Assembly: GCA_049325335.1 (NCBI GenBank)
Contig: JBMOMC010000001.1
Span: forward strand, 96,001-160,000
Source: Nitrospirota bacterium
GTDB lineage: Bacteria > Nitrospirota > Nitrospiria > 2-01-FULL-66-17
DNA: 64,000 bases
Reading direction: 5' to 3'
The notes beneath the pieces are model-generated. The model did not search any database and had not been told where the DNA came from. It saw only the letters and a program-made list of their open reading frames with translations. Made by a program: the position numbers and the translations under genes. Positions 1-64,000 of this stretch are shown one piece after another (position 1 is the first letter of the stretch; each line of letters opens with the position of its first letter).

Positions 1-85
1 ATACGCCGCCGTGCCCCCGACTGCAAGTCATGGATATGGATCGTGAGAAAAAAGAGGCGTGTCGGCCGTGCGTGGGCGGAGCGAG

Positions 86-607
86 CTATAACTTCTTCAC
101 AACCGCCCACGCCAGATCGGTCAACTGCTCGGTCGTAAAATAACTCTCGCGCACGCGGCGGGTCGTGGGGTCGAATCGCTTGGCGCTCTGGACTACCACC
201 ACCACGCGCCCCGTGTGCACCACCACCGCGCGGTCCGCCCCGCCGCCGTAGGCGGAACAGGCCAAGGCTTCGTCGCCCAGTCCCGCGATGGGTGTGCTCG
301 GCTCGGTGTAGCCGCAATTGCGTCGGTAGCTTTCGTAGAACTCGGACTTGGCCAAGGGATTGATCGCCACCGAGAGGATGACGTCTTTCCCGTTGATCGT
401 ATAGTTACACGTCCCGTGCGCCCCGTGTCGAGAATCGCGCGGCACCAGCTCCACCCCGGAGCGCCCGGACACGGATTGGACCACGCGAGGCGGCAGCGCG
501 CGCTCGCAGGCGGGGTCCACTTGGGTGAGGAACGCGGACTGTCCCGACGTGGTCGGTGTTGCACTGAAGAACCCTAAGAAGGACGCCAGGACCGGAATCG
601 CGACCAT
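86..607 (-). CDS. hypothetical exported protein
   Basis: ATG at 607 with GGAGG RBS; hydrophobic N-terminus MVAIPVLASFLGFFSA; 4 Cys; no family recognised. Confidence 0.6.
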   Translation of the reverse strand: MVAIPVLASFLGFFSATPTTSGQSAFLTQVDPACERALPPRVVQSVSGRSGVELVPRDSRHGAHGTCNYTINGKDVILSVAINPLAKSEFYESYRRNCGYTEPSTPIAGLGDEALACSAYGGGADRAVVVHTGRVVVVVQSAKRFDPTTRRVRESYFTTEQLTDLAWAVVKKL

Positions 608-713
608 CGTCGTTCCTCCGAAACGAGGGGACGACTTCAGTCTACCGGAACCCCCGTGATTCGGCAACCGCAGGACTGATCGGAGCGGATGTCCGGGGGA
701 GGAGCAGACCGCG

Positions 714-1166
714 TTACGCCGTGGCTTCTTTGACCACCGACACCGACACTTCGCCGGTCACGTCGGACGCCAACTTGATCGGCACCGTGAACGTGCCCAA
801 TGCCTTGATGGGCTTATCCAAGACGATCTTGCGCTTGTCCACCGTGAATTCCTTGGCGGCCAACGCGTCGGCAATGTCCTTGCTGGTGACCGAGCCGAAC
901 AACTTATCGTCCTCGCCCGCCTGCATCGGGAACGTCAACGGCAACGCCGCAAGCCGCTTGACCAAATCCTCGGCCGCCACGCGCTCCTTCTTGCGCTTGG
1001 CCTCGATCACGCGCTTCTGGTGCTCCAGCGCACGCACGTTGCGCTCGGTCGCCGGCGCCGCCATCGACCGCGGAAGCAGATAGTTTCTGGCGTACCCGTC
1101 CTTCACAATCACCAGGTCGCCCATTTTGCCGACATGATCCACGTCTTCGCGAAGAATGATCCTCAT
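714..1166 (-). CDS. rplI: 50S ribosomal protein L9
   Basis: MRIILREDV..GKMGDLVIVKDGYARNYLLP and KLFGSVT motifs; GGAGGG RBS before ATG 1166. Confidence 0.97.
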   Translation of the reverse strand: MRIILREDVDHVGKMGDLVIVKDGYARNYLLPRSMAAPATERNVRALEHQKRVIEAKRKKERVAAEDLVKRLAALPLTFPMQAGEDDKLFGSVTSKDIADALAAKEFTVDKRKIVLDKPIKALGTFTVPIKLASDVTGEVSVSVVKEATA

Positions 1167-1200
1167 CGAACTACCCTCCATCTCAACAAATGAACGGCGA

Positions 1201-1230
1201 ATGATACAGAACCCGCCTGAAAGATGTCAA
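1201..1230 (-). promoter_or_regulatory. sigma70-like promoter of rplI
   Basis: minus strand TTGACA-N18-TATCAT about 35 nt upstream of the rplI start. Confidence 0.6.
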
Positions 1231-1381
1231 CGCGGCGACTATCCGCACAAACCGACATAGTGATGTCGCAGATCATATGTTCCGACATATGGGACCGTCT
1301 CTCGTGAACTCGGCCCCTTGATGATGAGACGCAGTGGTGCTAAAGTGCGTTGGTGATCTTCAGAGTACGGAGGGCTCCGCG

Positions 1382-1642
1382 GTGGCACGATTGACCATTA
1401 CTCTACCCAAACCACGACACATGGCGCTCAAGGAAGCGGCGGCTCGGCGAGGCAAGACGATCGGACAGCTTATCGAAGAGAGTCTCGACTTTTATGGAAT
1501 TACATCGAGTGAGCACGCATGGGCGTTGGTCGAAAAGGCCAGGGCCCGATCGGGCCTGAACGAACGTGAGGCGATGGATCTGGCGGTCGCCGAAACCCGG
1601 CGCGCGCGCCAGACGACGAGGAAAGCCCGACGCCGTAAATGA
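1382..1642 (+). CDS. CopG/ribbon-helix-helix antitoxin
   Basis: GTG start after GGAGGG; RLTITL..ALKEAAARRGKTIGQLIEESL RHH pattern; ATGA overlap with the PIN gene. Confidence 0.75.
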   Translation: MARLTITLPKPRHMALKEAAARRGKTIGQLIEESLDFYGITSSEHAWALVEKARARSGLNEREAMDLAVAETRRARQTTRKARRRK

Positions 1643-2076
1643 GCGCCCGCTTCGCGGTCGTGGACACGAACGTGGTCGTCAGCGGCTTACTGACCCGAGA
1701 CGCCCACGGCCCGACCGGACGCATCCTAGACGGCATGTTGCGCGGCGCGTTTCCGTTCTTGTTGTCAGCCGATCTGCTCGCCGAATATCGGACCGTCCTC
1801 TTGCGGCCGAAAGTCCGCTCGGCCCACGGATTGTCTCCCCCGCAGATCGACGAACTGTTGGCCGCGATCGCCGGGAACGCGACGCTCCGAGAACCCGACC
1901 CGCTCCCCGCGCCGACTGCCTATCACGGAGACGAACACCTGTGGCGCCTCACGGCCCTCTACCCCGGCACCACCCTCATCACCGGCGACCTCGCCCTCTT
2001 TGACACCGCGCCACAAGGGACCACCGTCCTATCGCCACGACGCTTCCTCGCGCTCATCGAGCGAACAACCCGCTGA
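1639..2076 (+). CDS. PIN-domain toxin (VapC-like, PIN_3 type)
   Basis: VVDTNVVVSGL, LLAEY, GDEHL and LITGD acidic PIN motifs. Confidence 0.85.
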   Translation: MSARFAVVDTNVVVSGLLTRDAHGPTGRILDGMLRGAFPFLLSADLLAEYRTVLLRPKVRSAHGLSPPQIDELLAAIAGNATLREPDPLPAPTAYHGDEHLWRLTALYPGTTLITGDLALFDTAPQGTTVLSPRRFLALIERTTR

Positions 2077-2089
2077 CCATAAAATCAAT

Positions 2090-3310
2090 TCAAGAGACTT
2101 GGCCCGTTACTTCTTGGACAATTGTAAGCGTTAGGCCTCGAACCTGGACAGGGCTAGAGCTGTCCGTGGTTGTTCCATCCCCAAGCTGTCCGCTGCGGTT
2201 TGCGCCCCACGCCCAAACGGTCCCATCCCGTTTAATCGCGAGGGTGTGGCTACGGCCGGAGCCAACCGCTACGACCTCGGCGAGACTCGTTACCATGCCT
2301 GGAGTGTTTCGGTCCGTTAGCGTAGGCGGCTCCCCCAACTCGCCGCTATTGTTCCATCCCCAGGTCCAGACGGTTCCATCCCGCTTCAGTGCCACAGAAT
2401 GATCACCGCCAGCAGCAATAGCAACTACATCACTCAACCCAACTACCCGTACTGGGCGGTAACTCGTTGTGTTCGTACCATCCCCCAGCTGACTTGCCTG
2501 ATTTCGCCCCCATGCCCAGATGGTTCCATCTTGCAGAAGAACGATGGTATGACTCCCACCAACAGCCACTGACTTGATATCTGAGAGCTCTACCACTCTG
2601 CGCGGCTCGGGTTGAAATCGGTCTGCATGGCCGAAGTCATGTCCGCCCCATGCCCACAATGAACCATCACGACTCATACCAGTAATGTACCCGCCGCCAG
2701 CACTGATCCCCACTATATCATTGAGGCCTCGGACTGGCCTCGGCAAACCAGGTGGCCGTGAAAGCCCGACCAATGCTGCCATGGGAGAGTAGTCTCCCCA
2801 TAGCCACACGCCCCCATCGACAGTAACAACCGCGTTGATGAAGTCGCCCGCCGTAACAGTTGCTGCGCGAGCTACTCCCTTCAAAGCTGCTGGACGTGCG
2901 CGTTTTGTCCTAGTTCCATCACCCAGTTCTCCATATCGATTGCCACCCCACGACCACACCCTGCCGTCAGCTCCGACTGCAAGGGAATAACTTCCAGCGG
3001 CGGTAATCGCTCTGATGCCGGTGGGAAACCCGATTCGCACAGGAGCTAATACGTGCGATTCACCCTCCCGCCCAAGTTGACCAGTTTCATTACCTCCCCA
3101 ACCCCACACGACCCCGGCACTGTCCAACACCATGCTATGCCAGCCGCCAGCTGCAAGCACTGGGGCCTGTTGGACGGGGAGAGACGAGAAGTCAGCGGAA
3201 CGCTCGGTTGTTTCTTGAGCAGCACAGGATGCTAGGAAACACGTGGCCAATAGAACGTTCAGACACCTGGTCCGTGGGCTTCTAGTCATTGTTCGCTCTC
3301 CCCCCGCCAT
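2090..3310 (-). CDS. RCC1/BLIP-II repeat beta-propeller lipoprotein
   Basis: repeated AAGxxHSxAL..[18 protein letters not shown] units; lipobox LASC; start may be 3289. Confidence 0.88.
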
Positions 3311-3351
3311 GATATATTGGCGCCACCTCCGTCCACTCGCTGGTTACTAAC

Positions 3352-4269
3352 TCAATTCGACTGCAATACCATCACCGTGTCCGTCGGCGTCTTCCCGCCC
3401 GCATCCCGGCCGCCGATCAGATAGATCGTTTCACCTAACGTGACCGCGGTAGCCGCGGCGCGAGGCTCTGGCATTGGCGGCAGCATGGTCCACCTGCTCT
3501 CGCGCGTGTAGCGCGCGGCTTTGGGTTGGATGCCGTGGCCGTCGTTGCCCCCGAACGCGTGGATGGCGCCATCCACGACGAGCGCGGCCACGCCTGCGGT
3601 GGGCCATGGCAATGGGCCGACGTCTGATTTTTCCCAGGCGCCCTTTGCGGGGTTGTACGCTTCGATCACGTCGAAATTGCGAAACGCGTTGTCGCGAAAC
3701 GCGCCGCCGCCCATGGCGAGCAGCTTGCCCTCCCACGGGACCGCGGCGAGGGAGAAGCGCGGGGTGGGCATGGGGGAGAGTTCCAGCCAGCGACTTTGGA
3801 ACACGTCAAACACTTCGGCGAAGCTGAACGCGGGGTCGGTCAATGGCCCGCCCTGGGTGTCGGGTAAATGGCCGCCGACCAGGTAGATGCGGCCGCCCAT
3901 AACCGTTGCTGCAGGCGCGTCGTGGCGGCGGAGCAAGTCCGGACCTTTCGTCCATGAATCTTTTTCAGGATCATAGATCTCGACCACGGTGAGGAATTGA
4001 AACGTGCCGTCGGGCTTTTTGAAGCCCCCGCCCATCACGTAGATCTTGTTCTGGAATGGAACGGCCACGATGCCGGATCGCGCGGTGGGCATGGTGGCGA
4101 TCGGCGACCAGCGATCGGTCTTGGGGTCGTAGCATTCCGCGCTGTTGAGCGCGGCAAAGGCGTGCCCTCCCCCTCCGAACACGTAGATGCGATTCTGATG
4201 GACGGCCGCGGCGCAGTGCGACCGGACCGTGGACATGGGTCGCGCGAGCGTCCAGCCCGGATTATTCAT
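3352..4269 (-). CDS. Kelch repeat beta-propeller protein
   Basis: about six repeats of R..aav...IYvxGG...YDP..xW..xxM. Confidence 0.88.
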   Translation of the reverse strand: MNNPGWTLARPMSTVRSHCAAAVHQNRIYVFGGGGHAFAALNSAECYDPKTDRWSPIATMPTARSGIVAVPFQNKIYVMGGGFKKPDGTFQFLTVVEIYDPEKDSWTKGPDLLRRHDAPAATVMGGRIYLVGGHLPDTQGGPLTDPAFSFAEVFDVFQSRWLELSPMPTPRFSLAAVPWEGKLLAMGGGAFRDNAFRNFDVIEAYNPAKGAWEKSDVGPLPWPTAGVAALVVDGAIHAFGGNDGHGIQPKAARYTRESRWTMLPPMPEPRAAATAVTLGETIYLIGGRDAGGKTPTDTVMVLQSN

Positions 4270-4322
4270 GAACGTTCGTTGCGAAACCGCGCAAACGCCA
4301 GCGGAATGTGCGGGGCGCCGCG
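4256..4322. repeat. truncated copy of repeat family B
   Basis: CCCGGATTATTCATGAACGTTCGTTGCGAAACCGCGCAAACGCCAGCG aligns with the left arm of the element at 45239. Confidence 0.75.
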
Positions 4323-4451
4323 AGGAGCCTGTTCAGGGAAGGCTAGATGCAAGGCGGAGGGAGAGCCTTGCGCGCGGAGCGTACTGGGTCGTACGTGAGC
4401 ACGCAAGGCCGACCGACAACGCCGCAGATGGCCTTTCATGGACAGGCTCCT
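4323..4451. repeat. palindromic intergenic repeat family A, copy 1 (MITE/REP-like)
   Basis: terminal IR AGGAGCCTG/CAGGCTCCT; core GCGTACTGGGTCGTAC and CAACGCCGCAGATG shared with copies at 21260 and 47246. Confidence 0.85.
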
Positions 4452-4466
4452 AGCCCGCGCGCGTGG

Positions 4467-6185
4467 TCATTGCGACGCGTTGGCCCAGGCGATGATAGCG
4501 CCGGCCGCGTCGTCGAGTTTAATCTTGCGGACGTTACCGGTTCGGCGCTCTTTGAATTCCACCTCGCCCTGGGCAAGCGATTTGTCGCCGAGCACCACGT
4601 GCAGCGAGATGCCGAGCAGGTCCGCGTCGTTGAACTTTACGCCGGGCCGCTCGGACCGATCGTCAATCAGCACTTCAATGCCGGCCTTGGCTAATTCGGC
4701 TCCGATGCGCGCCGTGGCTTCCACCACCGCGGGCTTGTCGCTCAGCGGAATAATGTGCGCGGCATAGGGCGAGAGCGGCGCGGGCCAGATGATGCCTTTG
4801 GCGTCGTGGTTCTGCTCCACGGCCGCGGCCATGATGCGGCTCACGCCGATGCCGTAACAGCCCATGATGATCGTCTGTTCCTTGCCGTCCTGATCCAGGA
4901 ACACGGCCTTCATCTTCTCCGTGTACTTGGTGCCGAGGCGGAACACGTGGCCCACTTCGATCCCTCGCGAGACGGTCAAATGGCCGTCGGCGCAGCGCGG
5001 GCACGGGTCGCCCGTGACCACGTTACGCAGGTCCGCGATTGTGTCGATTTGGAAATCCCGGAACGGCTCCACGTGCGACAGGTGGGTGCCAGCCTTGTTC
5101 GCGCCCACCACCGCGTCGCTCACCGCGGCCGCGGCATGGTCCGCGACGATCTTCACGTCCTTAAGTCCGACCGGCCCGGAAAAGCCCTTGGGCCCGCCCG
5201 TGACGCGCGAGATGGCGGCGTCAGACGCCAACGCCACGTGATCGACTTTCAAATACCGTTTGAGTTTGACCTCGTTGGCCTCGTGGTCCCCGCGAATCAG
5301 CACCGCCACCACATCGTCGCCCGCCTGATACAACATCGTCTTGATCAGGCGTGAGGCTGGCACGCCGAGACGCTCCGCCACCTCCGCCACCGTATGTTGG
5401 CGCGGCGTGCTGACTTCCTCGGCGGGCGGGACGTTGGACCGACTCCCCGACTCGGCCGCGGGCGCCTTGGCTTCCGCGCGTTCCACGTTCGCGCCGTAAC
5501 CGCAACGATCGCACGCCGCGATCGCGTCTTCCCCGGTCTCGGCCAACACCATGAACTCGTGAGAAAAGTTCCCGCCGATCAATCCCGCGTCCGCCTCCAC
5601 GGGCCGGAACGTCAGGCCGCAGCGCTCGAAGATCCGAGAGTACGTGTGGTACATGATTTCGTAACTCTTCTCGCTCCCAGCGTCGTCCCGATCAAAGCTG
5701 TACGCGTCCTTCATCAAAAATTCGCGGCCGCGCATCAAGCCGAACCGCGGACGGATCTCGTCGCGGAATTTCGATTGAATCTGATACAGCGTGACCGGCA
5801 ACTGACGGTAGGACTTGACCTCGCGGCGCACCAGGTCCGTCACCACCTCTTCATGCGTGGGGCCCAGGCAGAATTCGCGGTCGTGCCGGTCCTTGAGCCG
5901 CGCAAGCTCCTTGCCGTACTGGCCCCATCGCTCGGTCTCCTGCCACAACTCCGCGGGTTGGACGAACGGCATCAGGATCTCTTGCGCGCCGGCACGGTCC
6001 ATCTCCTCGCGCACGATGCGCTCCACGCGTTTGAGCACGCGATAGCCGAGCGGGAGAAAGTTGTAGATTCCGGCCGCGACTTTACGAATCATGCCCGCGC
6101 GAAACAGCAGCCGATGGCTGACGGTTTCGGCTTCGCCGGGATCTTCGCGGAGCGTGGGAATTAAGAGTTGGGAATATCTGGCCAC
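4467..6185 (-). CDS. proS: proline--tRNA ligase
   Basis: RYSQLLIPTLRE start (GTG 6185), GPTHEE, FRDEIRPRFGLMRGREF, GIEVGH, MGCYGIG; editing insert present. Confidence 0.97.
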   Translation of the reverse strand: MARYSQLLIPTLREDPGEAETVSHRLLFRAGMIRKVAAGIYNFLPLGYRVLKRVERIVREEMDRAGAQEILMPFVQPAELWQETERWGQYGKELARLKDRHDREFCLGPTHEEVVTDLVRREVKSYRQLPVTLYQIQSKFRDEIRPRFGLMRGREFLMKDAYSFDRDDAGSEKSYEIMYHTYSRIFERCGLTFRPVEADAGLIGGNFSHEFMVLAETGEDAIAACDRCGYGANVERAEAKAPAAESGSRSNVPPAEEVSTPRQHTVAEVAERLGVPASRLIKTMLYQAGDDVVAVLIRGDHEANEVKLKRYLKVDHVALASDAAISRVTGGPKGFSGPVGLKDVKIVADHAAAAVSDAVVGANKAGTHLSHVEPFRDFQIDTIADLRNVVTGDPCPRCADGHLTVSRGIEVGHVFRLGTKYTEKMKAVFLDQDGKEQTIIMGCYGIGVSRIMAAAVEQNHDAKGIIWPAPLSPYAAHIIPLSDKPAVVEATARIGAELAKAGIEVLIDDRSERPGVKFNDADLLGISLHVVLGDKSLAQGEVEFKERRTGNVRKIKLDDAAGAIIAWANASQ

Positions 6186-6202
6186 GAATGTGCTCTGTGG
6201 TC

Positions 6203-6230
6203 GTAGGGGCGTACGGCCGTACGCCCCTAC
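6203..6230. repeat. GTAG-type REP palindrome
   Basis: perfect palindrome GTAGGGGCGTACGGCCGTACGCCCCTAC overlapping the ispG stop. Confidence 0.8.
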
Positions 6231-7336
6231 ACGTCGGTGACGAGGGGTAAGAGCGGCTCCGGGGTCACGCCCCGTTCCGCGAGCATGAGGTCGATTTCTT
6301 TCAGCAACACGTCCATCAACTCGGTCTCGGGGACTCTGCGCACGATCTCGCCGTGTTTGAACAGCAGGCCCACGCCGCGGCCGCCCGCAATACCGATGTC
6401 GGCTTCCTTGCCCTCGCCGATGCCGTTGACCACGCAACCGAGAATCGACACGGTCAGCGGCTCCTTGAGGTGCGCGAGGCGGCGTTCCACCTCGTTGGCC
6501 ATGCGGATCACGTCGATCTCCAACCGGCCGCACGTCGGGCACGCGACCACGTTCACGCCGCGGCGACGCAGATCCAATGCCTTGAGGACTTCAAAACCGG
6601 TCTTGACCTCCTCGACCGGATCAGCCGCCAGCGACACGCGGATGGTGTCGCCGATGCCTTCGGCCAAGAGGATGCCCAAGCCCACCGCGGATTTGATGCC
6701 GCCCGAGAATGCGGTGCCGGCCTCTGTGATCCCCAAGTGCAGCGGGTAGTCGCTGACCGCGGAAAACGCGCGGTACGCGGCGACGGCCAGGCCCACGTGT
6801 GAGGCTTTGAGCGAGACTTTGATGTCGTGAAAGTCCAGATCTTCCAGGATACGAATGTGGCTGAGCGCGGACTCCACCATGGCCTCTGGCGTGGGATAGC
6901 CGTACTTTTCGAGCAACTCGCGCTCCAGTGATCCCGCGTTCACGCCGATCCGAATCGGCGTCCCGCGCTCCTTGGCCGCCTTGACCACGCGCTCGACCTT
7001 GTCGCGATCCCCGATGTTGCCGGGGTTGATGCGCAGGCAATCCACGCCCGCGTCCAACGCGTTGAGCGCGAGTTTGTAGTCGAAATGCACGTCCGCGATC
7101 AACGGTAAGGTGGTCTGCCGGCGAATCTCCGGCAACGCCTCGGCCGCGGGCACGTCCGGCACCGCTACGCGCACGATCTCGCACCCCGCGCGCTCCAATT
7201 CCGCGATCTGCGCCACGGTCTTGTCGATCTGCGACGTGTCGGTGGTGGTCATGGATTGCACCGAAATCGGCGCATCGCCGCCGATGGCCACGTTGCCGAC
7301 TTTAATTTGTTTTGTGTGTCGTCTCGTAATATTCAT
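6227..7336 (-). CDS. ispG: 4-hydroxy-3-methylbut-2-enyl diphosphate synthase
   Basis: [31 protein letters not shown] and GCVVNG motifs. Confidence 0.98.
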
Positions 7337-7348
7337 TGAACCTTCGCG

Positions 7349-8650
7349 CTACCCAATAATTCTCATGATGTCGTTGTACGAGACAACTAATGCCAGCGTG
7401 ATCAGAAGGACCATCCCTACCGTCTGCGCGATTTCCAGACCCCGGCGGCTCAACGGATGCCCGATCACGGCTTCAATCAAAAAGAACACCAGCCATCCGC
7501 CGTCCAACACCGGGATGGGCAGCAGGTTCATGATCCCCAGTTGCAAACTGATAAACGCCACCAGCCGCACCACGTCGGAGAATCCGGAGTCCGCGGCTTC
7601 GCCGGTGACCTGCGCAATCATGATCGGCCCGCCCAGGGCCTTGATCGACAAATTCCCGGTGAAGAGTTGCCCCAACACCTGGAACGTCAGGGTCGTCAGC
7701 TCCCACATCTTCTTGGTGCCCTGCACCACCGCGTCCGTGAACCCGTACGATCGGACCACGGTGGAATCCTTGCCCCCCACACCGATCACCCAGCGTTTGG
7801 ACGCATCGTCCATGGCGGGAATCACTTCCACGGTCGACTCCGCGCCGTCACGAAGGTATCGGATGGTCAACGCCGCGCCTTGGTTCGACTGAATGGCTTC
7901 GGACATCTGGAACCAATTCCGAATCGGCGCGTCGTTGAGCGCCACGATTTCATCCCCGGGCTTCAACCCGGCCATGGCCGCCGGCATGCCGGAGTTCACC
8001 GCGCCCACGACCGCCGGTTTTTCGGGAAGGAGGCCCAACCCCGCGCCGCCCTTCTCCAACTGCGCCGGAACCGTGATCGGCATGGTCAGAGTGCGCTCGC
8101 CCCGCCGCACAACGACTTCGACGGTGCGGTCGGGAATGGCGGCCAGTTGCGTCACCGCGCTCTCCCACGTGGCCACCTCGGTCCCGCCCACGGAGACCAA
8201 CCGATCCCCGGGTTCAAAACCCGCGCCCTTGGCGGACGAGTTCGCCTCGACCCACCCCACCACGGGCGGCTGCTCCAAAAACGCGGGCAACGTGGTGCCC
8301 AGCATGAACACCACCGGCATCAACACGAACGCGACGATAATGTTCATCGCCGGACCGGCCAACACGATCCGCGCGCGTTCCCCCAACGTCCGCGAGGAGA
8401 ACTCGTCGGGCGCCCGCGTGCCTTCCTGCGTGGGGTCGTCGCCCGCCATCTTGACGTAGCCGCCCAACGGGATCGCCGAGACCATGTATTCGGTGTCGCC
8501 GACCTGTTTACTAAACACCTTGGGGCCGAATCCCAGGGAAAAGCGCAACACGCGAACGCCCGTCCACCGGGCTACCATGAAGTGGCCCAGTTCGTGGACG
8601 AAAATCAGGAATCCCAATACGATCAAAAATACTATTACGGTATGAATCAT
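7349..8650 (-). CDS. rseP: RIP metalloprotease RseP with two PDZ domains
   Basis: HELGH and NLLPIPVLDGG motifs; position after dxr. Confidence 0.96.
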   Translation of the reverse strand: MIHTVIVFLIVLGFLIFVHELGHFMVARWTGVRVLRFSLGFGPKVFSKQVGDTEYMVSAIPLGGYVKMAGDDPTQEGTRAPDEFSSRTLGERARIVLAGPAMNIIVAFVLMPVVFMLGTTLPAFLEQPPVVGWVEANSSAKGAGFEPGDRLVSVGGTEVATWESAVTQLAAIPDRTVEVVVRRGERTLTMPITVPAQLEKGGAGLGLLPEKPAVVGAVNSGMPAAMAGLKPGDEIVALNDAPIRNWFQMSEAIQSNQGAALTIRYLRDGAESTVEVIPAMDDASKRWVIGVGGKDSTVVRSYGFTDAVVQGTKKMWELTTLTFQVLGQLFTGNLSIKALGGPIMIAQVTGEAADSGFSDVVRLVAFISLQLGIMNLLPIPVLDGGWLVFFLIEAVIGHPLSRRGLEIAQTVGMVLLITLALVVSYNDIMRIIG

Positions 8651-9858
8651 GCCCTCACCTCGCGAAGCCCCGGTCCACGCGGGAACGGCGCGGTCCCTGA
8701 TCGCTCGTCAAGAAAGCGTCGCGCCGCGCGACGCGCCGCCGCGTCGGCTCCCAATATATCATCCACCGTGGACGCCGTCCCCGCCTTGGTTTCATGTAAC
8801 ACACGCTCGATCGTCTCGGCAATGGCGAGAAACCCGACGCGGCCGTCGAGAAACGCCCCCACCGCTTCTTCGTTGGCCGCGTTGAGCGCGGCCGGCACGG
8901 TACCGCCGGCGCGCAGCGCGGCGTAGCCGTACTCCAAACACGGGAACCGGGACGTATCCGGCGCCTCAAACGTCAACGCCCCGCGCCCGACCACGTCCAG
9001 CGGCGCCATCGGCAACGGCAATCGACGGGGGTGACTCATTGCGTACGCGATGGGTCCGCGCATGTCCGCAACGCCCATTTGGGCGAGGACCGAGCCGTCG
9101 CAAAATTCCACCATGGAGTGCACCACGCTCTGGCGATGGATCACCACGTCGATCCGCTCCGTCGGAATCCCGAACAACCAGTGCGCTTCAATGACCTCCA
9201 ACCCCTTATTCATGAGCGTGGCCGAGTCAATCGTGATCTTCGGTCCCATGGACCAGTTGGGATGGCGCAACGCGTCTTCGCGGGTCACGCGCGCCAGGCG
9301 GTCACTCGGCGCGTCCCAAAACGGTCCGCCCGAGGCGGTGAGGATCAGCCGACGGACGTCCTGCCCGCGCTGCCCCGCCAACGCCTGGAAAATGGCGCTG
9401 TGTTCGCTGTCCACGGGCAGGATCACCGCGCCGCGGCGCGCGACCTCGGCGGTCACCAACGCCCCGGCCATCACCATGGTTTCCTTGTTGGCCAACGCCA
9501 CGGTTTTGCCCGCGCGAATCGCCGCGAGCGTGGGCAGCAGGCCCGCCGCGCCCACGATGGCGGACACCACCAGATCGCCGTCCGCGCCGCCCGCCACGTC
9601 GGCCGCCGCGTCCGGCCCGCCGATGATCTCCGTGGGCACGCCCGCGCACCGCTCGCGCAACCGCGCGGCCTCGATCGGAGACGCCACGGAGGCCAGTTTC
9701 GGCTTGACGGCTTTGATTTGGCGTTCAAAGGCGTCGCCGCCCCGACCCGCCGACAACGCCGCGACCTCGAATTCCTGCGGGAACGCCGCGGCCACGTCGA
9801 GCGCGGCGCGGCCGATCGATCCGGTGGCCCCGAGAATAATCAGGCGTTTGCGAGCCAT
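8647..9858 (-). CDS. dxr: 1-deoxy-D-xylulose-5-phosphate reductoisomerase
   Basis: GATGSIG, LANKE, PVDSEH, TASGGPF, HPNWSMG and NKGLEVIE motifs. Confidence 0.98.
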   Translation of the reverse strand: MARKRLIILGATGSIGRAALDVAAAFPQEFEVAALSAGRGGDAFERQIKAVKPKLASVASPIEAARLRERCAGVPTEIIGGPDAAADVAGGADGDLVVSAIVGAAGLLPTLAAIRAGKTVALANKETMVMAGALVTAEVARRGAVILPVDSEHSAIFQALAGQRGQDVRRLILTASGGPFWDAPSDRLARVTREDALRHPNWSMGPKITIDSATLMNKGLEVIEAHWLFGIPTERIDVVIHRQSVVHSMVEFCDGSVLAQMGVADMRGPIAYAMSHPRRLPLPMAPLDVVGRGALTFEAPDTSRFPCLEYGYAALRAGGTVPAALNAANEEAVGAFLDGRVGFLAIAETIERVLHETKAGTASTVDDILGADAAARRAARRFLDERSGTAPFPRGPGLREVRA

Positions 9859-9865
9859 CCGCTCC

Positions 9866-10711
9866 CTACGCCCCGTACCCCTTGACCCACGCCATGTAAT
9901 AGTAGATCAGCGGCGCGGTAAACAGCAGCCCGTCGATTTTGTCGAGCACGCCGCCGTGCGACGGAATCAAGCCGCCGGAATCCTTGACCCCGGCTCCCCG
10001 CTTGATCAGCGACTCGAACAAATCCCCCGCGATCCCCACCACCGCAGCCACGGCACCCAGCGCCGCGGCCTCTCCCCACGATAAGGCGTCCACGAACCAG
10101 GCGGCCGCGGTCAGCGCCGCGATCGTCCCGCCCGCCACGGCCGCCACCGCGCCTTCCACCGTTTTCTTGGGGCTGATCGAGGGGGCCAGCGCGGTGCGGC
10201 CCCAGGTGCGGCCCCCGTAGTAGGCCGCCGCGTCCGCGAGCCACGTCACCCACAAGGCAAAGGCCACCAACCACGGCCCCTGCGGAAACCGCCGGAGCAG
10301 TACAAGATGTTCCAACAACCACGCCACGTACCACACCCCAAACAAGGCGAACGCCGCGTCCGCGCCAGCCAGGCGAAGGTCGCGTCCCGCCGCCAGCGCC
10401 GCCGTCGCGATACCGAGCACCACGATCGTCACCGTCGCGGAGACTCCAGATCCCCACGCGGGCGACGTGGACACCGCCAGCACGAGCAACGCGCCGCCGA
10501 TGACGCCGGCGGCGAATACCGGAACCCGCCCGCCGGACCAGGTTCGGGCCGAACCGGTCGGCATCGCCATCCCGTACAATTCGAGTTGAGCGAGCGCGGT
10601 GACCGCTACAATGAGCATGACGAACAGCGACGGGGGCAGCCACACCACGGCCGCGTACAGGAGCGGGAGCGCCACCAACGCGGTGACGACCCGCCCCGCG
10701 TGTTCCTTCAC
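9866..10711 (-). CDS. cdsA: phosphatidate cytidylyltransferase
   Basis: SPKKTVEG and GDLFESLIKRGAGVKDSG..PSHGGVLDKID; GTG overlaps the uppS stop. Confidence 0.95.
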   Translation of the reverse strand: MKEHAGRVVTALVALPLLYAAVVWLPPSLFVMLIVAVTALAQLELYGMAMPTGSARTWSGGRVPVFAAGVIGGALLVLAVSTSPAWGSGVSATVTIVVLGIATAALAAGRDLRLAGADAAFALFGVWYVAWLLEHLVLLRRFPQGPWLVAFALWVTWLADAAAYYGGRTWGRTALAPSISPKKTVEGAVAAVAGGTIAALTAAAWFVDALSWGEAAALGAVAAVVGIAGDLFESLIKRGAGVKDSGGLIPSHGGVLDKIDGLLFTAPLIYYYMAWVKGYGA

Positions 10712-11499
10712 CCGGGGCTCCCCTGAAGTTGCTCCCCGGTTCGGCCGAAGCGGCGTTCGCGGCGTTGGTAATCCAAGAGCGCGGTCAGGAGATCCCGCCG
10801 GCGAAAGTCCGGCCACAAGGTCTTGGTAAAGTACAACTCCGCGTACGCGATTTGCCACAAGAGGAAATTGCTGATGCGGCATTCGCCGCTCGTGCGGATG
10901 ACCAGGTCGGGATCTTCAAGGTCCCGGGTATCCAGATACCGGGACACGACCTCCTCATCGATCCCGGAAGGGGCCAATGCGCCGCTTCGGGCATCCTCCG
11001 CCATGCGGCGCGCCGCGTCCACGATTTCGTTCCGGCCGCTGTAACTGAGCGCCAACGTGAGGGTCATTTCGCGCCCTCCGGTGGTGTCGCGTTCCACCCG
11101 GCGAATCCAATCCACCACGGTCGCGGGCAACCGCTCGATACGTCCGATGGTGCGAAATCGAATATCCTTCTCCAGCAGCGTGTTCAATTCCCGCTGCAAA
11201 TACAACTCCAACAGCATCATGAGTTCGCGCACTTCGAACTCCGGACGGCGCCAATTCTCCGTGGAGAACGCGTAAATGGTGAGCCCCGCGATCCCGAGTT
11301 CGCGGCACGCGGTCACGGTCTCCCGAACCGACTTGATCCCTTCTCGGTGACCCGCGACGCGCGGAAGGCTGCGCGCGGACGCCCAGCGCCCGTTCCCGTC
11401 CATAATAATGGCGACGTGACGGGGCAACGGGCCTCGCAACACTCGCGCCTGCAGTTCTTCGTCGGATTCGTGCCTGACCACGGAAATGGGCATCGTCAT
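10708..11499 (-). CDS. uppS: undecaprenyl diphosphate synthase
   Basis: HVAIIMDGNGRWA, FSTENWRRP and IRTSGECRISNFLLWQ motifs. Confidence 0.97.
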   Translation of the reverse strand: MTMPISVVRHESDEELQARVLRGPLPRHVAIIMDGNGRWASARSLPRVAGHREGIKSVRETVTACRELGIAGLTIYAFSTENWRRPEFEVRELMMLLELYLQRELNTLLEKDIRFRTIGRIERLPATVVDWIRRVERDTTGGREMTLTLALSYSGRNEIVDAARRMAEDARSGALAPSGIDEEVVSRYLDTRDLEDPDLVIRTSGECRISNFLLWQIAYAELYFTKTLWPDFRRRDLLTALLDYQRRERRFGRTGEQLQGSPG

Positions 11500-11523
11500 T
11501 AGGGGGTAATCATGAACGGCGGT

Positions 11524-11552
11524 AGTGTAACGTGCGCCAAAATCGAAGTCAA
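11524..11552 (-). promoter_or_regulatory. sigma70-like promoter of the uppS operon
   Basis: minus strand TTGACT-N17-TACACT. Confidence 0.55.
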
Positions 11553-11590
11553 ACTTCTACGGTGTGCTGGTCGGCGGCGGCACGCGCCGG

Positions 11591-11618
11591 TTGACAGGCG
11601 TTCCCACGGCGCTATACT
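11591..11618 (+). promoter_or_regulatory. sigma70-like promoter ahead of the small ORF
   Basis: TTGACA-N16-TATACT. Confidence 0.55.
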
Positions 11619-11647
11619 CTCGCGCACCATTTCGCCGCGGATCACCC

Positions 11648-11761
11648 ATGAAACGCACTGAAGTCGTTCGCCAAAGCTCTCCCGCCAACGTGGAACGCGG
11701 GTTAGGGTTCGTCATCCTCGCGCTCAGCCTCGTCGGCCTGCTGATCAACTTCCTGCAATAA
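11648..11761 (+). CDS. putative 37-aa single-TM small protein
   Basis: MKRTEVVRQSSPANVERGLGFVILALSLVGLLINFLQ downstream of a near-consensus promoter. Confidence 0.45.
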   Translation: MKRTEVVRQSSPANVERGLGFVILALSLVGLLINFLQ

Positions 11762-11842
11762 GGCGCTCGCGCGGGCACCGCACGCCGGTTGCACGGGCGG
11801 ACCCGACACGGTAGAATGCCGGTCCGGTTTGGACCCGTTGCG

Positions 11843-12781
11843 ATGCGACGCCGACTCCTCATTGTTGTGTGCGCCCTGACCGCCGCGTTGTTGACCGCGT
11901 GTATTACGGTCAATATGCGGCCCGCCACCGAACCGTTTCAGGAAACTCGAATCAGCGGCGAAGGCCGGGATAAGCTGCTGCTCATCGACATCGCGGGGTT
12001 TCTCTCGGGCGAACCGCGCGGCAACCGAGTGCTCGGGGAGGGCCAACCCAGCCTGGTATCCGATGTCGCGGAAATCGTCCGCAAGGCCGAACGCGACCCG
12101 CGGATCAAGGGGGTGATTCTTCGCATCAACAGTCCCGGCGGCACGGTCACCGCGTCCGACACGATGTACCACGATCTGCTCCGCTACAAACAACGCGCGA
12201 AGCTGCCGATGGCGGCTCACATGCTCGATCTCGGCACCTCCGGGGCCTATTACATCGCGCAGGCCGCGGATCGGATCACGGCGCAACCTACCACCGTGAC
12301 CGGCAGCATCGGCGTGATCATGGTGCGACCGTCCGTGTCCGGGCTGCTCGGCAAGATCGGGGTGCAGACCGAGGAAATTACCTCCGGGCCGCATAAGGCC
12401 ATGGGCTCGCCGTTTCGTCCGCTCGACGCCGAGGACCGCGCGTTGTTTCAGGGCGTGATCGACGACCTCTACGGACGCTTCGTGGACGCGGTCGCGGCCG
12501 GACGTCCCCAACTCGCGCGTGAGCGCATCGCGGCCCTAGCCGACGGCCGCATCTACACGGCGGAGCAGGCCCGAGCCGCGGGGCTGGTAGACGGCATCGG
12601 CTACCTCAGCGACGCGATCGATGCGTTGCGGAACGCGGCCGGCCTCGCGTCCGCGACGGTCGTCACGTACACCAGACCCGGCCAGTACAAGGGCAGCATC
12701 TACACCGCGCCGGTGGTCAACGTCGACCTCGATCTGTGGCCGACCAACGAACCCGGATTTCTCTATCTGTGGAGGCCCTAA
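11843..12781 (+). CDS. sppA: signal peptide peptidase SppA (S49, short form), lipoprotein
   Basis: LRINSPGG, TSGAYYIA, TGSIGV and DGRIYT motifs; lipobox LTAC; promoter-like TTGCAC-N17-TAGAAT at 11789-11817. Confidence 0.92.
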   Translation: MRRRLLIVVCALTAALLTACITVNMRPATEPFQETRISGEGRDKLLLIDIAGFLSGEPRGNRVLGEGQPSLVSDVAEIVRKAERDPRIKGVILRINSPGGTVTASDTMYHDLLRYKQRAKLPMAAHMLDLGTSGAYYIAQAADRITAQPTTVTGSIGVIMVRPSVSGLLGKIGVQTEEITSGPHKAMGSPFRPLDAEDRALFQGVIDDLYGRFVDAVAAGRPQLARERIAALADGRIYTAEQARAAGLVDGIGYLSDAIDALRNAAGLASATVVTYTRPGQYKGSIYTAPVVNVDLDLWPTNEPGFLYLWRP

Positions 12782-13260
12782 TGGACCAACATGACGTACC
12801 GACAACCACTCCGCCCTCCACCCCTCTGGAAAAACCGCGGGGCCCCGCGCGAAAACGCGTGTGGATCTTGGCGGGCGCGGTCGTGGCGGTGGCCGCGGCC
12901 ATTTGGGCCTACTCCACGTTCTCGCGACCGTCCTTGGTCGGCGCGTGGTCGAATCGGGCGCCGCAAAACACCGTGGCCTTTCTCTTCAAGGAAGACGGCT
13001 CCGGCGCCATGTCCATCGGCGACGCGCAGTTGCCGTACCAGTATCGATTCGACCGCACCCATAATCCCGCGTGGCTCGATCTTGAGGCACGTCCCAACGG
13101 AAGACCCGTCACGATCCGCGCCATCGCGAAGTTCGCGCGGGGGGGCAAGCTCATCATCCGCATGCCGCACACCCGCTCACCGGGCGACCGGCCGGCCGAG
13201 TTCATCCCCGACGACGTAGAAAACACGATCTTGTTGACCCGCGTCGAGTCCGACTCATGA
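12781..13260 (+). CDS. membrane-anchored hypothetical protein
   Basis: single TM then LVGAW beta-rich domain; coupled to neighbours by stop/start overlaps. Confidence 0.6.
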   Translation: MDQHDVPTTTPPSTPLEKPRGPARKRVWILAGAVVAVAAAIWAYSTFSRPSLVGAWSNRAPQNTVAFLFKEDGSGAMSIGDAQLPYQYRFDRTHNPAWLDLEARPNGRPVTIRAIAKFARGGKLIIRMPHTRSPGDRPAEFIPDDVENTILLTRVESDS

Positions 13261-14180
13261 GGCAGCCCGGGCCGTTGCCCTGGGCGTTGATCGTCCTCGC
13301 TACGCTACTGACCATCGGCCGTCCCGCGTCCGGCGAACCGCTCCGGGTCGTGGCAACTCTTCCTGTCCTCGCCGACTTCGTCCGAGCCGTGGGCGGCGAC
13401 GCCGTGACGGTCACGAGCCTCATCACCGGGCTCGAAAGCGAACACACCTATACGCCGAAACCAAGCGACGTCGAAACCGTGCGACGGGCCGCGGTGCTGG
13501 TCAAGGTGGGATTGGGGCTTGAAGTCTGGGTCAACGGACTGATCGCGAACGCCGAAAACTCACGGCTAATCGTGGTGGACACCTCGCAAGGCATCGGCCT
13601 CATGCGGGGCGGCGAGCACGACCACCCCGACGACAAAGACGCGCTGCCCCGCGCCGAGGAACGCCGCAGCGGCGGCAACCCCCACGTATGGCTGGACCCG
13701 GAGAACGCCCAGACCATGGTGCGTCACGTCACCGACGGGTTGATCAAAGCGGACCCGGCGCGCAAAAAAGCCTACTTGGTCAACCAGGCCGATTACTTAA
13801 AACAGCTCGACGAGTTGACCCGAACGCTCAAGGCGCGGTTCGAGGCGCTTCCCAACCGCAAGATCATCACGCACCATGCAGCGTGGCCCTATTTCGCGCG
13901 GCGGTTCGACCTGCGCATCCGCGGAGAAATTTTCAGCCAGATCGGCGCGGAACCCTCGGCCAAACGCCTCGCGGACCTGATCCGATTGATCAGGAAGGAG
14001 AACATCCGCGTGATCGTGTCCGAACCGCAGCTCTCGCCGAAAATTCCCGACTCCTTGGCCCAGGAAACCGGCGCCAAGGTCGTGATCCTCACCCCGCTGC
14101 CGGGCGCGCTGCCGGGAACCGATGACTACCTCTCCATGATGCGGTACAACGCGTCGGCCCTGCTGGAGGCCCTGCGGTGA
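13257..14180 (+). CDS. metal ABC transporter substrate-binding protein (ZnuA/TroA cluster A-I)
   Basis: SEHTYTPKP, His loop EHDHPDD, NPHVWLDP and THHAAWPYF motifs. Confidence 0.92.
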   Translation: MRQPGPLPWALIVLATLLTIGRPASGEPLRVVATLPVLADFVRAVGGDAVTVTSLITGLESEHTYTPKPSDVETVRRAAVLVKVGLGLEVWVNGLIANAENSRLIVVDTSQGIGLMRGGEHDHPDDKDALPRAEERRSGGNPHVWLDPENAQTMVRHVTDGLIKADPARKKAYLVNQADYLKQLDELTRTLKARFEALPNRKIITHHAAWPYFARRFDLRIRGEIFSQIGAEPSAKRLADLIRLIRKENIRVIVSEPQLSPKIPDSLAQETGAKVVILTPLPGALPGTDDYLSMMRYNASALLEALR

Positions 14181-14965
14181 CGGCGTCGGACGTCATCACC
14201 TTCGACCACGCGACCCTCGATTACCGCGCCCGTCCGGCGCTGGAAGACATCACCCTCGGCATCCGCGCGGGAGAGTTCCTGGGAGTGATCGGGCCCAATG
14301 GATCGGGCAAAACCACCTTCCTCAAGGCTATTCTCGGGTTGATCACCCCCACCGCAGGATCGGTCCGCGTTTTCGACTGCGTGTGCCATCAGCTCCGATG
14401 CGAACACCGGGCCCGAATCGGCTACCTCCCGCAACACGAACACGTGGACCCGCACTTTCCCATCACGGTGGCCGAAGCCGTGATGATGGGGCGGTACAGC
14501 ACCATCGGGTTGTTCCGGTATCCGGGACGCGCCGACCAGGCGATCGTGCGTGAAGCCCTTGAAGCCGTGGATATGCTCCCATTGGCCGACGCGGCGGTGG
14601 GCGAGTTATCCGGCGGACAACAACAGCGCGTCATGATCGCGCGCGCGCTTGCGCAGCGGCCCGCGATCTTGTTGCTCGACGAGCCCACCACCGGCATCGA
14701 CGCGCCCACGCAGCACGCGATCATGGACCTCATCACCAAGCTGCACCGCGAGATGCGGTTGACCATTCTTTTCGTCACCCACGACATCAACCTGATCAGC
14801 CGGGTCGCGGACCGGCTGGTACTCCTCAAAACCCGTCTGTTCGCGGCGGGCCCTCCCGCCGAGGTGCTACGGCGCGACACCTTGGCCCAGGTCTACGGGC
14901 AGGACATCGTGGTCACCGATCACGGTGCCGCGCCGTATGTAATCGTGGCGGATCATCATGCGTGA
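14177..14965 (+). CDS. metal ABC transporter ATPase (ZnuC-like)
   Basis: GPNGSGKT, LSGGQQQR, LLLDEP and VTHD motifs. Confidence 0.93.
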   Translation: MTASDVITFDHATLDYRARPALEDITLGIRAGEFLGVIGPNGSGKTTFLKAILGLITPTAGSVRVFDCVCHQLRCEHRARIGYLPQHEHVDPHFPITVAEAVMMGRYSTIGLFRYPGRADQAIVREALEAVDMLPLADAAVGELSGGQQQRVMIARALAQRPAILLLDEPTTGIDAPTQHAIMDLITKLHREMRLTILFVTHDINLISRVADRLVLLKTRLFAAGPPAEVLRRDTLAQVYGQDIVVTDHGAAPYVIVADHHA

Positions 14966-15013
14966 AAAGCCGCGGATCGGACCGATCAGCCCGATCCGAC
15001 CGATCGGTCCAAT

Positions 15014-15838
15014 ATGACCTATGAACTGCTCTCGTTCGGTTTCATGCAGCGCGCCCTGGCCGCGTCGGTCATCATCGGGGTATTGTGCGCGGTCATCGGC
15101 GTGTTCGTGGTGTTGCGCGGGCTGTCGTTCATCGGTGCGGGCACGTCCCACGCCGCGTTCGCGGGGGTAACATTCGGCTACCTGACCGGCGTGTCGCCGC
15201 TGGCCATGGCGATCGCGTTCGGACTGGGCACGGTGTGGATCGTGCACGCGTTGTATCAACGCGGGGTCATGAAGCTCGACGCGTCGATCGGGATTTTTTA
15301 CACCTTCACCATGGCACTGGCGATCCTGTTCCTCGGACTGATGGGCACCTACAACGCGGAAGTGTACGGTTTTCTGTTCGGCAGCGTGCTCTCGGTCACC
15401 ACCGAGGACATCACGGTGATGTTGTGGCTGGCGGGCGCGGTGTTGGCGCTGGTGGTCCTGTTTTATAAGGAGTTCCATTTCATCACGTTCGACCCCAGTA
15501 TGGCCGAAGCCACGGGTATCGCGTCGGCGCGGCTGTTTTTCCTGCTGTTGAACCTCATCGCGCTGACCGTGGTGATCTCGCTCAAGACGGTCGGCGCCTT
15601 GTTGGTCTTTGCCATGATCGTGATTCCGGCGGCCGCGGCCTACCAGCTCGGACGGACCATGCTGGGCATGATGGCCTACGCGGTCGCGCTGGGCGTGGGC
15701 TCCTCGGTCGGCGGCGTGCTCATCTCCTACCGCTTTGACGTGCCCTCGGGCGCGACCATCGTCCTCTTGGCCACGGCGCTCTTTTTTGTCGCGGTTGTCC
15801 TGTCTCCGAAGCGGCGACGGCTGCGGGCCTCACCGTAG
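15014..15838 (+). CDS. metal ABC transporter permease (ZnuB/ABC-3)
   Basis: FMQRAL, SHAAFAG, FLFGSVL, VGALLV and DVPSGATIV motifs. Confidence 0.93.
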   Translation: MTYELLSFGFMQRALAASVIIGVLCAVIGVFVVLRGLSFIGAGTSHAAFAGVTFGYLTGVSPLAMAIAFGLGTVWIVHALYQRGVMKLDASIGIFYTFTMALAILFLGLMGTYNAEVYGFLFGSVLSVTTEDITVMLWLAGAVLALVVLFYKEFHFITFDPSMAEATGIASARLFFLLLNLIALTVVISLKTVGALLVFAMIVIPAAAAYQLGRTMLGMMAYAVALGVGSSVGGVLISYRFDVPSGATIVLLATALFFVAVVLSPKRRRLRASP

Positions 15839-15883
15839 GACGTCCGCGAACCACATCCGGCGTCCGGTGGGTCCTTTGTGCCA

Positions 15884-15912
15884 TTGCATTCACCAACCCA
15901 CCGATCTATAAT
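15884..15912 (+). promoter_or_regulatory. sigma70-like promoter of the USP-rSAM-CopD group
   Basis: TTGCAT-N17-TATAAT. Confidence 0.65.
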
Positions 15913-16007
15913 GTGCCGTTTTTCGCACAAACGACCCTCGGCTGATCTAGCCGGTTGCGCGACCCGTCCCGTACGCTGAAACGGAATGCGTCGTAGAGGA
16001 GAATTTG

Positions 16008-18050
16008 ATGTACAAGACGATTTACGTCCCCGTCGACAATTCGGATCACTCCAACCGCGCAATCGAGCTGGCGGTCAAACTCGCCCAGCAGTTCGGCGCC
16101 ACCGTGGTCGGCAGCCACGCCTACGCGGCCAAGATGCACGACAAACGCTTCAAACAGATGGAAGCGGGTTTGCCCGAGGAATATCATGACGAAAAGGAAC
16201 TCGAACGCCAACGCCGCATCCACGATTCGCTGATCACCCGCGGCCTGGAAATCATCACCGACTGTTACCTGGACGTGGTCGATCAGCAGTGCAAGAGCGC
16301 CAACGTAGGCTTTGAGCGGCGTTTTCTGGAGGGCAAGAACTTCCAGGTCCTGGTCGACGACATCAAGACCAACAAGTACGACCTGGTGGTCATGGGCGCC
16401 CTGGGCGTGGGCGCGGTGCGCGACAGCGTGATCGGCAGCGTGGTAGAGCGCACGGTGCGCCGGGTCCACGGGTCGGACTTTCTGATCATCAAGAATCCCA
16501 AGTCGATCGAACCCGACGGGCCGATCGTGGCCGCGCTCGACGGCAGCCCGCACTCCTACGGCGGTCTAATGACTGCGCTCGCCCTCGGCAAGGCCCTCAA
16601 CGCGCCGGTGGAAGCCATCTCCGCGTTCGATCCCTACTTTCATTACGCAATGTTCAACAGCATCGCCGACGTGTTGTCCGAGGAAGCCGGGCAGGTGTTC
16701 CGGTTCAAGGAACAGGAGAAACTGCACGAGGAGATTATCGACTCCGGGCTCGCCAAGATCTACCAGGCGCACCTGGACATCGGCAAACAGATCGCGGACG
16801 CCGAGGGGGTCAAACTCAAGACCACGTTGCTCGACGGCAAGGCCTTTGAGCGCTGCCTGCAATACGTGAAGAAGAACAAGCCGTGGCTCCTGATCATGGG
16901 CCGCATCGGCGTACACTCGGACGACACCATGGACATCGGGAGCAATTCCGAAAACCTGATGCGCCTGGCGGGCTGCAATATCCTGATCTCCAACCGCACC
17001 TACGTACCCCCGATCGACACCATGGCGCAGTACACCATTGCGTGGACCGAGGAAGCGGCCAAACGCATGGAAAAGGTCCCGGTGTTCGCGCGCGGCGTGG
17101 CCCGCACCGCGATCTATCGCTACGCGATCGAGAAGGGCCACACCATCATCTCCAACGAAGTCGTAGACGCGGCCATGGGCCACTTGTTGCCGCCGGACGC
17201 CGTGGCCGCCATGAAGGGGCTCGGCAAGACGTTGGACGCCGCGGGCGTGGACCGCAATAAAATGGAAGCCAGCGACGAGGTCGTCAAAGACCTGATGGGC
17301 GCGCAGGGCGCGCAGATCATGGGTCTGATGGGCGACACCGCCGCAGCCAGCGCGGGACAGAACGTGTTGAACTACGAGGAACGCCGCGAGTTGGATTACT
17401 GGGTGTGCAGCGACTGCGGGTATTTGGCTAAGGGTAGCCAGCCGGTCAAGTGCCCGATCTGCCCGGCCGACGGCGCCAAGTTCAAATTGATCGACAAGTC
17501 CCTCATCGTGGCCGCGGCCAAGGCCGAGGGCAACATCGAGGTGGAAATCGCGTACGACGACGTGGTGATCCAGTGGACCGCGGAAGCCAAAGAGCGGCTC
17601 AAGGCCGTGCCCTCCGGTTACATGCGCCGGCGCGCCAAGGCCATCATCGACAAGTCGGCGCGCAAGATGGGCCTCAAGACCATCACCACCGAATTCGCGA
17701 GCAAGGTCATCATGGAGTACGCCTCCGAAGTGAGCTGGAAGGACGAATTGCTGGCGGGCGATGCGGAAGAGAAACTTTCGGCCCCGGCGCCGGAATTCGA
17801 GTGGACTCGCGACGCCAATCAACGCATCGAGCGCGTGCCGCCTGGCTACATGCGCGACTGCACCAAGGGCATGGTCGAGACTCACGCGCGAGAAAAAGGC
17901 GTGCGCGCCATCACCCTGGAGATCTGCAACGAGGGCATTGAAAAAGCCAAGGCCGCGATGGAAGATGCCATGAAGAATCCGGCGAAGATGGAAGAGATCT
18001 TGGCGAAGTTCATGCCGAAGAAGCCGGAAACCGCGCAGCCGACGGCGTAA
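16008..18050 (+). CDS. tandem universal-stress-protein domains fused to a rubredoxin-like domain and three PCP_red-like modules
   Basis: YKTIYVPVDNS..DLVVMGALG..IGSVVE; second USP IVAALDGS..IGSNSE; CSDC..CPIC; three WTxEAxxR..VP modules; GAGGAG RBS. Confidence 0.85.
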   Translation: MYKTIYVPVDNSDHSNRAIELAVKLAQQFGATVVGSHAYAAKMHDKRFKQMEAGLPEEYHDEKELERQRRIHDSLITRGLEIITDCYLDVVDQQCKSANVGFERRFLEGKNFQVLVDDIKTNKYDLVVMGALGVGAVRDSVIGSVVERTVRRVHGSDFLIIKNPKSIEPDGPIVAALDGSPHSYGGLMTALALGKALNAPVEAISAFDPYFHYAMFNSIADVLSEEAGQVFRFKEQEKLHEEIIDSGLAKIYQAHLDIGKQIADAEGVKLKTTLLDGKAFERCLQYVKKNKPWLLIMGRIGVHSDDTMDIGSNSENLMRLAGCNILISNRTYVPPIDTMAQYTIAWTEEAAKRMEKVPVFARGVARTAIYRYAIEKGHTIISNEVVDAAMGHLLPPDAVAAMKGLGKTLDAAGVDRNKMEASDEVVKDLMGAQGAQIMGLMGDTAAASAGQNVLNYEERRELDYWVCSDCGYLAKGSQPVKCPICPADGAKFKLIDKSLIVAAAKAEGNIEVEIAYDDVVIQWTAEAKERLKAVPSGYMRRRAKAIIDKSARKMGLKTITTEFASKVIMEYASEVSWKDELLAGDAEEKLSAPAPEFEWTRDANQRIERVPPGYMRDCTKGMVETHAREKGVRAITLEICNEGIEKAKAAMEDAMKNPAKMEEILAKFMPKKPETAQPTA

Positions 18051-18079
18051 AGATCGCTATGTGATGTATTGGACGTATT

Positions 18080-18107
18080 GTAGGGGTGCACGGCCGTGCG
18101 CCCCTAC
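18080..18107. repeat. GTAG-type REP palindrome
   Basis: GTAGGGGTGCACGGCCGTGCGCCCCTAC, near-identical to 6203-6230. Confidence 0.8.
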
Positions 18108-18143
18108 GTGAGACGGCCTACCAGAGAACGAACAGCGAAATTC

Positions 18144-19526
18144 ATGACCGTAGATCTGAAACTCCCCCTATATTCGTTGCCCCAGGAAGACTTCAAACCC
18201 TTTCTGATCGCGTGGAACCTCACCAAACGCTGCAACCTGCGCTGCGCGCACTGCTATCTCTCCGCGGGCGAGCGGGACGCGGGGTCGATCGACGAGTTGA
18301 CCACGGAGGAGTGTTACCGGACCATCGACGACATAGTCCGGGTGAACCCCGCGTCGATCCTGGTGTTGACCGGCGGCGAGCCTTTGCTGCGCCGCGACAT
18401 CCCCCAGATTGCGCGCTACGCCACGTCAAAGGGCATGATGGTGGTGGTCGGCACCAACGGGACCCTGCTCACCGACGAGAAGATCAAAGAGCTCCTGGCC
18501 GCCGGCGTGATGGGCGTGTCGATTTCGGTCGATTCGCTGGACCAACACAACCACGACACGTTCCGCCGTTTGCCCGGCGCGCTCCAGGGGTCACTCGACG
18601 GCATCGCAGCGTGCCGCCGCAACGGCCTGCAGTTTCAGGTCCACACCACCGCCAGCTCGATGAATTACGCCGAGATCCCCGCGATCATGGAGTACGCCTA
18701 CAAGGCGGGCGCGCGCGTGTACAACCTGTTCTTCCTGGTGTGCACGGGCCGCGGCGAGGAGATGTCCGACATCACGCCCGAGCAATACGAGCAGGTGTTG
18801 AACTATCTCGTCGATATTCAGACCAAGTTTCCCGGCATGCTCGTGCGCTCGCGCTGTGCGCCGCACTTCAAACGCATCGCGTACGAGAAGAACCCGGAAT
18901 CCCCGATCACGAAAGCGCAAGGATACGAAGGCGGCGGATGCCTCGCTGGCACGCACTACGCGCGCATCACGCCGGAAGGGGATCTGACCCCCTGCCCGTT
19001 CATGCCGATCTCGGTGGGCAACCTGCGCGAGACCGGGTTCGACGCGCTCTGGAACGACTCCCCAGTGTTTCACCAGCTCCGCGCGCCCCGACTCAAAGGC
19101 AAGTGCGGAGATTGCGAGTACAGCGAGTTGTGCGGCGGGTGCCGTGCGCGACCGTTCGCGTCGCATGGGGATTTCTTGGACGAAGACCTGTGGTGCAACT
19201 ATACGCCCAAGGGCGGCGCGAAGGTCCTCCCGCTGGTTGAGGCCTTCGACGGCCCCCCGCCCCCATGGAGCGAAGCCGCGTTGGAACGGCTGAACCGTTT
19301 GCCGTTTTTTCTCCAAAAAATGGTCAAACAACGCGTGGAGAAGTATGCGCGCGAACAGAGCGCGGTTGTCATCACGCCGGAATTGATGGAAGCGTTGCGC
19401 AAACGCACGTTCGGCAACGAGACCCCGGTCTTCGACATGGGGCGGTTCCAGGGGTTGATGCCGGAGGACGGTTGGCCGGGCACAGACGCGGTACCCGCGC
19501 CGAGCCAGGAGATCCGCGGGCGGTGA
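18144..19526 (+). CDS. radical SAM/SPASM protein (AhbD/NirJ-like) with C-terminal PCP_red-like module
   Basis: WNLTKRCNLRCAHC, TGGEP, CAPHFKR, GCLAG..PCPF..GKCGDC..CGGCRAR..DLWC; C-terminal WSEAALERLNRLPFF. Confidence 0.88.
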   Translation: MTVDLKLPLYSLPQEDFKPFLIAWNLTKRCNLRCAHCYLSAGERDAGSIDELTTEECYRTIDDIVRVNPASILVLTGGEPLLRRDIPQIARYATSKGMMVVVGTNGTLLTDEKIKELLAAGVMGVSISVDSLDQHNHDTFRRLPGALQGSLDGIAACRRNGLQFQVHTTASSMNYAEIPAIMEYAYKAGARVYNLFFLVCTGRGEEMSDITPEQYEQVLNYLVDIQTKFPGMLVRSRCAPHFKRIAYEKNPESPITKAQGYEGGGCLAGTHYARITPEGDLTPCPFMPISVGNLRETGFDALWNDSPVFHQLRAPRLKGKCGDCEYSELCGGCRARPFASHGDFLDEDLWCNYTPKGGAKVLPLVEAFDGPPPPWSEAALERLNRLPFFLQKMVKQRVEKYAREQSAVVITPELMEALRKRTFGNETPVFDMGRFQGLMPEDGWPGTDAVPAPSQEIRGR

Positions 19527-19969
19527 TCGCGTCGGGCCAACTGTTCAAGATTCTCAACTTCTGGGTCCACTTGGTCTCCGCCTTTATTTGGATCGGCGGA
19601 GTCCTGTTTTCCAGCTTAATTCTCCTGCCCGCCGCGCAGAAGCACCTCAACAAAGACGTCCGCGGGGACTTCCTGCGTCGAGTTCACGCGCGCTTCCAAA
19701 AGATCTCGGGCGCGTTCGTGGGTCTGCTGCTCGTCACCGGGGGCATCAACATCCACTTCGCCAAACAATACCGCGGCGCGCTCACCGGCCTGTACTTCAA
19801 CGCGCTGATGCTCAAGATTCTCTTCTTTACCATTATCCTGACGTTCTATCTGTTACACCTCAAAGAACTGGGTGATAAGAAACCCATGCAGTACTTCCCC
19901 TATCAGGAAGCCACGTTGGTCCTCGGCGTGTTGATCATCCTGATGGCCGCCGTCCTTAAACACAGTTAA
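19523..19969 (+). CDS. CopD/DUF4149-like four-TM membrane protein
   Basis: HLVSAFIWIGG, LLLVTG and LMLKI motifs; GTGA overlap with the rSAM stop. Confidence 0.72.
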   Translation: MIASGQLFKILNFWVHLVSAFIWIGGVLFSSLILLPAAQKHLNKDVRGDFLRRVHARFQKISGAFVGLLLVTGGINIHFAKQYRGALTGLYFNALMLKILFFTIILTFYLLHLKELGDKKPMQYFPYQEATLVLGVLIILMAAVLKHS

Positions 19970-20078
19970 CCCGGTTCGCCCGAGTTCCACCCGCTTCCGC
20001 TGGAACAAGCGGCCCAGACCGTGTATAAAGGTTTTGATACTCCGTTTGGATTACCTTCTCTCGCGGTGAGGCATCGTC

Positions 20079-21260
20079 GTGAATAGACGCATGATCGTGA
20101 TGTTGGTCTCAACCGGCTTGGTATTGGGCGGCATTTTCGGCTTCAAGTGGTTCGGCAACAAGATGATGAACCAGTTCTTCGACAACATGCCGATGCCGCC
20201 GGTCGCGATCACGGCTACGGACGCTCAGGAGCAAACGTGGGCCGCGACCATCGAGGCGGTGGGCACGGTCACGGCGGTCAACGGTATTGCGGTGAGCGCC
20301 GAAGTCGCCGGCGTGGTCCGGTCCATCCACTTTCAGTCCGGTGATCGCGTGGCGGCCGGCGCGGTCTTGATGATGCTCGATTCCGTGGTGGACCAGGCCG
20401 AGTTGCGAACGCTCGAAGCCCAGCGGGATCTGGCCGAAGCGGATTTGGCGCGTGGGCGCGACCTGTTCGGCTCCGAGGTGATGGCCAAGTCCCAGTTCGA
20501 TCGGGTCGAGAGCGCGGCGGCGCAAGCCGCGGCTCGCGTGGAAGCGCAACGCGCGCTCATCGCCAAAAAGACCATCCGGGCGCCGTTCTCGGGCGTGCTC
20601 GGAATTCGGCGGGCAAACCTCGGACAGTACGTGAGCCCAGGCACGCCGTTGGTCACCCTCCAATCGCTCGATCCGATCTACGTGAACTTTGCGTTGCCCG
20701 AACAACGACTGGGCCTGTTGGCCGTGGGCCAGCCCGTCGCGGCCGTCGTGGACGCGTTCTCAGACGCCGCGTTCGAGGGACGCATCACCGCAATCGAGCC
20801 GCGCGTGGACGAGAACACGCGCAACTTCGACCTCCAAGCCACCTTCCGCAACGCGGACCGGCGTCTGCAACCGGGACTGTTCGCGCGTGTTCGTATTGCG
20901 TTGCCCACGTCGGAGCGTTATGTGGTCGTACCGCAAACTTCGGTCAGCTACAACCCCTACGGCAACTCGGTGTATGTGATTCAAGAAGCCGCGCACAGCC
21001 CATCAGACGCCACGAACACGAACCCGGCCGAGGGCGCGCACGCCACGCCCACCGGGCAAGGGCCGACGCTGACGGTGACGCGCCGGTTGATCAAGACCGG
21101 TCCAACCCGCGGCGACTTCGTGGCGGTGGTCGAGGGACTCAAACCCGGCGAACGCGTGGCGACGTCCGGCCTCCTCAAACTTCGCAATGACGCGGTGGTG
21201 GTGATCAACAACGCGGTGACGCCGGCCGCGAATCTCCAACCCACGCCCCCCGAAAGTTAG
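20079..21260 (+). CDS. RND efflux membrane fusion protein
   Basis: EVAGVV..F.SG, IRAPFSGVLG, LQPGLF and GLKPGERV motifs. Confidence 0.93.
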   Translation: MNRRMIVMLVSTGLVLGGIFGFKWFGNKMMNQFFDNMPMPPVAITATDAQEQTWAATIEAVGTVTAVNGIAVSAEVAGVVRSIHFQSGDRVAAGAVLMMLDSVVDQAELRTLEAQRDLAEADLARGRDLFGSEVMAKSQFDRVESAAAQAAARVEAQRALIAKKTIRAPFSGVLGIRRANLGQYVSPGTPLVTLQSLDPIYVNFALPEQRLGLLAVGQPVAAVVDAFSDAAFEGRITAIEPRVDENTRNFDLQATFRNADRRLQPGLFARVRIALPTSERYVVVPQTSVSYNPYGNSVYVIQEAAHSPSDATNTNPAEGAHATPTGQGPTLTVTRRLIKTGPTRGDFVAVVEGLKPGERVATSGLLKLRNDAVVVINNAVTPAANLQPTPPES

Positions 21261-21385
21261 ACGCCTGTCCATGAATGGTCATCTGCGGCGTTGTCGCTTC
21301 GGAATCGCTCCTCACGTACGACCCAGTACGCTCCGGGGGGATTCCTCACTCCGCCTTGCATCTGACCCATTCCTGAACAGGCGTC
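21260..21385. repeat. palindromic intergenic repeat family A, copy 2
   Basis: terminal IR GACGCCTG/CAGGCGTC; reverse-complement match to 4323-4451. Confidence 0.85.
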
Positions 21386-21419
21386 CACACACTGGTACTC
21401 GGACAGGATACTAGAGGCC

Positions 21420-24400
21420 ATGGGCTTCACGGATATCTTCATCAAGCGGCCGGTGTTGGCCGCGGTGGTCAGTTTAATGATCCTGCTACTGGGCCTGCGC
21501 GCGTGGACCGAATTGAACGTGCGCCAATACCCGGAGATGAAAAACGCCGTGGTCACGGTTGCGACCACGTTTATCGGCGCCGACTCCGAATTAATCCAGG
21601 GATTCATCACCTCGCCGCTCGAGCGCGAAATATCGAGCGCGCAAGGCATCGACTATATCCAGTCCACTAGTCTTCCCGGGGTGAGCTCGATCCAAATCTT
21701 TCTTCGCTTAGACTACGATCCGAACGAAGCCTTGACCCAAATCGCGGCGAAGGTGAACAAGGTTCGGCGCGAGCTGCCCGAAGGCAGCGAAGACCCGGTC
21801 ATCGAACTGTCCGTCGGCGAGACCATCGCCGCGATGTATTTGAGCTTTTACAGCACCATCCTCGACAACAATCAAATCACCGACTACCTGGTCCGCGTCA
21901 TCGAACCCAGGTTGTCCACGCTCCCGGGCGTGCAACGGGCGCTGATCATCGGCGATCGCACCTTTGCCATGCGGATCTGGCTCAAGCCGGAACGGCTGGC
22001 CGCGCTCAACCTCACCGCGAGCGACATCCAAACCGCGCTCCAGGCCAACAACGTGCAGGCGGCTGTGGGCGCCACCAAGGGCGCGATGGTCTCGGTGGAT
22101 CTCAAAGCCAACACCGACCTCCAGACGGCGGAGCAGTTTCGCAATCTGGTGATTCGCTCCGAGGGCGACGCGATCGTTCGTCTGGGCGACGTCGCCGACG
22201 TGGTGCTGGGCGCAGAAACCTACAACACCGCGGTCTCGTTCAACGGCCTGAGCGCCACGTTCATCGGCGTCGAAGTGGCGCCGGACGCGAACGCGCTCGA
22301 CGTGGTCGAGCGGGTACGTCACGAGTGGCCCGATATCCTGCGCCAACTGCCGCAGGGTCTGGAAGCGAATATCCCGTACGACAGCACGCGATATATTCGC
22401 AACGCCATCAACGAAGTCGTGTTCACGCTCGGCGAGGCGGTCCTGATCGTGATCGTGGTGATCTTCCTGTTCCTCGGGTCGCTGCGCTCCGTAATCATTC
22501 CCGCGGTCACGGTGCCGCTGTCGATCATCGGCGCCTTGTTCCTGATGTGGGTCATGGGTTTCTCCATCAACCTGCTGACGTTGTTGGCCATGGTGCTGGC
22601 CATCGGCATGGTGGTGGACGACGCGATCATCGTGTTGGAGAACATCCATCGCCACATCGAAGACGGCATGAAACCGTTCGACGCCGCGATCAAAGGGGCG
22701 CGCGAATTGGGCCTGCCCGTCATCGCCATGACCGTCACCCTGGTCGCGGTGTACCTGCCCATCGGCTTTATCGGCGGATTGACCGGCGCGTTGTTCGTAG
22801 AGTTCGCTTTCGCGCTCGCGGGCGCGGTGCTGCTCTCCGGCGTGATCGCGTTAACGCTCTCGCCCATGATGTGCGCCCGGCTGCTCCGCCCGCGCAACAA
22901 AGGCGGCGGGCACCGTCTGGAACTGTGGCTGGATCGCCAATTCGACCGGCTGCGGCGCGGGTATCAACAACGTCTGCACGGCGCGCTCGACGACAAACAC
23001 GTCATCGCCGTGTTCGGCGTGATCGTGCTGGCGAGCACGTATTTCTTGTACCAGACCTCGCCGCGGGAGCTGGCGCCGGAAGAGGACCAGGGTATCGTCC
23101 TCATTTTTTCGCAGAGCGACCCCTACTCCTCGCTGGACTATCTGACCCAATTCACCAACGAGTTAACCACGATCGCCAACGCCATTCCGGAAAAGGAAAA
23201 CTACTTCCTGATGAACGGCGTGGGAGGCAGCGGGTCCGCGGTCGGTACCAACACCGCGATCTCCGGCATCGTGTTCAAACCGTGGGACGAACGCGACCGC
23301 ACCACCAAGGACGTCCTACAGGAGGTCCAACAAAAGGCCGGAGAGGTCGCGGGGTTGATGAACGCGGTGTTCGCCCCGCCCCCGTTGCCCACCGGCGGCA
23401 TGGGATTCCCGGTGGAATTCGTGATCGCCAGCACCCAGCCGGTGCAAGCGTTACACGACGCCAGCAACGAGATTCTCCAGCGCGGCATGGCGAGCAAACA
23501 ATTCATCTTTATGGACACGGACCTCAAAATCGACAAACCGCAGATCCACATCGACATTGATCGCGATAAGGCCGCGTTGCTCGGCATCGACATGCGCCAA
23601 CTGGGGAGCGAACTCGCGGCCATGATGTCCGGAGGCTACGTGAACCGGTTTTCCATGGAAAGCCGCAGCTACAAGGTCATTCCGCAGGTCCAACGCACGG
23701 ACCGGCTCAACCCCGACCAACTCACCCAGTACTACACGCGCACCCGGTCCGGGGACCTGGTGCCGCTCTCCACCCTCGTGACCTTGCGCGAATCCGTGGA
23801 ACCGCAACAACTCAAACGCTTCCAACAGTTAAACGCCGTGGTCATCTCGGGCGTGCCGCGCCCCGGCGTCACATTGGGCGACGCCCTGAGCGTGCTGGAG
23901 CAAGCCGCGGCCGAGGTGCTGCCACCTGGTTACGCCGTGGACTACGCGGGCCAGTCCCGCCAGTACAAGACCGAGGGCGCGGCATTGGTGCTGACCTTCT
24001 TCTTCGCGCTGATCATCATTTACCTGGTCCTCGCCGCGCAGTTCGAGAGTTTCCGCGACCCCATCATCATGCTGGTCACGGTGCCCATGTCCATCTGCGG
24101 CGCGCTGATCTTTGTGAGCCTCGGCCTCACCACCGTGAACATCTACACCCAGGTGGGCCTGGTCACCCTCATCGGCGTGATCAGCAAACACGGCATCCTG
24201 ATCGTGGAGTTCGCCAACCGGCTCCAGGAACAGGGCCGAGCCAAACGCGAAGCTATCGAAGAAGCCGCCTCCATTCGCCTGCGCCCGGTCCTGATGACCA
24301 CCGCGGCCCTCGTGCTCGCCGTGGTCCCGTTGCTGACCGCCACCGGCCCCGGCGCCGCCGCGCGCTTTGCCATCGGCCTGGTCATCGCCACCGGCATGAC

Positions 24401-24527
24401 CATCGGCACCGCGTTCACGCTGTTCGTGGTGCCCGCGGTCTATCTGTACTTGGGAAGAGACTACGCGGCACAGCGCGCCGGAGAAACTGCTTCGGTTATG
24501 CCAACATCGGGCCGGGCAACCGCGTAG
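21420..24527 (+). CDS. RND efflux permease (AcrB/MexW-like)
   Basis: FIKRPV, VDDAIIVLENI and RLRPVLMTT motifs; 1035 aa. Confidence 0.95.
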   Translation: MGFTDIFIKRPVLAAVVSLMILLLGLRAWTELNVRQYPEMKNAVVTVATTFIGADSELIQGFITSPLEREISSAQGIDYIQSTSLPGVSSIQIFLRLDYDPNEALTQIAAKVNKVRRELPEGSEDPVIELSVGETIAAMYLSFYSTILDNNQITDYLVRVIEPRLSTLPGVQRALIIGDRTFAMRIWLKPERLAALNLTASDIQTALQANNVQAAVGATKGAMVSVDLKANTDLQTAEQFRNLVIRSEGDAIVRLGDVADVVLGAETYNTAVSFNGLSATFIGVEVAPDANALDVVERVRHEWPDILRQLPQGLEANIPYDSTRYIRNAINEVVFTLGEAVLIVIVVIFLFLGSLRSVIIPAVTVPLSIIGALFLMWVMGFSINLLTLLAMVLAIGMVVDDAIIVLENIHRHIEDGMKPFDAAIKGARELGLPVIAMTVTLVAVYLPIGFIGGLTGALFVEFAFALAGAVLLSGVIALTLSPMMCARLLRPRNKGGGHRLELWLDRQFDRLRRGYQQRLHGALDDKHVIAVFGVIVLASTYFLYQTSPRELAPEEDQGIVLIFSQSDPYSSLDYLTQFTNELTTIANAIPEKENYFLMNGVGGSGSAVGTNTAISGIVFKPWDERDRTTKDVLQEVQQKAGEVAGLMNAVFAPPPLPTGGMGFPVEFVIASTQPVQALHDASNEILQRGMASKQFIFMDTDLKIDKPQIHIDIDRDKAALLGIDMRQLGSELAAMMSGGYVNRFSMESRSYKVIPQVQRTDRLNPDQLTQYYTRTRSGDLVPLSTLVTLRESVEPQQLKRFQQLNAVVISGVPRPGVTLGDALSVLEQAAAEVLPPGYAVDYAGQSRQYKTEGAALVLTFFFALIIIYLVLAAQFESFRDPIIMLVTVPMSICGALIFVSLGLTTVNIYTQVGLVTLIGVISKHGILIVEFANRLQEQGRAKREAIEEAASIRLRPVLMTTAALVLAVVPLLTATGPGAAARFAIGLVIATGMTIGTAFTLFVVPAVYLYLGRDYAAQRAGETASVMPTSGRATA

Positions 24528-24530
24528 GCC

Positions 24531-24562
24531 CAGCCGATACCCGGGTTGTCGGGTATCGGCTG
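24531..24562 (+). terminator. GC-rich hairpin after the RND gene
   Basis: CAGCCGATACCCG-6 nt-CGGGTATCGGCTG 13-bp stem; no U tract. Confidence 0.45.
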
Positions 24563-24582
24563 CATGTCATATACTGCACTCC

Positions 24583-25083
24583 ATGAAGCGAGTCGCGGAC
24601 CTCGACATCTTTGCCATCTATACCGGCGCGCGGTTCCATGGATCGAGGTCTGAGATCGTGGCCCGGGCGTTGACAAGTCGGCGAACGCGGGACCTCGTGT
24701 GGTTGTTCTTGGCGGTCAACGAGATTCCCTGGAAACGCCTCGCCGTTCCCGCTCGTCTCAAAAAACCACTGCGCCAACAGGGCGAGAAATCCTCTCGCCT
24801 ATCCGCTATATGGCGCACGGCAACTGGTTACTGGCTTGGCCGTCCCTTCCGGATATGGTATGCCGGAGACACGCGGAGCACCGAGACTGCGGTCACTCGA
24901 TCAGAGGAGCAACGATGGCGCGAGAGTATCTGGCTGCGGAAGACGCAATTGACGTCCTCATCACGCATATCGAGTCGATCAGTCGGAAACCGGTTACCGT
25001 TATCCTCCTCGGCGGCCTCGCAATGGCCTGGTACGGCTCATCGCGCCAGACACGGGACCTCGACGCCGAAGTCTCGTCGCTGA
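24583..25083 (+). CDS. basic hypothetical protein, possible partner of the downstream nucleotidyltransferase
   Basis: only ORF filling 24583-24914; overlaps the next gene by 169 nt, so the 3' end is doubtful. Confidence 0.4.
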   Translation: MKRVADLDIFAIYTGARFHGSRSEIVARALTSRRTRDLVWLFLAVNEIPWKRLAVPARLKKPLRQQGEKSSRLSAIWRTATGYWLGRPFRIWYAGDTRSTETAVTRSEEQRWRESIWLRKTQLTSSSRISSRSVGNRLPLSSSAASQWPGTAHRARHGTSTPKSRR

Positions 25084-25445
25084 CAAAACCACAACTCACA
25101 CGCCTCTGGAAGGCGCTGGACTTTCCCGCCGACCTCAGCGCGGACGTGTCGCATTGGGGCATGATCGACCTGATTCCGGGTTACCGCAAGCGGGCCAAGA
25201 CGATCAGAAAACGGGGCCGAGTCACGGTTCGAATCCTGTCGCCGCTCGACCTAGCCATGTCTAAGCTCCGTGTCATGCGGGACTCCGACATCCAAGACGC
25301 GCGGTTTTTGATCCGCCGATTCAAGATCACGAAGCTGCAGATCCGACGCGCGATGAATCGCATGATCCGGTCCTCCATCCCTTCGACCGACCTATTCTTC
25401 TTCCAGCGGTTCGTTGAAGGGTTTTTGAATGGGCGGTTCCGGTAA
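24915..25445 (+). CDS. AbiEii/DUF6036-like nucleotidyltransferase
   Basis: GAGGAG RBS; LLGGLAM..RQTRDLD and LAMSKL..RDSDIQD motifs. Confidence 0.72.
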   Translation: MAREYLAAEDAIDVLITHIESISRKPVTVILLGGLAMAWYGSSRQTRDLDAEVSSLTKPQLTRLWKALDFPADLSADVSHWGMIDLIPGYRKRAKTIRKRGRVTVRILSPLDLAMSKLRVMRDSDIQDARFLIRRFKITKLQIRRAMNRMIRSSIPSTDLFFFQRFVEGFLNGRFR

Positions 25446-25513
25446 CACGAGATCTTTAGTCGGTCATGTACGCGGTCAAGACTTAACTCCAGCACGACTG
25501 GACCGACACGCTC

Positions 25514-26050
25514 ATGAAGCGAAATATCCAGATCTGTCACGAAGGCACCCCAGATGGACCAATCCCCAAAACACTACGCGAGGTCGGGATCTCACGGATT
25601 CTCAACAGACCGATTATAGGATGGTCACATAGTCTCGGTTCGTATGGCATGGGAGGTCCAGGCTTCTGGGGATTCCAATTGGGGAAGACAGGAAACTATC
25701 CAGAAGAGTGGTTAATTCTCACACTTTGGCATTCCGGAGCCTGGCTACGGCTCGATGGTAACAGGCCCGAAACCGTTCCCGAATTCGTCCCCGATTCCGA
25801 CGCTAAGCTTATTGAGTTTCACCGACAAATCGACGAAAGGCTTGAAGAGCTCAAGAGCCTTTTTGTGGGGGCCGTAATAGACGATGCAGAAGTCGCCGAT
25901 ACGTTCTCGAAATTCCATCTCCGCGTTGGGGAGAGCCGACATGTACTCGAAATCCCCAAGACACCACCGGACCAGTGGCGTGCCTGGAGTCCAGAAGAGA
26001 GTCACTGGGACGTATGGGTGGTGTCTCAACACAGTCGCATATTGGTGTGA
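25514..26050 (+). CDS. hypothetical protein
   Basis: 178-aa ORF, visibly lower GC than the flanks; Trp/Gly-rich GSYGMGGPGFWG. Confidence 0.55.
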   Translation: MKRNIQICHEGTPDGPIPKTLREVGISRILNRPIIGWSHSLGSYGMGGPGFWGFQLGKTGNYPEEWLILTLWHSGAWLRLDGNRPETVPEFVPDSDAKLIEFHRQIDERLEELKSLFVGAVIDDAEVADTFSKFHLRVGESRHVLEIPKTPPDQWRAWSPEESHWDVWVVSQHSRILV

Positions 26051-26087
26051 TCGCGGTCCGACACCCCAACCTCACCCTGGACGAAGA

Positions 26088-26657
26088 ATGAGGGACCTCG
26101 TTAGCGGCTGTCGATGTTGGGAAACGGATGACCCTTTGTTCATCATCTACCGCGACGAATGGGGCGTGCCGGTGCGGGATGATCGGCTGTTGTTCGAGCA
26201 GTTGGTGTTGAGCGGATTTCAGGCCGGGTTGTCGTGGCGGACGATTCTGTATAAGCGCGAGAGTTTTCGGCGCGCGTTCCACAACTTCGAGGCGGATCGA
26301 GTGGCCACCTACGGTATGCGCGATCGCAAACGACTCTTGGCCGATGCGGGCATTATCCGTAATCGGCAGAAGATCGATGCCGCCATCAAGAACGCCAAGG
26401 CCGTACTCACTGTTCGAGAGGAGTTCGGGGCTTTCTCGGACTACTTATGGGATTTTGTCGGCGGACGGCCGATTCGGCGACGACACCCGGGCGGCCAGCA
26501 TCCGGCCCGCTCACCCGAGTCCGACGCATTGTCCAAGGACCTTCAAGTCCGCGGCTTCAGCTTCGTGGGCACGACGATCGTGTATGCGTTCATGCAGGGC
26601 GTCGGGCTGGTGAACGACCACCGGCCGCGATGTCCGCGGGCCAGAGTCCGCCTCTGA
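26088..26657 (+). CDS. tag: DNA-3-methyladenine glycosylase I
   Basis: DEWGVP, LFE.L.L.GFQAGLSW, IIRNRQKI and GLVNDH..C motifs. Confidence 0.92.
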   Translation: MRDLVSGCRCWETDDPLFIIYRDEWGVPVRDDRLLFEQLVLSGFQAGLSWRTILYKRESFRRAFHNFEADRVATYGMRDRKRLLADAGIIRNRQKIDAAIKNAKAVLTVREEFGAFSDYLWDFVGGRPIRRRHPGGQHPARSPESDALSKDLQVRGFSFVGTTIVYAFMQGVGLVNDHRPRCPRARVRL

Positions 26658-26665
26658 TGACGGGC

Positions 26666-27970
26666 TTAGAGCGCGAAGTCGAATGCCAACAGGACGCGCA
26701 CTTCCCGGAGATCCAATCCTCCGTCCTGCTTCGTCCGTTGCTCGGAGACCTCCGCGTGGAGGAAGACTTCATTTCGCGTGTTGATGGTGAGCGCCTTGCG
26801 CACGGCCGCCACGACCTGGTCGATATCGCCGTCGGATTTTGACACTGTAGGGTCGGGTTGCTGTGTGTTGCGGACCACGTCGTAGCGAGCGATCAGGACC
26901 AGTTCCGGCGACACGTGCCAGTTGGCCTCGACCAACCCGCCGTAAAACTTTCCGTCCTGCGCGGCGGGCTGAATGTCCGCGGTGACGGTGTCGCTGTCGA
27001 TGACGGCGCTCGGGTCGCGTCCCGCCATTCCCATGACCAGGAAATTCACGGATCGCACCGTCAGATTGAAATCGACGCCGTAGCGATAAAACGTCTTGGG
27101 ATTGCGGCCCGTTCCCGGAATCGGCTCGCCCGACAGATCATGTAGGTACGCACTGGCTTCACGGCCGAGGTAACTGAACGCGCCCACGCGTTGCCCGTGC
27201 AGGCGATACGTCACGTGACCGTAGAGATCCGGGCTGAACGGCTCTTTGTTGCCCAGCGCGGTATTATCCCCTTCCACCAGGTCGAGCGTGTACCGCAGTG
27301 AGTCGTCGGCACTGTGCCCCATGAGTTCCACCCCGGTTTGGTTCTCGCTCAGACTCATCTCCACCATGCTTCCGGCCGGTCGATGGTCGTAGATAGGATA
27401 TCCCGCGCCCAGGGTGAGGATCCGCTTCGTACTGAACGGCACATCCATCTCAAAAATCCCGGCTTTGACGTTCAGCCACGGACTCTTGTTGAGATCGTTG
27501 AAACGGATCCAAGCGGACTCCAAACTCAGCCCGGCTTCCGGCGTTCCCACATCCGCCAACACGAACACCAGGTGATAGGAGATCGAGTCCGTCAAGGTGC
27601 CGACGCTTAACACGTCCAGCCCGAAGTCCTGAAAACTTCCTGACCGGATGGTCGCATCAGGGTCCTCCAGCGTGGGCTGGTGCGTCTGGATCGTGTATTC
27701 GAATCCGACCGGGGTTCGGAACGCGATCGGGAAATACGCGCCGGGGAGGTTCACCGGGTTGTCGCGGTCGGTGCCCAGCCGGTAGCCATTGTCACGGAAC
27801 GTGCTGCCGAAATCATTGAGTTTGGGGAACGCCGCGTGGCACAACGTACATGCCGCATCGTATTTCCTGGCGAACGCCGGAATCGCTTGAGACGGCGTCG
27901 CGGTGGCCACGATGACCAGCACGGAGAGCAGACCCGCCAATACATGTATGAACGCCCGTTGTTTCGTCAT
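26666..27970 (-). CDS. Cyc2-like monoheme cytochrome c-porin fusion
   Basis: signal peptide then AIPAFARKYDAACTLCHAAFPKLNDFG..F..NGY, followed by a beta-barrel-like region ending AFDFAL; AAGGAGG RBS. Confidence 0.78.
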   Translation of the reverse strand: MTKQRAFIHVLAGLLSVLVIVATATPSQAIPAFARKYDAACTLCHAAFPKLNDFGSTFRDNGYRLGTDRDNPVNLPGAYFPIAFRTPVGFEYTIQTHQPTLEDPDATIRSGSFQDFGLDVLSVGTLTDSISYHLVFVLADVGTPEAGLSLESAWIRFNDLNKSPWLNVKAGIFEMDVPFSTKRILTLGAGYPIYDHRPAGSMVEMSLSENQTGVELMGHSADDSLRYTLDLVEGDNTALGNKEPFSPDLYGHVTYRLHGQRVGAFSYLGREASAYLHDLSGEPIPGTGRNPKTFYRYGVDFNLTVRSVNFLVMGMAGRDPSAVIDSDTVTADIQPAAQDGKFYGGLVEANWHVSPELVLIARYDVVRNTQQPDPTVSKSDGDIDQVVAAVRKALTINTRNEVFLHAEVSEQRTKQDGGLDLREVRVLLAFDFAL

Positions 27971-28181
27971 GACCGACTTGCCTCCTTGGCTCAGAAGTGC
28001 GTCATGCATTCGTCGGAACCGAGAAAAACTGTAGCAGATCTCTCGTGATCTGGCCACGACGTGAGCGGATGATTGGAAACAAATACGCTCGCGGTGATGC
28101 CCCGCGACTGTTAGACTGTTTGCTCATGTGTGCTCGGCCGGCTCAGGGAAAAAACTTCCTCCGTGGTTTCGTTAACATCGC

Positions 28182-28784
28182 GTGAATCTTCTCTTTCGAA
28201 TGGTCCGGATTCTCTTGGCCGCGGTGTTCGGGGCGCGCCTGGCTCCGCTTGCCGAGTCGGTGGTACGGTTTCGTGTGTGGCCCAACGATCTGGACACCAA
28301 TCTGCACATGAACAACGGCCGGTACCTAACGTTAATGGACTTGGGACGCTTGGACCTGATGTTCCGTACCGGGATCGGCCGCGTGATCGTGACGCAGCGA
28401 TGGCGACCCATGGTGGGCACGGCCGTGATCCGGTTTCGCCGCGGGTTGGCCCCGTTCGAGCGGTATGTTCTCAAGACCAGAATCGTGTCATGGGACGACA
28501 AATGGTTCTGGATCGAGCAACGATTTGAACGAAGCGGCGAGGTAGTGGCGGTCGGCGCGATCAAGGGGCTGTTCAGGGACTCGCGCGGGAATGTCCCGAC
28601 CGCCGAGGTGTTGTCGCTCCTTGGGATGACCGACCCGCCGCAAATTCCGGATTGGCTGCTCGCGTGGCAGCGGGCCGAAGCGGACGCCGCCCGATCGGCG
28701 TCCGCCAAACCCGCGTCACGGGGAGCCACGGGGGAGGACGCATTCCTCACCTCCGCCAGGGCTCTTGACCCTCCGTCACGTTAG
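28182..28784 (+). CDS. acyl-CoA thioesterase (4HBT-like hotdog fold)
   Basis: RVWPNDLDTNLHMNNGRY motif. Confidence 0.88.
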   Translation: MNLLFRMVRILLAAVFGARLAPLAESVVRFRVWPNDLDTNLHMNNGRYLTLMDLGRLDLMFRTGIGRVIVTQRWRPMVGTAVIRFRRGLAPFERYVLKTRIVSWDDKWFWIEQRFERSGEVVAVGAIKGLFRDSRGNVPTAEVLSLLGMTDPPQIPDWLLAWQRAEADAARSASAKPASRGATGEDAFLTSARALDPPSR

Positions 28785-28877
28785 CCGACCTCCGACAGAT
28801 TTCGCCAACCCTGAGTCGGACCTTGCGACAGCCACCCGTTGTGTGGGACAACAAGCAGTGACTCCGGAGAGCCGTCC

Positions 28878-29579
28878 ATGGCGTCTGAACCATCAGGAAA
28901 CCCCGGCCGGATATCACGTCGCGCGATGTTAATTGCCGCCGGGACCGGCGTTGCCGCGGTTGCGACCGGGTTGTATATGATGCCTCGCTTGGTCAACGGC
29001 GCGCCGGCCACTCGACTGGACTACCCATTTCCCGAGGCGCTGACGGAAAGCGGGTTGCAGCTTGCCCCGACCCCGGCCTGCGCCGACGGTCAGGACGATC
29101 GAACCATTACCCAAACCGAGGGGCCGTACTACACGCCGCGGACGCCCGAACGCACGTCACTGATCGAGCCGGGCATGAAGGGCATTCCGTTGGTGGTCGT
29201 CGGCCGCGTCCTCACTACTGACTGCCAACCGATCCCCGGCGCGGTCTTGGATTTCTGGCAGGCGGACGCCCGAGGCGAGTACGACAACGACGGATACCGA
29301 TTGAGGGGCCATCAGTTCGCGGATCGCTACGGGCAGTTTCGGTTGGAGACCATCAGGCCCGGAGCCTACGGCGACATGATGTTCCGCCGCACGCCCCACA
29401 TCCACGTGAAAGTCCAGGGCAGACGCACTTCTTTGCTCACCACGCAACTGTATTTCCCGAATGAACCGCTCAACACCCAGGACGGCATCTTCGACGAACG
29501 ACTCATGATGAACATCCAACCGAATGGCGATCGACTCGAAGCCCGGTTCGACTTTGTCTTGCAGTCAAGCCGCATCTGA
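28878..29579 (+). CDS. Tat-exported intradiol ring-cleavage dioxygenase-like protein
   Basis: SRRAML Tat-like signal; EGPYY, DFWQADARGEY, LRG, PGAY and RTPHIHVKV motifs. Confidence 0.85.
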   Translation: MASEPSGNPGRISRRAMLIAAGTGVAAVATGLYMMPRLVNGAPATRLDYPFPEALTESGLQLAPTPACADGQDDRTITQTEGPYYTPRTPERTSLIEPGMKGIPLVVVGRVLTTDCQPIPGAVLDFWQADARGEYDNDGYRLRGHQFADRYGQFRLETIRPGAYGDMMFRRTPHIHVKVQGRRTSLLTTQLYFPNEPLNTQDGIFDERLMMNIQPNGDRLEARFDFVLQSSRI

Positions 29580-29625
29580 CCCGATGCGGCCGGATCATCC
29601 ATCACACGATCACGGCGCGCCTTGC

Positions 29626-30336
29626 ATGACGCGCCTCGTCGCTCTCTGGCTCGGTCTGGTTCTGTTGAGCGTGACGGTCGTTGAGCCGTCCGCCGCGTCC
29701 GACCCGCCACGTCCAGTTGTGGTCTTTGCCGCGGCGAGCTTGAAAGAAGTCGTCACCGAGATCGCGGAGGAGTGGTCGCGGCGACACGCGCGTCCGGTCA
29801 CCCTGTCGTTCGACGCGACATCGATCCTGGCTCGTCAGATCCATGCCGGCGCTCCGGCGGACGTGTTCGTGGCCGCGGCGCCGGAGTGGCTCGACGAGGT
29901 CAACCCCATCACGCGCGAGGACTGGCTGTCCAATCGCCTGGTGTGCGTGGTGCTCAAGAACGTCGCCTCGTTCGATTTAGCGACTGCAGATAGCTTGGCC
30001 TTGGCCAATGAGCAAGTGCCAGCCGGGAAATACGCGCGCGCGGCCCTGAAGTATTTAGGGATCGCGCTCCCCAAGCGCGCGATCTACGGCGCCAACGCGC
30101 GCGACGTGCTCTCCACGGTTGTGGCCGGGGGCGCGCAGGCCGGCATCGTTTACGCCACGGACGCGGCCGTCGAGCCCTCGGTTCGGATCGCCTTGACGCT
30201 CCCCGCCGACAGTCATCCCATGATCGTGTACGCGGCGGGGCTACTGACGACCGAAGGTCAAGGCGTGTTCGACGCATTGCGGGAACCTTGGGCCCTGGCG
30301 ATCGCCCGCCGGCACGGTTTTCTCGAATTCGAATGA
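29626..30336 (+). CDS. modA: molybdate ABC transporter substrate-binding protein
   Basis: VFAAASL, LARQIHAGAPADVF, VPAGKYA and GIVYATDA motifs. Confidence 0.92.
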   Translation: MTRLVALWLGLVLLSVTVVEPSAASDPPRPVVVFAAASLKEVVTEIAEEWSRRHARPVTLSFDATSILARQIHAGAPADVFVAAAPEWLDEVNPITREDWLSNRLVCVVLKNVASFDLATADSLALANEQVPAGKYARAALKYLGIALPKRAIYGANARDVLSTVVAGGAQAGIVYATDAAVEPSVRIALTLPADSHPMIVYAAGLLTTEGQGVFDALREPWALAIARRHGFLEFE

Positions 30337-31004
30337 CGCCGGTCACGCTCTCGCTGCTTGTGGCGGTGACGGCGACGCTCGTCAGCCTGCCCTTCGCCGT
30401 GGCCTCGTCGTGGTTTCTGGAACGCACGCGCGCGCCCGGTCGCGGGGTCTTTCAGACCCTCGTCATGCTCCCGCTCGTTCTCCCGCCCGTGGTGATCGGC
30501 TATTTGCTGTTAAAGCTGTTCTCCCCACGGGGCTGGTTGGGACGCGCGCTAGAAGGCTTCGGGACGCCGGTCGCGTTTCACTGGTTGGGAGCGGTCGTGG
30601 CCGCAGCGGTGGTCGGATTCCCGCTCCTGGTGATGATGACCGGGCTCGCCATGAACGCGATCGACCCCAGACTGGAAACCGTGTCGCGCACATTGGGCCG
30701 GTCGTCCTGGCAGACGTTCTGGCGCGTCACGCTTCCCCTCTCGTGGCCCGGTATGTTGTCCGGAGCCGCGTTGGCCTTCGCGCGCGGGCTGGGCGAGTTC
30801 GGCGCCACCATTGTCTTGGCCGGTCGAATCCCGGGCGAAACCGAGACCATCCCGCTCAAGATCTACGCGGAACTGGACGCGCCGGGCGGCGAGGCTCGCG
30901 TCATGGGCCTAGTCGTGATCTCTGTCGCGATCTGTTTTTTCTGCGTGCTGGGCGCGCGCGCGTTGGACACGCGTTATCGCAAACGTCTGGAACTGGAGCG
31001 ATGA
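30333..31004 (+). CDS. modB: molybdate ABC transporter permease
   Basis: LPLVLPPVVIG and FARGLGEFGAT motifs. Confidence 0.94.
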   Translation: MTPVTLSLLVAVTATLVSLPFAVASSWFLERTRAPGRGVFQTLVMLPLVLPPVVIGYLLLKLFSPRGWLGRALEGFGTPVAFHWLGAVVAAAVVGFPLLVMMTGLAMNAIDPRLETVSRTLGRSSWQTFWRVTLPLSWPGMLSGAALAFARGLGEFGATIVLAGRIPGETETIPLKIYAELDAPGGEARVMGLVVISVAICFFCVLGARALDTRYRKRLELER

Positions 31005-31993
31005 AGTTCGAGGTCGAGGCGCGCGTGCGACGTCCGGGCGGATTCACGGTGGAGGCGTCCTTGCGCTGTGACGCCGACGCCATCGGCTTGGTCGGGCCAA
31101 GCGGCAGCGGGAAAACCACGCTCCTGGAAGCCGTGGCGGGCATCGAACCCGGCGCGCGCGTGGTGCTGGACGGCGTGGATTGCTCCTCGCTGCCGATCCA
31201 TCGACGCGACGTAGGATACGTCACGCAGGACGCCTTGCTGTTCCCCCACCTGAGCGTCAGGGACAACCTTTCCTACAGTCCGCGTGCCGTCGCGCTGGGC
31301 GACGTGCCGGCGGCACTGGGCATCGAGCGCCTGTTGGACCGGATGCCGCGGCATCTGAGCGGGGGCGAACGACGCCGCGTCGCGCTGGCGCGGGCGATTC
31401 TGAGCCGCCCCCGCATCCTGCTCCTCGACGAGCCGTTTGCCGGGCTGGACGAGCCCCGGCGCCGCGACGCGCTTTCACTGCTGAACGACGTGCGTGCGAG
31501 GTATCGGGTCCCGGTCATCCTGGTGAGCCACCTCGCGGACGAAGTGATCGGGCTCACGGATTGGGCGGTTCGCTTGGAAGACGGCCGCGTGGCGGCGATG
31601 GGCCCCAGCGCCTCGGTCCTGCGCTCGAGCGAGACGCGTATCGACAACTACTTCACCGGAACCGTGATCGGCCCGCACCATGTCTCGGTCGGCCCGTGGG
31701 AACTCTCCGTCCTCCTTCCGGAGTCCCTGACCGGAGATGTTCGCCTAGCCTGTTACGCGCACGATATCTTGTTGGCCGCCAAAATCCCCGACGGCATTTC
31801 GGCTCGGAATTGTTTTCCCGCCCGAGTCGCCACGATCCTCCCCGCGGGCTCGGCGGTGCTCGTCACCCTGGAGGCGCCCCCGCTGCGCGTGCTGGTCACG
31901 GACGAGGCGGTTACTTCCCTCAGCCTGAAACAAGGATCGCACGTGGTCGCTATCATCAAGGCCACGTCGATCGCGGTATTGGGCGCGCAATGA
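31001..31993 (+). CDS. modC: molybdate ABC transporter ATPase with TOBE domain
   Basis: GPSGSGKTT, LFPHLSV, LSGGE and ISARN motifs; C-terminal AIIKA. Confidence 0.92.
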   Translation: MKFEVEARVRRPGGFTVEASLRCDADAIGLVGPSGSGKTTLLEAVAGIEPGARVVLDGVDCSSLPIHRRDVGYVTQDALLFPHLSVRDNLSYSPRAVALGDVPAALGIERLLDRMPRHLSGGERRRVALARAILSRPRILLLDEPFAGLDEPRRRDALSLLNDVRARYRVPVILVSHLADEVIGLTDWAVRLEDGRVAAMGPSASVLRSSETRIDNYFTGTVIGPHHVSVGPWELSVLLPESLTGDVRLACYAHDILLAAKIPDGISARNCFPARVATILPAGSAVLVTLEAPPLRVLVTDEAVTSLSLKQGSHVVAIIKATSIAVLGAQ

Positions 31994-32054
31994 CCGTCCG
32001 CGTCGAATCTGTTCGACACGTTGAATCGCGCACGGAATCCTGACGTCCGTTCGG

Positions 32055-32840
32055 TCAGGCATCCCTCGGCGCCCGATGGGACACCAGGCGCGCCACGATC
32101 GCCGCCACCGCCAAACAGCAGCCGAAGGCCGCCACGATCGCCGAACCGGTCGGCAGGTCCCATTGGTACGAGCCCCAGAGGCCGACCACGCCGCACGAGC
32201 CGGCAGTCGCCACCGCGGCGACACCCGCCCCCCGTCCGACGTTCATCAGTCGGATCACCAGCGCGGGGGCGACTAGATAGGTGAACACCATCAAGACGCC
32301 CGCGCTGCGAATCGCGGCCGCGATCGCCACACCGAGCAGCAGATAAAACACGACGGTGGCGCCTCGGCGGGCCGCAGCGGGGTCCACGCGGCGGGTCGCG
32401 GTCCTCCAAATCGCGACCGCGATCGCCAGCCCCGCCAAGATCGCCAGTTGGCGGTCGGTCACCCCCAAGATGTTGCCGAACAAGAGGTGAAGAAAGTCGG
32501 CGTCTCCGTGCGGGGCCTTGGCCACGACCAGCACGGCGGCGGCCGCCGCCACCGCGTACACCACGCCCATCACCGCTTCCTGGGGAAGTCGGGCGCTGGA
32601 GCCCGGCACGGCCAACAACCCGGCGCCGACCACGGTGAACACGACCGACGTGGCGATCGGGTCCCACTCCGCCGCGGTCCCGATCGCCACGCCCAGCGCC
32701 GCGATTTGCGCCAGCGCGAGATCCACGAACACGATGCGCCGCCGGATCACCTCGGTTCCCAGCGGCGCGAGGACCACGGCCAAGAGCAGGCAGGCCACGG
32801 CGGCCTGACGCATGAACGGGAGCGACAACATCTCGATCAT
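32055..32840 (-). CDS. metal ABC transporter permease (ABC-3 family)
   Basis: IVFVDLALAQIAALG, LLFGNIL, GVLMVF and DLPTG motifs. Confidence 0.88.
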   Translation of the reverse strand: MIEMLSLPFMRQAAVACLLLAVVLAPLGTEVIRRRIVFVDLALAQIAALGVAIGTAAEWDPIATSVVFTVVGAGLLAVPGSSARLPQEAVMGVVYAVAAAAAVLVVAKAPHGDADFLHLLFGNILGVTDRQLAILAGLAIAVAIWRTATRRVDPAAARRGATVVFYLLLGVAIAAAIRSAGVLMVFTYLVAPALVIRLMNVGRGAGVAAVATAGSCGVVGLWGSYQWDLPTGSAIVAAFGCCLAVAAIVARLVSHRAPRDA

Positions 32841-33760
32841 TTCGCGGACGGGCCTCCGCCGTTGAGCGCCGCAACTAGGCGCGCCACGTTGGTCGCGAAG
32901 AGCGCGACGTAGTCGTCGGTCCCCGGCGTGGCTCCCACGGTGGGCGCGAGTACGAGCACCGTGGCGCCGGTTTGCCGCGCCAAAAGGTCCGGGATGCTCC
33001 GTTCGTGATACGGTTCCATCATGATGACTTTTACCCGCTCGCGCTTCATGAGGTCCGACAACTCCGCTACGTGACTGGGTGGGGGCGGGACACCGGGCTT
33101 GGGCTCGACGTATCCGATCGTCATTAGGCCGAATCGTTTCGTGAAATAGGGCCAACTGTCGTGGTACACGACGATCTTGGCCCCCTGGTACGGCGCGAGA
33201 CGCTTCGTCCACGTGGACAAACCGGTCTCGATTCGGTTGCGAAAGGATTGCGCGTTCGACGTGAACGCGGCGCACCCGGTCGCATCGAGGCCGCACAACC
33301 GTTTCGCGATCGTTTCCGCCACGATCACGCCGTTCATCGGGTCCACAAGATAGTGGGGATTCCCCTTGCCGTGAACGTCGCCCTGGGAGCGGTCCACCGA
33401 TCCCGTGGGAACGCCGAACGCTTGGATCCCTTGCGACGCGTTGAGATGTCCGGGGGCCCCGATGCGGAGACGTGGATTTCGGGCGCTGTCGAGCAACGCG
33501 GGCAACCACCCGCTCTCCAGCTCCAGGCCACCCTCGATCAAGAGGTCGGCCTTGTTGAGTTTGACCAGGAAGCTCGGACGCGGATCCAGAAAATGCGGGT
33601 CCTGAAGTCCGGAAGCCATGCTCGTGACCTCGATTCGGTCTTGGCCGACCTCCTTGGCGATCGCGGCCAAGTCAGGGGTCGTGGTGACCACGGTCAGCGG
33701 CGCGGCGGCAACCGGACACGCCCATGCCGCAAAGAGCACCAGAGCGAGCAACCGTCTCAT
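32837..33760 (-). CDS. metal ABC transporter substrate-binding protein (cluster A-I)
   Basis: QDPHF, DRSQGDVHGKGNPHY and YHDSWPYF motifs; AAGGAG RBS. Confidence 0.9.
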   Translation of the reverse strand: MRRLLALVLFAAWACPVAAAPLTVVTTTPDLAAIAKEVGQDRIEVTSMASGLQDPHFLDPRPSFLVKLNKADLLIEGGLELESGWLPALLDSARNPRLRIGAPGHLNASQGIQAFGVPTGSVDRSQGDVHGKGNPHYLVDPMNGVIVAETIAKRLCGLDATGCAAFTSNAQSFRNRIETGLSTWTKRLAPYQGAKIVVYHDSWPYFTKRFGLMTIGYVEPKPGVPPPPSHVAELSDLMKRERVKVIMMEPYHERSIPDLLARQTGATVLVLAPTVGATPGTDDYVALFATNVARLVAALNGGGPSAK

Positions 33761-33783
33761 GTCATGGCTCCTTGGCATTGTGG

Positions 33784-35055
33784 TTAGAACGCGTGGGCGC
33801 CGTGCGCGCCGATCAAAAACTCCCACTGCAAGAACGCCGAGTGCGCGATGTCCTCGCGGCTCTGCACATCGTCCCGGTTGTACTGCACGCGCCATTTGGA
33901 ATACTCGCTGGGGTAGAACGTCAGGTTGGGCGAGACGCGCACCCGGCGCTCGCGCAGCGGATCGGTCACGTCCCCATTCTCACCCACCACGTACTCGCCA
34001 CGAAGGCCAGCCACCCATCGCGGGGTAAATCCCCACGTGACCTGCGTGTAGCCACCCCGGTCCCTGAGCTGTTCCTCCGGAAACGTCCCGTCCGCGGCGT
34101 TCTCGTACTCGCGCCGCATCAGTTCGGTCTGCCACGCCACAAACGGCCAGCCCTTGACGGTCTGCACCGGCTTCCACTTGTAGTACAAATCGATCCCGTA
34201 GATCTGCGTTCGTGCCGACTCCCCGCTGCTGTTGGGTCCGAACGCCCCGGAAACGCCGACGAGCACGGTCTGGGCGTCGCTCGGATTGAACGACGCGGCC
34301 AACCGCGGCGTGATCGCGAGATCGCCGATCCCTTCGACCCGACGCTCGATCAACGTCCGTCCGAAGAGAATCTCATCGGGCGCGTTGCGAAAGCTGAACA
34401 TGGTCTCGCCCTGGCTGTTCTGCAGCGCGATCAAGGCTTCGGCGTACACCGGGAGCGGTAACAGATACGCCACCTGCATGCCCAGTCCCCGCATCCCGTC
34501 GCCACCGAACAGGCGGCCGTTGATCAAGGGCTGATCCACAAACGCCCACGCGTGGGGATGCTGGGGATTGAGGCGACCGAACTGGGTGAAGAACTGCCCG
34601 GCTCGAAGTTGTAGATTCGCGGGCAATGCGGTCGATGTGATGTAGGCTTCTTCGACTTCGAGGAAGCTTTCCCCTTCCCGATCGATGCCGAAGATCAGAT
34701 GACCGATCGCGGCAAAGTACGGGTCCACGTTTCCGGACAGCGTCAGCTCAAGATTTTGGGCCGTGAATCCCCGCTGGTTGGGATCGTGCGCTCCGGTTTG
34801 CAGCGTCTCCAGGTCCGGCGCTGTGGACGCGCCCGCCGCAAATAGACCGTCGAGCGACATATCCGGATTGAACCGCGGGCCTGTGCCCTGTGACGTCGGC
34901 TGTTTGGCTTCCAACGCGCGCACCGCGGCCCGTGTCTCGGCCAATTCACGCTCCACGCGTTCAAGCGCCGTTTCCTCGGCGTGAGCCGCGGCGCCCGATA
35001 CGACGATGATCCCGAACCACGCCATGACGAATCGATGACACCATGCGTGCTGCAT
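33784..35055 (-). CDS. outer-membrane beta-barrel metal uptake protein
   Basis: signal peptide plus coiled coil; VDPYF, EEAY, FGRLNPQHPHAW; C-terminal IGAHGAHAF; too short for a TonB-dependent receptor. Confidence 0.75.
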   Translation of the reverse strand: MQHAWCHRFVMAWFGIIVVSGAAAHAEETALERVERELAETRAAVRALEAKQPTSQGTGPRFNPDMSLDGLFAAGASTAPDLETLQTGAHDPNQRGFTAQNLELTLSGNVDPYFAAIGHLIFGIDREGESFLEVEEAYITSTALPANLQLRAGQFFTQFGRLNPQHPHAWAFVDQPLINGRLFGGDGMRGLGMQVAYLLPLPVYAEALIALQNSQGETMFSFRNAPDEILFGRTLIERRVEGIGDLAITPRLAASFNPSDAQTVLVGVSGAFGPNSSGESARTQIYGIDLYYKWKPVQTVKGWPFVAWQTELMRREYENAADGTFPEEQLRDRGGYTQVTWGFTPRWVAGLRGEYVVGENGDVTDPLRERRVRVSPNLTFYPSEYSKWRVQYNRDDVQSREDIAHSAFLQWEFLIGAHGAHAF

Positions 35056-35075
35056 AGCTCCTCCGCACATGGAAT

Positions 35076-35112
35076 CACGCGCATGCGCGGACGTTGTCCG
35101 CGCATGCGCGTG
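35076..35112 (-). promoter_or_regulatory. 17-bp stem-loop between the leader ORF and the porin RBS
   Basis: CACGCGCATGCGCGGAC-GTT-GTCCGCGCATGCGCGTG. Confidence 0.6.
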
Positions 35113-35143
35113 GCATTCCGATCAGGTTAGGTGGCTGAGTGCG

Positions 35144-35428
35144 TTACTGCGAGGAACGCGGCGGACCGCGGGAGGAGACGACGAGAACCGACGACTCAGA
35201 AACCGCGTCATGACTCGACGGGAGGAACTCGCTGAGGCTGACAAGGGCGGCGAGCGGCGGAGCAGCGGATTCGGTCGCGTTGGCGTGTTGTACCCACGCC
35301 CCGATAAGGCATCCGTGAGGGTCAGTCAGTTCGTCCTGGGCGTATGCGTGCTGAAGGGAGAAGCCTGAAAACAGCGCCAGGTAGAGCGCAAGGCCCCAGA
35401 CCGAGGCGATAGACGTCGCGCGTTTCAT
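35144..35428 (-). CDS. putative regulatory leader/arrest peptide (DUF2946/CruR-like)
   Basis: 94 aa: hydrophobic N-terminus, QHAY..PHGCLIGAWVQH, C-terminal SRGPP. Confidence 0.62.
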   Translation of the reverse strand: MKRATSIASVWGLALYLALFSGFSLQHAYAQDELTDPHGCLIGAWVQHANATESAAPPLAALVSLSEFLPSSHDAVSESSVLVVSSRGPPRSSQ

Positions 35429-35501
35429 ATCGCCGCAAAATCTAACACAACCACGAAATTCGTGCCAAGCATCGGATTGCGCGCCGACAAGGCTCCACCA
35501 G

Positions 35502-40251
<4,750 letters not shown>

Positions 40252-40253
40252 CG

Positions 40254-41636
40254 TCACTCCTCACCTGATGCGTGATCGCTCGTCCCGTGGAGAGACTCAC
40301 CCGTAAGTCCCTCCACGTCAGCCACGGCGATTCGGTAGTTGATTAAGGCCCGGAGGTGTTGCGATCGGGCGTGAAACCATGTGCGTTGCGCATCGAACAC
40401 GTCGAGCAACCCGAACTTTCCGATCCGATACCCTTCGTTCACGGCATCGAACGCGGATTGCGCTCCGGGCAGGATCCGCTCCTCAATGGCCACCGCTTCC
40501 CGCTGCGCCGCGGAGAGTGCTCGGTAGGCCTCGGCCAACGCCAGCGAAACCCGCGCGTGTTCGGCTTGTTGCTCCGCCTCCCCTTTGGCCAGCCGGTCGC
40601 GTGCCGCCTGAATGCCCGCGCCGTTGCGGTCGAAGATCGGCAACGGGATCGACAGGCCGGCCGTGAACGTCGAGTCGCCGGTGGTGTCGTATCGCCGATA
40701 CCCACCGAGTACGGTGAGGTCCGGAATCGCCCGCGCGCGCTCCAAATCCAGCGCGGCCCGTCGTTGCGCCAGGTCCGCGGTCCAGCGCGACAGCGCGGGC
40801 GATTGATCGAGACGGCCGGCCAGATCAGACAACGGAGGAATCGGCGACGCGGGACCGAGCGAGCCCTCGGCCTTCTCAAACCGCGGGACCATGCTTCCCC
40901 AGGTGGCTGCCAATCGGCCGCGCGCCGCGTCCACCTCGTTCGCGGCGCGGCCTCGTTCGATCCGCGCGGCGGATAATGCCACCTGAGCCTTGACCTCCTC
41001 GACCGCCGCGACCTTGCCTGCGCGAACCCGTGCGGAGACGATGTCCACGACGCTCTCCGCCAAACGCAACATCTCGTCCGCGAGGGCGAGTTGTTCCTGA
41101 GCACCGAGCAACTCTGCACAAGCTTGTGAAACCTGCGTGATGACCTCGATCCGTTTGCGCTCGTACTCCCATCCGGCCAGATCGCGCGCCAGGGCCGCGG
41201 CCTCGGCTCGTCTCCCCCGCTTGCCGCCCAGTTCGATCAGTTGGCTGATGGTGAGATTGGCCTGCGGCTGAAAAACAGTGTCCGCGGACGCGTTCGAGGA
41301 GCCGATGTCTTGCAGATCCGCAGTCAGTACGGGATTGGGAAGACGACCGGCTTGGATCGCGTCAGCGTCGCGCGCTCGCGCCTCCCACGAGAAGGCTTGG
41401 AGCTCGGGATTGCGCATCAACGCGAGGGCCACCGCCTGCCGAACTGTGATCGCACCGACCGGTTCTTCGAGATCGATGGGTTCCGGACGAGCGGGTGGAC
41501 CGGCCGCAAAGGCCGGTACATCGCGACCAAGGGGACGAGGACTCGGCTCCGTCGTTGCCGTTCGAGTGGCGGCACAACTCACCAGACCAACGCAAATCGT
41601 CAGAACACCCCATACGGCAATCACTGAGACAGGCAT
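40254..41636 (-). CDS. czcC: outer-membrane efflux protein (CzcC/TolC family)
   Basis: lipobox LVSC, QAGRLPNP, IELGGKR, LSIPLPIFDRN and GKFGLLDVFDAQR motifs. Confidence 0.92.
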   Translation of the reverse strand: MPVSVIAVWGVLTICVGLVSCAATRTATTEPSPRPLGRDVPAFAAGPPARPEPIDLEEPVGAITVRQAVALALMRNPELQAFSWEARARDADAIQAGRLPNPVLTADLQDIGSSNASADTVFQPQANLTISQLIELGGKRGRRAEAAALARDLAGWEYERKRIEVITQVSQACAELLGAQEQLALADEMLRLAESVVDIVSARVRAGKVAAVEEVKAQVALSAARIERGRAANEVDAARGRLAATWGSMVPRFEKAEGSLGPASPIPPLSDLAGRLDQSPALSRWTADLAQRRAALDLERARAIPDLTVLGGYRRYDTTGDSTFTAGLSIPLPIFDRNGAGIQAARDRLAKGEAEQQAEHARVSLALAEAYRALSAAQREAVAIEERILPGAQSAFDAVNEGYRIGKFGLLDVFDAQRTWFHARSQHLRALINYRIAVADVEGLTGESLHGTSDHASGEE

Positions 41637-41717
41637 ACATCCTCCGAGTTCTTCGCAAGACATGACCGGGCGTCCCTTCCGAGTATCCGGAAGAGCGGAA
41701 CGGGAAGAACCGAGGCG

Positions 41718-42191
41718 TTAAATCAGTAAAACGGTGGTACGGTGGGAACGCAGCGAGGGACTGAGCGAGAATTGATACGGATCAGTCTGATCCGCGCGGA
41801 GTTGAGCGACAGTTACCTCGTCATTCGTGATGAACGGGAGGACGGCGATGACCTGCACGATGGGAACAGCCATTGATACACTTGGCGCCACGGCCTGTTG
41901 TCCGTGGTTCGACAGCGGCAGCTCGTGATCTGGTGGAACATTTCCAAATGTTCCAAATGAGGCGCCGTCGTGCACGTGATCGACAGCCTGGTGTTCATCC
42001 TGGTATCCGTGATGGTGCAACACCAGCCGAAGCTGGTTGTTCGTCGCGGACATGACAGCCTGATGGGAGCCGTCCGCAACCAGGGGAACCAAGAGGAGTC
42101 CTTGCAGGCTGGCGAACCACACGAACAGATAAACAGCAAGCCCCCATCGGACCATGCAGAACCGATCAGATCTCGCAGAAAGTATCTTCAT
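41718..42191 (-). CDS. His-rich small protein upstream of czcC (CzcI-like position)
   Basis: TM segment; LHHHGYQDEH..DHVHD..DHE; C-terminal LRSHRTTVLLI; start uncertain (42191 or 42155). Confidence 0.6.
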   Translation of the reverse strand: MKILSARSDRFCMVRWGLAVYLFVWFASLQGLLLVPLVADGSHQAVMSATNNQLRLVLHHHGYQDEHQAVDHVHDGASFGTFGNVPPDHELPLSNHGQQAVAPSVSMAVPIVQVIAVLPFITNDEVTVAQLRADQTDPYQFSLSPSLRSHRTTVLLI

Positions 42192-42307
42192 GCCGCTGAC
42201 TAATCTATCAGACCCGCGGTCGCTGTGCAACCGGATCGCCACTCGCATGACTCAGCTTCCCGGGATGGAACTCTCCAGCACCGTTGTCAGACACGCGCCA
42301 CCGGCGC

Positions 42308-43288
42308 TTAATTCCCCACATTGGCCGGATCGATCACTTTGAGCGCTGACGCGTCGCCGCCCAACACCCGCGCCATGGTTTCCACATTTTCCTTCATCAT
42401 GCCGACGTAGGTGTGCTCCACCGCGTCGATCTCGCCGGGCAAGTCATCGTCGCGAAGGGTGTCCACGAACTTGACCTTGGCTTCGCGACCGATTTGATCG
42501 AGCACTTTGCTCGGGAACACCTCGGACCCGAAGATCGCGGGCACGGCCTCGGCTCTCAGTTGTTTGATCAATGCCACCATGTCCTGGGGCGTGGGTTGGG
42601 CGAAGTCCGACGGCTGGACCGCGCCAATCACCTTACACCCATACCGCGGGCAGAAATATGCCCACGAATCATGGTAGGTGACCAATTTGCGATTTTTCTC
42701 CGGGATGGTCTTCATCGTGGCCATGATGGCCTCATCAAGCTGTTTGAGTTTGGCCAAGTAGTCGGCGGCGTTCGCGTCGTAGGCCGACTTATTGGCCGGA
42801 TCGACCTTCACCAGCGCCTCGCGCACCAGTTCCGCGTACTTCATGCCGTGCGCGACGTTGAGCCACAGATGCGGGTTCGGGTCGCCCTTGTCCTCGGGGA
42901 AGGAAAAATCAAAAACCCATTCTTTTCGGCTGATCGTCTGATCCGCCAGTTTCACCACCACGGCGGTCTTCTTTTTGTTCGCCTCGGTCAGGTGCATGGT
43001 CGGAGTTTCAAGGTGCAGGCCATTGACGATAATCAGGTCCGCTTGGGCGACGTATTTCACGTCGCTGGGGACCGGTTCGAATGTGTGCGAGTCTGAGCCT
43101 TCCGGGATAAGCCCGTGAAGATCGACGTGTAGCCCGGCCACGTTCAGCACGATGTTGGTAATCGGCGCAACCGTGGTGAGCACCTTGATCTTCTTGCCGG
43201 TTTCCGCCGCTTGCGCCGGTGCAGCAAGGATGACCGCAGTCAGCACTCCGATGCCGAGAATCCCTTGACGCTGTTTGCTCAAGAACAT
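42308..43288 (-). CDS. metal ABC transporter substrate-binding protein (cluster A-I)
   Basis: DSHTFEP, NGLHLE, NPHLWLN and TYHDSW motifs; GGGGAGGT RBS. Confidence 0.92.
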   Translation of the reverse strand: MFLSKQRQGILGIGVLTAVILAAPAQAAETGKKIKVLTTVAPITNIVLNVAGLHVDLHGLIPEGSDSHTFEPVPSDVKYVAQADLIIVNGLHLETPTMHLTEANKKKTAVVVKLADQTISRKEWVFDFSFPEDKGDPNPHLWLNVAHGMKYAELVREALVKVDPANKSAYDANAADYLAKLKQLDEAIMATMKTIPEKNRKLVTYHDSWAYFCPRYGCKVIGAVQPSDFAQPTPQDMVALIKQLRAEAVPAIFGSEVFPSKVLDQIGREAKVKFVDTLRDDDLPGEIDAVEHTYVGMMKENVETMARVLGGDASALKVIDPANVGN

Positions 43289-43305
43289 GCTTGACCTCCC
43301 CGTCA

Positions 43306-44619
43306 TTAAAAGAACGCCTGAAATCTCACCCCGTATACCACGATCGGGTCGATCGATTGATCGCCGCCCGCGTTCGTCACGTATTGCACGTCGGGCGACA
43401 GGGCCGCGCCGATCCGCTCGCCGTCCCCGGATAACACATACCTGTAGTAGGCCTCAAGATACCCCTCGTTCGCGGCGAACTCCGGACTGCCCAGCGAGGT
43501 CTGAGCCGCCGCGTAGGGATCCCCGATCATGGTCAGGCCGTATGCCATACCGAACGCATCGAACGGCCGGTTGACGAGCCCCCCGCCGACCTCCACGCCC
43601 AGCGAGGCCGCGCGGTCAAAGTGCGCCACCTGGTCGTCCTGTGCGCCATAACGCCCCCAGATGCCGAGATGATCGGTCAACGCTTGATCAAAATTCAGTC
43701 CGACGCCGCGATTTCTCCGGTCCGGAACGAGCGAAAACGCCGGATCGTGGTGGCGATGGTTCTCCCATACGAAAAACCGGTACGTGCCTTCTCGTCCAAA
43801 TGGATCAAGATCTAAATCGATCTCCGCCATGGACCACGGCCGCGTGAACATCTCCTGATAATCCCCGTCACCCTCCATCACGCCAAGGATCAGGGTCAGC
43901 GGCTCGATCGGCCGGAGTTCGAACACGCCCCCGAACCCGTAGAAGTTGCCGGTTCCGCCGAATTCGAGCACAGCGCTCGTTCCGAAGCTCGGCGCGATGA
44001 ACTGCGTCCGCTCGCTATTGGCGTAGGCATTGGTGTCAAAAAACGCGGTGGGGTCGTATTGGCCGACCGTCACCTCCACTCGCTTATCAAGCCAGTGGTG
44101 GTGATAATACGCCTGATCCAGATGAACCGTGGTCTGCCCATCGTCGAACGTCTCGATGTCGTTGTTTGGACCGGTCGGATTGCCATTCGGCGCGGTGAAC
44201 ACCGGGAAGGACTGAAATCCATGCCCCTGGGCCACATCCAGGTGCAACAGCACCAACCCGGCGTCGCTCACCTTGTGTTCGAAAAACAGATCCACCGACA
44301 TGGTGCCTTCTGATTGCGAGCCCCCGGCGAGCGACGGCGTTGTTTGCCCGATCATTGTAATATCGCCGTCGAGCGTCGTCTTCGCAAGAGAATGGAGCGG
44401 GTGCGGCCGGTGCTTGTGACCATCTTCGTCGACCACGGACTCGCCCGGATCGCGATCCCGGTCCTCGAGCGCCTGTAGGCGCGCTTTCAATTCTTCCAAT
44501 TCCTCCCGAACATCGGCCGCGTCCGTTTCGCCCGCGGCACGCGATGGGCTCGGACCCAGCAGCACTCCCGCGATCATGATCCCTGCCCCCAACATGCCTA
44601 AAACCACCCTCCCCGACAT
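43306..44619 (-). CDS. OprB-like porin with His-rich N-terminal segment
   Basis: signal peptide, coiled coil, GHKHRPHPLH, FFDTNAYANSERTQF, EAYYRY, SPDVQY; terminal Phe. Confidence 0.8.
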   Translation of the reverse strand: MSGRVVLGMLGAGIMIAGVLLGPSPSRAAGETDAADVREELEELKARLQALEDRDRDPGESVVDEDGHKHRPHPLHSLAKTTLDGDITMIGQTTPSLAGGSQSEGTMSVDLFFEHKVSDAGLVLLHLDVAQGHGFQSFPVFTAPNGNPTGPNNDIETFDDGQTTVHLDQAYYHHHWLDKRVEVTVGQYDPTAFFDTNAYANSERTQFIAPSFGTSAVLEFGGTGNFYGFGGVFELRPIEPLTLILGVMEGDGDYQEMFTRPWSMAEIDLDLDPFGREGTYRFFVWENHRHHDPAFSLVPDRRNRGVGLNFDQALTDHLGIWGRYGAQDDQVAHFDRAASLGVEVGGGLVNRPFDAFGMAYGLTMIGDPYAAAQTSLGSPEFAANEGYLEAYYRYVLSGDGERIGAALSPDVQYVTNAGGDQSIDPIVVYGVRFQAFF

Positions 44620-44652
44620 GGTGCCCCCCAGTATCGATTGTGATTCTATGAA

Positions 44653-44679
44653 GTGTTACGAACTTAACAAACATAACAC
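44653..44679. promoter_or_regulatory. candidate NikR operator
   Basis: GTGTTA-N15-TAACAC inverted repeat in the AT-rich gap between nikR and the porin. Confidence 0.6.
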
Positions 44680-44790
44680 ATACTATATTTCGTGTCACTA
44701 TATAATTTTTTCGTGCTATCTCTTCGGAAGAAAACTACGTATAGATATTAAGGACTTAGGAATGTTGTTGGTGCGTTACAGCGACTAGGC

Positions 44791-45225
44791 TTACAGGTCT
44801 TTTCCCGTGGTCGTCATCGTAAACTTGCCGTGTTTGACGCCCTTGGTTCCGATCAGGCGATCGGCCACGTGTTTGACGTCTCGGCCACGGCCCTGGACGA
44901 CCAAAACCTCGAGGCAGTTGTGCTCGTCAAGATGGATGTGGAGGGTGGAGCGAAAGAGTTTCTGGTATTGGTGCTGAAGATCGGTCAGCGTGTCCGACAG
45001 CTCACGGACTTCGTGGTCATAGACAATAGTCACGGTGCCGATGATCTCGCGGTTCTCGTCCCATTCCTGCTCAACGAGCGCGTCGCGGATCAGATCACGG
45101 AGCGCTTCGGACCGGTTGGTATACCCCTTTTGTTCGATGACCCGGTCGAACCGGGTGAGCAGGTTCGCTTCGATCGAGACCCCGAAGCGTTGCAGTTGCC
45201 CGCCGTGCTCGGCGCTCTCATGCAC
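44791..45225 (-). CDS. nikR: nickel-responsive regulator NikR
   Basis: [38 protein letters not shown] and KGVKHGK motifs. Confidence 0.96.
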
Positions 45226-45238
45226 GGGAGCGGTCCCT

Positions 45239-45418
45239 AACCCGGGTTATTCATGAAGGTTCGTCGCGAACCCGCGCAGACGCCAGCGAACCGGGCGCTC
45301 GGAGCCGCGAAGGAGGGAGGAGTACTCTCTGCGGTACGCTGACCGACTGAGCGGCGAGACCGCCCGGTTCGCTGGCGTCTGCGCGGGTGCAGTAGAAGCG
45401 TCATGAATAATCCGGGTT
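45239..45418. repeat. 180-bp palindromic element family B (MITE-like)
   Basis: 18-bp terminal IR with 17/18 match (AACCCGGGTTATTCATGA / TCATGAATAATCCGGGTT); perfect internal 28-bp IR 45270-45297 / 45361-45388. Confidence 0.85.
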
Positions 45419-45420
45419 TA

Positions 45421-46413
45421 TCATGCGTCGGATTTGAGGTCCCCTTCGCCCTTGAGGTACTTGCGAAAGCGCGTCATCAGTTCCTCCCCTAGAACCCCGA
45501 CGTGGGGTTTCTTGGTCATGTACGCGCGGATCTCATCTAACCGACTGTCGGCCTGTTCGTTGCCCTGGAGGCGTTTGACCTCTTGTTTGGCCTTATCGAA
45601 GGCATCGAACGTCAGCTCGGTGTATCCCAACTTGCGAATCCGCATGACGGCCTTCATCATGGCCTCGTTGCGGAATTTGGTGAGCAGGTCGGACGTAATC
45701 ACCCCGGCGCCCGCCTTGCGCGCCCGCCGCTCCGCGGCTTTTTTGATCCCGCTACGCACAAAATCGGGCGACGTCTGTAACCGCGCCCAGGCCTCTTCGC
45801 TCCAGCGCACGTCGGATTGCGGCGTCTCCCACACCCGGGTCAACGCCTCCTCGGTCATCTCCGTCACGCCCAACGTGCGCGCCAAGTCCTCGGCATCGGC
45901 TTTGAGCATCTGGATCACGAACTCGGTGGCCATGGGCGGCGTGCCCTCCACCTTCTTGGCCAGCTTGGCCAATGCGCCCTCGGTCCACGACAGGGCCGAC
46001 TGCGGGTCGGCATCCTGGCCTACCCCCAGTTGCTCGACCTTTTCGAGCAGCTCGACGTTGACTTCCATGTGACCGCGCTCGCGCGCCACGTCTTCCGCGA
46101 TCCGACGGACCATGTCCTGCATGAAAGCCGGCGCAGTGGCCAATCGTTGTTTCGCGGCCTGTGTCCAGGGTAACTGCCCCTTGGCGATCTGATCCGCCGC
46201 CTCCTTGAGCCCGGCCTCGCCACCCATCCCGCCCATGGACGCATTTTTCCACTCCGCAAGCTGCTCGGCGGTGATCACCCCAATACCCAATTCTCGTGCT
46301 TTTTTCTCCGCGAGCTTCTTGACCATGCCGCGTAGGAAGATTGGCGCACGTTGGAGGCTCTCCAGCCCGGATTCGCTCCAACGGATTTCTGATACGGGGG
46401 GCGTCACAGACAT
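45421..46413 (-). CDS. protein with four PCP_red-like modules
   Basis: WSESGLESLQRAPIF, WTQAAKQRLATAPAF, WTEGALAKL and WSEEAWARLQTSPDFVR; GAGGGA RBS. Confidence 0.8.
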   Translation of the reverse strand: MSVTPPVSEIRWSESGLESLQRAPIFLRGMVKKLAEKKARELGIGVITAEQLAEWKNASMGGMGGEAGLKEAADQIAKGQLPWTQAAKQRLATAPAFMQDMVRRIAEDVARERGHMEVNVELLEKVEQLGVGQDADPQSALSWTEGALAKLAKKVEGTPPMATEFVIQMLKADAEDLARTLGVTEMTEEALTRVWETPQSDVRWSEEAWARLQTSPDFVRSGIKKAAERRARKAGAGVITSDLLTKFRNEAMMKAVMRIRKLGYTELTFDAFDKAKQEVKRLQGNEQADSRLDEIRAYMTKKPHVGVLGEELMTRFRKYLKGEGDLKSDA

Positions 46414-46426
46414 AATCCCTCGAGCG

Positions 46427-47188
46427 TTACGGCCGTGCGGCTCGCGGACCGAATACCGCACGGGTCAGTCCGTCCCAGAACAATGAGCGCCACGCCAGCG
46501 ATTTCATCGCGCCGTTCCGAATCATGGTACGCCCTTCCGCGGTGTCCGCGTGGCGGGCAATCAATTGGTTGAACACCTCGGCATGCTCCACGTCTTCCTC
46601 TACGTGCAGCGTGAAGTACTCGATCTGTTGGTCGGTCAACGAGGTATTACGGCGAATGCCCACGATCAGCGACTTGAACATGGTGGGAATCGAAAACTCA
46701 TGACCCGGACCCACCGCGCCGAGCCCCACGCGAAAGTCCTGGTCCCGCGTCAACGCTAAGTGGCCCCTGATGTACGCATCGGTCTCAGGCAACGGCCGCG
46801 TCCGCCCCCACTCCTCGTCGCGCACGCCCATCGCGGCCAGAAAGTCCCGATACAAATGGACATGGCTGCGAAAGATCGTGGCCTGGCCCACCGACGCGTC
46901 GCGTCCACTCACCGCCCCGAATTCATCGTCAAACACGTGCCGGAACAACTCCGCGGCGTCATGGTCAGGAATCTTGGGCAGCAAGTTGGTCATGTAGGTG
47001 GTGAACACCCGGACCAACTGATAGTGCTGAAGCCCGAACGCCTTGACCTGCTCTATCGAAAGCGGCTCAGACGCAAAGCGCGCGAGGAACGGATGATTAA
47101 CGGCTTCGTGCGCGAGAATCTCGGCTTCCAGCGACTTGATGAAGTTGGTTGCGTCGACAGACGGTTTACCCGACGAAACGATGCCCAT
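46427..47188 (-). CDS. heme-oxygenase-like diiron redox enzyme (CADD/PqqC/TenA superfamily)
   Basis: NHPFL, DDEFG..HVHLY, GHEF and YFTLHVEEDVEH ligand pattern. Confidence 0.82.
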   Translation of the reverse strand: MGIVSSGKPSVDATNFIKSLEAEILAHEAVNHPFLARFASEPLSIEQVKAFGLQHYQLVRVFTTYMTNLLPKIPDHDAAELFRHVFDDEFGAVSGRDASVGQATIFRSHVHLYRDFLAAMGVRDEEWGRTRPLPETDAYIRGHLALTRDQDFRVGLGAVGPGHEFSIPTMFKSLIVGIRRNTSLTDQQIEYFTLHVEEDVEHAEVFNQLIARHADTAEGRTMIRNGAMKSLAWRSLFWDGLTRAVFGPRAARP

Positions 47189-47245
47189 TGAGGATGAACC
47201 TAGATTGCTCTTGTCTTCTCTTTAAAACCAAGCGCTACGCGCTTG

Positions 47246-47363
47246 GAGCCCGTTAAGGTTGGTCGCAAGGCGGAGCGAGCGCCCGCACCGCAGCGTACTG
47301 GGTCGTACATGAGGAGTTGATGCGCAGCGGCAACGCCGCAGATGGCCGCTCATGGACGGGCTC
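47246..47363. repeat. palindromic intergenic repeat family A, copy 3
   Basis: terminal IR GAGCCCGT/ACGGGCTC; shared GCAAGGCGGAG, GCGTACTGGGTCGTAC and CAACGCCGCAGATGG. Confidence 0.82.
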
Positions 47364-48071
47364 TCACCCGCCCATGAATTTGGCGAACGCGGTTTTGGCC
47401 TGCTCCATCACCTCAACTGTCACCTCAGTCCGTCCCGCCTCCCGCGCCATCCGCTCGATCTCTTTCTTCGCCATCGGCCGGATGAAAAACGGAATGTTCT
47501 CCAAACGCTGCTTGGCCTCCGGCGACCACCCGAACTCCTCGCCGCCGGACTTATACCGATCCAGCATCGCCTGAGTGACGAAGGTCTGACCCGTGGACTT
47601 GGCGTAGGCCTCGACTTCCATTTTCACGGTCGGCCGCACGAAGTCCGGAATCTTAGCCAACCGATCCAACGCCTCGGCCGACCACTCCAGTCCGGCGGTC
47701 TCGGTGGACCCCGTGCCCATGCCCATGCCCGCCACCATCGACGAGAAGGGGCAACTCCCGCCGCCGGTCGACTCGGACGTGGCCGGTTGCGCCGTGGCCG
47801 CGCCCGCCGCCGCAACCATCCCCGGCATCGGACACTCGGCCGCGTCCTTTAGCGTACCTCGCGTCAATTCGAACGCCTCCGGCGCCGTGGTGCGCCCGCC
47901 GATCTTCACGCCCAGGGCCTGCACCATCTGCGTTTCACCGGGATTGGTCACCATCGAAAATCGGGCGCTGCACTTGGGACAGAGAAACTCCACCCCCAAC
48001 GACCCTTCGCCAGGCTTCTCGACCTTCTGAAACAACATAAACGCTTCACAATTGAGGCACACGAACTTCAT
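47364..48071 (-). CDS. Zn-ribbon protein with two PCP_red-like modules
   Basis: CLNC..CPKC; ECPM and SCPF; WSAEALDRLAKIPDFVR and WSPEAKQRLENIPFFIR; AGGAG RBS. Confidence 0.8.
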   Translation of the reverse strand: MKFVCLNCEAFMLFQKVEKPGEGSLGVEFLCPKCSARFSMVTNPGETQMVQALGVKIGGRTTAPEAFELTRGTLKDAAECPMPGMVAAAGAATAQPATSESTGGGSCPFSSMVAGMGMGTGSTETAGLEWSAEALDRLAKIPDFVRPTVKMEVEAYAKSTGQTFVTQAMLDRYKSGGEEFGWSPEAKQRLENIPFFIRPMAKKEIERMAREAGRTEVTVEVMEQAKTAFAKFMGG

Positions 48072-48088
48072 TACATCTCTCCTCGCTC

Positions 48089-48111
48089 GGGCGTATGCCA
48101 TCCGCCCCTAC
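48089..48111. repeat. degenerate GTAG-type REP
   Basis: minus strand GTAGGGGCGGATGGCATACGCCC. Confidence 0.6.
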
Positions 48112-48155
48112 AGAACATTGAATACCGGCAAACCCGAAGATTCGTGGACAGGCGC

Positions 48156-49079
48156 CTATAACCGTTCCGCAACGATCTTCCGAAAGCTCAAGCAGTCCAC
48201 GATATGTTGCGCGATCTCGTCGAATCGTACGGCGATCGGATTCCCGGACTCGATCGCCGGGCGGCCGCCGTCACAGCGCGCGCTCAACTCCCGGTCGAAT
48301 GGCACTTTGCCGAGCACGGGCACGTCCAGGTCGGCAGCCATCGCGTCCACGCTGCCGGTAAACAGGTCGTTCTCGTGCCCGCAGCGCTCACAATGGTACC
48401 CGCTCATATTCTCGATGAAACCGATCACCGGGATGCCTACGTCGCGGGCGTAGACCACGGACTTTCTCACCACGTCGGTGGTGACCTCGGACGGCGTCGT
48501 GATAATGACCGCGCCGTCCAACTCAGGGATAAAGTTCGCCAACGCGGGCGGCTTGTCAGCGGCCGCGCCGGGGGGAAGGTCCGCCAGCAACAGGTCCAGT
48601 TCCCCCCACACGATGTCAGCCAGGAATTCGCGGATCACGTTCATCTCCAACATGCCTAGCCACACCGGGCTCAGTTCCATCGAGCCTTTCCAGCGAACCG
48701 GGTTGTGTTCTTCCAGGAAGAAATCCATGGACGCCACGCGAATCCCCAACGGCCCGACTGGAGGAGCCGCGCCATCCGGCGTCATCTCGAACCGCCGGCC
48801 CGACATCCCCAACATCTTGGGCACGCACGGGCCGTTCAAATCCACGTCCACCACGCCCACGCGTTCGCCACGCCGCGCGAACGCCAATGCGAGGTTGACC
48901 GTGGACATGCTCTTTCCCACGCCGCCTTTGCCGCTCATGACCACGATCTTTCGCTTGATCCGGCCCATCCGCGTCTTGACCTGCAGCGTCTGGTCCACGA
49001 TCTGGCGCATGACCTGCGCGTCATCGGGAAATTGCAGTTTATTGAGGATGGTTTTGAGGTCAGATGTGGCCATATTCAT
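48156..49079 (-). CDS. Mrp/NBP35 family P-loop ATPase (Fe-S carrier-like)
   Basis: SGKGGVGKS, DVDLNGP, DLPPG and ENMSGYHCERC motifs. Confidence 0.9.
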   Translation of the reverse strand: MNMATSDLKTILNKLQFPDDAQVMRQIVDQTLQVKTRMGRIKRKIVVMSGKGGVGKSMSTVNLALAFARRGERVGVVDVDLNGPCVPKMLGMSGRRFEMTPDGAAPPVGPLGIRVASMDFFLEEHNPVRWKGSMELSPVWLGMLEMNVIREFLADIVWGELDLLLADLPPGAAADKPPALANFIPELDGAVIITTPSEVTTDVVRKSVVYARDVGIPVIGFIENMSGYHCERCGHENDLFTGSVDAMAADLDVPVLGKVPFDRELSARCDGGRPAIESGNPIAVRFDEIAQHIVDCLSFRKIVAERL

Positions 49080-49185
49080 TCCACGGCGTCTATCATCCGC
49101 GATCGACAGGAGAGATTTCAAGGGCGCACAACCGACGCGCTCCAAGGAATCGACGCGGAATAACAAGAGGCCTACTGCGGCTGAA

Positions 49186-49473
49186 TTACTTGCCTCCGAG
49201 GATGGCGTCCTTCGCGGCCTTGGCCACGCGGAACTTCACCACTCGCTTGGCCGGGATCTTGATCGCGGCGCCGGTTTGCGGGTTGCGTCCCATACGGGCT
49301 TTGCGATTGACCAGCACCAATTTCCCGAGTCCTGGCAGCGTGAACCCGTTACGCGCTTCCTTATAAGCCAGGTTGACCAACACCTCCAAGCCCTTGACCA
49401 CTTCCTTTTTCGGCAGGTCGGTTTTGGTGGCGAGGTGGTCGATAATCTGCGACTTGGTCATTGCTTTTGCCAT
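49186..49473 (-). CDS. HU family DNA-binding protein
   Basis: MTKSQII, LPGLGKL and RKARMGRNPQTG..IPAKRVVKF motifs. Confidence 0.95.
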   Translation of the reverse strand: MAKAMTKSQIIDHLATKTDLPKKEVVKGLEVLVNLAYKEARNGFTLPGLGKLVLVNRKARMGRNPQTGAAIKIPAKRVVKFRVAKAAKDAILGGK

Positions 49474-49621
49474 ACCGGGTACCTCCTTGGGTGATAAGAG
49501 TAGAATCGTTGTCCCGAGCGGCTCCGCGCCGGGTCCAAAGCGCGGCCATCATACCGGAATTCACCGGGAATGGGAAGAGCTATTGCGTCCCACGAGACCC
49601 GGTCTCCGATGAACCGCCTCG

Positions 49622-50344
49622 TTACCCGATCGTGGGCTTCCAAATGACGTACAGCATGACCCACGTCGCGGTACTGGTCAGCAGGGCGAGCACGTACAAC
49701 ACCATGGTGAAGGTGCCGATGGCGCGATGACGCCGCGCGCCGTCCGGATACAGAAACCGGCCCACGGCTTCGGCCGCCAGCACGCCGATCCCCACCAGCA
49801 GCCCGGTCGACATCCAGCCGATGAACTTCCCCACGGTGGGCGTCGTGAACATGATACGGATGCCAAACAACACCAACGGCGTAACGATCGACGCCAGCAA
49901 AATCCACCCGGAAAACGCCAGCCCCGAGCCCTTCGGAGTGCCCACCGTGAGCGTTCGACCCTCCCCTCGTCTGACCGAGGCACGGAAGCCTAGGACGATC
50001 ATGTACACCGCCATCACCAGTCCGATCGTCACCACCAAAATATGGAACGTCAGCAATGGGCCGAATACCGTGTCGTACAATTCCGGCGGACCGCCGAATC
50101 CTTCTTCGCCTTCGAACGCCAGGGCTCCGAGGCCTCGGTTCACGTAGTAGGCCACGAAGTAGGCGATCATCGCCAGCATGGCCCACAGCGTCACCACGTG
50201 GTGCGCCTGTCCCTTGTGCTGCTTCGCCTGGCGCCAGCCCACCAGAAACATGACGGTGAACCCGACGGCCAGCACGAAACTCAAATCCGCGCCCATGGTC
50301 CCATACGGACTCAGAAAGCCAGGACTTTCCAACCATGTTTTCAT
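49622..50344 (-). CDS. DUF420-like membrane protein
   Basis: multiple TMs; HH..LWAM, FGGP..Y, LTFHI and RHRAIG..TM..Y motifs. Confidence 0.7.
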   Translation of the reverse strand: MKTWLESPGFLSPYGTMGADLSFVLAVGFTVMFLVGWRQAKQHKGQAHHVVTLWAMLAMIAYFVAYYVNRGLGALAFEGEEGFGGPPELYDTVFGPLLTFHILVVTIGLVMAVYMIVLGFRASVRRGEGRTLTVGTPKGSGLAFSGWILLASIVTPLVLFGIRIMFTTPTVGKFIGWMSTGLLVGIGVLAAEAVGRFLYPDGARRHRAIGTFTMVLYVLALLTSTATWVMLYVIWKPTIG

Positions 50345-50435
50345 CCGTCGCTCCTTTCCTCGCTTGCGAAGCGCAACGCAGGCGCGCAGTCCGCGCCGAG
50401 GCTGCGAGATGTCTTTGCCCCTCGGGTCCCTTTGT

Positions 50436-51515
50436 CTATCCGAAGGTCAAGGTATACACGTCGAACCCCGGCTCATCGATCCCCAGCGTGATCGTGTGCG
50501 TCCCATACCCCGCGCGATCGTTGATGAGACGATACAGTCGATGGTCGCTCACTTCGACCACGGCGCGTCCCTGTTCGTCGCGCCGCACATCCTCGCCCCA
50601 CACGGCCTCGTCGAGCGGCCGACCGTTTCGCAGGACCTCGAGCGCAACCCGCCGTCCCGGCGCGCCCGCCACCACGTTGACCGCCTTGGCCGTGTAGCGC
50701 AGCGACACGCGGTGCGCATCCCGGCCTACCGAGGTCACTGCTTCCTCCCCGATCGTCCACCGACCGGACAGATAAAAGAGATTCGGTTCCAGCGCGTCCG
50801 GTTCCCGGTACTCGGCCTCCCCGCGCATGCCGCGTAATCCAAGCGGGTTGCCCAAAAACTGTCCGAAATACGTGCCGAAATAAATCTCGGGCGTCGCAAT
50901 GGCCTTGGCGTCAACGGCTTCCGGCGACACCGACGCGTTCCGGGCCGACAGCACGTGGCCCTGCTCCGCCAGCAACGCGCGAATGTGCGATTCCATCAGC
51001 TCGTACCCGCCCTCGCCGATCTGGGTATGCCGGATGTGCCCACCGCGGTCGATCAGATACTTGTGCGGCCAATATTGATTGGCGTACGCGGCCCACGTGC
51101 GTTTCTCGCTGTCGATCGCCACCGGGTACGCAACGCCCAGCCGACGGACTTCCGACTCCACGCGGGCGGGGTCGCGCTCGAACGCGAATTCCGGGCTGTG
51201 AATCCCGATCACCACCAAACCGTCGTCGCGATACCGATCGTACCACGCGTTGAGGTACGGAATGGTCCGCAGGCAATTGATACAGGTGTAGGTCCAGAAA
51301 TCGACGAGCACCACCTTGCCGCGCAAACCCGCGAGCGACAGCGGCTGCGATCCGACCCAGCCCTGGAGCCCGACCAACTCGGGCGCGCCGCTCGACGTCG
51401 AGGACTCGCCCAACAAGGCGATCAGGGCGAACGGCGCCGCGGCAATCCCCAGAATCGCCAGCGTCGCGGGCAGGTATCGAGCGGCGGGATGATTGCGCCA
51501 CGACGGAAGCCCCAT
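50436..51515 (-). CDS. DipZ-like thioredoxin (redoxin) protein
   Basis: LRGKVVLVDFWTYTCINC, HSPEFAFE, NQYWP, GEGGY, TPEIY; C-terminal YTLTFG. Confidence 0.88.
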   Translation of the reverse strand: MGLPSWRNHPAARYLPATLAILGIAAAPFALIALLGESSTSSGAPELVGLQGWVGSQPLSLAGLRGKVVLVDFWTYTCINCLRTIPYLNAWYDRYRDDGLVVIGIHSPEFAFERDPARVESEVRRLGVAYPVAIDSEKRTWAAYANQYWPHKYLIDRGGHIRHTQIGEGGYELMESHIRALLAEQGHVLSARNASVSPEAVDAKAIATPEIYFGTYFGQFLGNPLGLRGMRGEAEYREPDALEPNLFYLSGRWTIGEEAVTSVGRDAHRVSLRYTAKAVNVVAGAPGRRVALEVLRNGRPLDEAVWGEDVRRDEQGRAVVEVSDHRLYRLINDRAGYGTHTITLGIDEPGFDVYTLTFG

Positions 51516-51517
51516 GT

Positions 51518-52096
51518 TCAGCAGGGAATCGGAGGGGTGGCGATCGCCTTCTGGCCGGGCTGAACCGGCTTGGGCTCGTACTGAAAGACCCAACCACGAT
51601 ACGAACCGGCGGAACGAAAGTGCTCGTACTCCACTGGAAAGTTATCGTGTTTGAGCGCCGGCCCCTCGCTGGAGCTCACCACGCCTTTGATACGGTCTCT
51701 ACACGGCACCGCGTGAAACGGCCCGTTCGTGATAGGATCGAGATACCCGGTCCGTAGGTGGCGTTTGGAGTTTCGCGGGTCCTTGAGTAAGTCCTCCACC
51801 CGCAGGGGGTACTGCCGCGCGCCGGGCACCGACTCCACATAGCTCGCAATCGCGCGACGGTATTGATGGCCGCGAAACAACAGTTCGGCTTCGCGCTCGC
51901 GCTGCATCATGGTCTTCCACTGCATATTCGCGCCCATCATGCTCAAGCCGACCAGCACGATGGCAAAGAGCGCAAAAAGATAGGAAAACCCGGACTGCGC
52001 CGAGGGCGCTACCGATAAACGGCCCTGTCTTCTCGGGTGACGAAACACCCCCTGATTGTAGTAGGACCCAGGAATCTTATACGTCCCATAAGACAT
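51518..52096 (-). CDS. type II secretion/pilin-like pseudopilin
   Basis: SGFSYL..hydrophobic..QREREAELLFRG..YP..LLKDPR; start uncertain. Confidence 0.75.
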   Translation of the reverse strand: MSYGTYKIPGSYYNQGVFRHPRRQGRLSVAPSAQSGFSYLFALFAIVLVGLSMMGANMQWKTMMQREREAELLFRGHQYRRAIASYVESVPGARQYPLRVEDLLKDPRNSKRHLRTGYLDPITNGPFHAVPCRDRIKGVVSSSEGPALKHDNFPVEYEHFRSAGSYRGWVFQYEPKPVQPGQKAIATPPIPC

Positions 52097-52106
52097 CTTG
52101 AAATTC

Positions 52107-52622
52107 TCACCACTCATTATAGGCCGTGCCGTCGAGCGCCACCAAATCGCTGCCGCTGTGCAGATCAAAAACCCCCGCGGGATTGTCACCATCGCCGACG
52201 TCTTCACGTACCTCAATCCACGTGTCGCTCGTGCCCGTGAACGGATCCATGGGCAACGCGCGCAGGTACTTCTGATCCACCAGCTCCTGGAGCGCCTCCG
52301 GGTAGCGGCCCTGGTCCGCGGCGAACTGATCGAGCACATCCCGCATGACGAACAGACTTTTCTTCAGCGATGTCTCGCGGGCTTTCACAATCTGGCCGCG
52401 ATACGACGGCTCCGCGATAGTGATCAGTATCCCGACGATCGTCATCACGATCATCAGTTCAATCAAGGTAAAACCGGCCTGTCCCGAGGGGACAGCGTGT
52501 AATCCTCCACCTCCTCGCGGTTGGCGAAGCCAACCGCCTTGCGCCGAACACGGACCACTCGCCGGACGTAATCGGGGTCGTGGCCATCTCATCAATTTCC
52601 GGAGGACGGGAGGAAGAGTCAT
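52107..52622 (-). CDS. prepilin-type (GspG-like) pseudopilin
   Basis: GFTLIELMIV N-methylation motif; GRYPEALQELV..YLR..PMDPFT; start uncertain. Confidence 0.85.
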   Translation of the reverse strand: MTLPPVLRKLMRWPRPRLRPASGPCSAQGGWLRQPRGGGGLHAVPSGQAGFTLIELMIVMTIVGILITIAEPSYRGQIVKARETSLKKSLFVMRDVLDQFAADQGRYPEALQELVDQKYLRALPMDPFTGTSDTWIEVREDVGDGDNPAGVFDLHSGSDLVALDGTAYNEW

Positions 52623-52656
52623 GGTGAAACGCTCCTGGACGGAGCGAACCATTGCA

Positions 52657-53166
52657 CTACCGGCGGGCGGTGGACGCGCCACGCGGCGCTCCGACCTTTC
52701 GCTTCACCCACTGGTCGATCACGGAGCGTTTGAGGCCGTCGAGATCGACGAATTCCACGCCCACCCCGACGGACGGCCGACCGGTGTTGCTGTATCGGTG
52801 TTGCCACACCACGCGACACGTGCATTGGACCACCGTGCGGTTGTCGGGAAGGACGAACTCCACCGGGAAGGTCGCGCCCACCGCTGGAGGATTCGCGGCG
52901 GAAAAAAAAAGCCCGCTGCGGCTGATGTTCTCCGCGTAGCCGACGAAAATTTTGTCGTAGGATTTGCCGCGTATTTCCAAGACCATCACCGGCGCGCGTT
53001 CCGCGATGCGCCGCTCAGCCCCGCCCTTGGCCGCCTTCGGCGTCGCGGCGCGACGCGTGGGCTTGGGCGCAGGTTTCGCGGACCGCGAGGAACGGCTGGT
53101 CGCGGACGCCTTACGTTTGCGTTCCCCGCCTGCGGATGACGATGTGCGCTTGGTCGATCGAGCCAC
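52657..53166 (-). CDS. PilZ domain protein with basic N-terminal tail
   Basis: ERRIAER and NISRSG c-di-GMP motifs; GVGVEF; start uncertain. Confidence 0.8.
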   Translation of the reverse strand: MARSTKRTSSSAGGERKRKASATSRSSRSAKPAPKPTRRAATPKAAKGGAERRIAERAPVMVLEIRGKSYDKIFVGYAENISRSGLFFSAANPPAVGATFPVEFVLPDNRTVVQCTCRVVWQHRYSNTGRPSVGVGVEFVDLDGLKRSVIDQWVKRKVGAPRGASTARR

Positions 53167-53225
53167 GGCGCGGCAACTATAGCAAGTCGTCGGGACCCAT
53201 GCAAGCACTCTCCCGTCGGAGATCG

Positions 53226-53705
53226 TCACGAAGGCGGAAGCGACGCGGGTTGCAGGAACGCGGTTTGCCCGATCGCCAACGAGGCCTCATCCGCGCTCCC
53301 AGGCGGGAGCAACAACGCCGAACTCGCGAAGCGCTCTGGCGTATACTCCGGACAATTCGAATCCGTGCAGGGCCCCACCCGCAGTTCCCGATCCACCACC
53401 TGCCGGGTATCGTCCAGCCACAACACATCGGCCTCGACCTGCAGGTTCTTGGACCAGATCCGCGCGCGTTCCATGTCTTCGAACACGAACCACACTCCGC
53501 GCCCGGGGGGGAAACTCGTGAGCGCCCCCAACACGAACAATCGGCGCTCCGGCGAGTCGAACCGATCGATCGTCAGCGCACCGGAAGCCGTCTTGAGGGT
53601 GAAGGTGTCCATCCGGCGAGCGGCGGGACAAAATTGGAGCAGTACCACCACCGCGAGCAGCGCGCCCGTGACGATCCAGAGCGTCTTTCTGGTGAGGCGG
53701 GCCAT
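53226..53705 (-). CDS. DUF192 family protein
   Basis: GVWFVF..IWSKN..DVLWLD..PCTDSNCPEY. Confidence 0.7.
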   Translation of the reverse strand: MARLTRKTLWIVTGALLAVVVLLQFCPAARRMDTFTLKTASGALTIDRFDSPERRLFVLGALTSFPPGRGVWFVFEDMERARIWSKNLQVEADVLWLDDTRQVVDRELRVGPCTDSNCPEYTPERFASSALLLPPGSADEASLAIGQTAFLQPASLPPS

Positions 53706-53797
53706 AAATTCTCAAGAGAGATACTGAGCGACGGGGGCCGCGACCGAAACCCGGTGGCCGAGTCGCCCTACAACACGGCGGCGCGGCGACCGACCGC

Positions 53798-54100
53798 TCA
53801 GCGTTCTTCGGCGAACGCGACGAGCGCGATGTTCCGGGCGCGCTTGATGGCCGTGGTCAACTCGCGTTGGTGGCGCGCGCAATTGCCGGACAACCGACGC
53901 GGCATAATTTTCCCGCGCTCGGTTAAATAGTTTCGCAACATGGACACGTCTTTATAATTGATGCCCGCCACCTTATCGGTGCAAAATCGACAGGCCTTAC
54001 GCCGTCCGAAAAATTTTCGCTCCGTCGGCGCACCGGCTCCTTGTTTGGCGTCCCCACCACGGGAGGACGCGGCGGACGATGTCATTGGCGCGGTTCTCAT
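53798..54100 (-). CDS. rpsR: 30S ribosomal protein S18 (Cys-containing, Zn-binding form)
   Basis: [13 protein letters not shown] and [19 protein letters not shown] motifs. Confidence 0.97.
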
Positions 54101-54153
54101 GGATTCTCTCTCACCCCTCTTGGCTCGTGTTCACACACCGGGCGATCGCCCGT

Positions 54154-54585
54154 TTAAAACGGCACGTCTTGGTCCGCCAATTCTTCGCTGGACGCCGCGT
54201 CGGAGGAGACCATCAGCGTCTTGCCCGCGGCCACGCTCCCGGCGCCCGCTTGATCCTGGCGTTTGGGCAGAAAATTGATCGCCTGCGCAACGACCTCGTG
54301 TTTGCTCCGTTTCTGGCCGTCGTCCGTTTCCCACCGGCGTTGTTGCAGGCGACCGTCGACAATCACCCCGTGTCCCTTGCTCAAGTACTGTCCACAGTGC
54401 TCGGCCTGTTTACCGAACACCACGATGTCCACGAAACAGACTTCCTCTTTCAGTTCCTCCCCCTGCTTATAACGGCGATTGACCGCCAGCGACAAGGTGG
54501 CGACCGGCGTGCCGCTCGGGGTATAGCGAATCTCGGGATCCTTGGTGAGATTGCCCATCAGGATCACTTTATTAAAACTGGCCAT
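54154..54585 (-). CDS. ssb: single-stranded DNA-binding protein
   Basis: FNKVILMGNLTKDPEIRYT; C-terminal DVPF. Confidence 0.97.
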   Translation of the reverse strand: MASFNKVILMGNLTKDPEIRYTPSGTPVATLSLAVNRRYKQGEELKEEVCFVDIVVFGKQAEHCGQYLSKGHGVIVDGRLQQRRWETDDGQKRSKHEVVAQAINFLPKRQDQAGAGSVAAGKTLMVSSDAASSEELADQDVPF

Positions 54586-54624
54586 ACACGCTCCTCTAGA
54601 CCGCGATGATCCGTGGTGGCGACG

Positions 54625-55011
54625 TTAGGCGGACTCCGCCGACGGGGATGCCGCCACCGCAACCGGCGTTGCGGCCCCGGTATGCGTCGCCGCGGCTTCA
54701 CGCGCGAGTTCCTCGGCCAACACCTTGGGATCACACTTGATGGTCAAAAACTTGATCACGGCGTCTTCCACACGGTACTGGCGCTCCAACTCCGACACCA
54801 ATCCCCCGGGGCCGCGGAACCGAAAAAAGACGTACGCGCCCTTTTTCTCTTTGCGCACTTCGTACGCCAGCTTCTTCTTCCCCCAGTTTTCGGTTTTGAG
54901 GATCTCGCCGCCGTGTTTTTCGATCACGCCGCGCATCTTCCCCACCAGACTGGACAACTCCTCGTCGGTCAGGGAGGTCTTGACGATAAAAATGGTCTCA
55001 TAGACCGTCAT
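54625..55011 (-). CDS. rpsF: 30S ribosomal protein S6
   Basis: YETIFIV and WGKKKLAYEV..GAY motifs. Confidence 0.96.
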   Translation of the reverse strand: MTVYETIFIVKTSLTDEELSSLVGKMRGVIEKHGGEILKTENWGKKKLAYEVRKEKKGAYVFFRFRGPGGLVSELERQYRVEDAVIKFLTIKCDPKVLAEELAREAAATHTGAATPVAVAASPSAESA

Positions 55012-55020
55012 ACGATGGGA

Positions 55021-55064
55021 CTCCTTCCGGCTCTAAAGCCCTCGCACCAGGGCGAGAGCAAGGA
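55021..55064 (-). promoter_or_regulatory. structured rpsF leader (candidate S6:S18 autoregulatory element)
   Basis: minus strand TCCTT-GCTCT-CGC..GCGAG..AGAGC-CGG-AAGGAG can pair over the RBS. Confidence 0.5.
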
Positions 55065-55220
55065 CCGCGCTTTATAGCACAGGGCCCGACGAGAAAGCAA
55101 GGCGTGTTGGTCGGACCGGGCTGACGTCCGCAGTCTCCGGTCCCTTGATCGGGTCGAACCCATTCTGCTACAGTGCCCCGCCATGCACCATCACTCAATG
55201 TATTCCTATTTGGAATATCC

Positions 55221-55868
55221 ATGACCCGCGCGATCTCCGCCTGGATCGGAGTGGACGAGTCCGGCAAAGGGGACTACTTCGGGCCGTTGGTGATCGCCGC
55301 GGTCTGCGTAGACGAAGAGACCGCGGGCATGCTGCGGGGCTCCGGCGTGCGCGACAGCAAGACACTGTCGGATCGCACCATCGAGGATCTGGCCAAAGAA
55401 ATCGAAGGGTTGTGCCGAGCCAGCGTGGTGGCGATCGGCCCGGCAAAGTACAACGAACTGTATGAGAAGTTCCGCAACCTCAATCGACTCTTGGGGTGGG
55501 GCCACGCGAGGGCCATCGAAAACGTACTGGAAGCCGGGTGTCCCGCGACACGCGCCATCAGCGATCAGTTCGGCGACGAACGATTTATCACGAGCGCGTT
55601 GATGGACAAGGGCCGGACTATCCAATTGACGCAACGCCCGCGCGCCGAAGAAGACGTGGCGGTGGCCGCGGCCTCGATCATGGCGCGGGCCGAGTTCGTC
55701 AGGCGTCTGGACCGCCTCTCGGATGAGGCCGGACTCGTGTTGCCCAAGGGCGCGTCCAATCTCGTGGATGCCGCGGCCAAGCGGTTGGTCCGCGCGAAAG
55801 GGAAAGAGGCGCTTGCCCTGTTCGCCAAGGTGCACTTTAAGACCACCGCCAAAGTGCTCGCGGGATGA
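55221..55868 (+). CDS. rnhC: ribonuclease HIII (catalytic domain only)
   Basis: IGVDESGKGDYFGPLV, VRDSK, ISDQF, AE..VAVAAASIMAR, LPKGAS and AKVHFKT motifs. Confidence 0.88.
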   Translation: MTRAISAWIGVDESGKGDYFGPLVIAAVCVDEETAGMLRGSGVRDSKTLSDRTIEDLAKEIEGLCRASVVAIGPAKYNELYEKFRNLNRLLGWGHARAIENVLEAGCPATRAISDQFGDERFITSALMDKGRTIQLTQRPRAEEDVAVAAASIMARAEFVRRLDRLSDEAGLVLPKGASNLVDAAAKRLVRAKGKEALALFAKVHFKTTAKVLAG

Positions 55869-55908
55869 CGGGGACGACGCGCTTACGTATAATGCTAATG
55901 CCGCGCCG

Positions 55909-56766
55909 ATGGTGACTCCGCGACGCAAACTCCCTGACCCCGCGACGCACGTGGAGCAGGTCAAAGCCTTCTACGCCAACATCGCGGGGCTCAACCTCGC
56001 GCAGTTCCCGTACTTCGTCCGAATCTATCAACTCTTCGACGCCTGCCAGCGCGAAATCTTCGAATGGGGACGTCACGGCGGGCCGTACGAGTCCGTGTTG
56101 GACGTCGGGTGCGGGGAGGGCTACCACACGTTGTACGCCGCGCGCTTCGCCAAACAGGTCACGGGTTTGGACGTCTCGCCGGATGCGCTCGCGCTGGCCG
56201 AGCAGCGGGCCCGCCGCGAACGCGTGAGCAACGTCCGCTTCGTGTGTTCGGACCTCACCAGCCCGCCGCTGCAGGATGCCTCGTTCGACTGCGTGATCGC
56301 GTACGGCGACGTGATCGGCCACATCCCGGAGTACGACGCCGCGCTCGCGCAACTCTCCCGCCTCTGTAAACCCGGCGCGCTGATGGTGCTGGATTACGAC
56401 AACAAATACCACCCCGGCCTGCTCTGGGACGCGGAGGAGCGGCGTCTCGCGCGGGAGACCCCGGATATCGGCCACACACACGCCTGGTCGTTTCGCGGAC
56501 GCGAACTCGCATTCAACACGTTCGGCCGCCGGGAAATGCGCGAGCTGCTCGCGCGCCACGGATTCGCGTTGGAACACGTCTACGGGTTCGATTTTTTTTC
56601 GTTCGTGATCCCGCGTCCCGAGCGCTACCAGTTCTCCGATCACATCGGACCGGGCGAACGCGCGGTGATGGCGCTCAACCGGCTGGACCTGGCCTGGCGG
56701 AATTGGTGGCCGGTCAACCGGTGGGCCTACACGCAGATCGGATTTGCGCGGAAAACCGCGGGATAA
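55909..56766 (+). CDS. class I SAM-dependent methyltransferase
   Basis: VLDVGCGEG, GLDVS, ASFDCV and LCKPGA motifs; TATAAT at 55888-55893. Confidence 0.85.
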   Translation: MVTPRRKLPDPATHVEQVKAFYANIAGLNLAQFPYFVRIYQLFDACQREIFEWGRHGGPYESVLDVGCGEGYHTLYAARFAKQVTGLDVSPDALALAEQRARRERVSNVRFVCSDLTSPPLQDASFDCVIAYGDVIGHIPEYDAALAQLSRLCKPGALMVLDYDNKYHPGLLWDAEERRLARETPDIGHTHAWSFRGRELAFNTFGRREMRELLARHGFALEHVYGFDFFSFVIPRPERYQFSDHIGPGERAVMALNRLDLAWRNWWPVNRWAYTQIGFARKTAG

Positions 56767-56780
56767 CCCTGCGAACGCCG

Positions 56781-57347
56781 CTAGGCCGCTCGGCGTTCGC
56801 GCTGGAGCGCCATCTGGCGCTTGAGCGCGTATTTGACCAAATGGTCGCGCTGGGATTCCTTGATGTCGCGAAACGCCACGCCGACGTCCAGAATATTGGA
56901 CTCGGTTTCCCCCTTCGCGGGACGGACTTGCACCACCTCACCTTTGACGAAGAGGTTGTGGAACGGGACCACCGGCAACACCACGTCCACCTCGATGAGG
57001 TTGCCGGCCTCCACCACCTGCGCCGTTAACAATCGCATCCCACCGCCGCTGACTTCAGACATCACGCCCGCGTGTGGAAACAGATCCGGACGGGACTCGG
57101 ACATCAAGTGTTTCACGATGAAACTGACCTTCCAATCCAGGTTCAGGAGCATGTCCATGAGTTCGGGGTGACCCGACCCATCATGGCTACCCCGCTCGCG
57201 CACTTCCGTCGGTTTCATCATCGGGAGGGACCACAACCAGTCCCGTCCCGCCGCAAGCGGCGCCGTCCCGGCCCCGCCCAACACGCGAAACGCCACCGGG
57301 CAATCCGCGGGGACCCGGACGTATTCTCGTCGTTCCGCCCCGGACAC
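56781..57347 (-). CDS. PilZ domain protein
   Basis: ERREYVR and EVSGGG motifs; VGVAF. Confidence 0.8.
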   Translation of the reverse strand: MSGAERREYVRVPADCPVAFRVLGGAGTAPLAAGRDWLWSLPMMKPTEVRERGSHDGSGHPELMDMLLNLDWKVSFIVKHLMSESRPDLFPHAGVMSEVSGGGMRLLTAQVVEAGNLIEVDVVLPVVPFHNLFVKGEVVQVRPAKGETESNILDVGVAFRDIKESQRDHLVKYALKRQMALQRERRAA

Positions 57348-57396
57348 GGCTACCCCCCGATCCTCAACGCGGAGCGCGTCTCCATCGATCCGCGGC

Positions 57397-58026
57397 TTAC
57401 GCCCCGACCGCCGTAATACGGCCCTGGAGATCGCGCTTCCACGCGGCCACCAGTTGCGCCCATTCCCCGTGGATGGCGGCGGAAAATCCCGCGGAGTCTC
57501 GCGTTTCGATCGCCTGCGCGGCGGCGCGCAACACGGCCGCGCACGCCCCCACGCGGGGATTCACCGGATCGTTCGATACGGCGTTCCCGTGCCCGGCCAG
57601 ATGATCCCAATACAGCAGCGAGCTATTGACGATGCCGATGGACTGCACGGCCCGCTTGGCGCCGTCGCCGACCGACCGAAATCGTTCGGCCGCCTCGCGA
57701 ACGCGCCCGTTCACGAACAGCGTGGCGGCTTCCGCGCTGTCCGCGTCCAGTTGATCCAATGTCGCCCGCAGCGTTTCGCCCTGCTGGGACAAAAAGGCGC
57801 GAAACGGCGTGGCCGTCACCGCGATGGCCCGGATCTGATCCGCCGCCATGTTCGCCCAGCGCTCCTCGTCGGCGCCGTCCAGCACCCGGCCGTTCATGGT
57901 GATTTCCGTGACGACCAGGCGGGCCGCCTCGGTGGTCGCGTAGATCACGTTCAAGATGTCTTGTAATGTCGTGGCCTGCCGCCCGACGCCGTCGCTGATC
58001 GGCGCCCCGTTTACCGTAATGTCCAT
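57397..58026 (-). CDS. hypothetical protein in the flagellar cluster
   Basis: AAGGAGG RBS before MDITVNG; helical C-terminus; an in-frame upstream extension from 58251 is possible. Confidence 0.6.
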   Translation of the reverse strand: MDITVNGAPISDGVGRQATTLQDILNVIYATTEAARLVVTEITMNGRVLDGADEERWANMAADQIRAIAVTATPFRAFLSQQGETLRATLDQLDADSAEAATLFVNGRVREAAERFRSVGDGAKRAVQSIGIVNSSLLYWDHLAGHGNAVSNDPVNPRVGACAAVLRAAAQAIETRDSAGFSAAIHGEWAQLVAAWKRDLQGRITAVGA

Positions 58027-58271
58027 GCTTCCCTCCTTGGTCGTCATGTCCTGCGCATACCGATCAACCCCGCCGGGCTTCGGCGGCACGGTGGTCGGCC
58101 CTTCATCCGACGGCGCGCGGTCCTGCGGACCGTGCGCGGGGTCGGGACGCCGCCGTCGTTTGGGACGCGGATTCTGGCGCGGGTCGGGATGTTGTTGCAC
58201 CGGCCGCGACCGGCCGATGGGATCAGGCGCGTGCGGAGCGGTCGATGACATCGCGGCGGCACCGACCTCGG

Positions 58272-58616
58272 TTATCCCGTCGACGCGTCGGAGCGATCCG
58301 CATACGCTTCCAACGCGTGCCGTTGGTCCGCGGCCGCGGCGCTGATCGTGGTCATACGCGCCCGGACCAAGTCGGTCACCACGCGCTCCACCGCGAGAAT
58401 GTGGCGGATCAGCACGGTCTCCTCCGCGAGGTCTCGGTCGCCGGGATTCCGCTCCCCGCCGGCGTGTAAGCCGTCCACGACGGACTGCCGCCGGTCCAGG
58501 CACGCCTCGAACCCCTCCCAATCATCGCCCGACAAGGCCCGGACCAGTTGTTCGGACTCAGCCAACAGTCGTGCGTACGCCGACGGCGTCCGGTCCGCCA
58601 CGTCAGGCCTTTCCAT
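58272..58616 (-). CDS. FliT-like flagellar chaperone
   Basis: follows fliS; DDWEGFEACLDRRQ helix pattern. Confidence 0.6.
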   Translation of the reverse strand: MERPDVADRTPSAYARLLAESEQLVRALSGDDWEGFEACLDRRQSVVDGLHAGGERNPGDRDLAEETVLIRHILAVERVVTDLVRARMTTISAAAADQRHALEAYADRSDASTG

Positions 58617-59073
58617 AGCTGATGGGATCGCGCGCCGGCGGGTCCGCCGACGGGACGGGCGGAAGCTGCGGCATCGGTGCCGTCGGGTTCGATTCGATCG
58701 TCGCCCACGCTTCCCGCAACTCACCCAGTAATCGCGACACCTCGTGTACGACGTCTTCGCGGTCGTGCAACGTCGCGTCCAAGAGGCGATTAGACATGTA
58801 GCTGTATAACGCTTCGAGGTTCGACGCGATTTCCCCACCGACTTCAAGATCCAAGCTCGCGATCAACTCATCGAAGATCGCGATGGCTTGGCCGATCCTC
58901 TCGCCTTTTTCGGCCACGCGGTGTTCCCGCATACACGCCCCGGCTAACCGCACGGCCTTGAGCGCGCCGTCCATCAACATCAGGATCAACTGGTGTCGGC
59001 TCGCGGTTTGCACCGCGGTTTCCAAACTCACAGTGGTGTAGGCGCTGACCGCACGCGAGGCGTCATAACTCAT
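58603..59073 (-). CDS. fliS: flagellar export chaperone FliS
   Basis: LILMLMDGA, GGEIASNLEALYSYM and LREAW motifs. Confidence 0.95.
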   Translation of the reverse strand: MSYDASRAVSAYTTVSLETAVQTASRHQLILMLMDGALKAVRLAGACMREHRVAEKGERIGQAIAIFDELIASLDLEVGGEIASNLEALYSYMSNRLLDATLHDREDVVHEVSRLLGELREAWATIESNPTAPMPQLPPVPSADPPARDPISYGKA

Positions 59074-59092
59074 GTGGCGCTCCCCTCCCTGG

Positions 59093-60520
59093 TCATGAAC
59101 CGTTCCCGCCGGTGATCGAGGACAGCGCGGACAGTTGTTGCGACAGAAAATCCCCGCTCTGCTGGAGTTGCCCCATCGCTTTCTCCAGCGCGATGAACCG
59201 CGCTTGATACGTTTTTTCCAATGTCGCCAGGCGACGGTTCAACGCGTCGATTTGCGCCTGTGTGCGTTTGACCGAGGCCCGCAGCCCGTCGGTCCGCGCG
59301 GGAATCATCGTGGTAATGAAATTTTTGGTCACGTCCTCCATGGCCTCAGCCATACCGTTGAACGTGTCCAGCACGCCTTGCGCATTGGTGTCGAGCGCGC
59401 CCTCCAGCACCTTGGTATCCAGGGTCAACACGCCCGAACGGTTGTGACTGAGGCCGAACCGAGCAGGCGTACTGCCGCTGTAGGACGTGGTGATGCCGGA
59501 GCGGAGGCTGTTGAGGATACCCCGCGCGGTGCTGTCGCCCGTCAACAGCACTTTTTTCCCGTCTTCAGGGACCGACAAACTCCTGGCCAACCCGGCCACC
59601 GAGTTGTACGCGCCCACGAACTCGTTGACGTTTTTGACAATCGCGCTCTTGTCCTTGGCCACGGTCAACGTGAGGGTGCTGCCCGAGGAGCCCTTGAGCA
59701 ACGTCAACGTCACGAAGGGAATCACGTCCGCAATGGTGTTGGACGATCGCGTCACGGTGAGGCCGTTGACCACCAACGAGGCATCCACCGCGGCCTGCGA
59801 CTGGGTCAGATTCGCGGTCCCGCCCGTCACCGCGCCGGCGGCGTTATACGTGGCATTTAACGCCAAGCGCGACAGCCCCGTGGTATCGGTTTCGGCCGTC
59901 GCCTCTTCAAAATTTCCATCGTGGTCTTCGTCCACCTTCACGACGAGCCGATTCGAGGCGCCCGTAGTGTTCACCGCCAGCGTGAGACGGTAGTTGGATC
60001 CGTCGTTGACCACCGCCGCGGTCACGCCGATTCCCGCGTTGTTGATCGCGTCTTTGATCCCGGTCAACGAGTTGTTGGTCGAGTTGATCGTAATATCCAC
60101 CGCGGTGCCGGTCCCCACTTGCAACCGGAGCGTTTGCACGGCATTGACGCTCAGATCCGCCACTTCGGCCGTGTCCGTCGCAAAGGTCGTGGAGTACAGG
60201 CTTTGGGCCGTGGCGATATTGGTGACGTTGATGCTGTGATTGGTCGGGGTCGCGGACGCGGTGGCGCTCGCCGTGAACACCGAGGCATCCGACGAACTCG
60301 CCGACATCTTGAGCAACGAATCGTCTTTGAGCGACGCCAACGCGGTCTTGAGCTTGGACAACGTGTCGAGCAATCCGCCATACGAGCTGATCTTGGCTTG
60401 ATCGGAGGCCTTGCGCGTGGTCAAACCCTGCAGCGGCTGCTGTTCCACCGCAACCAGTTTGGAGATGATCTCCTGGGTGTTGAACCCCGTGAACAACCCG
60501 GTGGGCGTGGTCAGCGGCAT
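59093..60520 (-). CDS. fliD: flagellar filament cap protein
   Basis: IISKLVAVE, IATAQ, AINNAG..V.A..VNDG, RSSNTIADVIP.VTLTL and RFIALEK motifs. Confidence 0.94.
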   Translation of the reverse strand: MPLTTPTGLFTGFNTQEIISKLVAVEQQPLQGLTTRKASDQAKISSYGGLLDTLSKLKTALASLKDDSLLKMSASSSDASVFTASATASATPTNHSINVTNIATAQSLYSTTFATDTAEVADLSVNAVQTLRLQVGTGTAVDITINSTNNSLTGIKDAINNAGIGVTAAVVNDGSNYRLTLAVNTTGASNRLVVKVDEDHDGNFEEATAETDTTGLSRLALNATYNAAGAVTGGTANLTQSQAAVDASLVVNGLTVTRSSNTIADVIPFVTLTLLKGSSGSTLTLTVAKDKSAIVKNVNEFVGAYNSVAGLARSLSVPEDGKKVLLTGDSTARGILNSLRSGITTSYSGSTPARFGLSHNRSGVLTLDTKVLEGALDTNAQGVLDTFNGMAEAMEDVTKNFITTMIPARTDGLRASVKRTQAQIDALNRRLATLEKTYQARFIALEKAMGQLQQSGDFLSQQLSALSSITGGNGS

Positions 60521-60521
60521 G

Positions 60522-60857
60522 TCACGCCCTGCGATCCAAGAGTCCCTGCGTCTGTTCCACGATCGCCCTCATGGCTTGCAACTGTTCGGCAGCGGGAATC
60601 TGCGCAATCGGATTCCCCTCACGGTCAACGATGCGAATGACGACCCGCCCATCCCCGTCAACAGCAAAAAACGCGGATCGCGCGGGACGGATCTCGACAG
60701 CGGGACCGGGATCAACCGGCACGGCTGCCCGCGGCTCGGTCGGCTCCGGCGCTGGACGCCGGCTCTTCTCCGTGGGAGCCGTGGACTTCTCTCGAATGTC
60801 GGCGGCCGGACGGGGTGTGACCCCAGCCGGACGCCAGCCGAACAGTCGAATTTCCAT
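60522..60857 (-). CDS. flaG: FlaG family flagellar protein
   Basis: VVIRIVD..G..IAQIP; ends GLLDRRA; lies between fliC and fliD. Confidence 0.75.
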   Translation of the reverse strand: MEIRLFGWRPAGVTPRPAADIREKSTAPTEKSRRPAPEPTEPRAAVPVDPGPAVEIRPARSAFFAVDGDGRVVIRIVDREGNPIAQIPAAEQLQAMRAIVEQTQGLLDRRA

Positions 60858-60884
60858 AGCTCGGTACTCTCTTTTAATGAAGGC

Positions 60885-60912
60885 GCGGGTGGGGGCGATC
60901 GCCCCCACCCGC
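60885..60912. terminator. perfect 28-bp palindrome after fliC
   Basis: GCGGGTGGGGGCGATCGCCCCCACCCGC; no U tract on the minus strand. Confidence 0.5.
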
Positions 60913-60928
60913 CGGCCTTCCCTGACCG

Positions 60929-62470
60929 TTATCCGAGATTCTGTAACAGCGCCAACACGCTTTGCGGTTGCGAATTAGCCTGCGCCAAAATCGTGGTGCC
61001 CGCCTGTTGCAAGATCAACGTCTTGGTGAAGTTGGTCGTCTCCACCGCGAAATCCGCGTCCAATGTTCTGGACCGGGCTTGTGTCAGATTCAACCGGGTG
61101 CCTTCGATGTTCCGGATAGTGGATTCAAACCGGTTCAGTTTGGCGCCCAATTTCGCTTTCTCGGCCACGAACGTCTCCAGGCTCTGCTTGGCCGCCAAGA
61201 TCGCGATGTTGGAGTTGGCTACGTTGTTGACCGTGACGCTGTTGAGTGATTGGGCCGTCAACGACACGCTCGTCGCAGTCGTTGAGATGCCGAACGCGGA
61301 GAGCGTTGCGCTGCCGTCTGCGGTCACGGACGTGGTATTCAACCCCGCGTTGAAAATAATCTTGCCGTTGGCACCGGCCGCAACCGACATCACCGCCGAG
61401 CTGAGCACCCCGCTGATGATCGTGCCGCCGGACACCGCGGAATTGAGTGAGGCGGAAATCCCGGCGCCGTTGGTGTTGGCCAGCACGATGCGGGTGGTTG
61501 AGTCGATGGCCGACATGACCGCGCCCACCGAGCTGATGCCATACGCCGACACGCCCGTGGTCGTGGATTTGTTGTTGATCGCCGTGATCATATTCACGAT
61601 CGCGGCCGACGCGGCCGAACTGTTCGAGAAGCTGCCGACCTGCACCCCGTTGATGGTCAAGAAGCCCGGATCAATCGACGACGCGGTGGACGACACGTCC
61701 GCGGTTGCGATGGTCATGGCCGCCGACGCCCCGACCAGTGCGTTGCCGAAGCCGAACGCGGTCACGCTGTGGCTCGCGGTGTATTGATTGATGCGGTTAA
61801 TCAGGTTCAGGCTGTTGTTCTTGTAGTCCGTCGCCGTGGAAATGGCATCGCCGAGGTCCACGCCGCCCAAGCTCGCGCTGGCGCCCAAGCCCGCTGAGTT
61901 GTACGTCATGAACCCTGAGGCCGCCACGTCCGAAGCGCCCAGCGATGAGGAATACGAGGTCGACACACCCATGGTGGTCGGCGACACGTTGGTCGTGGAC
62001 ACGTTGATGGTCTCTTTGACTTCCACGCCGACCTGGATGTCGATGCTGAACTGCTGGTTCAAGAACTGTTCCCCATTGTACCGGGTCTGCGTCACGATAC
62101 GGTTCAACTCAGCCACCAGTTCCGTGACTTCCTGGTTCAACGAATCCCGGTCCGCCGAGGTGTTGTAGCTGGCGGACTGCTCGGCCAGCTCATAAATACG
62201 CTGCACGGCCGTGATCATTTCATCCATCGCGGCTTCCGCGGTCTGCGCCACCGAGATCCCGTCGTTGGCGTTTCGCATGGCCACGCTGAGGCCGGTGATG
62301 CTTCGCGTCATCCGGGTGGCGATAGCCAGACCCGCGGCGTCGTCCTTGGCGGAGTTAATCCGCAGGCCGGACGAGAGGCGCTGCATGGCTGTCTGCAACG
62401 GCGACTCGGTTTTGCGCAGGTTCTTCTGCGCATTCAGTGCCGCGATGTTCGTGTTAATGGTCATACCCAT
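60929..62470 (-). CDS. fliC: flagellin
   Basis: INTNIAALNAQ, RLSSGLRINSAKDDAAGLAI; C-terminal DADFA..ILQQAG..LAQAN. Confidence 0.98.
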   Translation of the reverse strand: MGMTINTNIAALNAQKNLRKTESPLQTAMQRLSSGLRINSAKDDAAGLAIATRMTRSITGLSVAMRNANDGISVAQTAEAAMDEMITAVQRIYELAEQSASYNTSADRDSLNQEVTELVAELNRIVTQTRYNGEQFLNQQFSIDIQVGVEVKETINVSTTNVSPTTMGVSTSYSSSLGASDVAASGFMTYNSAGLGASASLGGVDLGDAISTATDYKNNSLNLINRINQYTASHSVTAFGFGNALVGASAAMTIATADVSSTASSIDPGFLTINGVQVGSFSNSSAASAAIVNMITAINNKSTTTGVSAYGISSVGAVMSAIDSTTRIVLANTNGAGISASLNSAVSGGTIISGVLSSAVMSVAAGANGKIIFNAGLNTTSVTADGSATLSAFGISTTATSVSLTAQSLNSVTVNNVANSNIAILAAKQSLETFVAEKAKLGAKLNRFESTIRNIEGTRLNLTQARSRTLDADFAVETTNFTKTLILQQAGTTILAQANSQPQSVLALLQNLG

Positions 62471-62572
62471 GTGCCGATCCTCCTTGAGAGAGAGTACCCG
62501 TCATCCCGCCAGGCTCTCACGCCCTTGCGACCGGGACGCTGCACCGCCACCGGCGGCGCCTTCTACCTCGCT

Positions 62573-62599
62573 TTATCGGAAGATCCGGCCGGAACTTTA
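62573..62599 (-). promoter_or_regulatory. sigma28 (FliA) promoter of fliC
   Basis: minus strand TAAA-N15-TCCGATAA (TAAAGTT..CCGATAA). Confidence 0.85.
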
Positions 62600-62648
62600 A
62601 CCCCCTGATATTGTTGCCATCCGAGGCCGCCCAACCGCGGCGCGGCCA

Positions 62649-64000
62649 CTACACTTTGAGCAATGGTCCGGCAAATGCAGGAAAATCGTCATTTTTGGGC
62701 AATCTCCCGACCCACTTGGCGAAAAACCCCACGCGGCCCTGCCACCCTTCATCCGGACGAGCCGCCCCGGATGTCTCCTCCCCGAGCCCCGCCGCATCCA
62801 TGACCCGGCCGGCCGCGCTCGCCACGTATCGGACGTCATAACCGTCCTGCTTGGCGGATAAACACATATCGACTTCAACCAGATGATCAGCGATACGCTC
62901 GTCGAATCCGCCCAGCGCGTCATACAGGTGGCGCGGCATGCCCAGAAATCCGCCGCCCACGGCCTCCGGCGAATGATCGGACGCCTCATGCGTGATCCGC
63001 ACCGGCACGTGGTTGAAATCGAACGCTATGCCCAGACAGTACGGCTCGGCATCCGCCCCCCACAACGGAATCCCCACCACGGCCCGACGCGCGGCGTCCG
63101 ACACCCCCACGCTCTCAACGTACTCCACCCCGGGCCGCAGGAAGATCAGGGATTCGCCGGTGGACGCCGCCGCGCCTTGGTTATACAACGCAGCCAGATT
63201 CCGCTCACGCGACTCCACGATCCGCACGTCGCCGGACAATCCCCCGACCACGCCGTGGGCGCTGTCGTGGTGGACGACGACCACCACCTCCCAATCCGGA
63301 TCCGTCACGTGGTCGGACAGCGCGGTCAGGGTCCGCACCAACGCGGATTCATCCGCGCCGCTCGGCACGATGTAACTCACCCGCCCCGTGATCCGGGACG
63401 CGGGCGACGGCGTGGCGCGCGGCGATCGCGCGCGGGATTCGACGATGTGGCGGATAACCTCCGCGCCCCGTTCAACCGACTCCGCGTTGACGCGATAAAA
63501 ATAGCGGCCCAGGAACTGCTCGACGCGCGCGCGCACCTTCTCCGGCACGCCGTCTTTGATGGTCCGATAGAGGGCCTCCCAGTTACCCGGCGGCCACACC
63601 GGCTGCGAGATCCCCCCTTTCGCGTAATGATCGACTTCGCCGTCTCGCCCCGGCAGCGAAAACAGCGGCTTGCCGAACGAGAGGGCTTCGACCGCCAACG
63701 TGGTTTTGCCCAAAGTCACGCAATAGTCGGCAATCGGCAGCAACCGATACGGATCATAATTTTGCACCACCACGCACGAGGGGAAGTGTTCGCGGAACGC
63801 GTCTTCCGTATTCTTCTTATAACTGGGATACGTCACCTTGGGATGCCACTTAAACACCTTCACCACGTCGTCGCCCAAGCCGTTCAAGAACTCCCGCCAA
63901 ATCGACACGTCTTTCACGACGCCCCACTGGAGTCCCACTAAAAACAGCACTACGGGTTTGCCCGGCGGGATGTTCAACTCGCGTTTGGTCTCCGCCACCC
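62649..64000 (-). CDS. multi-domain glycosyltransferase, 5'-truncated by the window (GT-B-like part plus GT2-like domain)
   Basis: KWHP..TLAVEAL.FGKP; VSYIVP..YNQGAAASTGE..GGFDE..EVDMCL. Confidence 0.72.
   Translation of the reverse strand, partial: VAETKRELNIPPGKPVVLFLVGLQWGVVKDVSIWREFLNGLGDDVVKVFKWHPKVTYPSYKKNTEDAFREHFPSCVVVQNYDPYRLLPIADYCVTLGKTTLAVEALSFGKPLFSLPGRDGEVDHYAKGGISQPVWPPGNWEALYRTIKDGVPEKVRARVEQFLGRYFYRVNAESVERGAEVIRHIVESRARSPRATPSPASRITGRVSYIVPSGADESALVRTLTALSDHVTDPDWEVVVVVHHDSAHGVVGGLSGDVRIVESRERNLAALYNQGAAASTGESLIFLRPGVEYVESVGVSDAARRAVVGIPLWGADAEPYCLGIAFDFNHVPVRITHEASDHSPEAVGGGFLGMPRHLYDALGGFDERIADHLVEVDMCLSAKQDGYDVRYVASAAGRVMDAAGLGEETSGAARPDEGWQGRVGFFAKWVGRLPKNDDFPAFAGPLLKV

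What the first reader, a model, noticed from the sequence alone, without database searches (positions are those of the whole stretch)
16008..49079. Candidate undescribed metallocofactor system wired by ten PCP_red-like modules in four proteins
Seen: a ~45-aa module W(S/T)xEAxxRLxxxPxF(V/M)RxxxxxxxExxAxxxGxxxIT occurs 3x in the USP fusion (16008), 1x on the radical SAM (18144), 4x in 45421-46413 and 2x in 47364-48071. These genes form two converging groups about 25 kb apart, with a CopD-like protein, a diiron HO-like enzyme, an Mrp ATPase, NikR and metal importers and exporters. Established: this module resembles the C-terminal domain of dark protochlorophyllide reductase BchB/ChlB (Pfam PCP_red), whose role outside DPOR is unclear. 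No bchL/N/B catalytic genes are in the window. Inference: the module is a docking or tetrapyrrole-handling tag that assembles a complex for maturing or repairing a metal cofactor (heme/Fe-S/Ni) under stress or metal control.
Basis: partly seen in the sequence, partly recalled or inferred. Interest (0 to 1): 0.85.

Follow-up and report, generated by a model that had tools for sequence, protein, structure and literature searches.

The report
Haem-maturation kit for Nitrospira-type oxidase
Four proteins sharing ten copies of a small domain known from chlorophyll synthesis belong to a gene set found almost exactly where the unstudied "bd-like" respiratory oxidase of Nitrospira-type bacteria is found, and they likely make and deliver that oxidase's haem.

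Summary
The ten modules are real: Pfam PCP_red scores 9 of 10, and all copies in this genome lie in the four proteins. The two groups are one system, being adjacent, co-oriented or fused in other genomes. The metal transporters and NikR between them are not conserved partners.

The set tracks the OR-N (bd-like) oxidase. Of 151 Nitrospirota genomes, 50 have the oxidase, and all 50 have the USP and/or the tagged radical SAM enzyme. Two fragmented genomes have only the set; 99 have neither. It does not track NXR, nor any one haem-b route: this genome already has HemF-HemY-HemH.

The enzyme is a sister clade of haem synthase AhbD, below that family's cut-off. PCP_red also tags ChdC and one AhbD-clade protein. 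Most likely this is a dedicated haem-tailoring and delivery module for OR-N; the chemistry and the docking role are untested. In a published proteome, like-sized proteins did not rise under low oxygen.

Ten library searches found no description. This scan noted the set before on other DNA, twice beside oxidases; the genome-wide profile is my own test.

The parts
16008..18050 (+). Tandem USP (six invariant His, helical insertions) + PCP_red + rubredoxin-like CxxC/CxxC + 2 PCP_red; candidate haem carrier or scaffold
   Evidence: Pfam; H37, H44, H72, H212, H240, H303 invariant in 33 sequences; model pLDDT 84, tandem-USP fold
17043..17180 (+). PCP_red module 1
17574..17711 (+). PCP_red module 2
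17802..17939 (+). PCP_red module 3
18144..19526 (+). Radical SAM/SPASM enzyme, sister clade of AhbD, with C-terminal PCP_red; likely catalytic core
   Evidence: TIGR04545 333 of 500 bits; full 8-Cys SPASM motif; quick tree
19266..19403 (+). PCP_red module 4
19523..19969 (+). Small CopD/HemJ-like membrane protein (invariant W14, H16, K98); overlaps the rSAM stop by 4 nt
45421..46413 (-). PCP4: four PCP_red modules plus a conserved C-terminal domain; fused to the rSAM or to the USP in other genomes
45667..45804 (-). PCP_red module 8 (fourth in PCP4)
45835..45987 (-). PCP_red module 7 (degenerate, missed by Pfam)
46030..46167 (-). PCP_red module 6
46243..46380 (-). PCP_red module 5
46427..47188 (-). 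Haem-oxygenase-like diiron protein (BesC/CADD-like); accessory member with patchy distribution
   Evidence: PF14518; PDB matches; adjacent in L028, L031, L033; fused to three PCP_red in P0169; only 24-29% matches in G055 and G078, none in 3 other genomes
47364..48071 (-). Zn-ribbon-like CxxC/CxxC domain + Cys-Pro linker + 2 PCP_red
47391..47528 (-). PCP_red module 10
47547..47684 (-). PCP_red module 9
48156..49079 (-). Dedicated Mrp/NBP35-type ATPase paralogue; candidate Fe-S carrier for the rSAM
   Evidence: PF10609; distinct tier; directly before the Zn-ribbon gene
49622..50344 (-). DUF420 membrane protein; its orthologues sit beside the CydA-like genes in G055 and G078
50436..51593 (-). ResA/TlpA-like thioredoxin; near the set in L016, L031, L033, L218; membership uncertain

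Best explanation
The PCP_red-tagged genes form one conserved module that co-occurs with the OR-N (bd-like) terminal oxidase and likely matures its haem cofactor. Shown: one system; a near-exact match to OR-N presence; shared operons; an AhbD-sister radical SAM enzyme; independence from the cell's haem-b route. Inferred: the radical SAM enzyme would rework a propionate side chain of a tetrapyrrole, as AhbD and NirJ do. The CopD/HemJ-like protein, or HemY where it takes that place, would oxidise or hold the intermediate. The His-rich USP would carry the product to the oxidase, helped by DUF420. The Mrp ATPase with its Zn-ribbon partner would load the enzyme's Fe-S clusters. The PCP_red repeats would dock these parts together.
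For: Profile (tallied in 119): OR-N-type CydA in 50 of 151 genomes; USP and/or tagged rSAM in 52; both 50; oxidase only 0; set only 2 (G001, 470 contigs; G017, 120 contigs); neither 99. Outside families f1-f3: 17 of 118 have the oxidase and all 17 have the set, including the same 3 of 33 in f9, 1 of 7 in f8 and 1 of 2 in f20. Nitrospinota: USP in 70 of 74; of the 4 without it, 2 have both oxidase and rSAM orthologue and 2 lack both. Same-strand runs with the CydA-like gene: USP-rSAM in G116, G032, G148; Mrp-Zn-ribbon in G054; a PCP4-type gene in G007; DUF420 plus a 2xPCP gene in G078. Tetrapyrrole links: nearest families AhbD and NirJ2; HemY follows the rSAM in G017 and G054; an HmuY-like gene follows it in f10; PCP_red is fused to ChdC in Nitrospina G151 and G153 and to an AhbD-clade protein. 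The set persists beside HemF (G000), ChdC (31 of 31 in f2/f3), HemN (G017, G038, G054) and above-cut-off AhbD (G001, G020, G032, G073, G116).
Against: No biochemistry exists. In this genome the CydA-like gene is on another contig (C2). Kin are not independent: 33 of the 50 concordant genomes are three related families. In 2 of 5 further MAGs with USP and oxidase (G225, G226; completeness not given) the rSAM was not found. Mrp paralogue, Zn-ribbon, PCP4, diiron and CopD-like genes are each missing from some oxidase-bearing genomes or loci, so only USP + rSAM is core. Archaeal CydAA' is active with haem b alone (bioRxiv 2021.01.16.426971), so a special haem is not required in this superfamily. 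The OR-N label of my query is inferred, not classified.
Confidence: 0.55

Rival explanations
1. The rSAM is simply a second haem-b synthase (AhbD isoenzyme) in an oxygen-independent branch for general haem demand; it travels with OR-N through shared islands or lifestyle.
For: Closest family is AhbD, with the full SPASM motif. AhbD is known to serve the coproporphyrin route without other Ahb genes (PMC13564367). HemY is adjacent in G017 and G054. This genome has no ChdC and no HemN above cut-off, so its other route needs O2.
Against: Separate clade from AhbD. Kept beside an above-cut-off AhbD in 5 genomes and beside HemN in 3. Not found in the 99 genomes that lack OR-N. No rise under low O2 in N. 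marina.
Confidence: 0.2
2. The rSAM acts on the oxidase protein, either inserting haem (like HemW) or modifying a residue (like other SPASM maturases), not on a free tetrapyrrole.
For: Same profile and operons. HemW is a radical SAM haem insertase for NarI (PMC10114771). Many SPASM families hit are peptide maturases.
Against: AhbD and NirJ2 profiles score about 330 bits against at most 154 for the peptide-maturase families. Porphyrinogen-oxidase-type neighbours point to a small-molecule pathway.
Confidence: 0.15
3. One reading: a metal- or stress-controlled repair system that includes NikR and the transporters, or a maturation system for NXR.
For: NikR and a porin-ZnuA pair follow PCP4 here; NicO and CopCD follow it in L023. 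In G148 an NxrA-like gene ends the same gene run.
Against: Intervening genes differ among relatives. The NxrA-like gene was not found in G000 or G098 and is present in G069 and G101, which lack the set; NXR is often unassembled, which weakens the absences. No rise under low O2.
Confidence: 0.05
4. On the module alone: PCP_red binds tetrapyrrole directly, as a cap or carrier, instead of acting as a docking tag.
For: Its catalytic partners seen here (ChlB, ChdC, AhbD-clade, this rSAM) all handle tetrapyrroles or are predicted to.
Against: No conserved His, Met or Cys; the invariant residues are W1 and A28. It occurs alone (2L09) and in up to six repeats, and is also fused to a degenerate ChdC.
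Confidence: 0.25

Closest known systems
PCP_red (PF08369): C-terminal domain of DPOR subunit ChlB/BchB and Nostoc Asr4154 (PDB 2L09, 2KRU, 2YNM)
   Same: The module matches by Pfam and PDB sequence search.
   Different: Ten copies on four non-photosynthetic proteins; only the last ~50 residues of ChlB match; no catalytic DPOR subunit.
AhbD haem b synthase (TIGR04545) and NirJ2 (TIGR04055)
   Same: CX3CX2C, full eight-Cys SPASM motif, C-A-P-H segment, about 37% identity to AhbD next to ahbA/B genes.
   Different: 333 and 327 bits against cut-offs of 500; sister clade; Cys in place of Pro in LVCTGRG in 26 of 34 tagged sequences; PCP_red tail; coexists with AhbD; tracks OR-N.
Oxidase-dedicated cofactor pathways: nirJ/nirDLGHFN for haem d1 (PMC7242693, PMC10114771); CtaA/CtaB/CtaM for haem-copper oxidases (recalled)
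   Same: An enzyme-specific tetrapyrrole or assembly module that travels with one respiratory enzyme; DUF420 is present.
   Different: No such module was found described for a cytochrome bd-superfamily enzyme in my searches; the parts differ; no NirDL/AhbAB here.
Mrp/ApbC Fe-S carrier ATPases
   Same: GKGGVGKS motif and C-terminal CxxC.
   Different: Lacks the N-terminal FeS_assembly_P domain, carries an insertion, is a second paralogue and is paired with the Zn-ribbon-PCP gene.
Tandem USPs (Rv2623, TTHA0350, UspE)
   Same: Fold match, E 1e-15.
   Different: Longer, with helical insertions and six invariant His, plus PCP_red and rubredoxin-like domains; the like-sized N. marina protein did not rise under O2 limitation.

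Membership tests
PCP_red (PF08369) | Score above gathering cut-off | tested here: met
   118, 56, 136, 118 bits against 32.5; 9 of 10 modules scored singly
DPOR (BchL/N/B) | Full-length nitrogenase-like B subunit carrying the domain | tested here: not met
   72-87 bits against 490-509, tail only; no other PF08369 carrier in the genome
AhbD | CX3CX2C plus SPASM motif CX20-33CX17CX36-37CX2CX5CX2CX17-35C (PMC10452713) | tested here: met
   Cys 30/34/37 and 238-351; 33 of 34 tagged sequences with slightly relaxed spacing
AhbD | TIGR04545 cut-off of 500 bits | tested here: not met
   333 bits; 31 of 151 genomes hold a protein above the cut-off
AhbD | Falls within the AhbD clade | tested here: not met
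   Quick tree of 34 rows: 22 tagged rows (support 93) sister to 8 AhbD rows (98); no bootstrap, no characterised reference included
AhbD | Converts coprohaem to haem b | not testable with these tools
   Needs an assay
NirJ / haem d1 pathway | TIGR04051 cut-off and siroheme decarboxylase genes | tested here: not met
   195 against 515 bits; no AhbA/B-type match in G000
ApbC/Mrp | Deviant Walker A and C-terminal CxxC | tested here: met
ApbC/Mrp | ApbC equivalog cut-off and N-terminal domain | tested here: not met
   168 against 348 bits; alignment
CADD/BesC haem-oxygenase-like diiron enzymes | PF14518 and Glu/His metal-ligand positions | tested here: met
   97 bits against 28.9; ligand positions read by eye from the alignments; CADD equivalog itself not reached, 71 against 200
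CopD or HemJ | Pfam cut-off for either family | tested here: inconclusive
   Window copy 25.5 bits against 32.1 for CopD; of 14 members 13 match CopD and 6 HemJ at E 0.05 or better
OR-N accessory system (proposed) | Co-occurrence and shared operons with OR-N-type CydA | tested here: met
OR-N accessory system (proposed) | Needed for oxidase activity; physical complex | not testable with these tools
   Needs genetics and pull-downs

The most novel reading that the evidence does not exclude
The OR-N terminal oxidase of Nitrospira, Nitrospina and relatives uses an undescribed haem derivative. It is made by an AhbD-sister radical SAM enzyme and passed along a metabolon assembled through repeated PCP_red modules, with a USP serving as haem chaperone.
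Probability: 0.3. Interest if true: 0.92.

Novelty: new variant of a known kind. Interest (0 to 1): 0.7.

Why it matters
OR-N is the proposed terminal oxidase of most Nitrospirales and Nitrospinota, yet its subunit make-up and function lack experimental confirmation (PMC10839748, PMC12342949, passages). A gene set that matches its distribution names the factors probably needed to express it actively in a laboratory host. It predicts an unusual cofactor step and offers a first testable role for PCP_red outside chlorophyll synthesis.

Tried and rejected
(1) "Pathway hole": I first read the rSAM as this genome's missing coprohaem decarboxylase. I rejected that when HemF was found and HemN in G017, G038 and G054.
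(2) NXR as client: rejected.
(3) NikR and transporters as members: rejected.
(4) Complex prediction of the Mrp dimer with the Zn-ribbon domain gave no answer; it is not evidence either way.
(5) RNA runs: none was listed.
(6) The Atlas search of the USP gave only generic USP clusters.
(7) No fold of PCP4 was obtained, and the USP model's coordinates could not be inspected, so His clustering is untested.
(8) The first tree (52 of 59 rows) did not finish its careful search and had long branches. The second dropped 18 long or near-duplicate rows.
(9) The broad surveys rank multi-copy proteins first, so they do not sample single-copy fusion partners; 110 of the 150 hits were scanned.
(10) The promoter scan was uninformative.
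(11) Five papers were not held.
Full report
OBSERVATION. All four proteins exceed the Pfam PCP_red cut-off. Nine modules score singly and the tenth is a degenerate copy in PCP4. Pairwise identity among the ten is 23-48%. No other copy exists in the genome. Only the ~50-residue tail of ChlB/BchB matches. Relatives of the USP are Nitrospirota and Nitrospinota (best 80 of 495 shown).

ONE SYSTEM. In 8 of the 23 Nitrospirota-type loci (L013-L034, L074) a PCP4 gene lies in the same locus as the USP; many of the others end at contig edges. L024 and L025 read USP-rSAM-PCP4-CopD-like on one strand. The rSAM is fused to PCP4 in L020, G017, G054 and G038. The USP carries the PCP4 tail in G001, G011 and G020. 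P0169 fuses three PCP_red modules to the diiron domain. In G055, G078 and G141 the set is split into three loci, and in five Nitrospina genomes into five. The genes between the groups vary, and NikR accompanies PCP4 only in the window, G098 and L014.

WHAT IT TRACKS. The same 151 Nitrospirota genomes were searched with each query. The CydA-like query from the Nitrospira-type oxidase operon hit 50. The rSAM orthologue tier (best E at most 4e-89, my threshold; the untagged AhbD tier starts at 5e-87) held 51. The USP core hit 51. Their union is 52: all 50 oxidase genomes, plus fragmented G001 and G017; 99 have neither. Outside f1-f3, 17 of 118 have the oxidase and all 17 have the set, including the same 3 of 33 in f9. 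Kin are not independent, so I give no P value. In Nitrospinota the USP is in 70 of 74. Of the four without it, G183 and G208 have oxidase and rSAM orthologue, while G220 and G221 lack both. Against this, G225 and G226 have USP and oxidase but no rSAM hit (2 of 5 tested).

OPERONS. Parts of the set lie in one strand run with the CydA-like gene in G116, G032 and G148 (USP-rSAM), G054 (Mrp-Zn-ribbon), G007 (PCP4 type) and G078 (DUF420 and a 2xPCP gene). They lie within 4-10 kb in G038 and G025. In this genome the oxidase gene is on contig C2. An NxrA-like query hit 31 genomes, missed G000 and G098 and hit two genomes without the set.

CORE AND ACCESSORY. USP and rSAM are core. Full-length PCP4 is in about 41 genomes, the Zn-ribbon domain in 39 and the Mrp paralogue in about 28. 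The seven f2 genomes lacking the paralogue are the seven with a divergent Zn-ribbon; this may be a single event.

THE ENZYME. The best families are AhbD (333 bits) and NirJ2 (327), both below their cut-off of 500. It has the full eight-Cys SPASM motif defined for M. barkeri AhbD (PMC10452713, passages). In a quick tree rooted on AhbC/NirJ-like sequences, 22 tagged rows form the sister group of 8 AhbD rows.

NOT A HOUSEKEEPING REPLACEMENT. This genome has hemE-hemH-hemY, a second hemY and hemF, with no ChdC or AhbA/B match; its one PF06778 hit is a short protein without the ChdC motif. Other carriers have ChdC, HemN or AhbD. The set therefore follows the oxidase and not the haem-b route.

TETRAPYRROLE LINKS. 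HemY follows the rSAM in G017 and G054, where the window has the CopD-like gene. That protein has one invariant His and one invariant Lys and weak HemJ similarity. HemJ is a b-type haem protein (PMC13564367, passages); His/Lys ligation in HemJ is recalled, not read. PCP_red is fused to ChdC with intact YPF-x-K and MDEH motifs in G151 and G153 (the motif's significance is recalled from a paper not held), to a degenerate ChdC in f13, and to an AhbD-clade protein in G016. HmuY-like genes are neighbours in f10 and G151. The USP folds as a tandem USP with helical insertions and has six invariant His in 33 sequences.

EXPRESSION. In the N. marina proteome supplement (PMC8115632, file 4 rows) I matched rows by annotation, length and adjacent ids. 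The column I read as log2 change under O2 limitation is -0.01 for a 699-aa USP (97-132 spectra), 0.00 and -0.02 for 328- and 257-aa PCP proteins, -0.66 for a 460-aa rSAM, -1.04 for a 306-aa ATPase and -0.13 for the most abundant bd-like subunit. None was flagged, whereas four other USPs were flagged as increased. The match is inferred.

MECHANISM. Shown: one system, tied to OR-N, built on an AhbD-sister enzyme. Inferred: tailoring of a tetrapyrrole side chain, carriage by the USP, membrane hand-over, Fe-S loading by Mrp and docking through PCP_red. I put the OR-N link at about 0.85 and the full model at 0.55. One OR-N subunit is reported to have putative haem b and copper sites (PMC8115632 and PMC5029188, passages), so a copper role for the CopD-like and DUF420 proteins remains open.

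LITERATURE. Searches listed no paper describing this set. I also read passages, not whole texts, of bioRxiv 2021.01.16.426971, PMC12342949, PMC10839748, PMC13474568, PMC7242693, PMC12022308 (68, nothing found on the BchB tail), PMC13564367, bioRxiv 138586 (96) and PMC10114771. The supplement of the OR-N classification preprint, which describes operon context, was not seen and may mention these genes; most subscription papers are not searched. Earlier notes of this scan reported the set in other genomes; two placed it beside oxidases, and I saw those before running the profile.

VERDICT. A real, conserved, apparently undescribed accessory module of the OR-N oxidase, most likely for haem maturation; a new variant of a known kind; interest 0.7.

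Noticed in passing
window 44620-44800 (minus strand, upstream of the oprB-like porin): AT-rich stretch with the inverted repeat GTGTTA-N15-TAACAC between nikR and the porin-ZnuA genes; a candidate NikR operator (resemblance recalled).
   Followed up: no
L114:8658-9617, L118:8545-9492, L140:5035-6060, L141:6334-7377: PCP_red fused to intact ChdC in Nitrospina, and to a ChdC lacking the YPF-x-K and MDEH motifs in f13 genomes that have HemN: a possible pseudo-enzyme.
   Followed up: partly
L164:5260-5934, L166:9887-10648, L167:9559-10290, P0125: A protein without Pfam match, PNPOx-like by Atlas features, follows the rSAM in G130, G076 and G096 and is fused to the USP in P0125; not found in this genome.
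   Followed up: partly
L016, L021, L023, L031, L033, L218: A CbbQ/NorQ AAA ATPase with a large VWA partner and a small cytochrome c often precede the USP; homologues lie elsewhere in this genome (C40, C44).
   Followed up: partly
G000 whole genome: A 99%-complete Nitrospiria genome with an OR-N-type oxidase and a NirK-like gene but no NxrA-like match.
   Followed up: no
window 47364-48071: A G-x-C-P-F motif in the linker is conserved in two-module Zn-ribbon proteins; it resembles Cys-Pro haem-regulatory motifs (recalled).
   Followed up: partly
window 26666-28057 and 33784-35070: Two secreted or outer-membrane proteins with no Pfam family above cut-off; the first has an N-terminal CxxCH and resembles in layout a protein of the OR-N operons of G032 and G073.
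   Followed up: no
L095:15031-17594: A B12-type radical SAM and a UbiE-like gene precede the USP in Nitrospira-type loci (63 of 83 loci) but lie elsewhere in this genome.
   Followed up: partly
window 60929-62470: Flagellin with fliD and fliS; unrelated to the finding.
   Followed up: no
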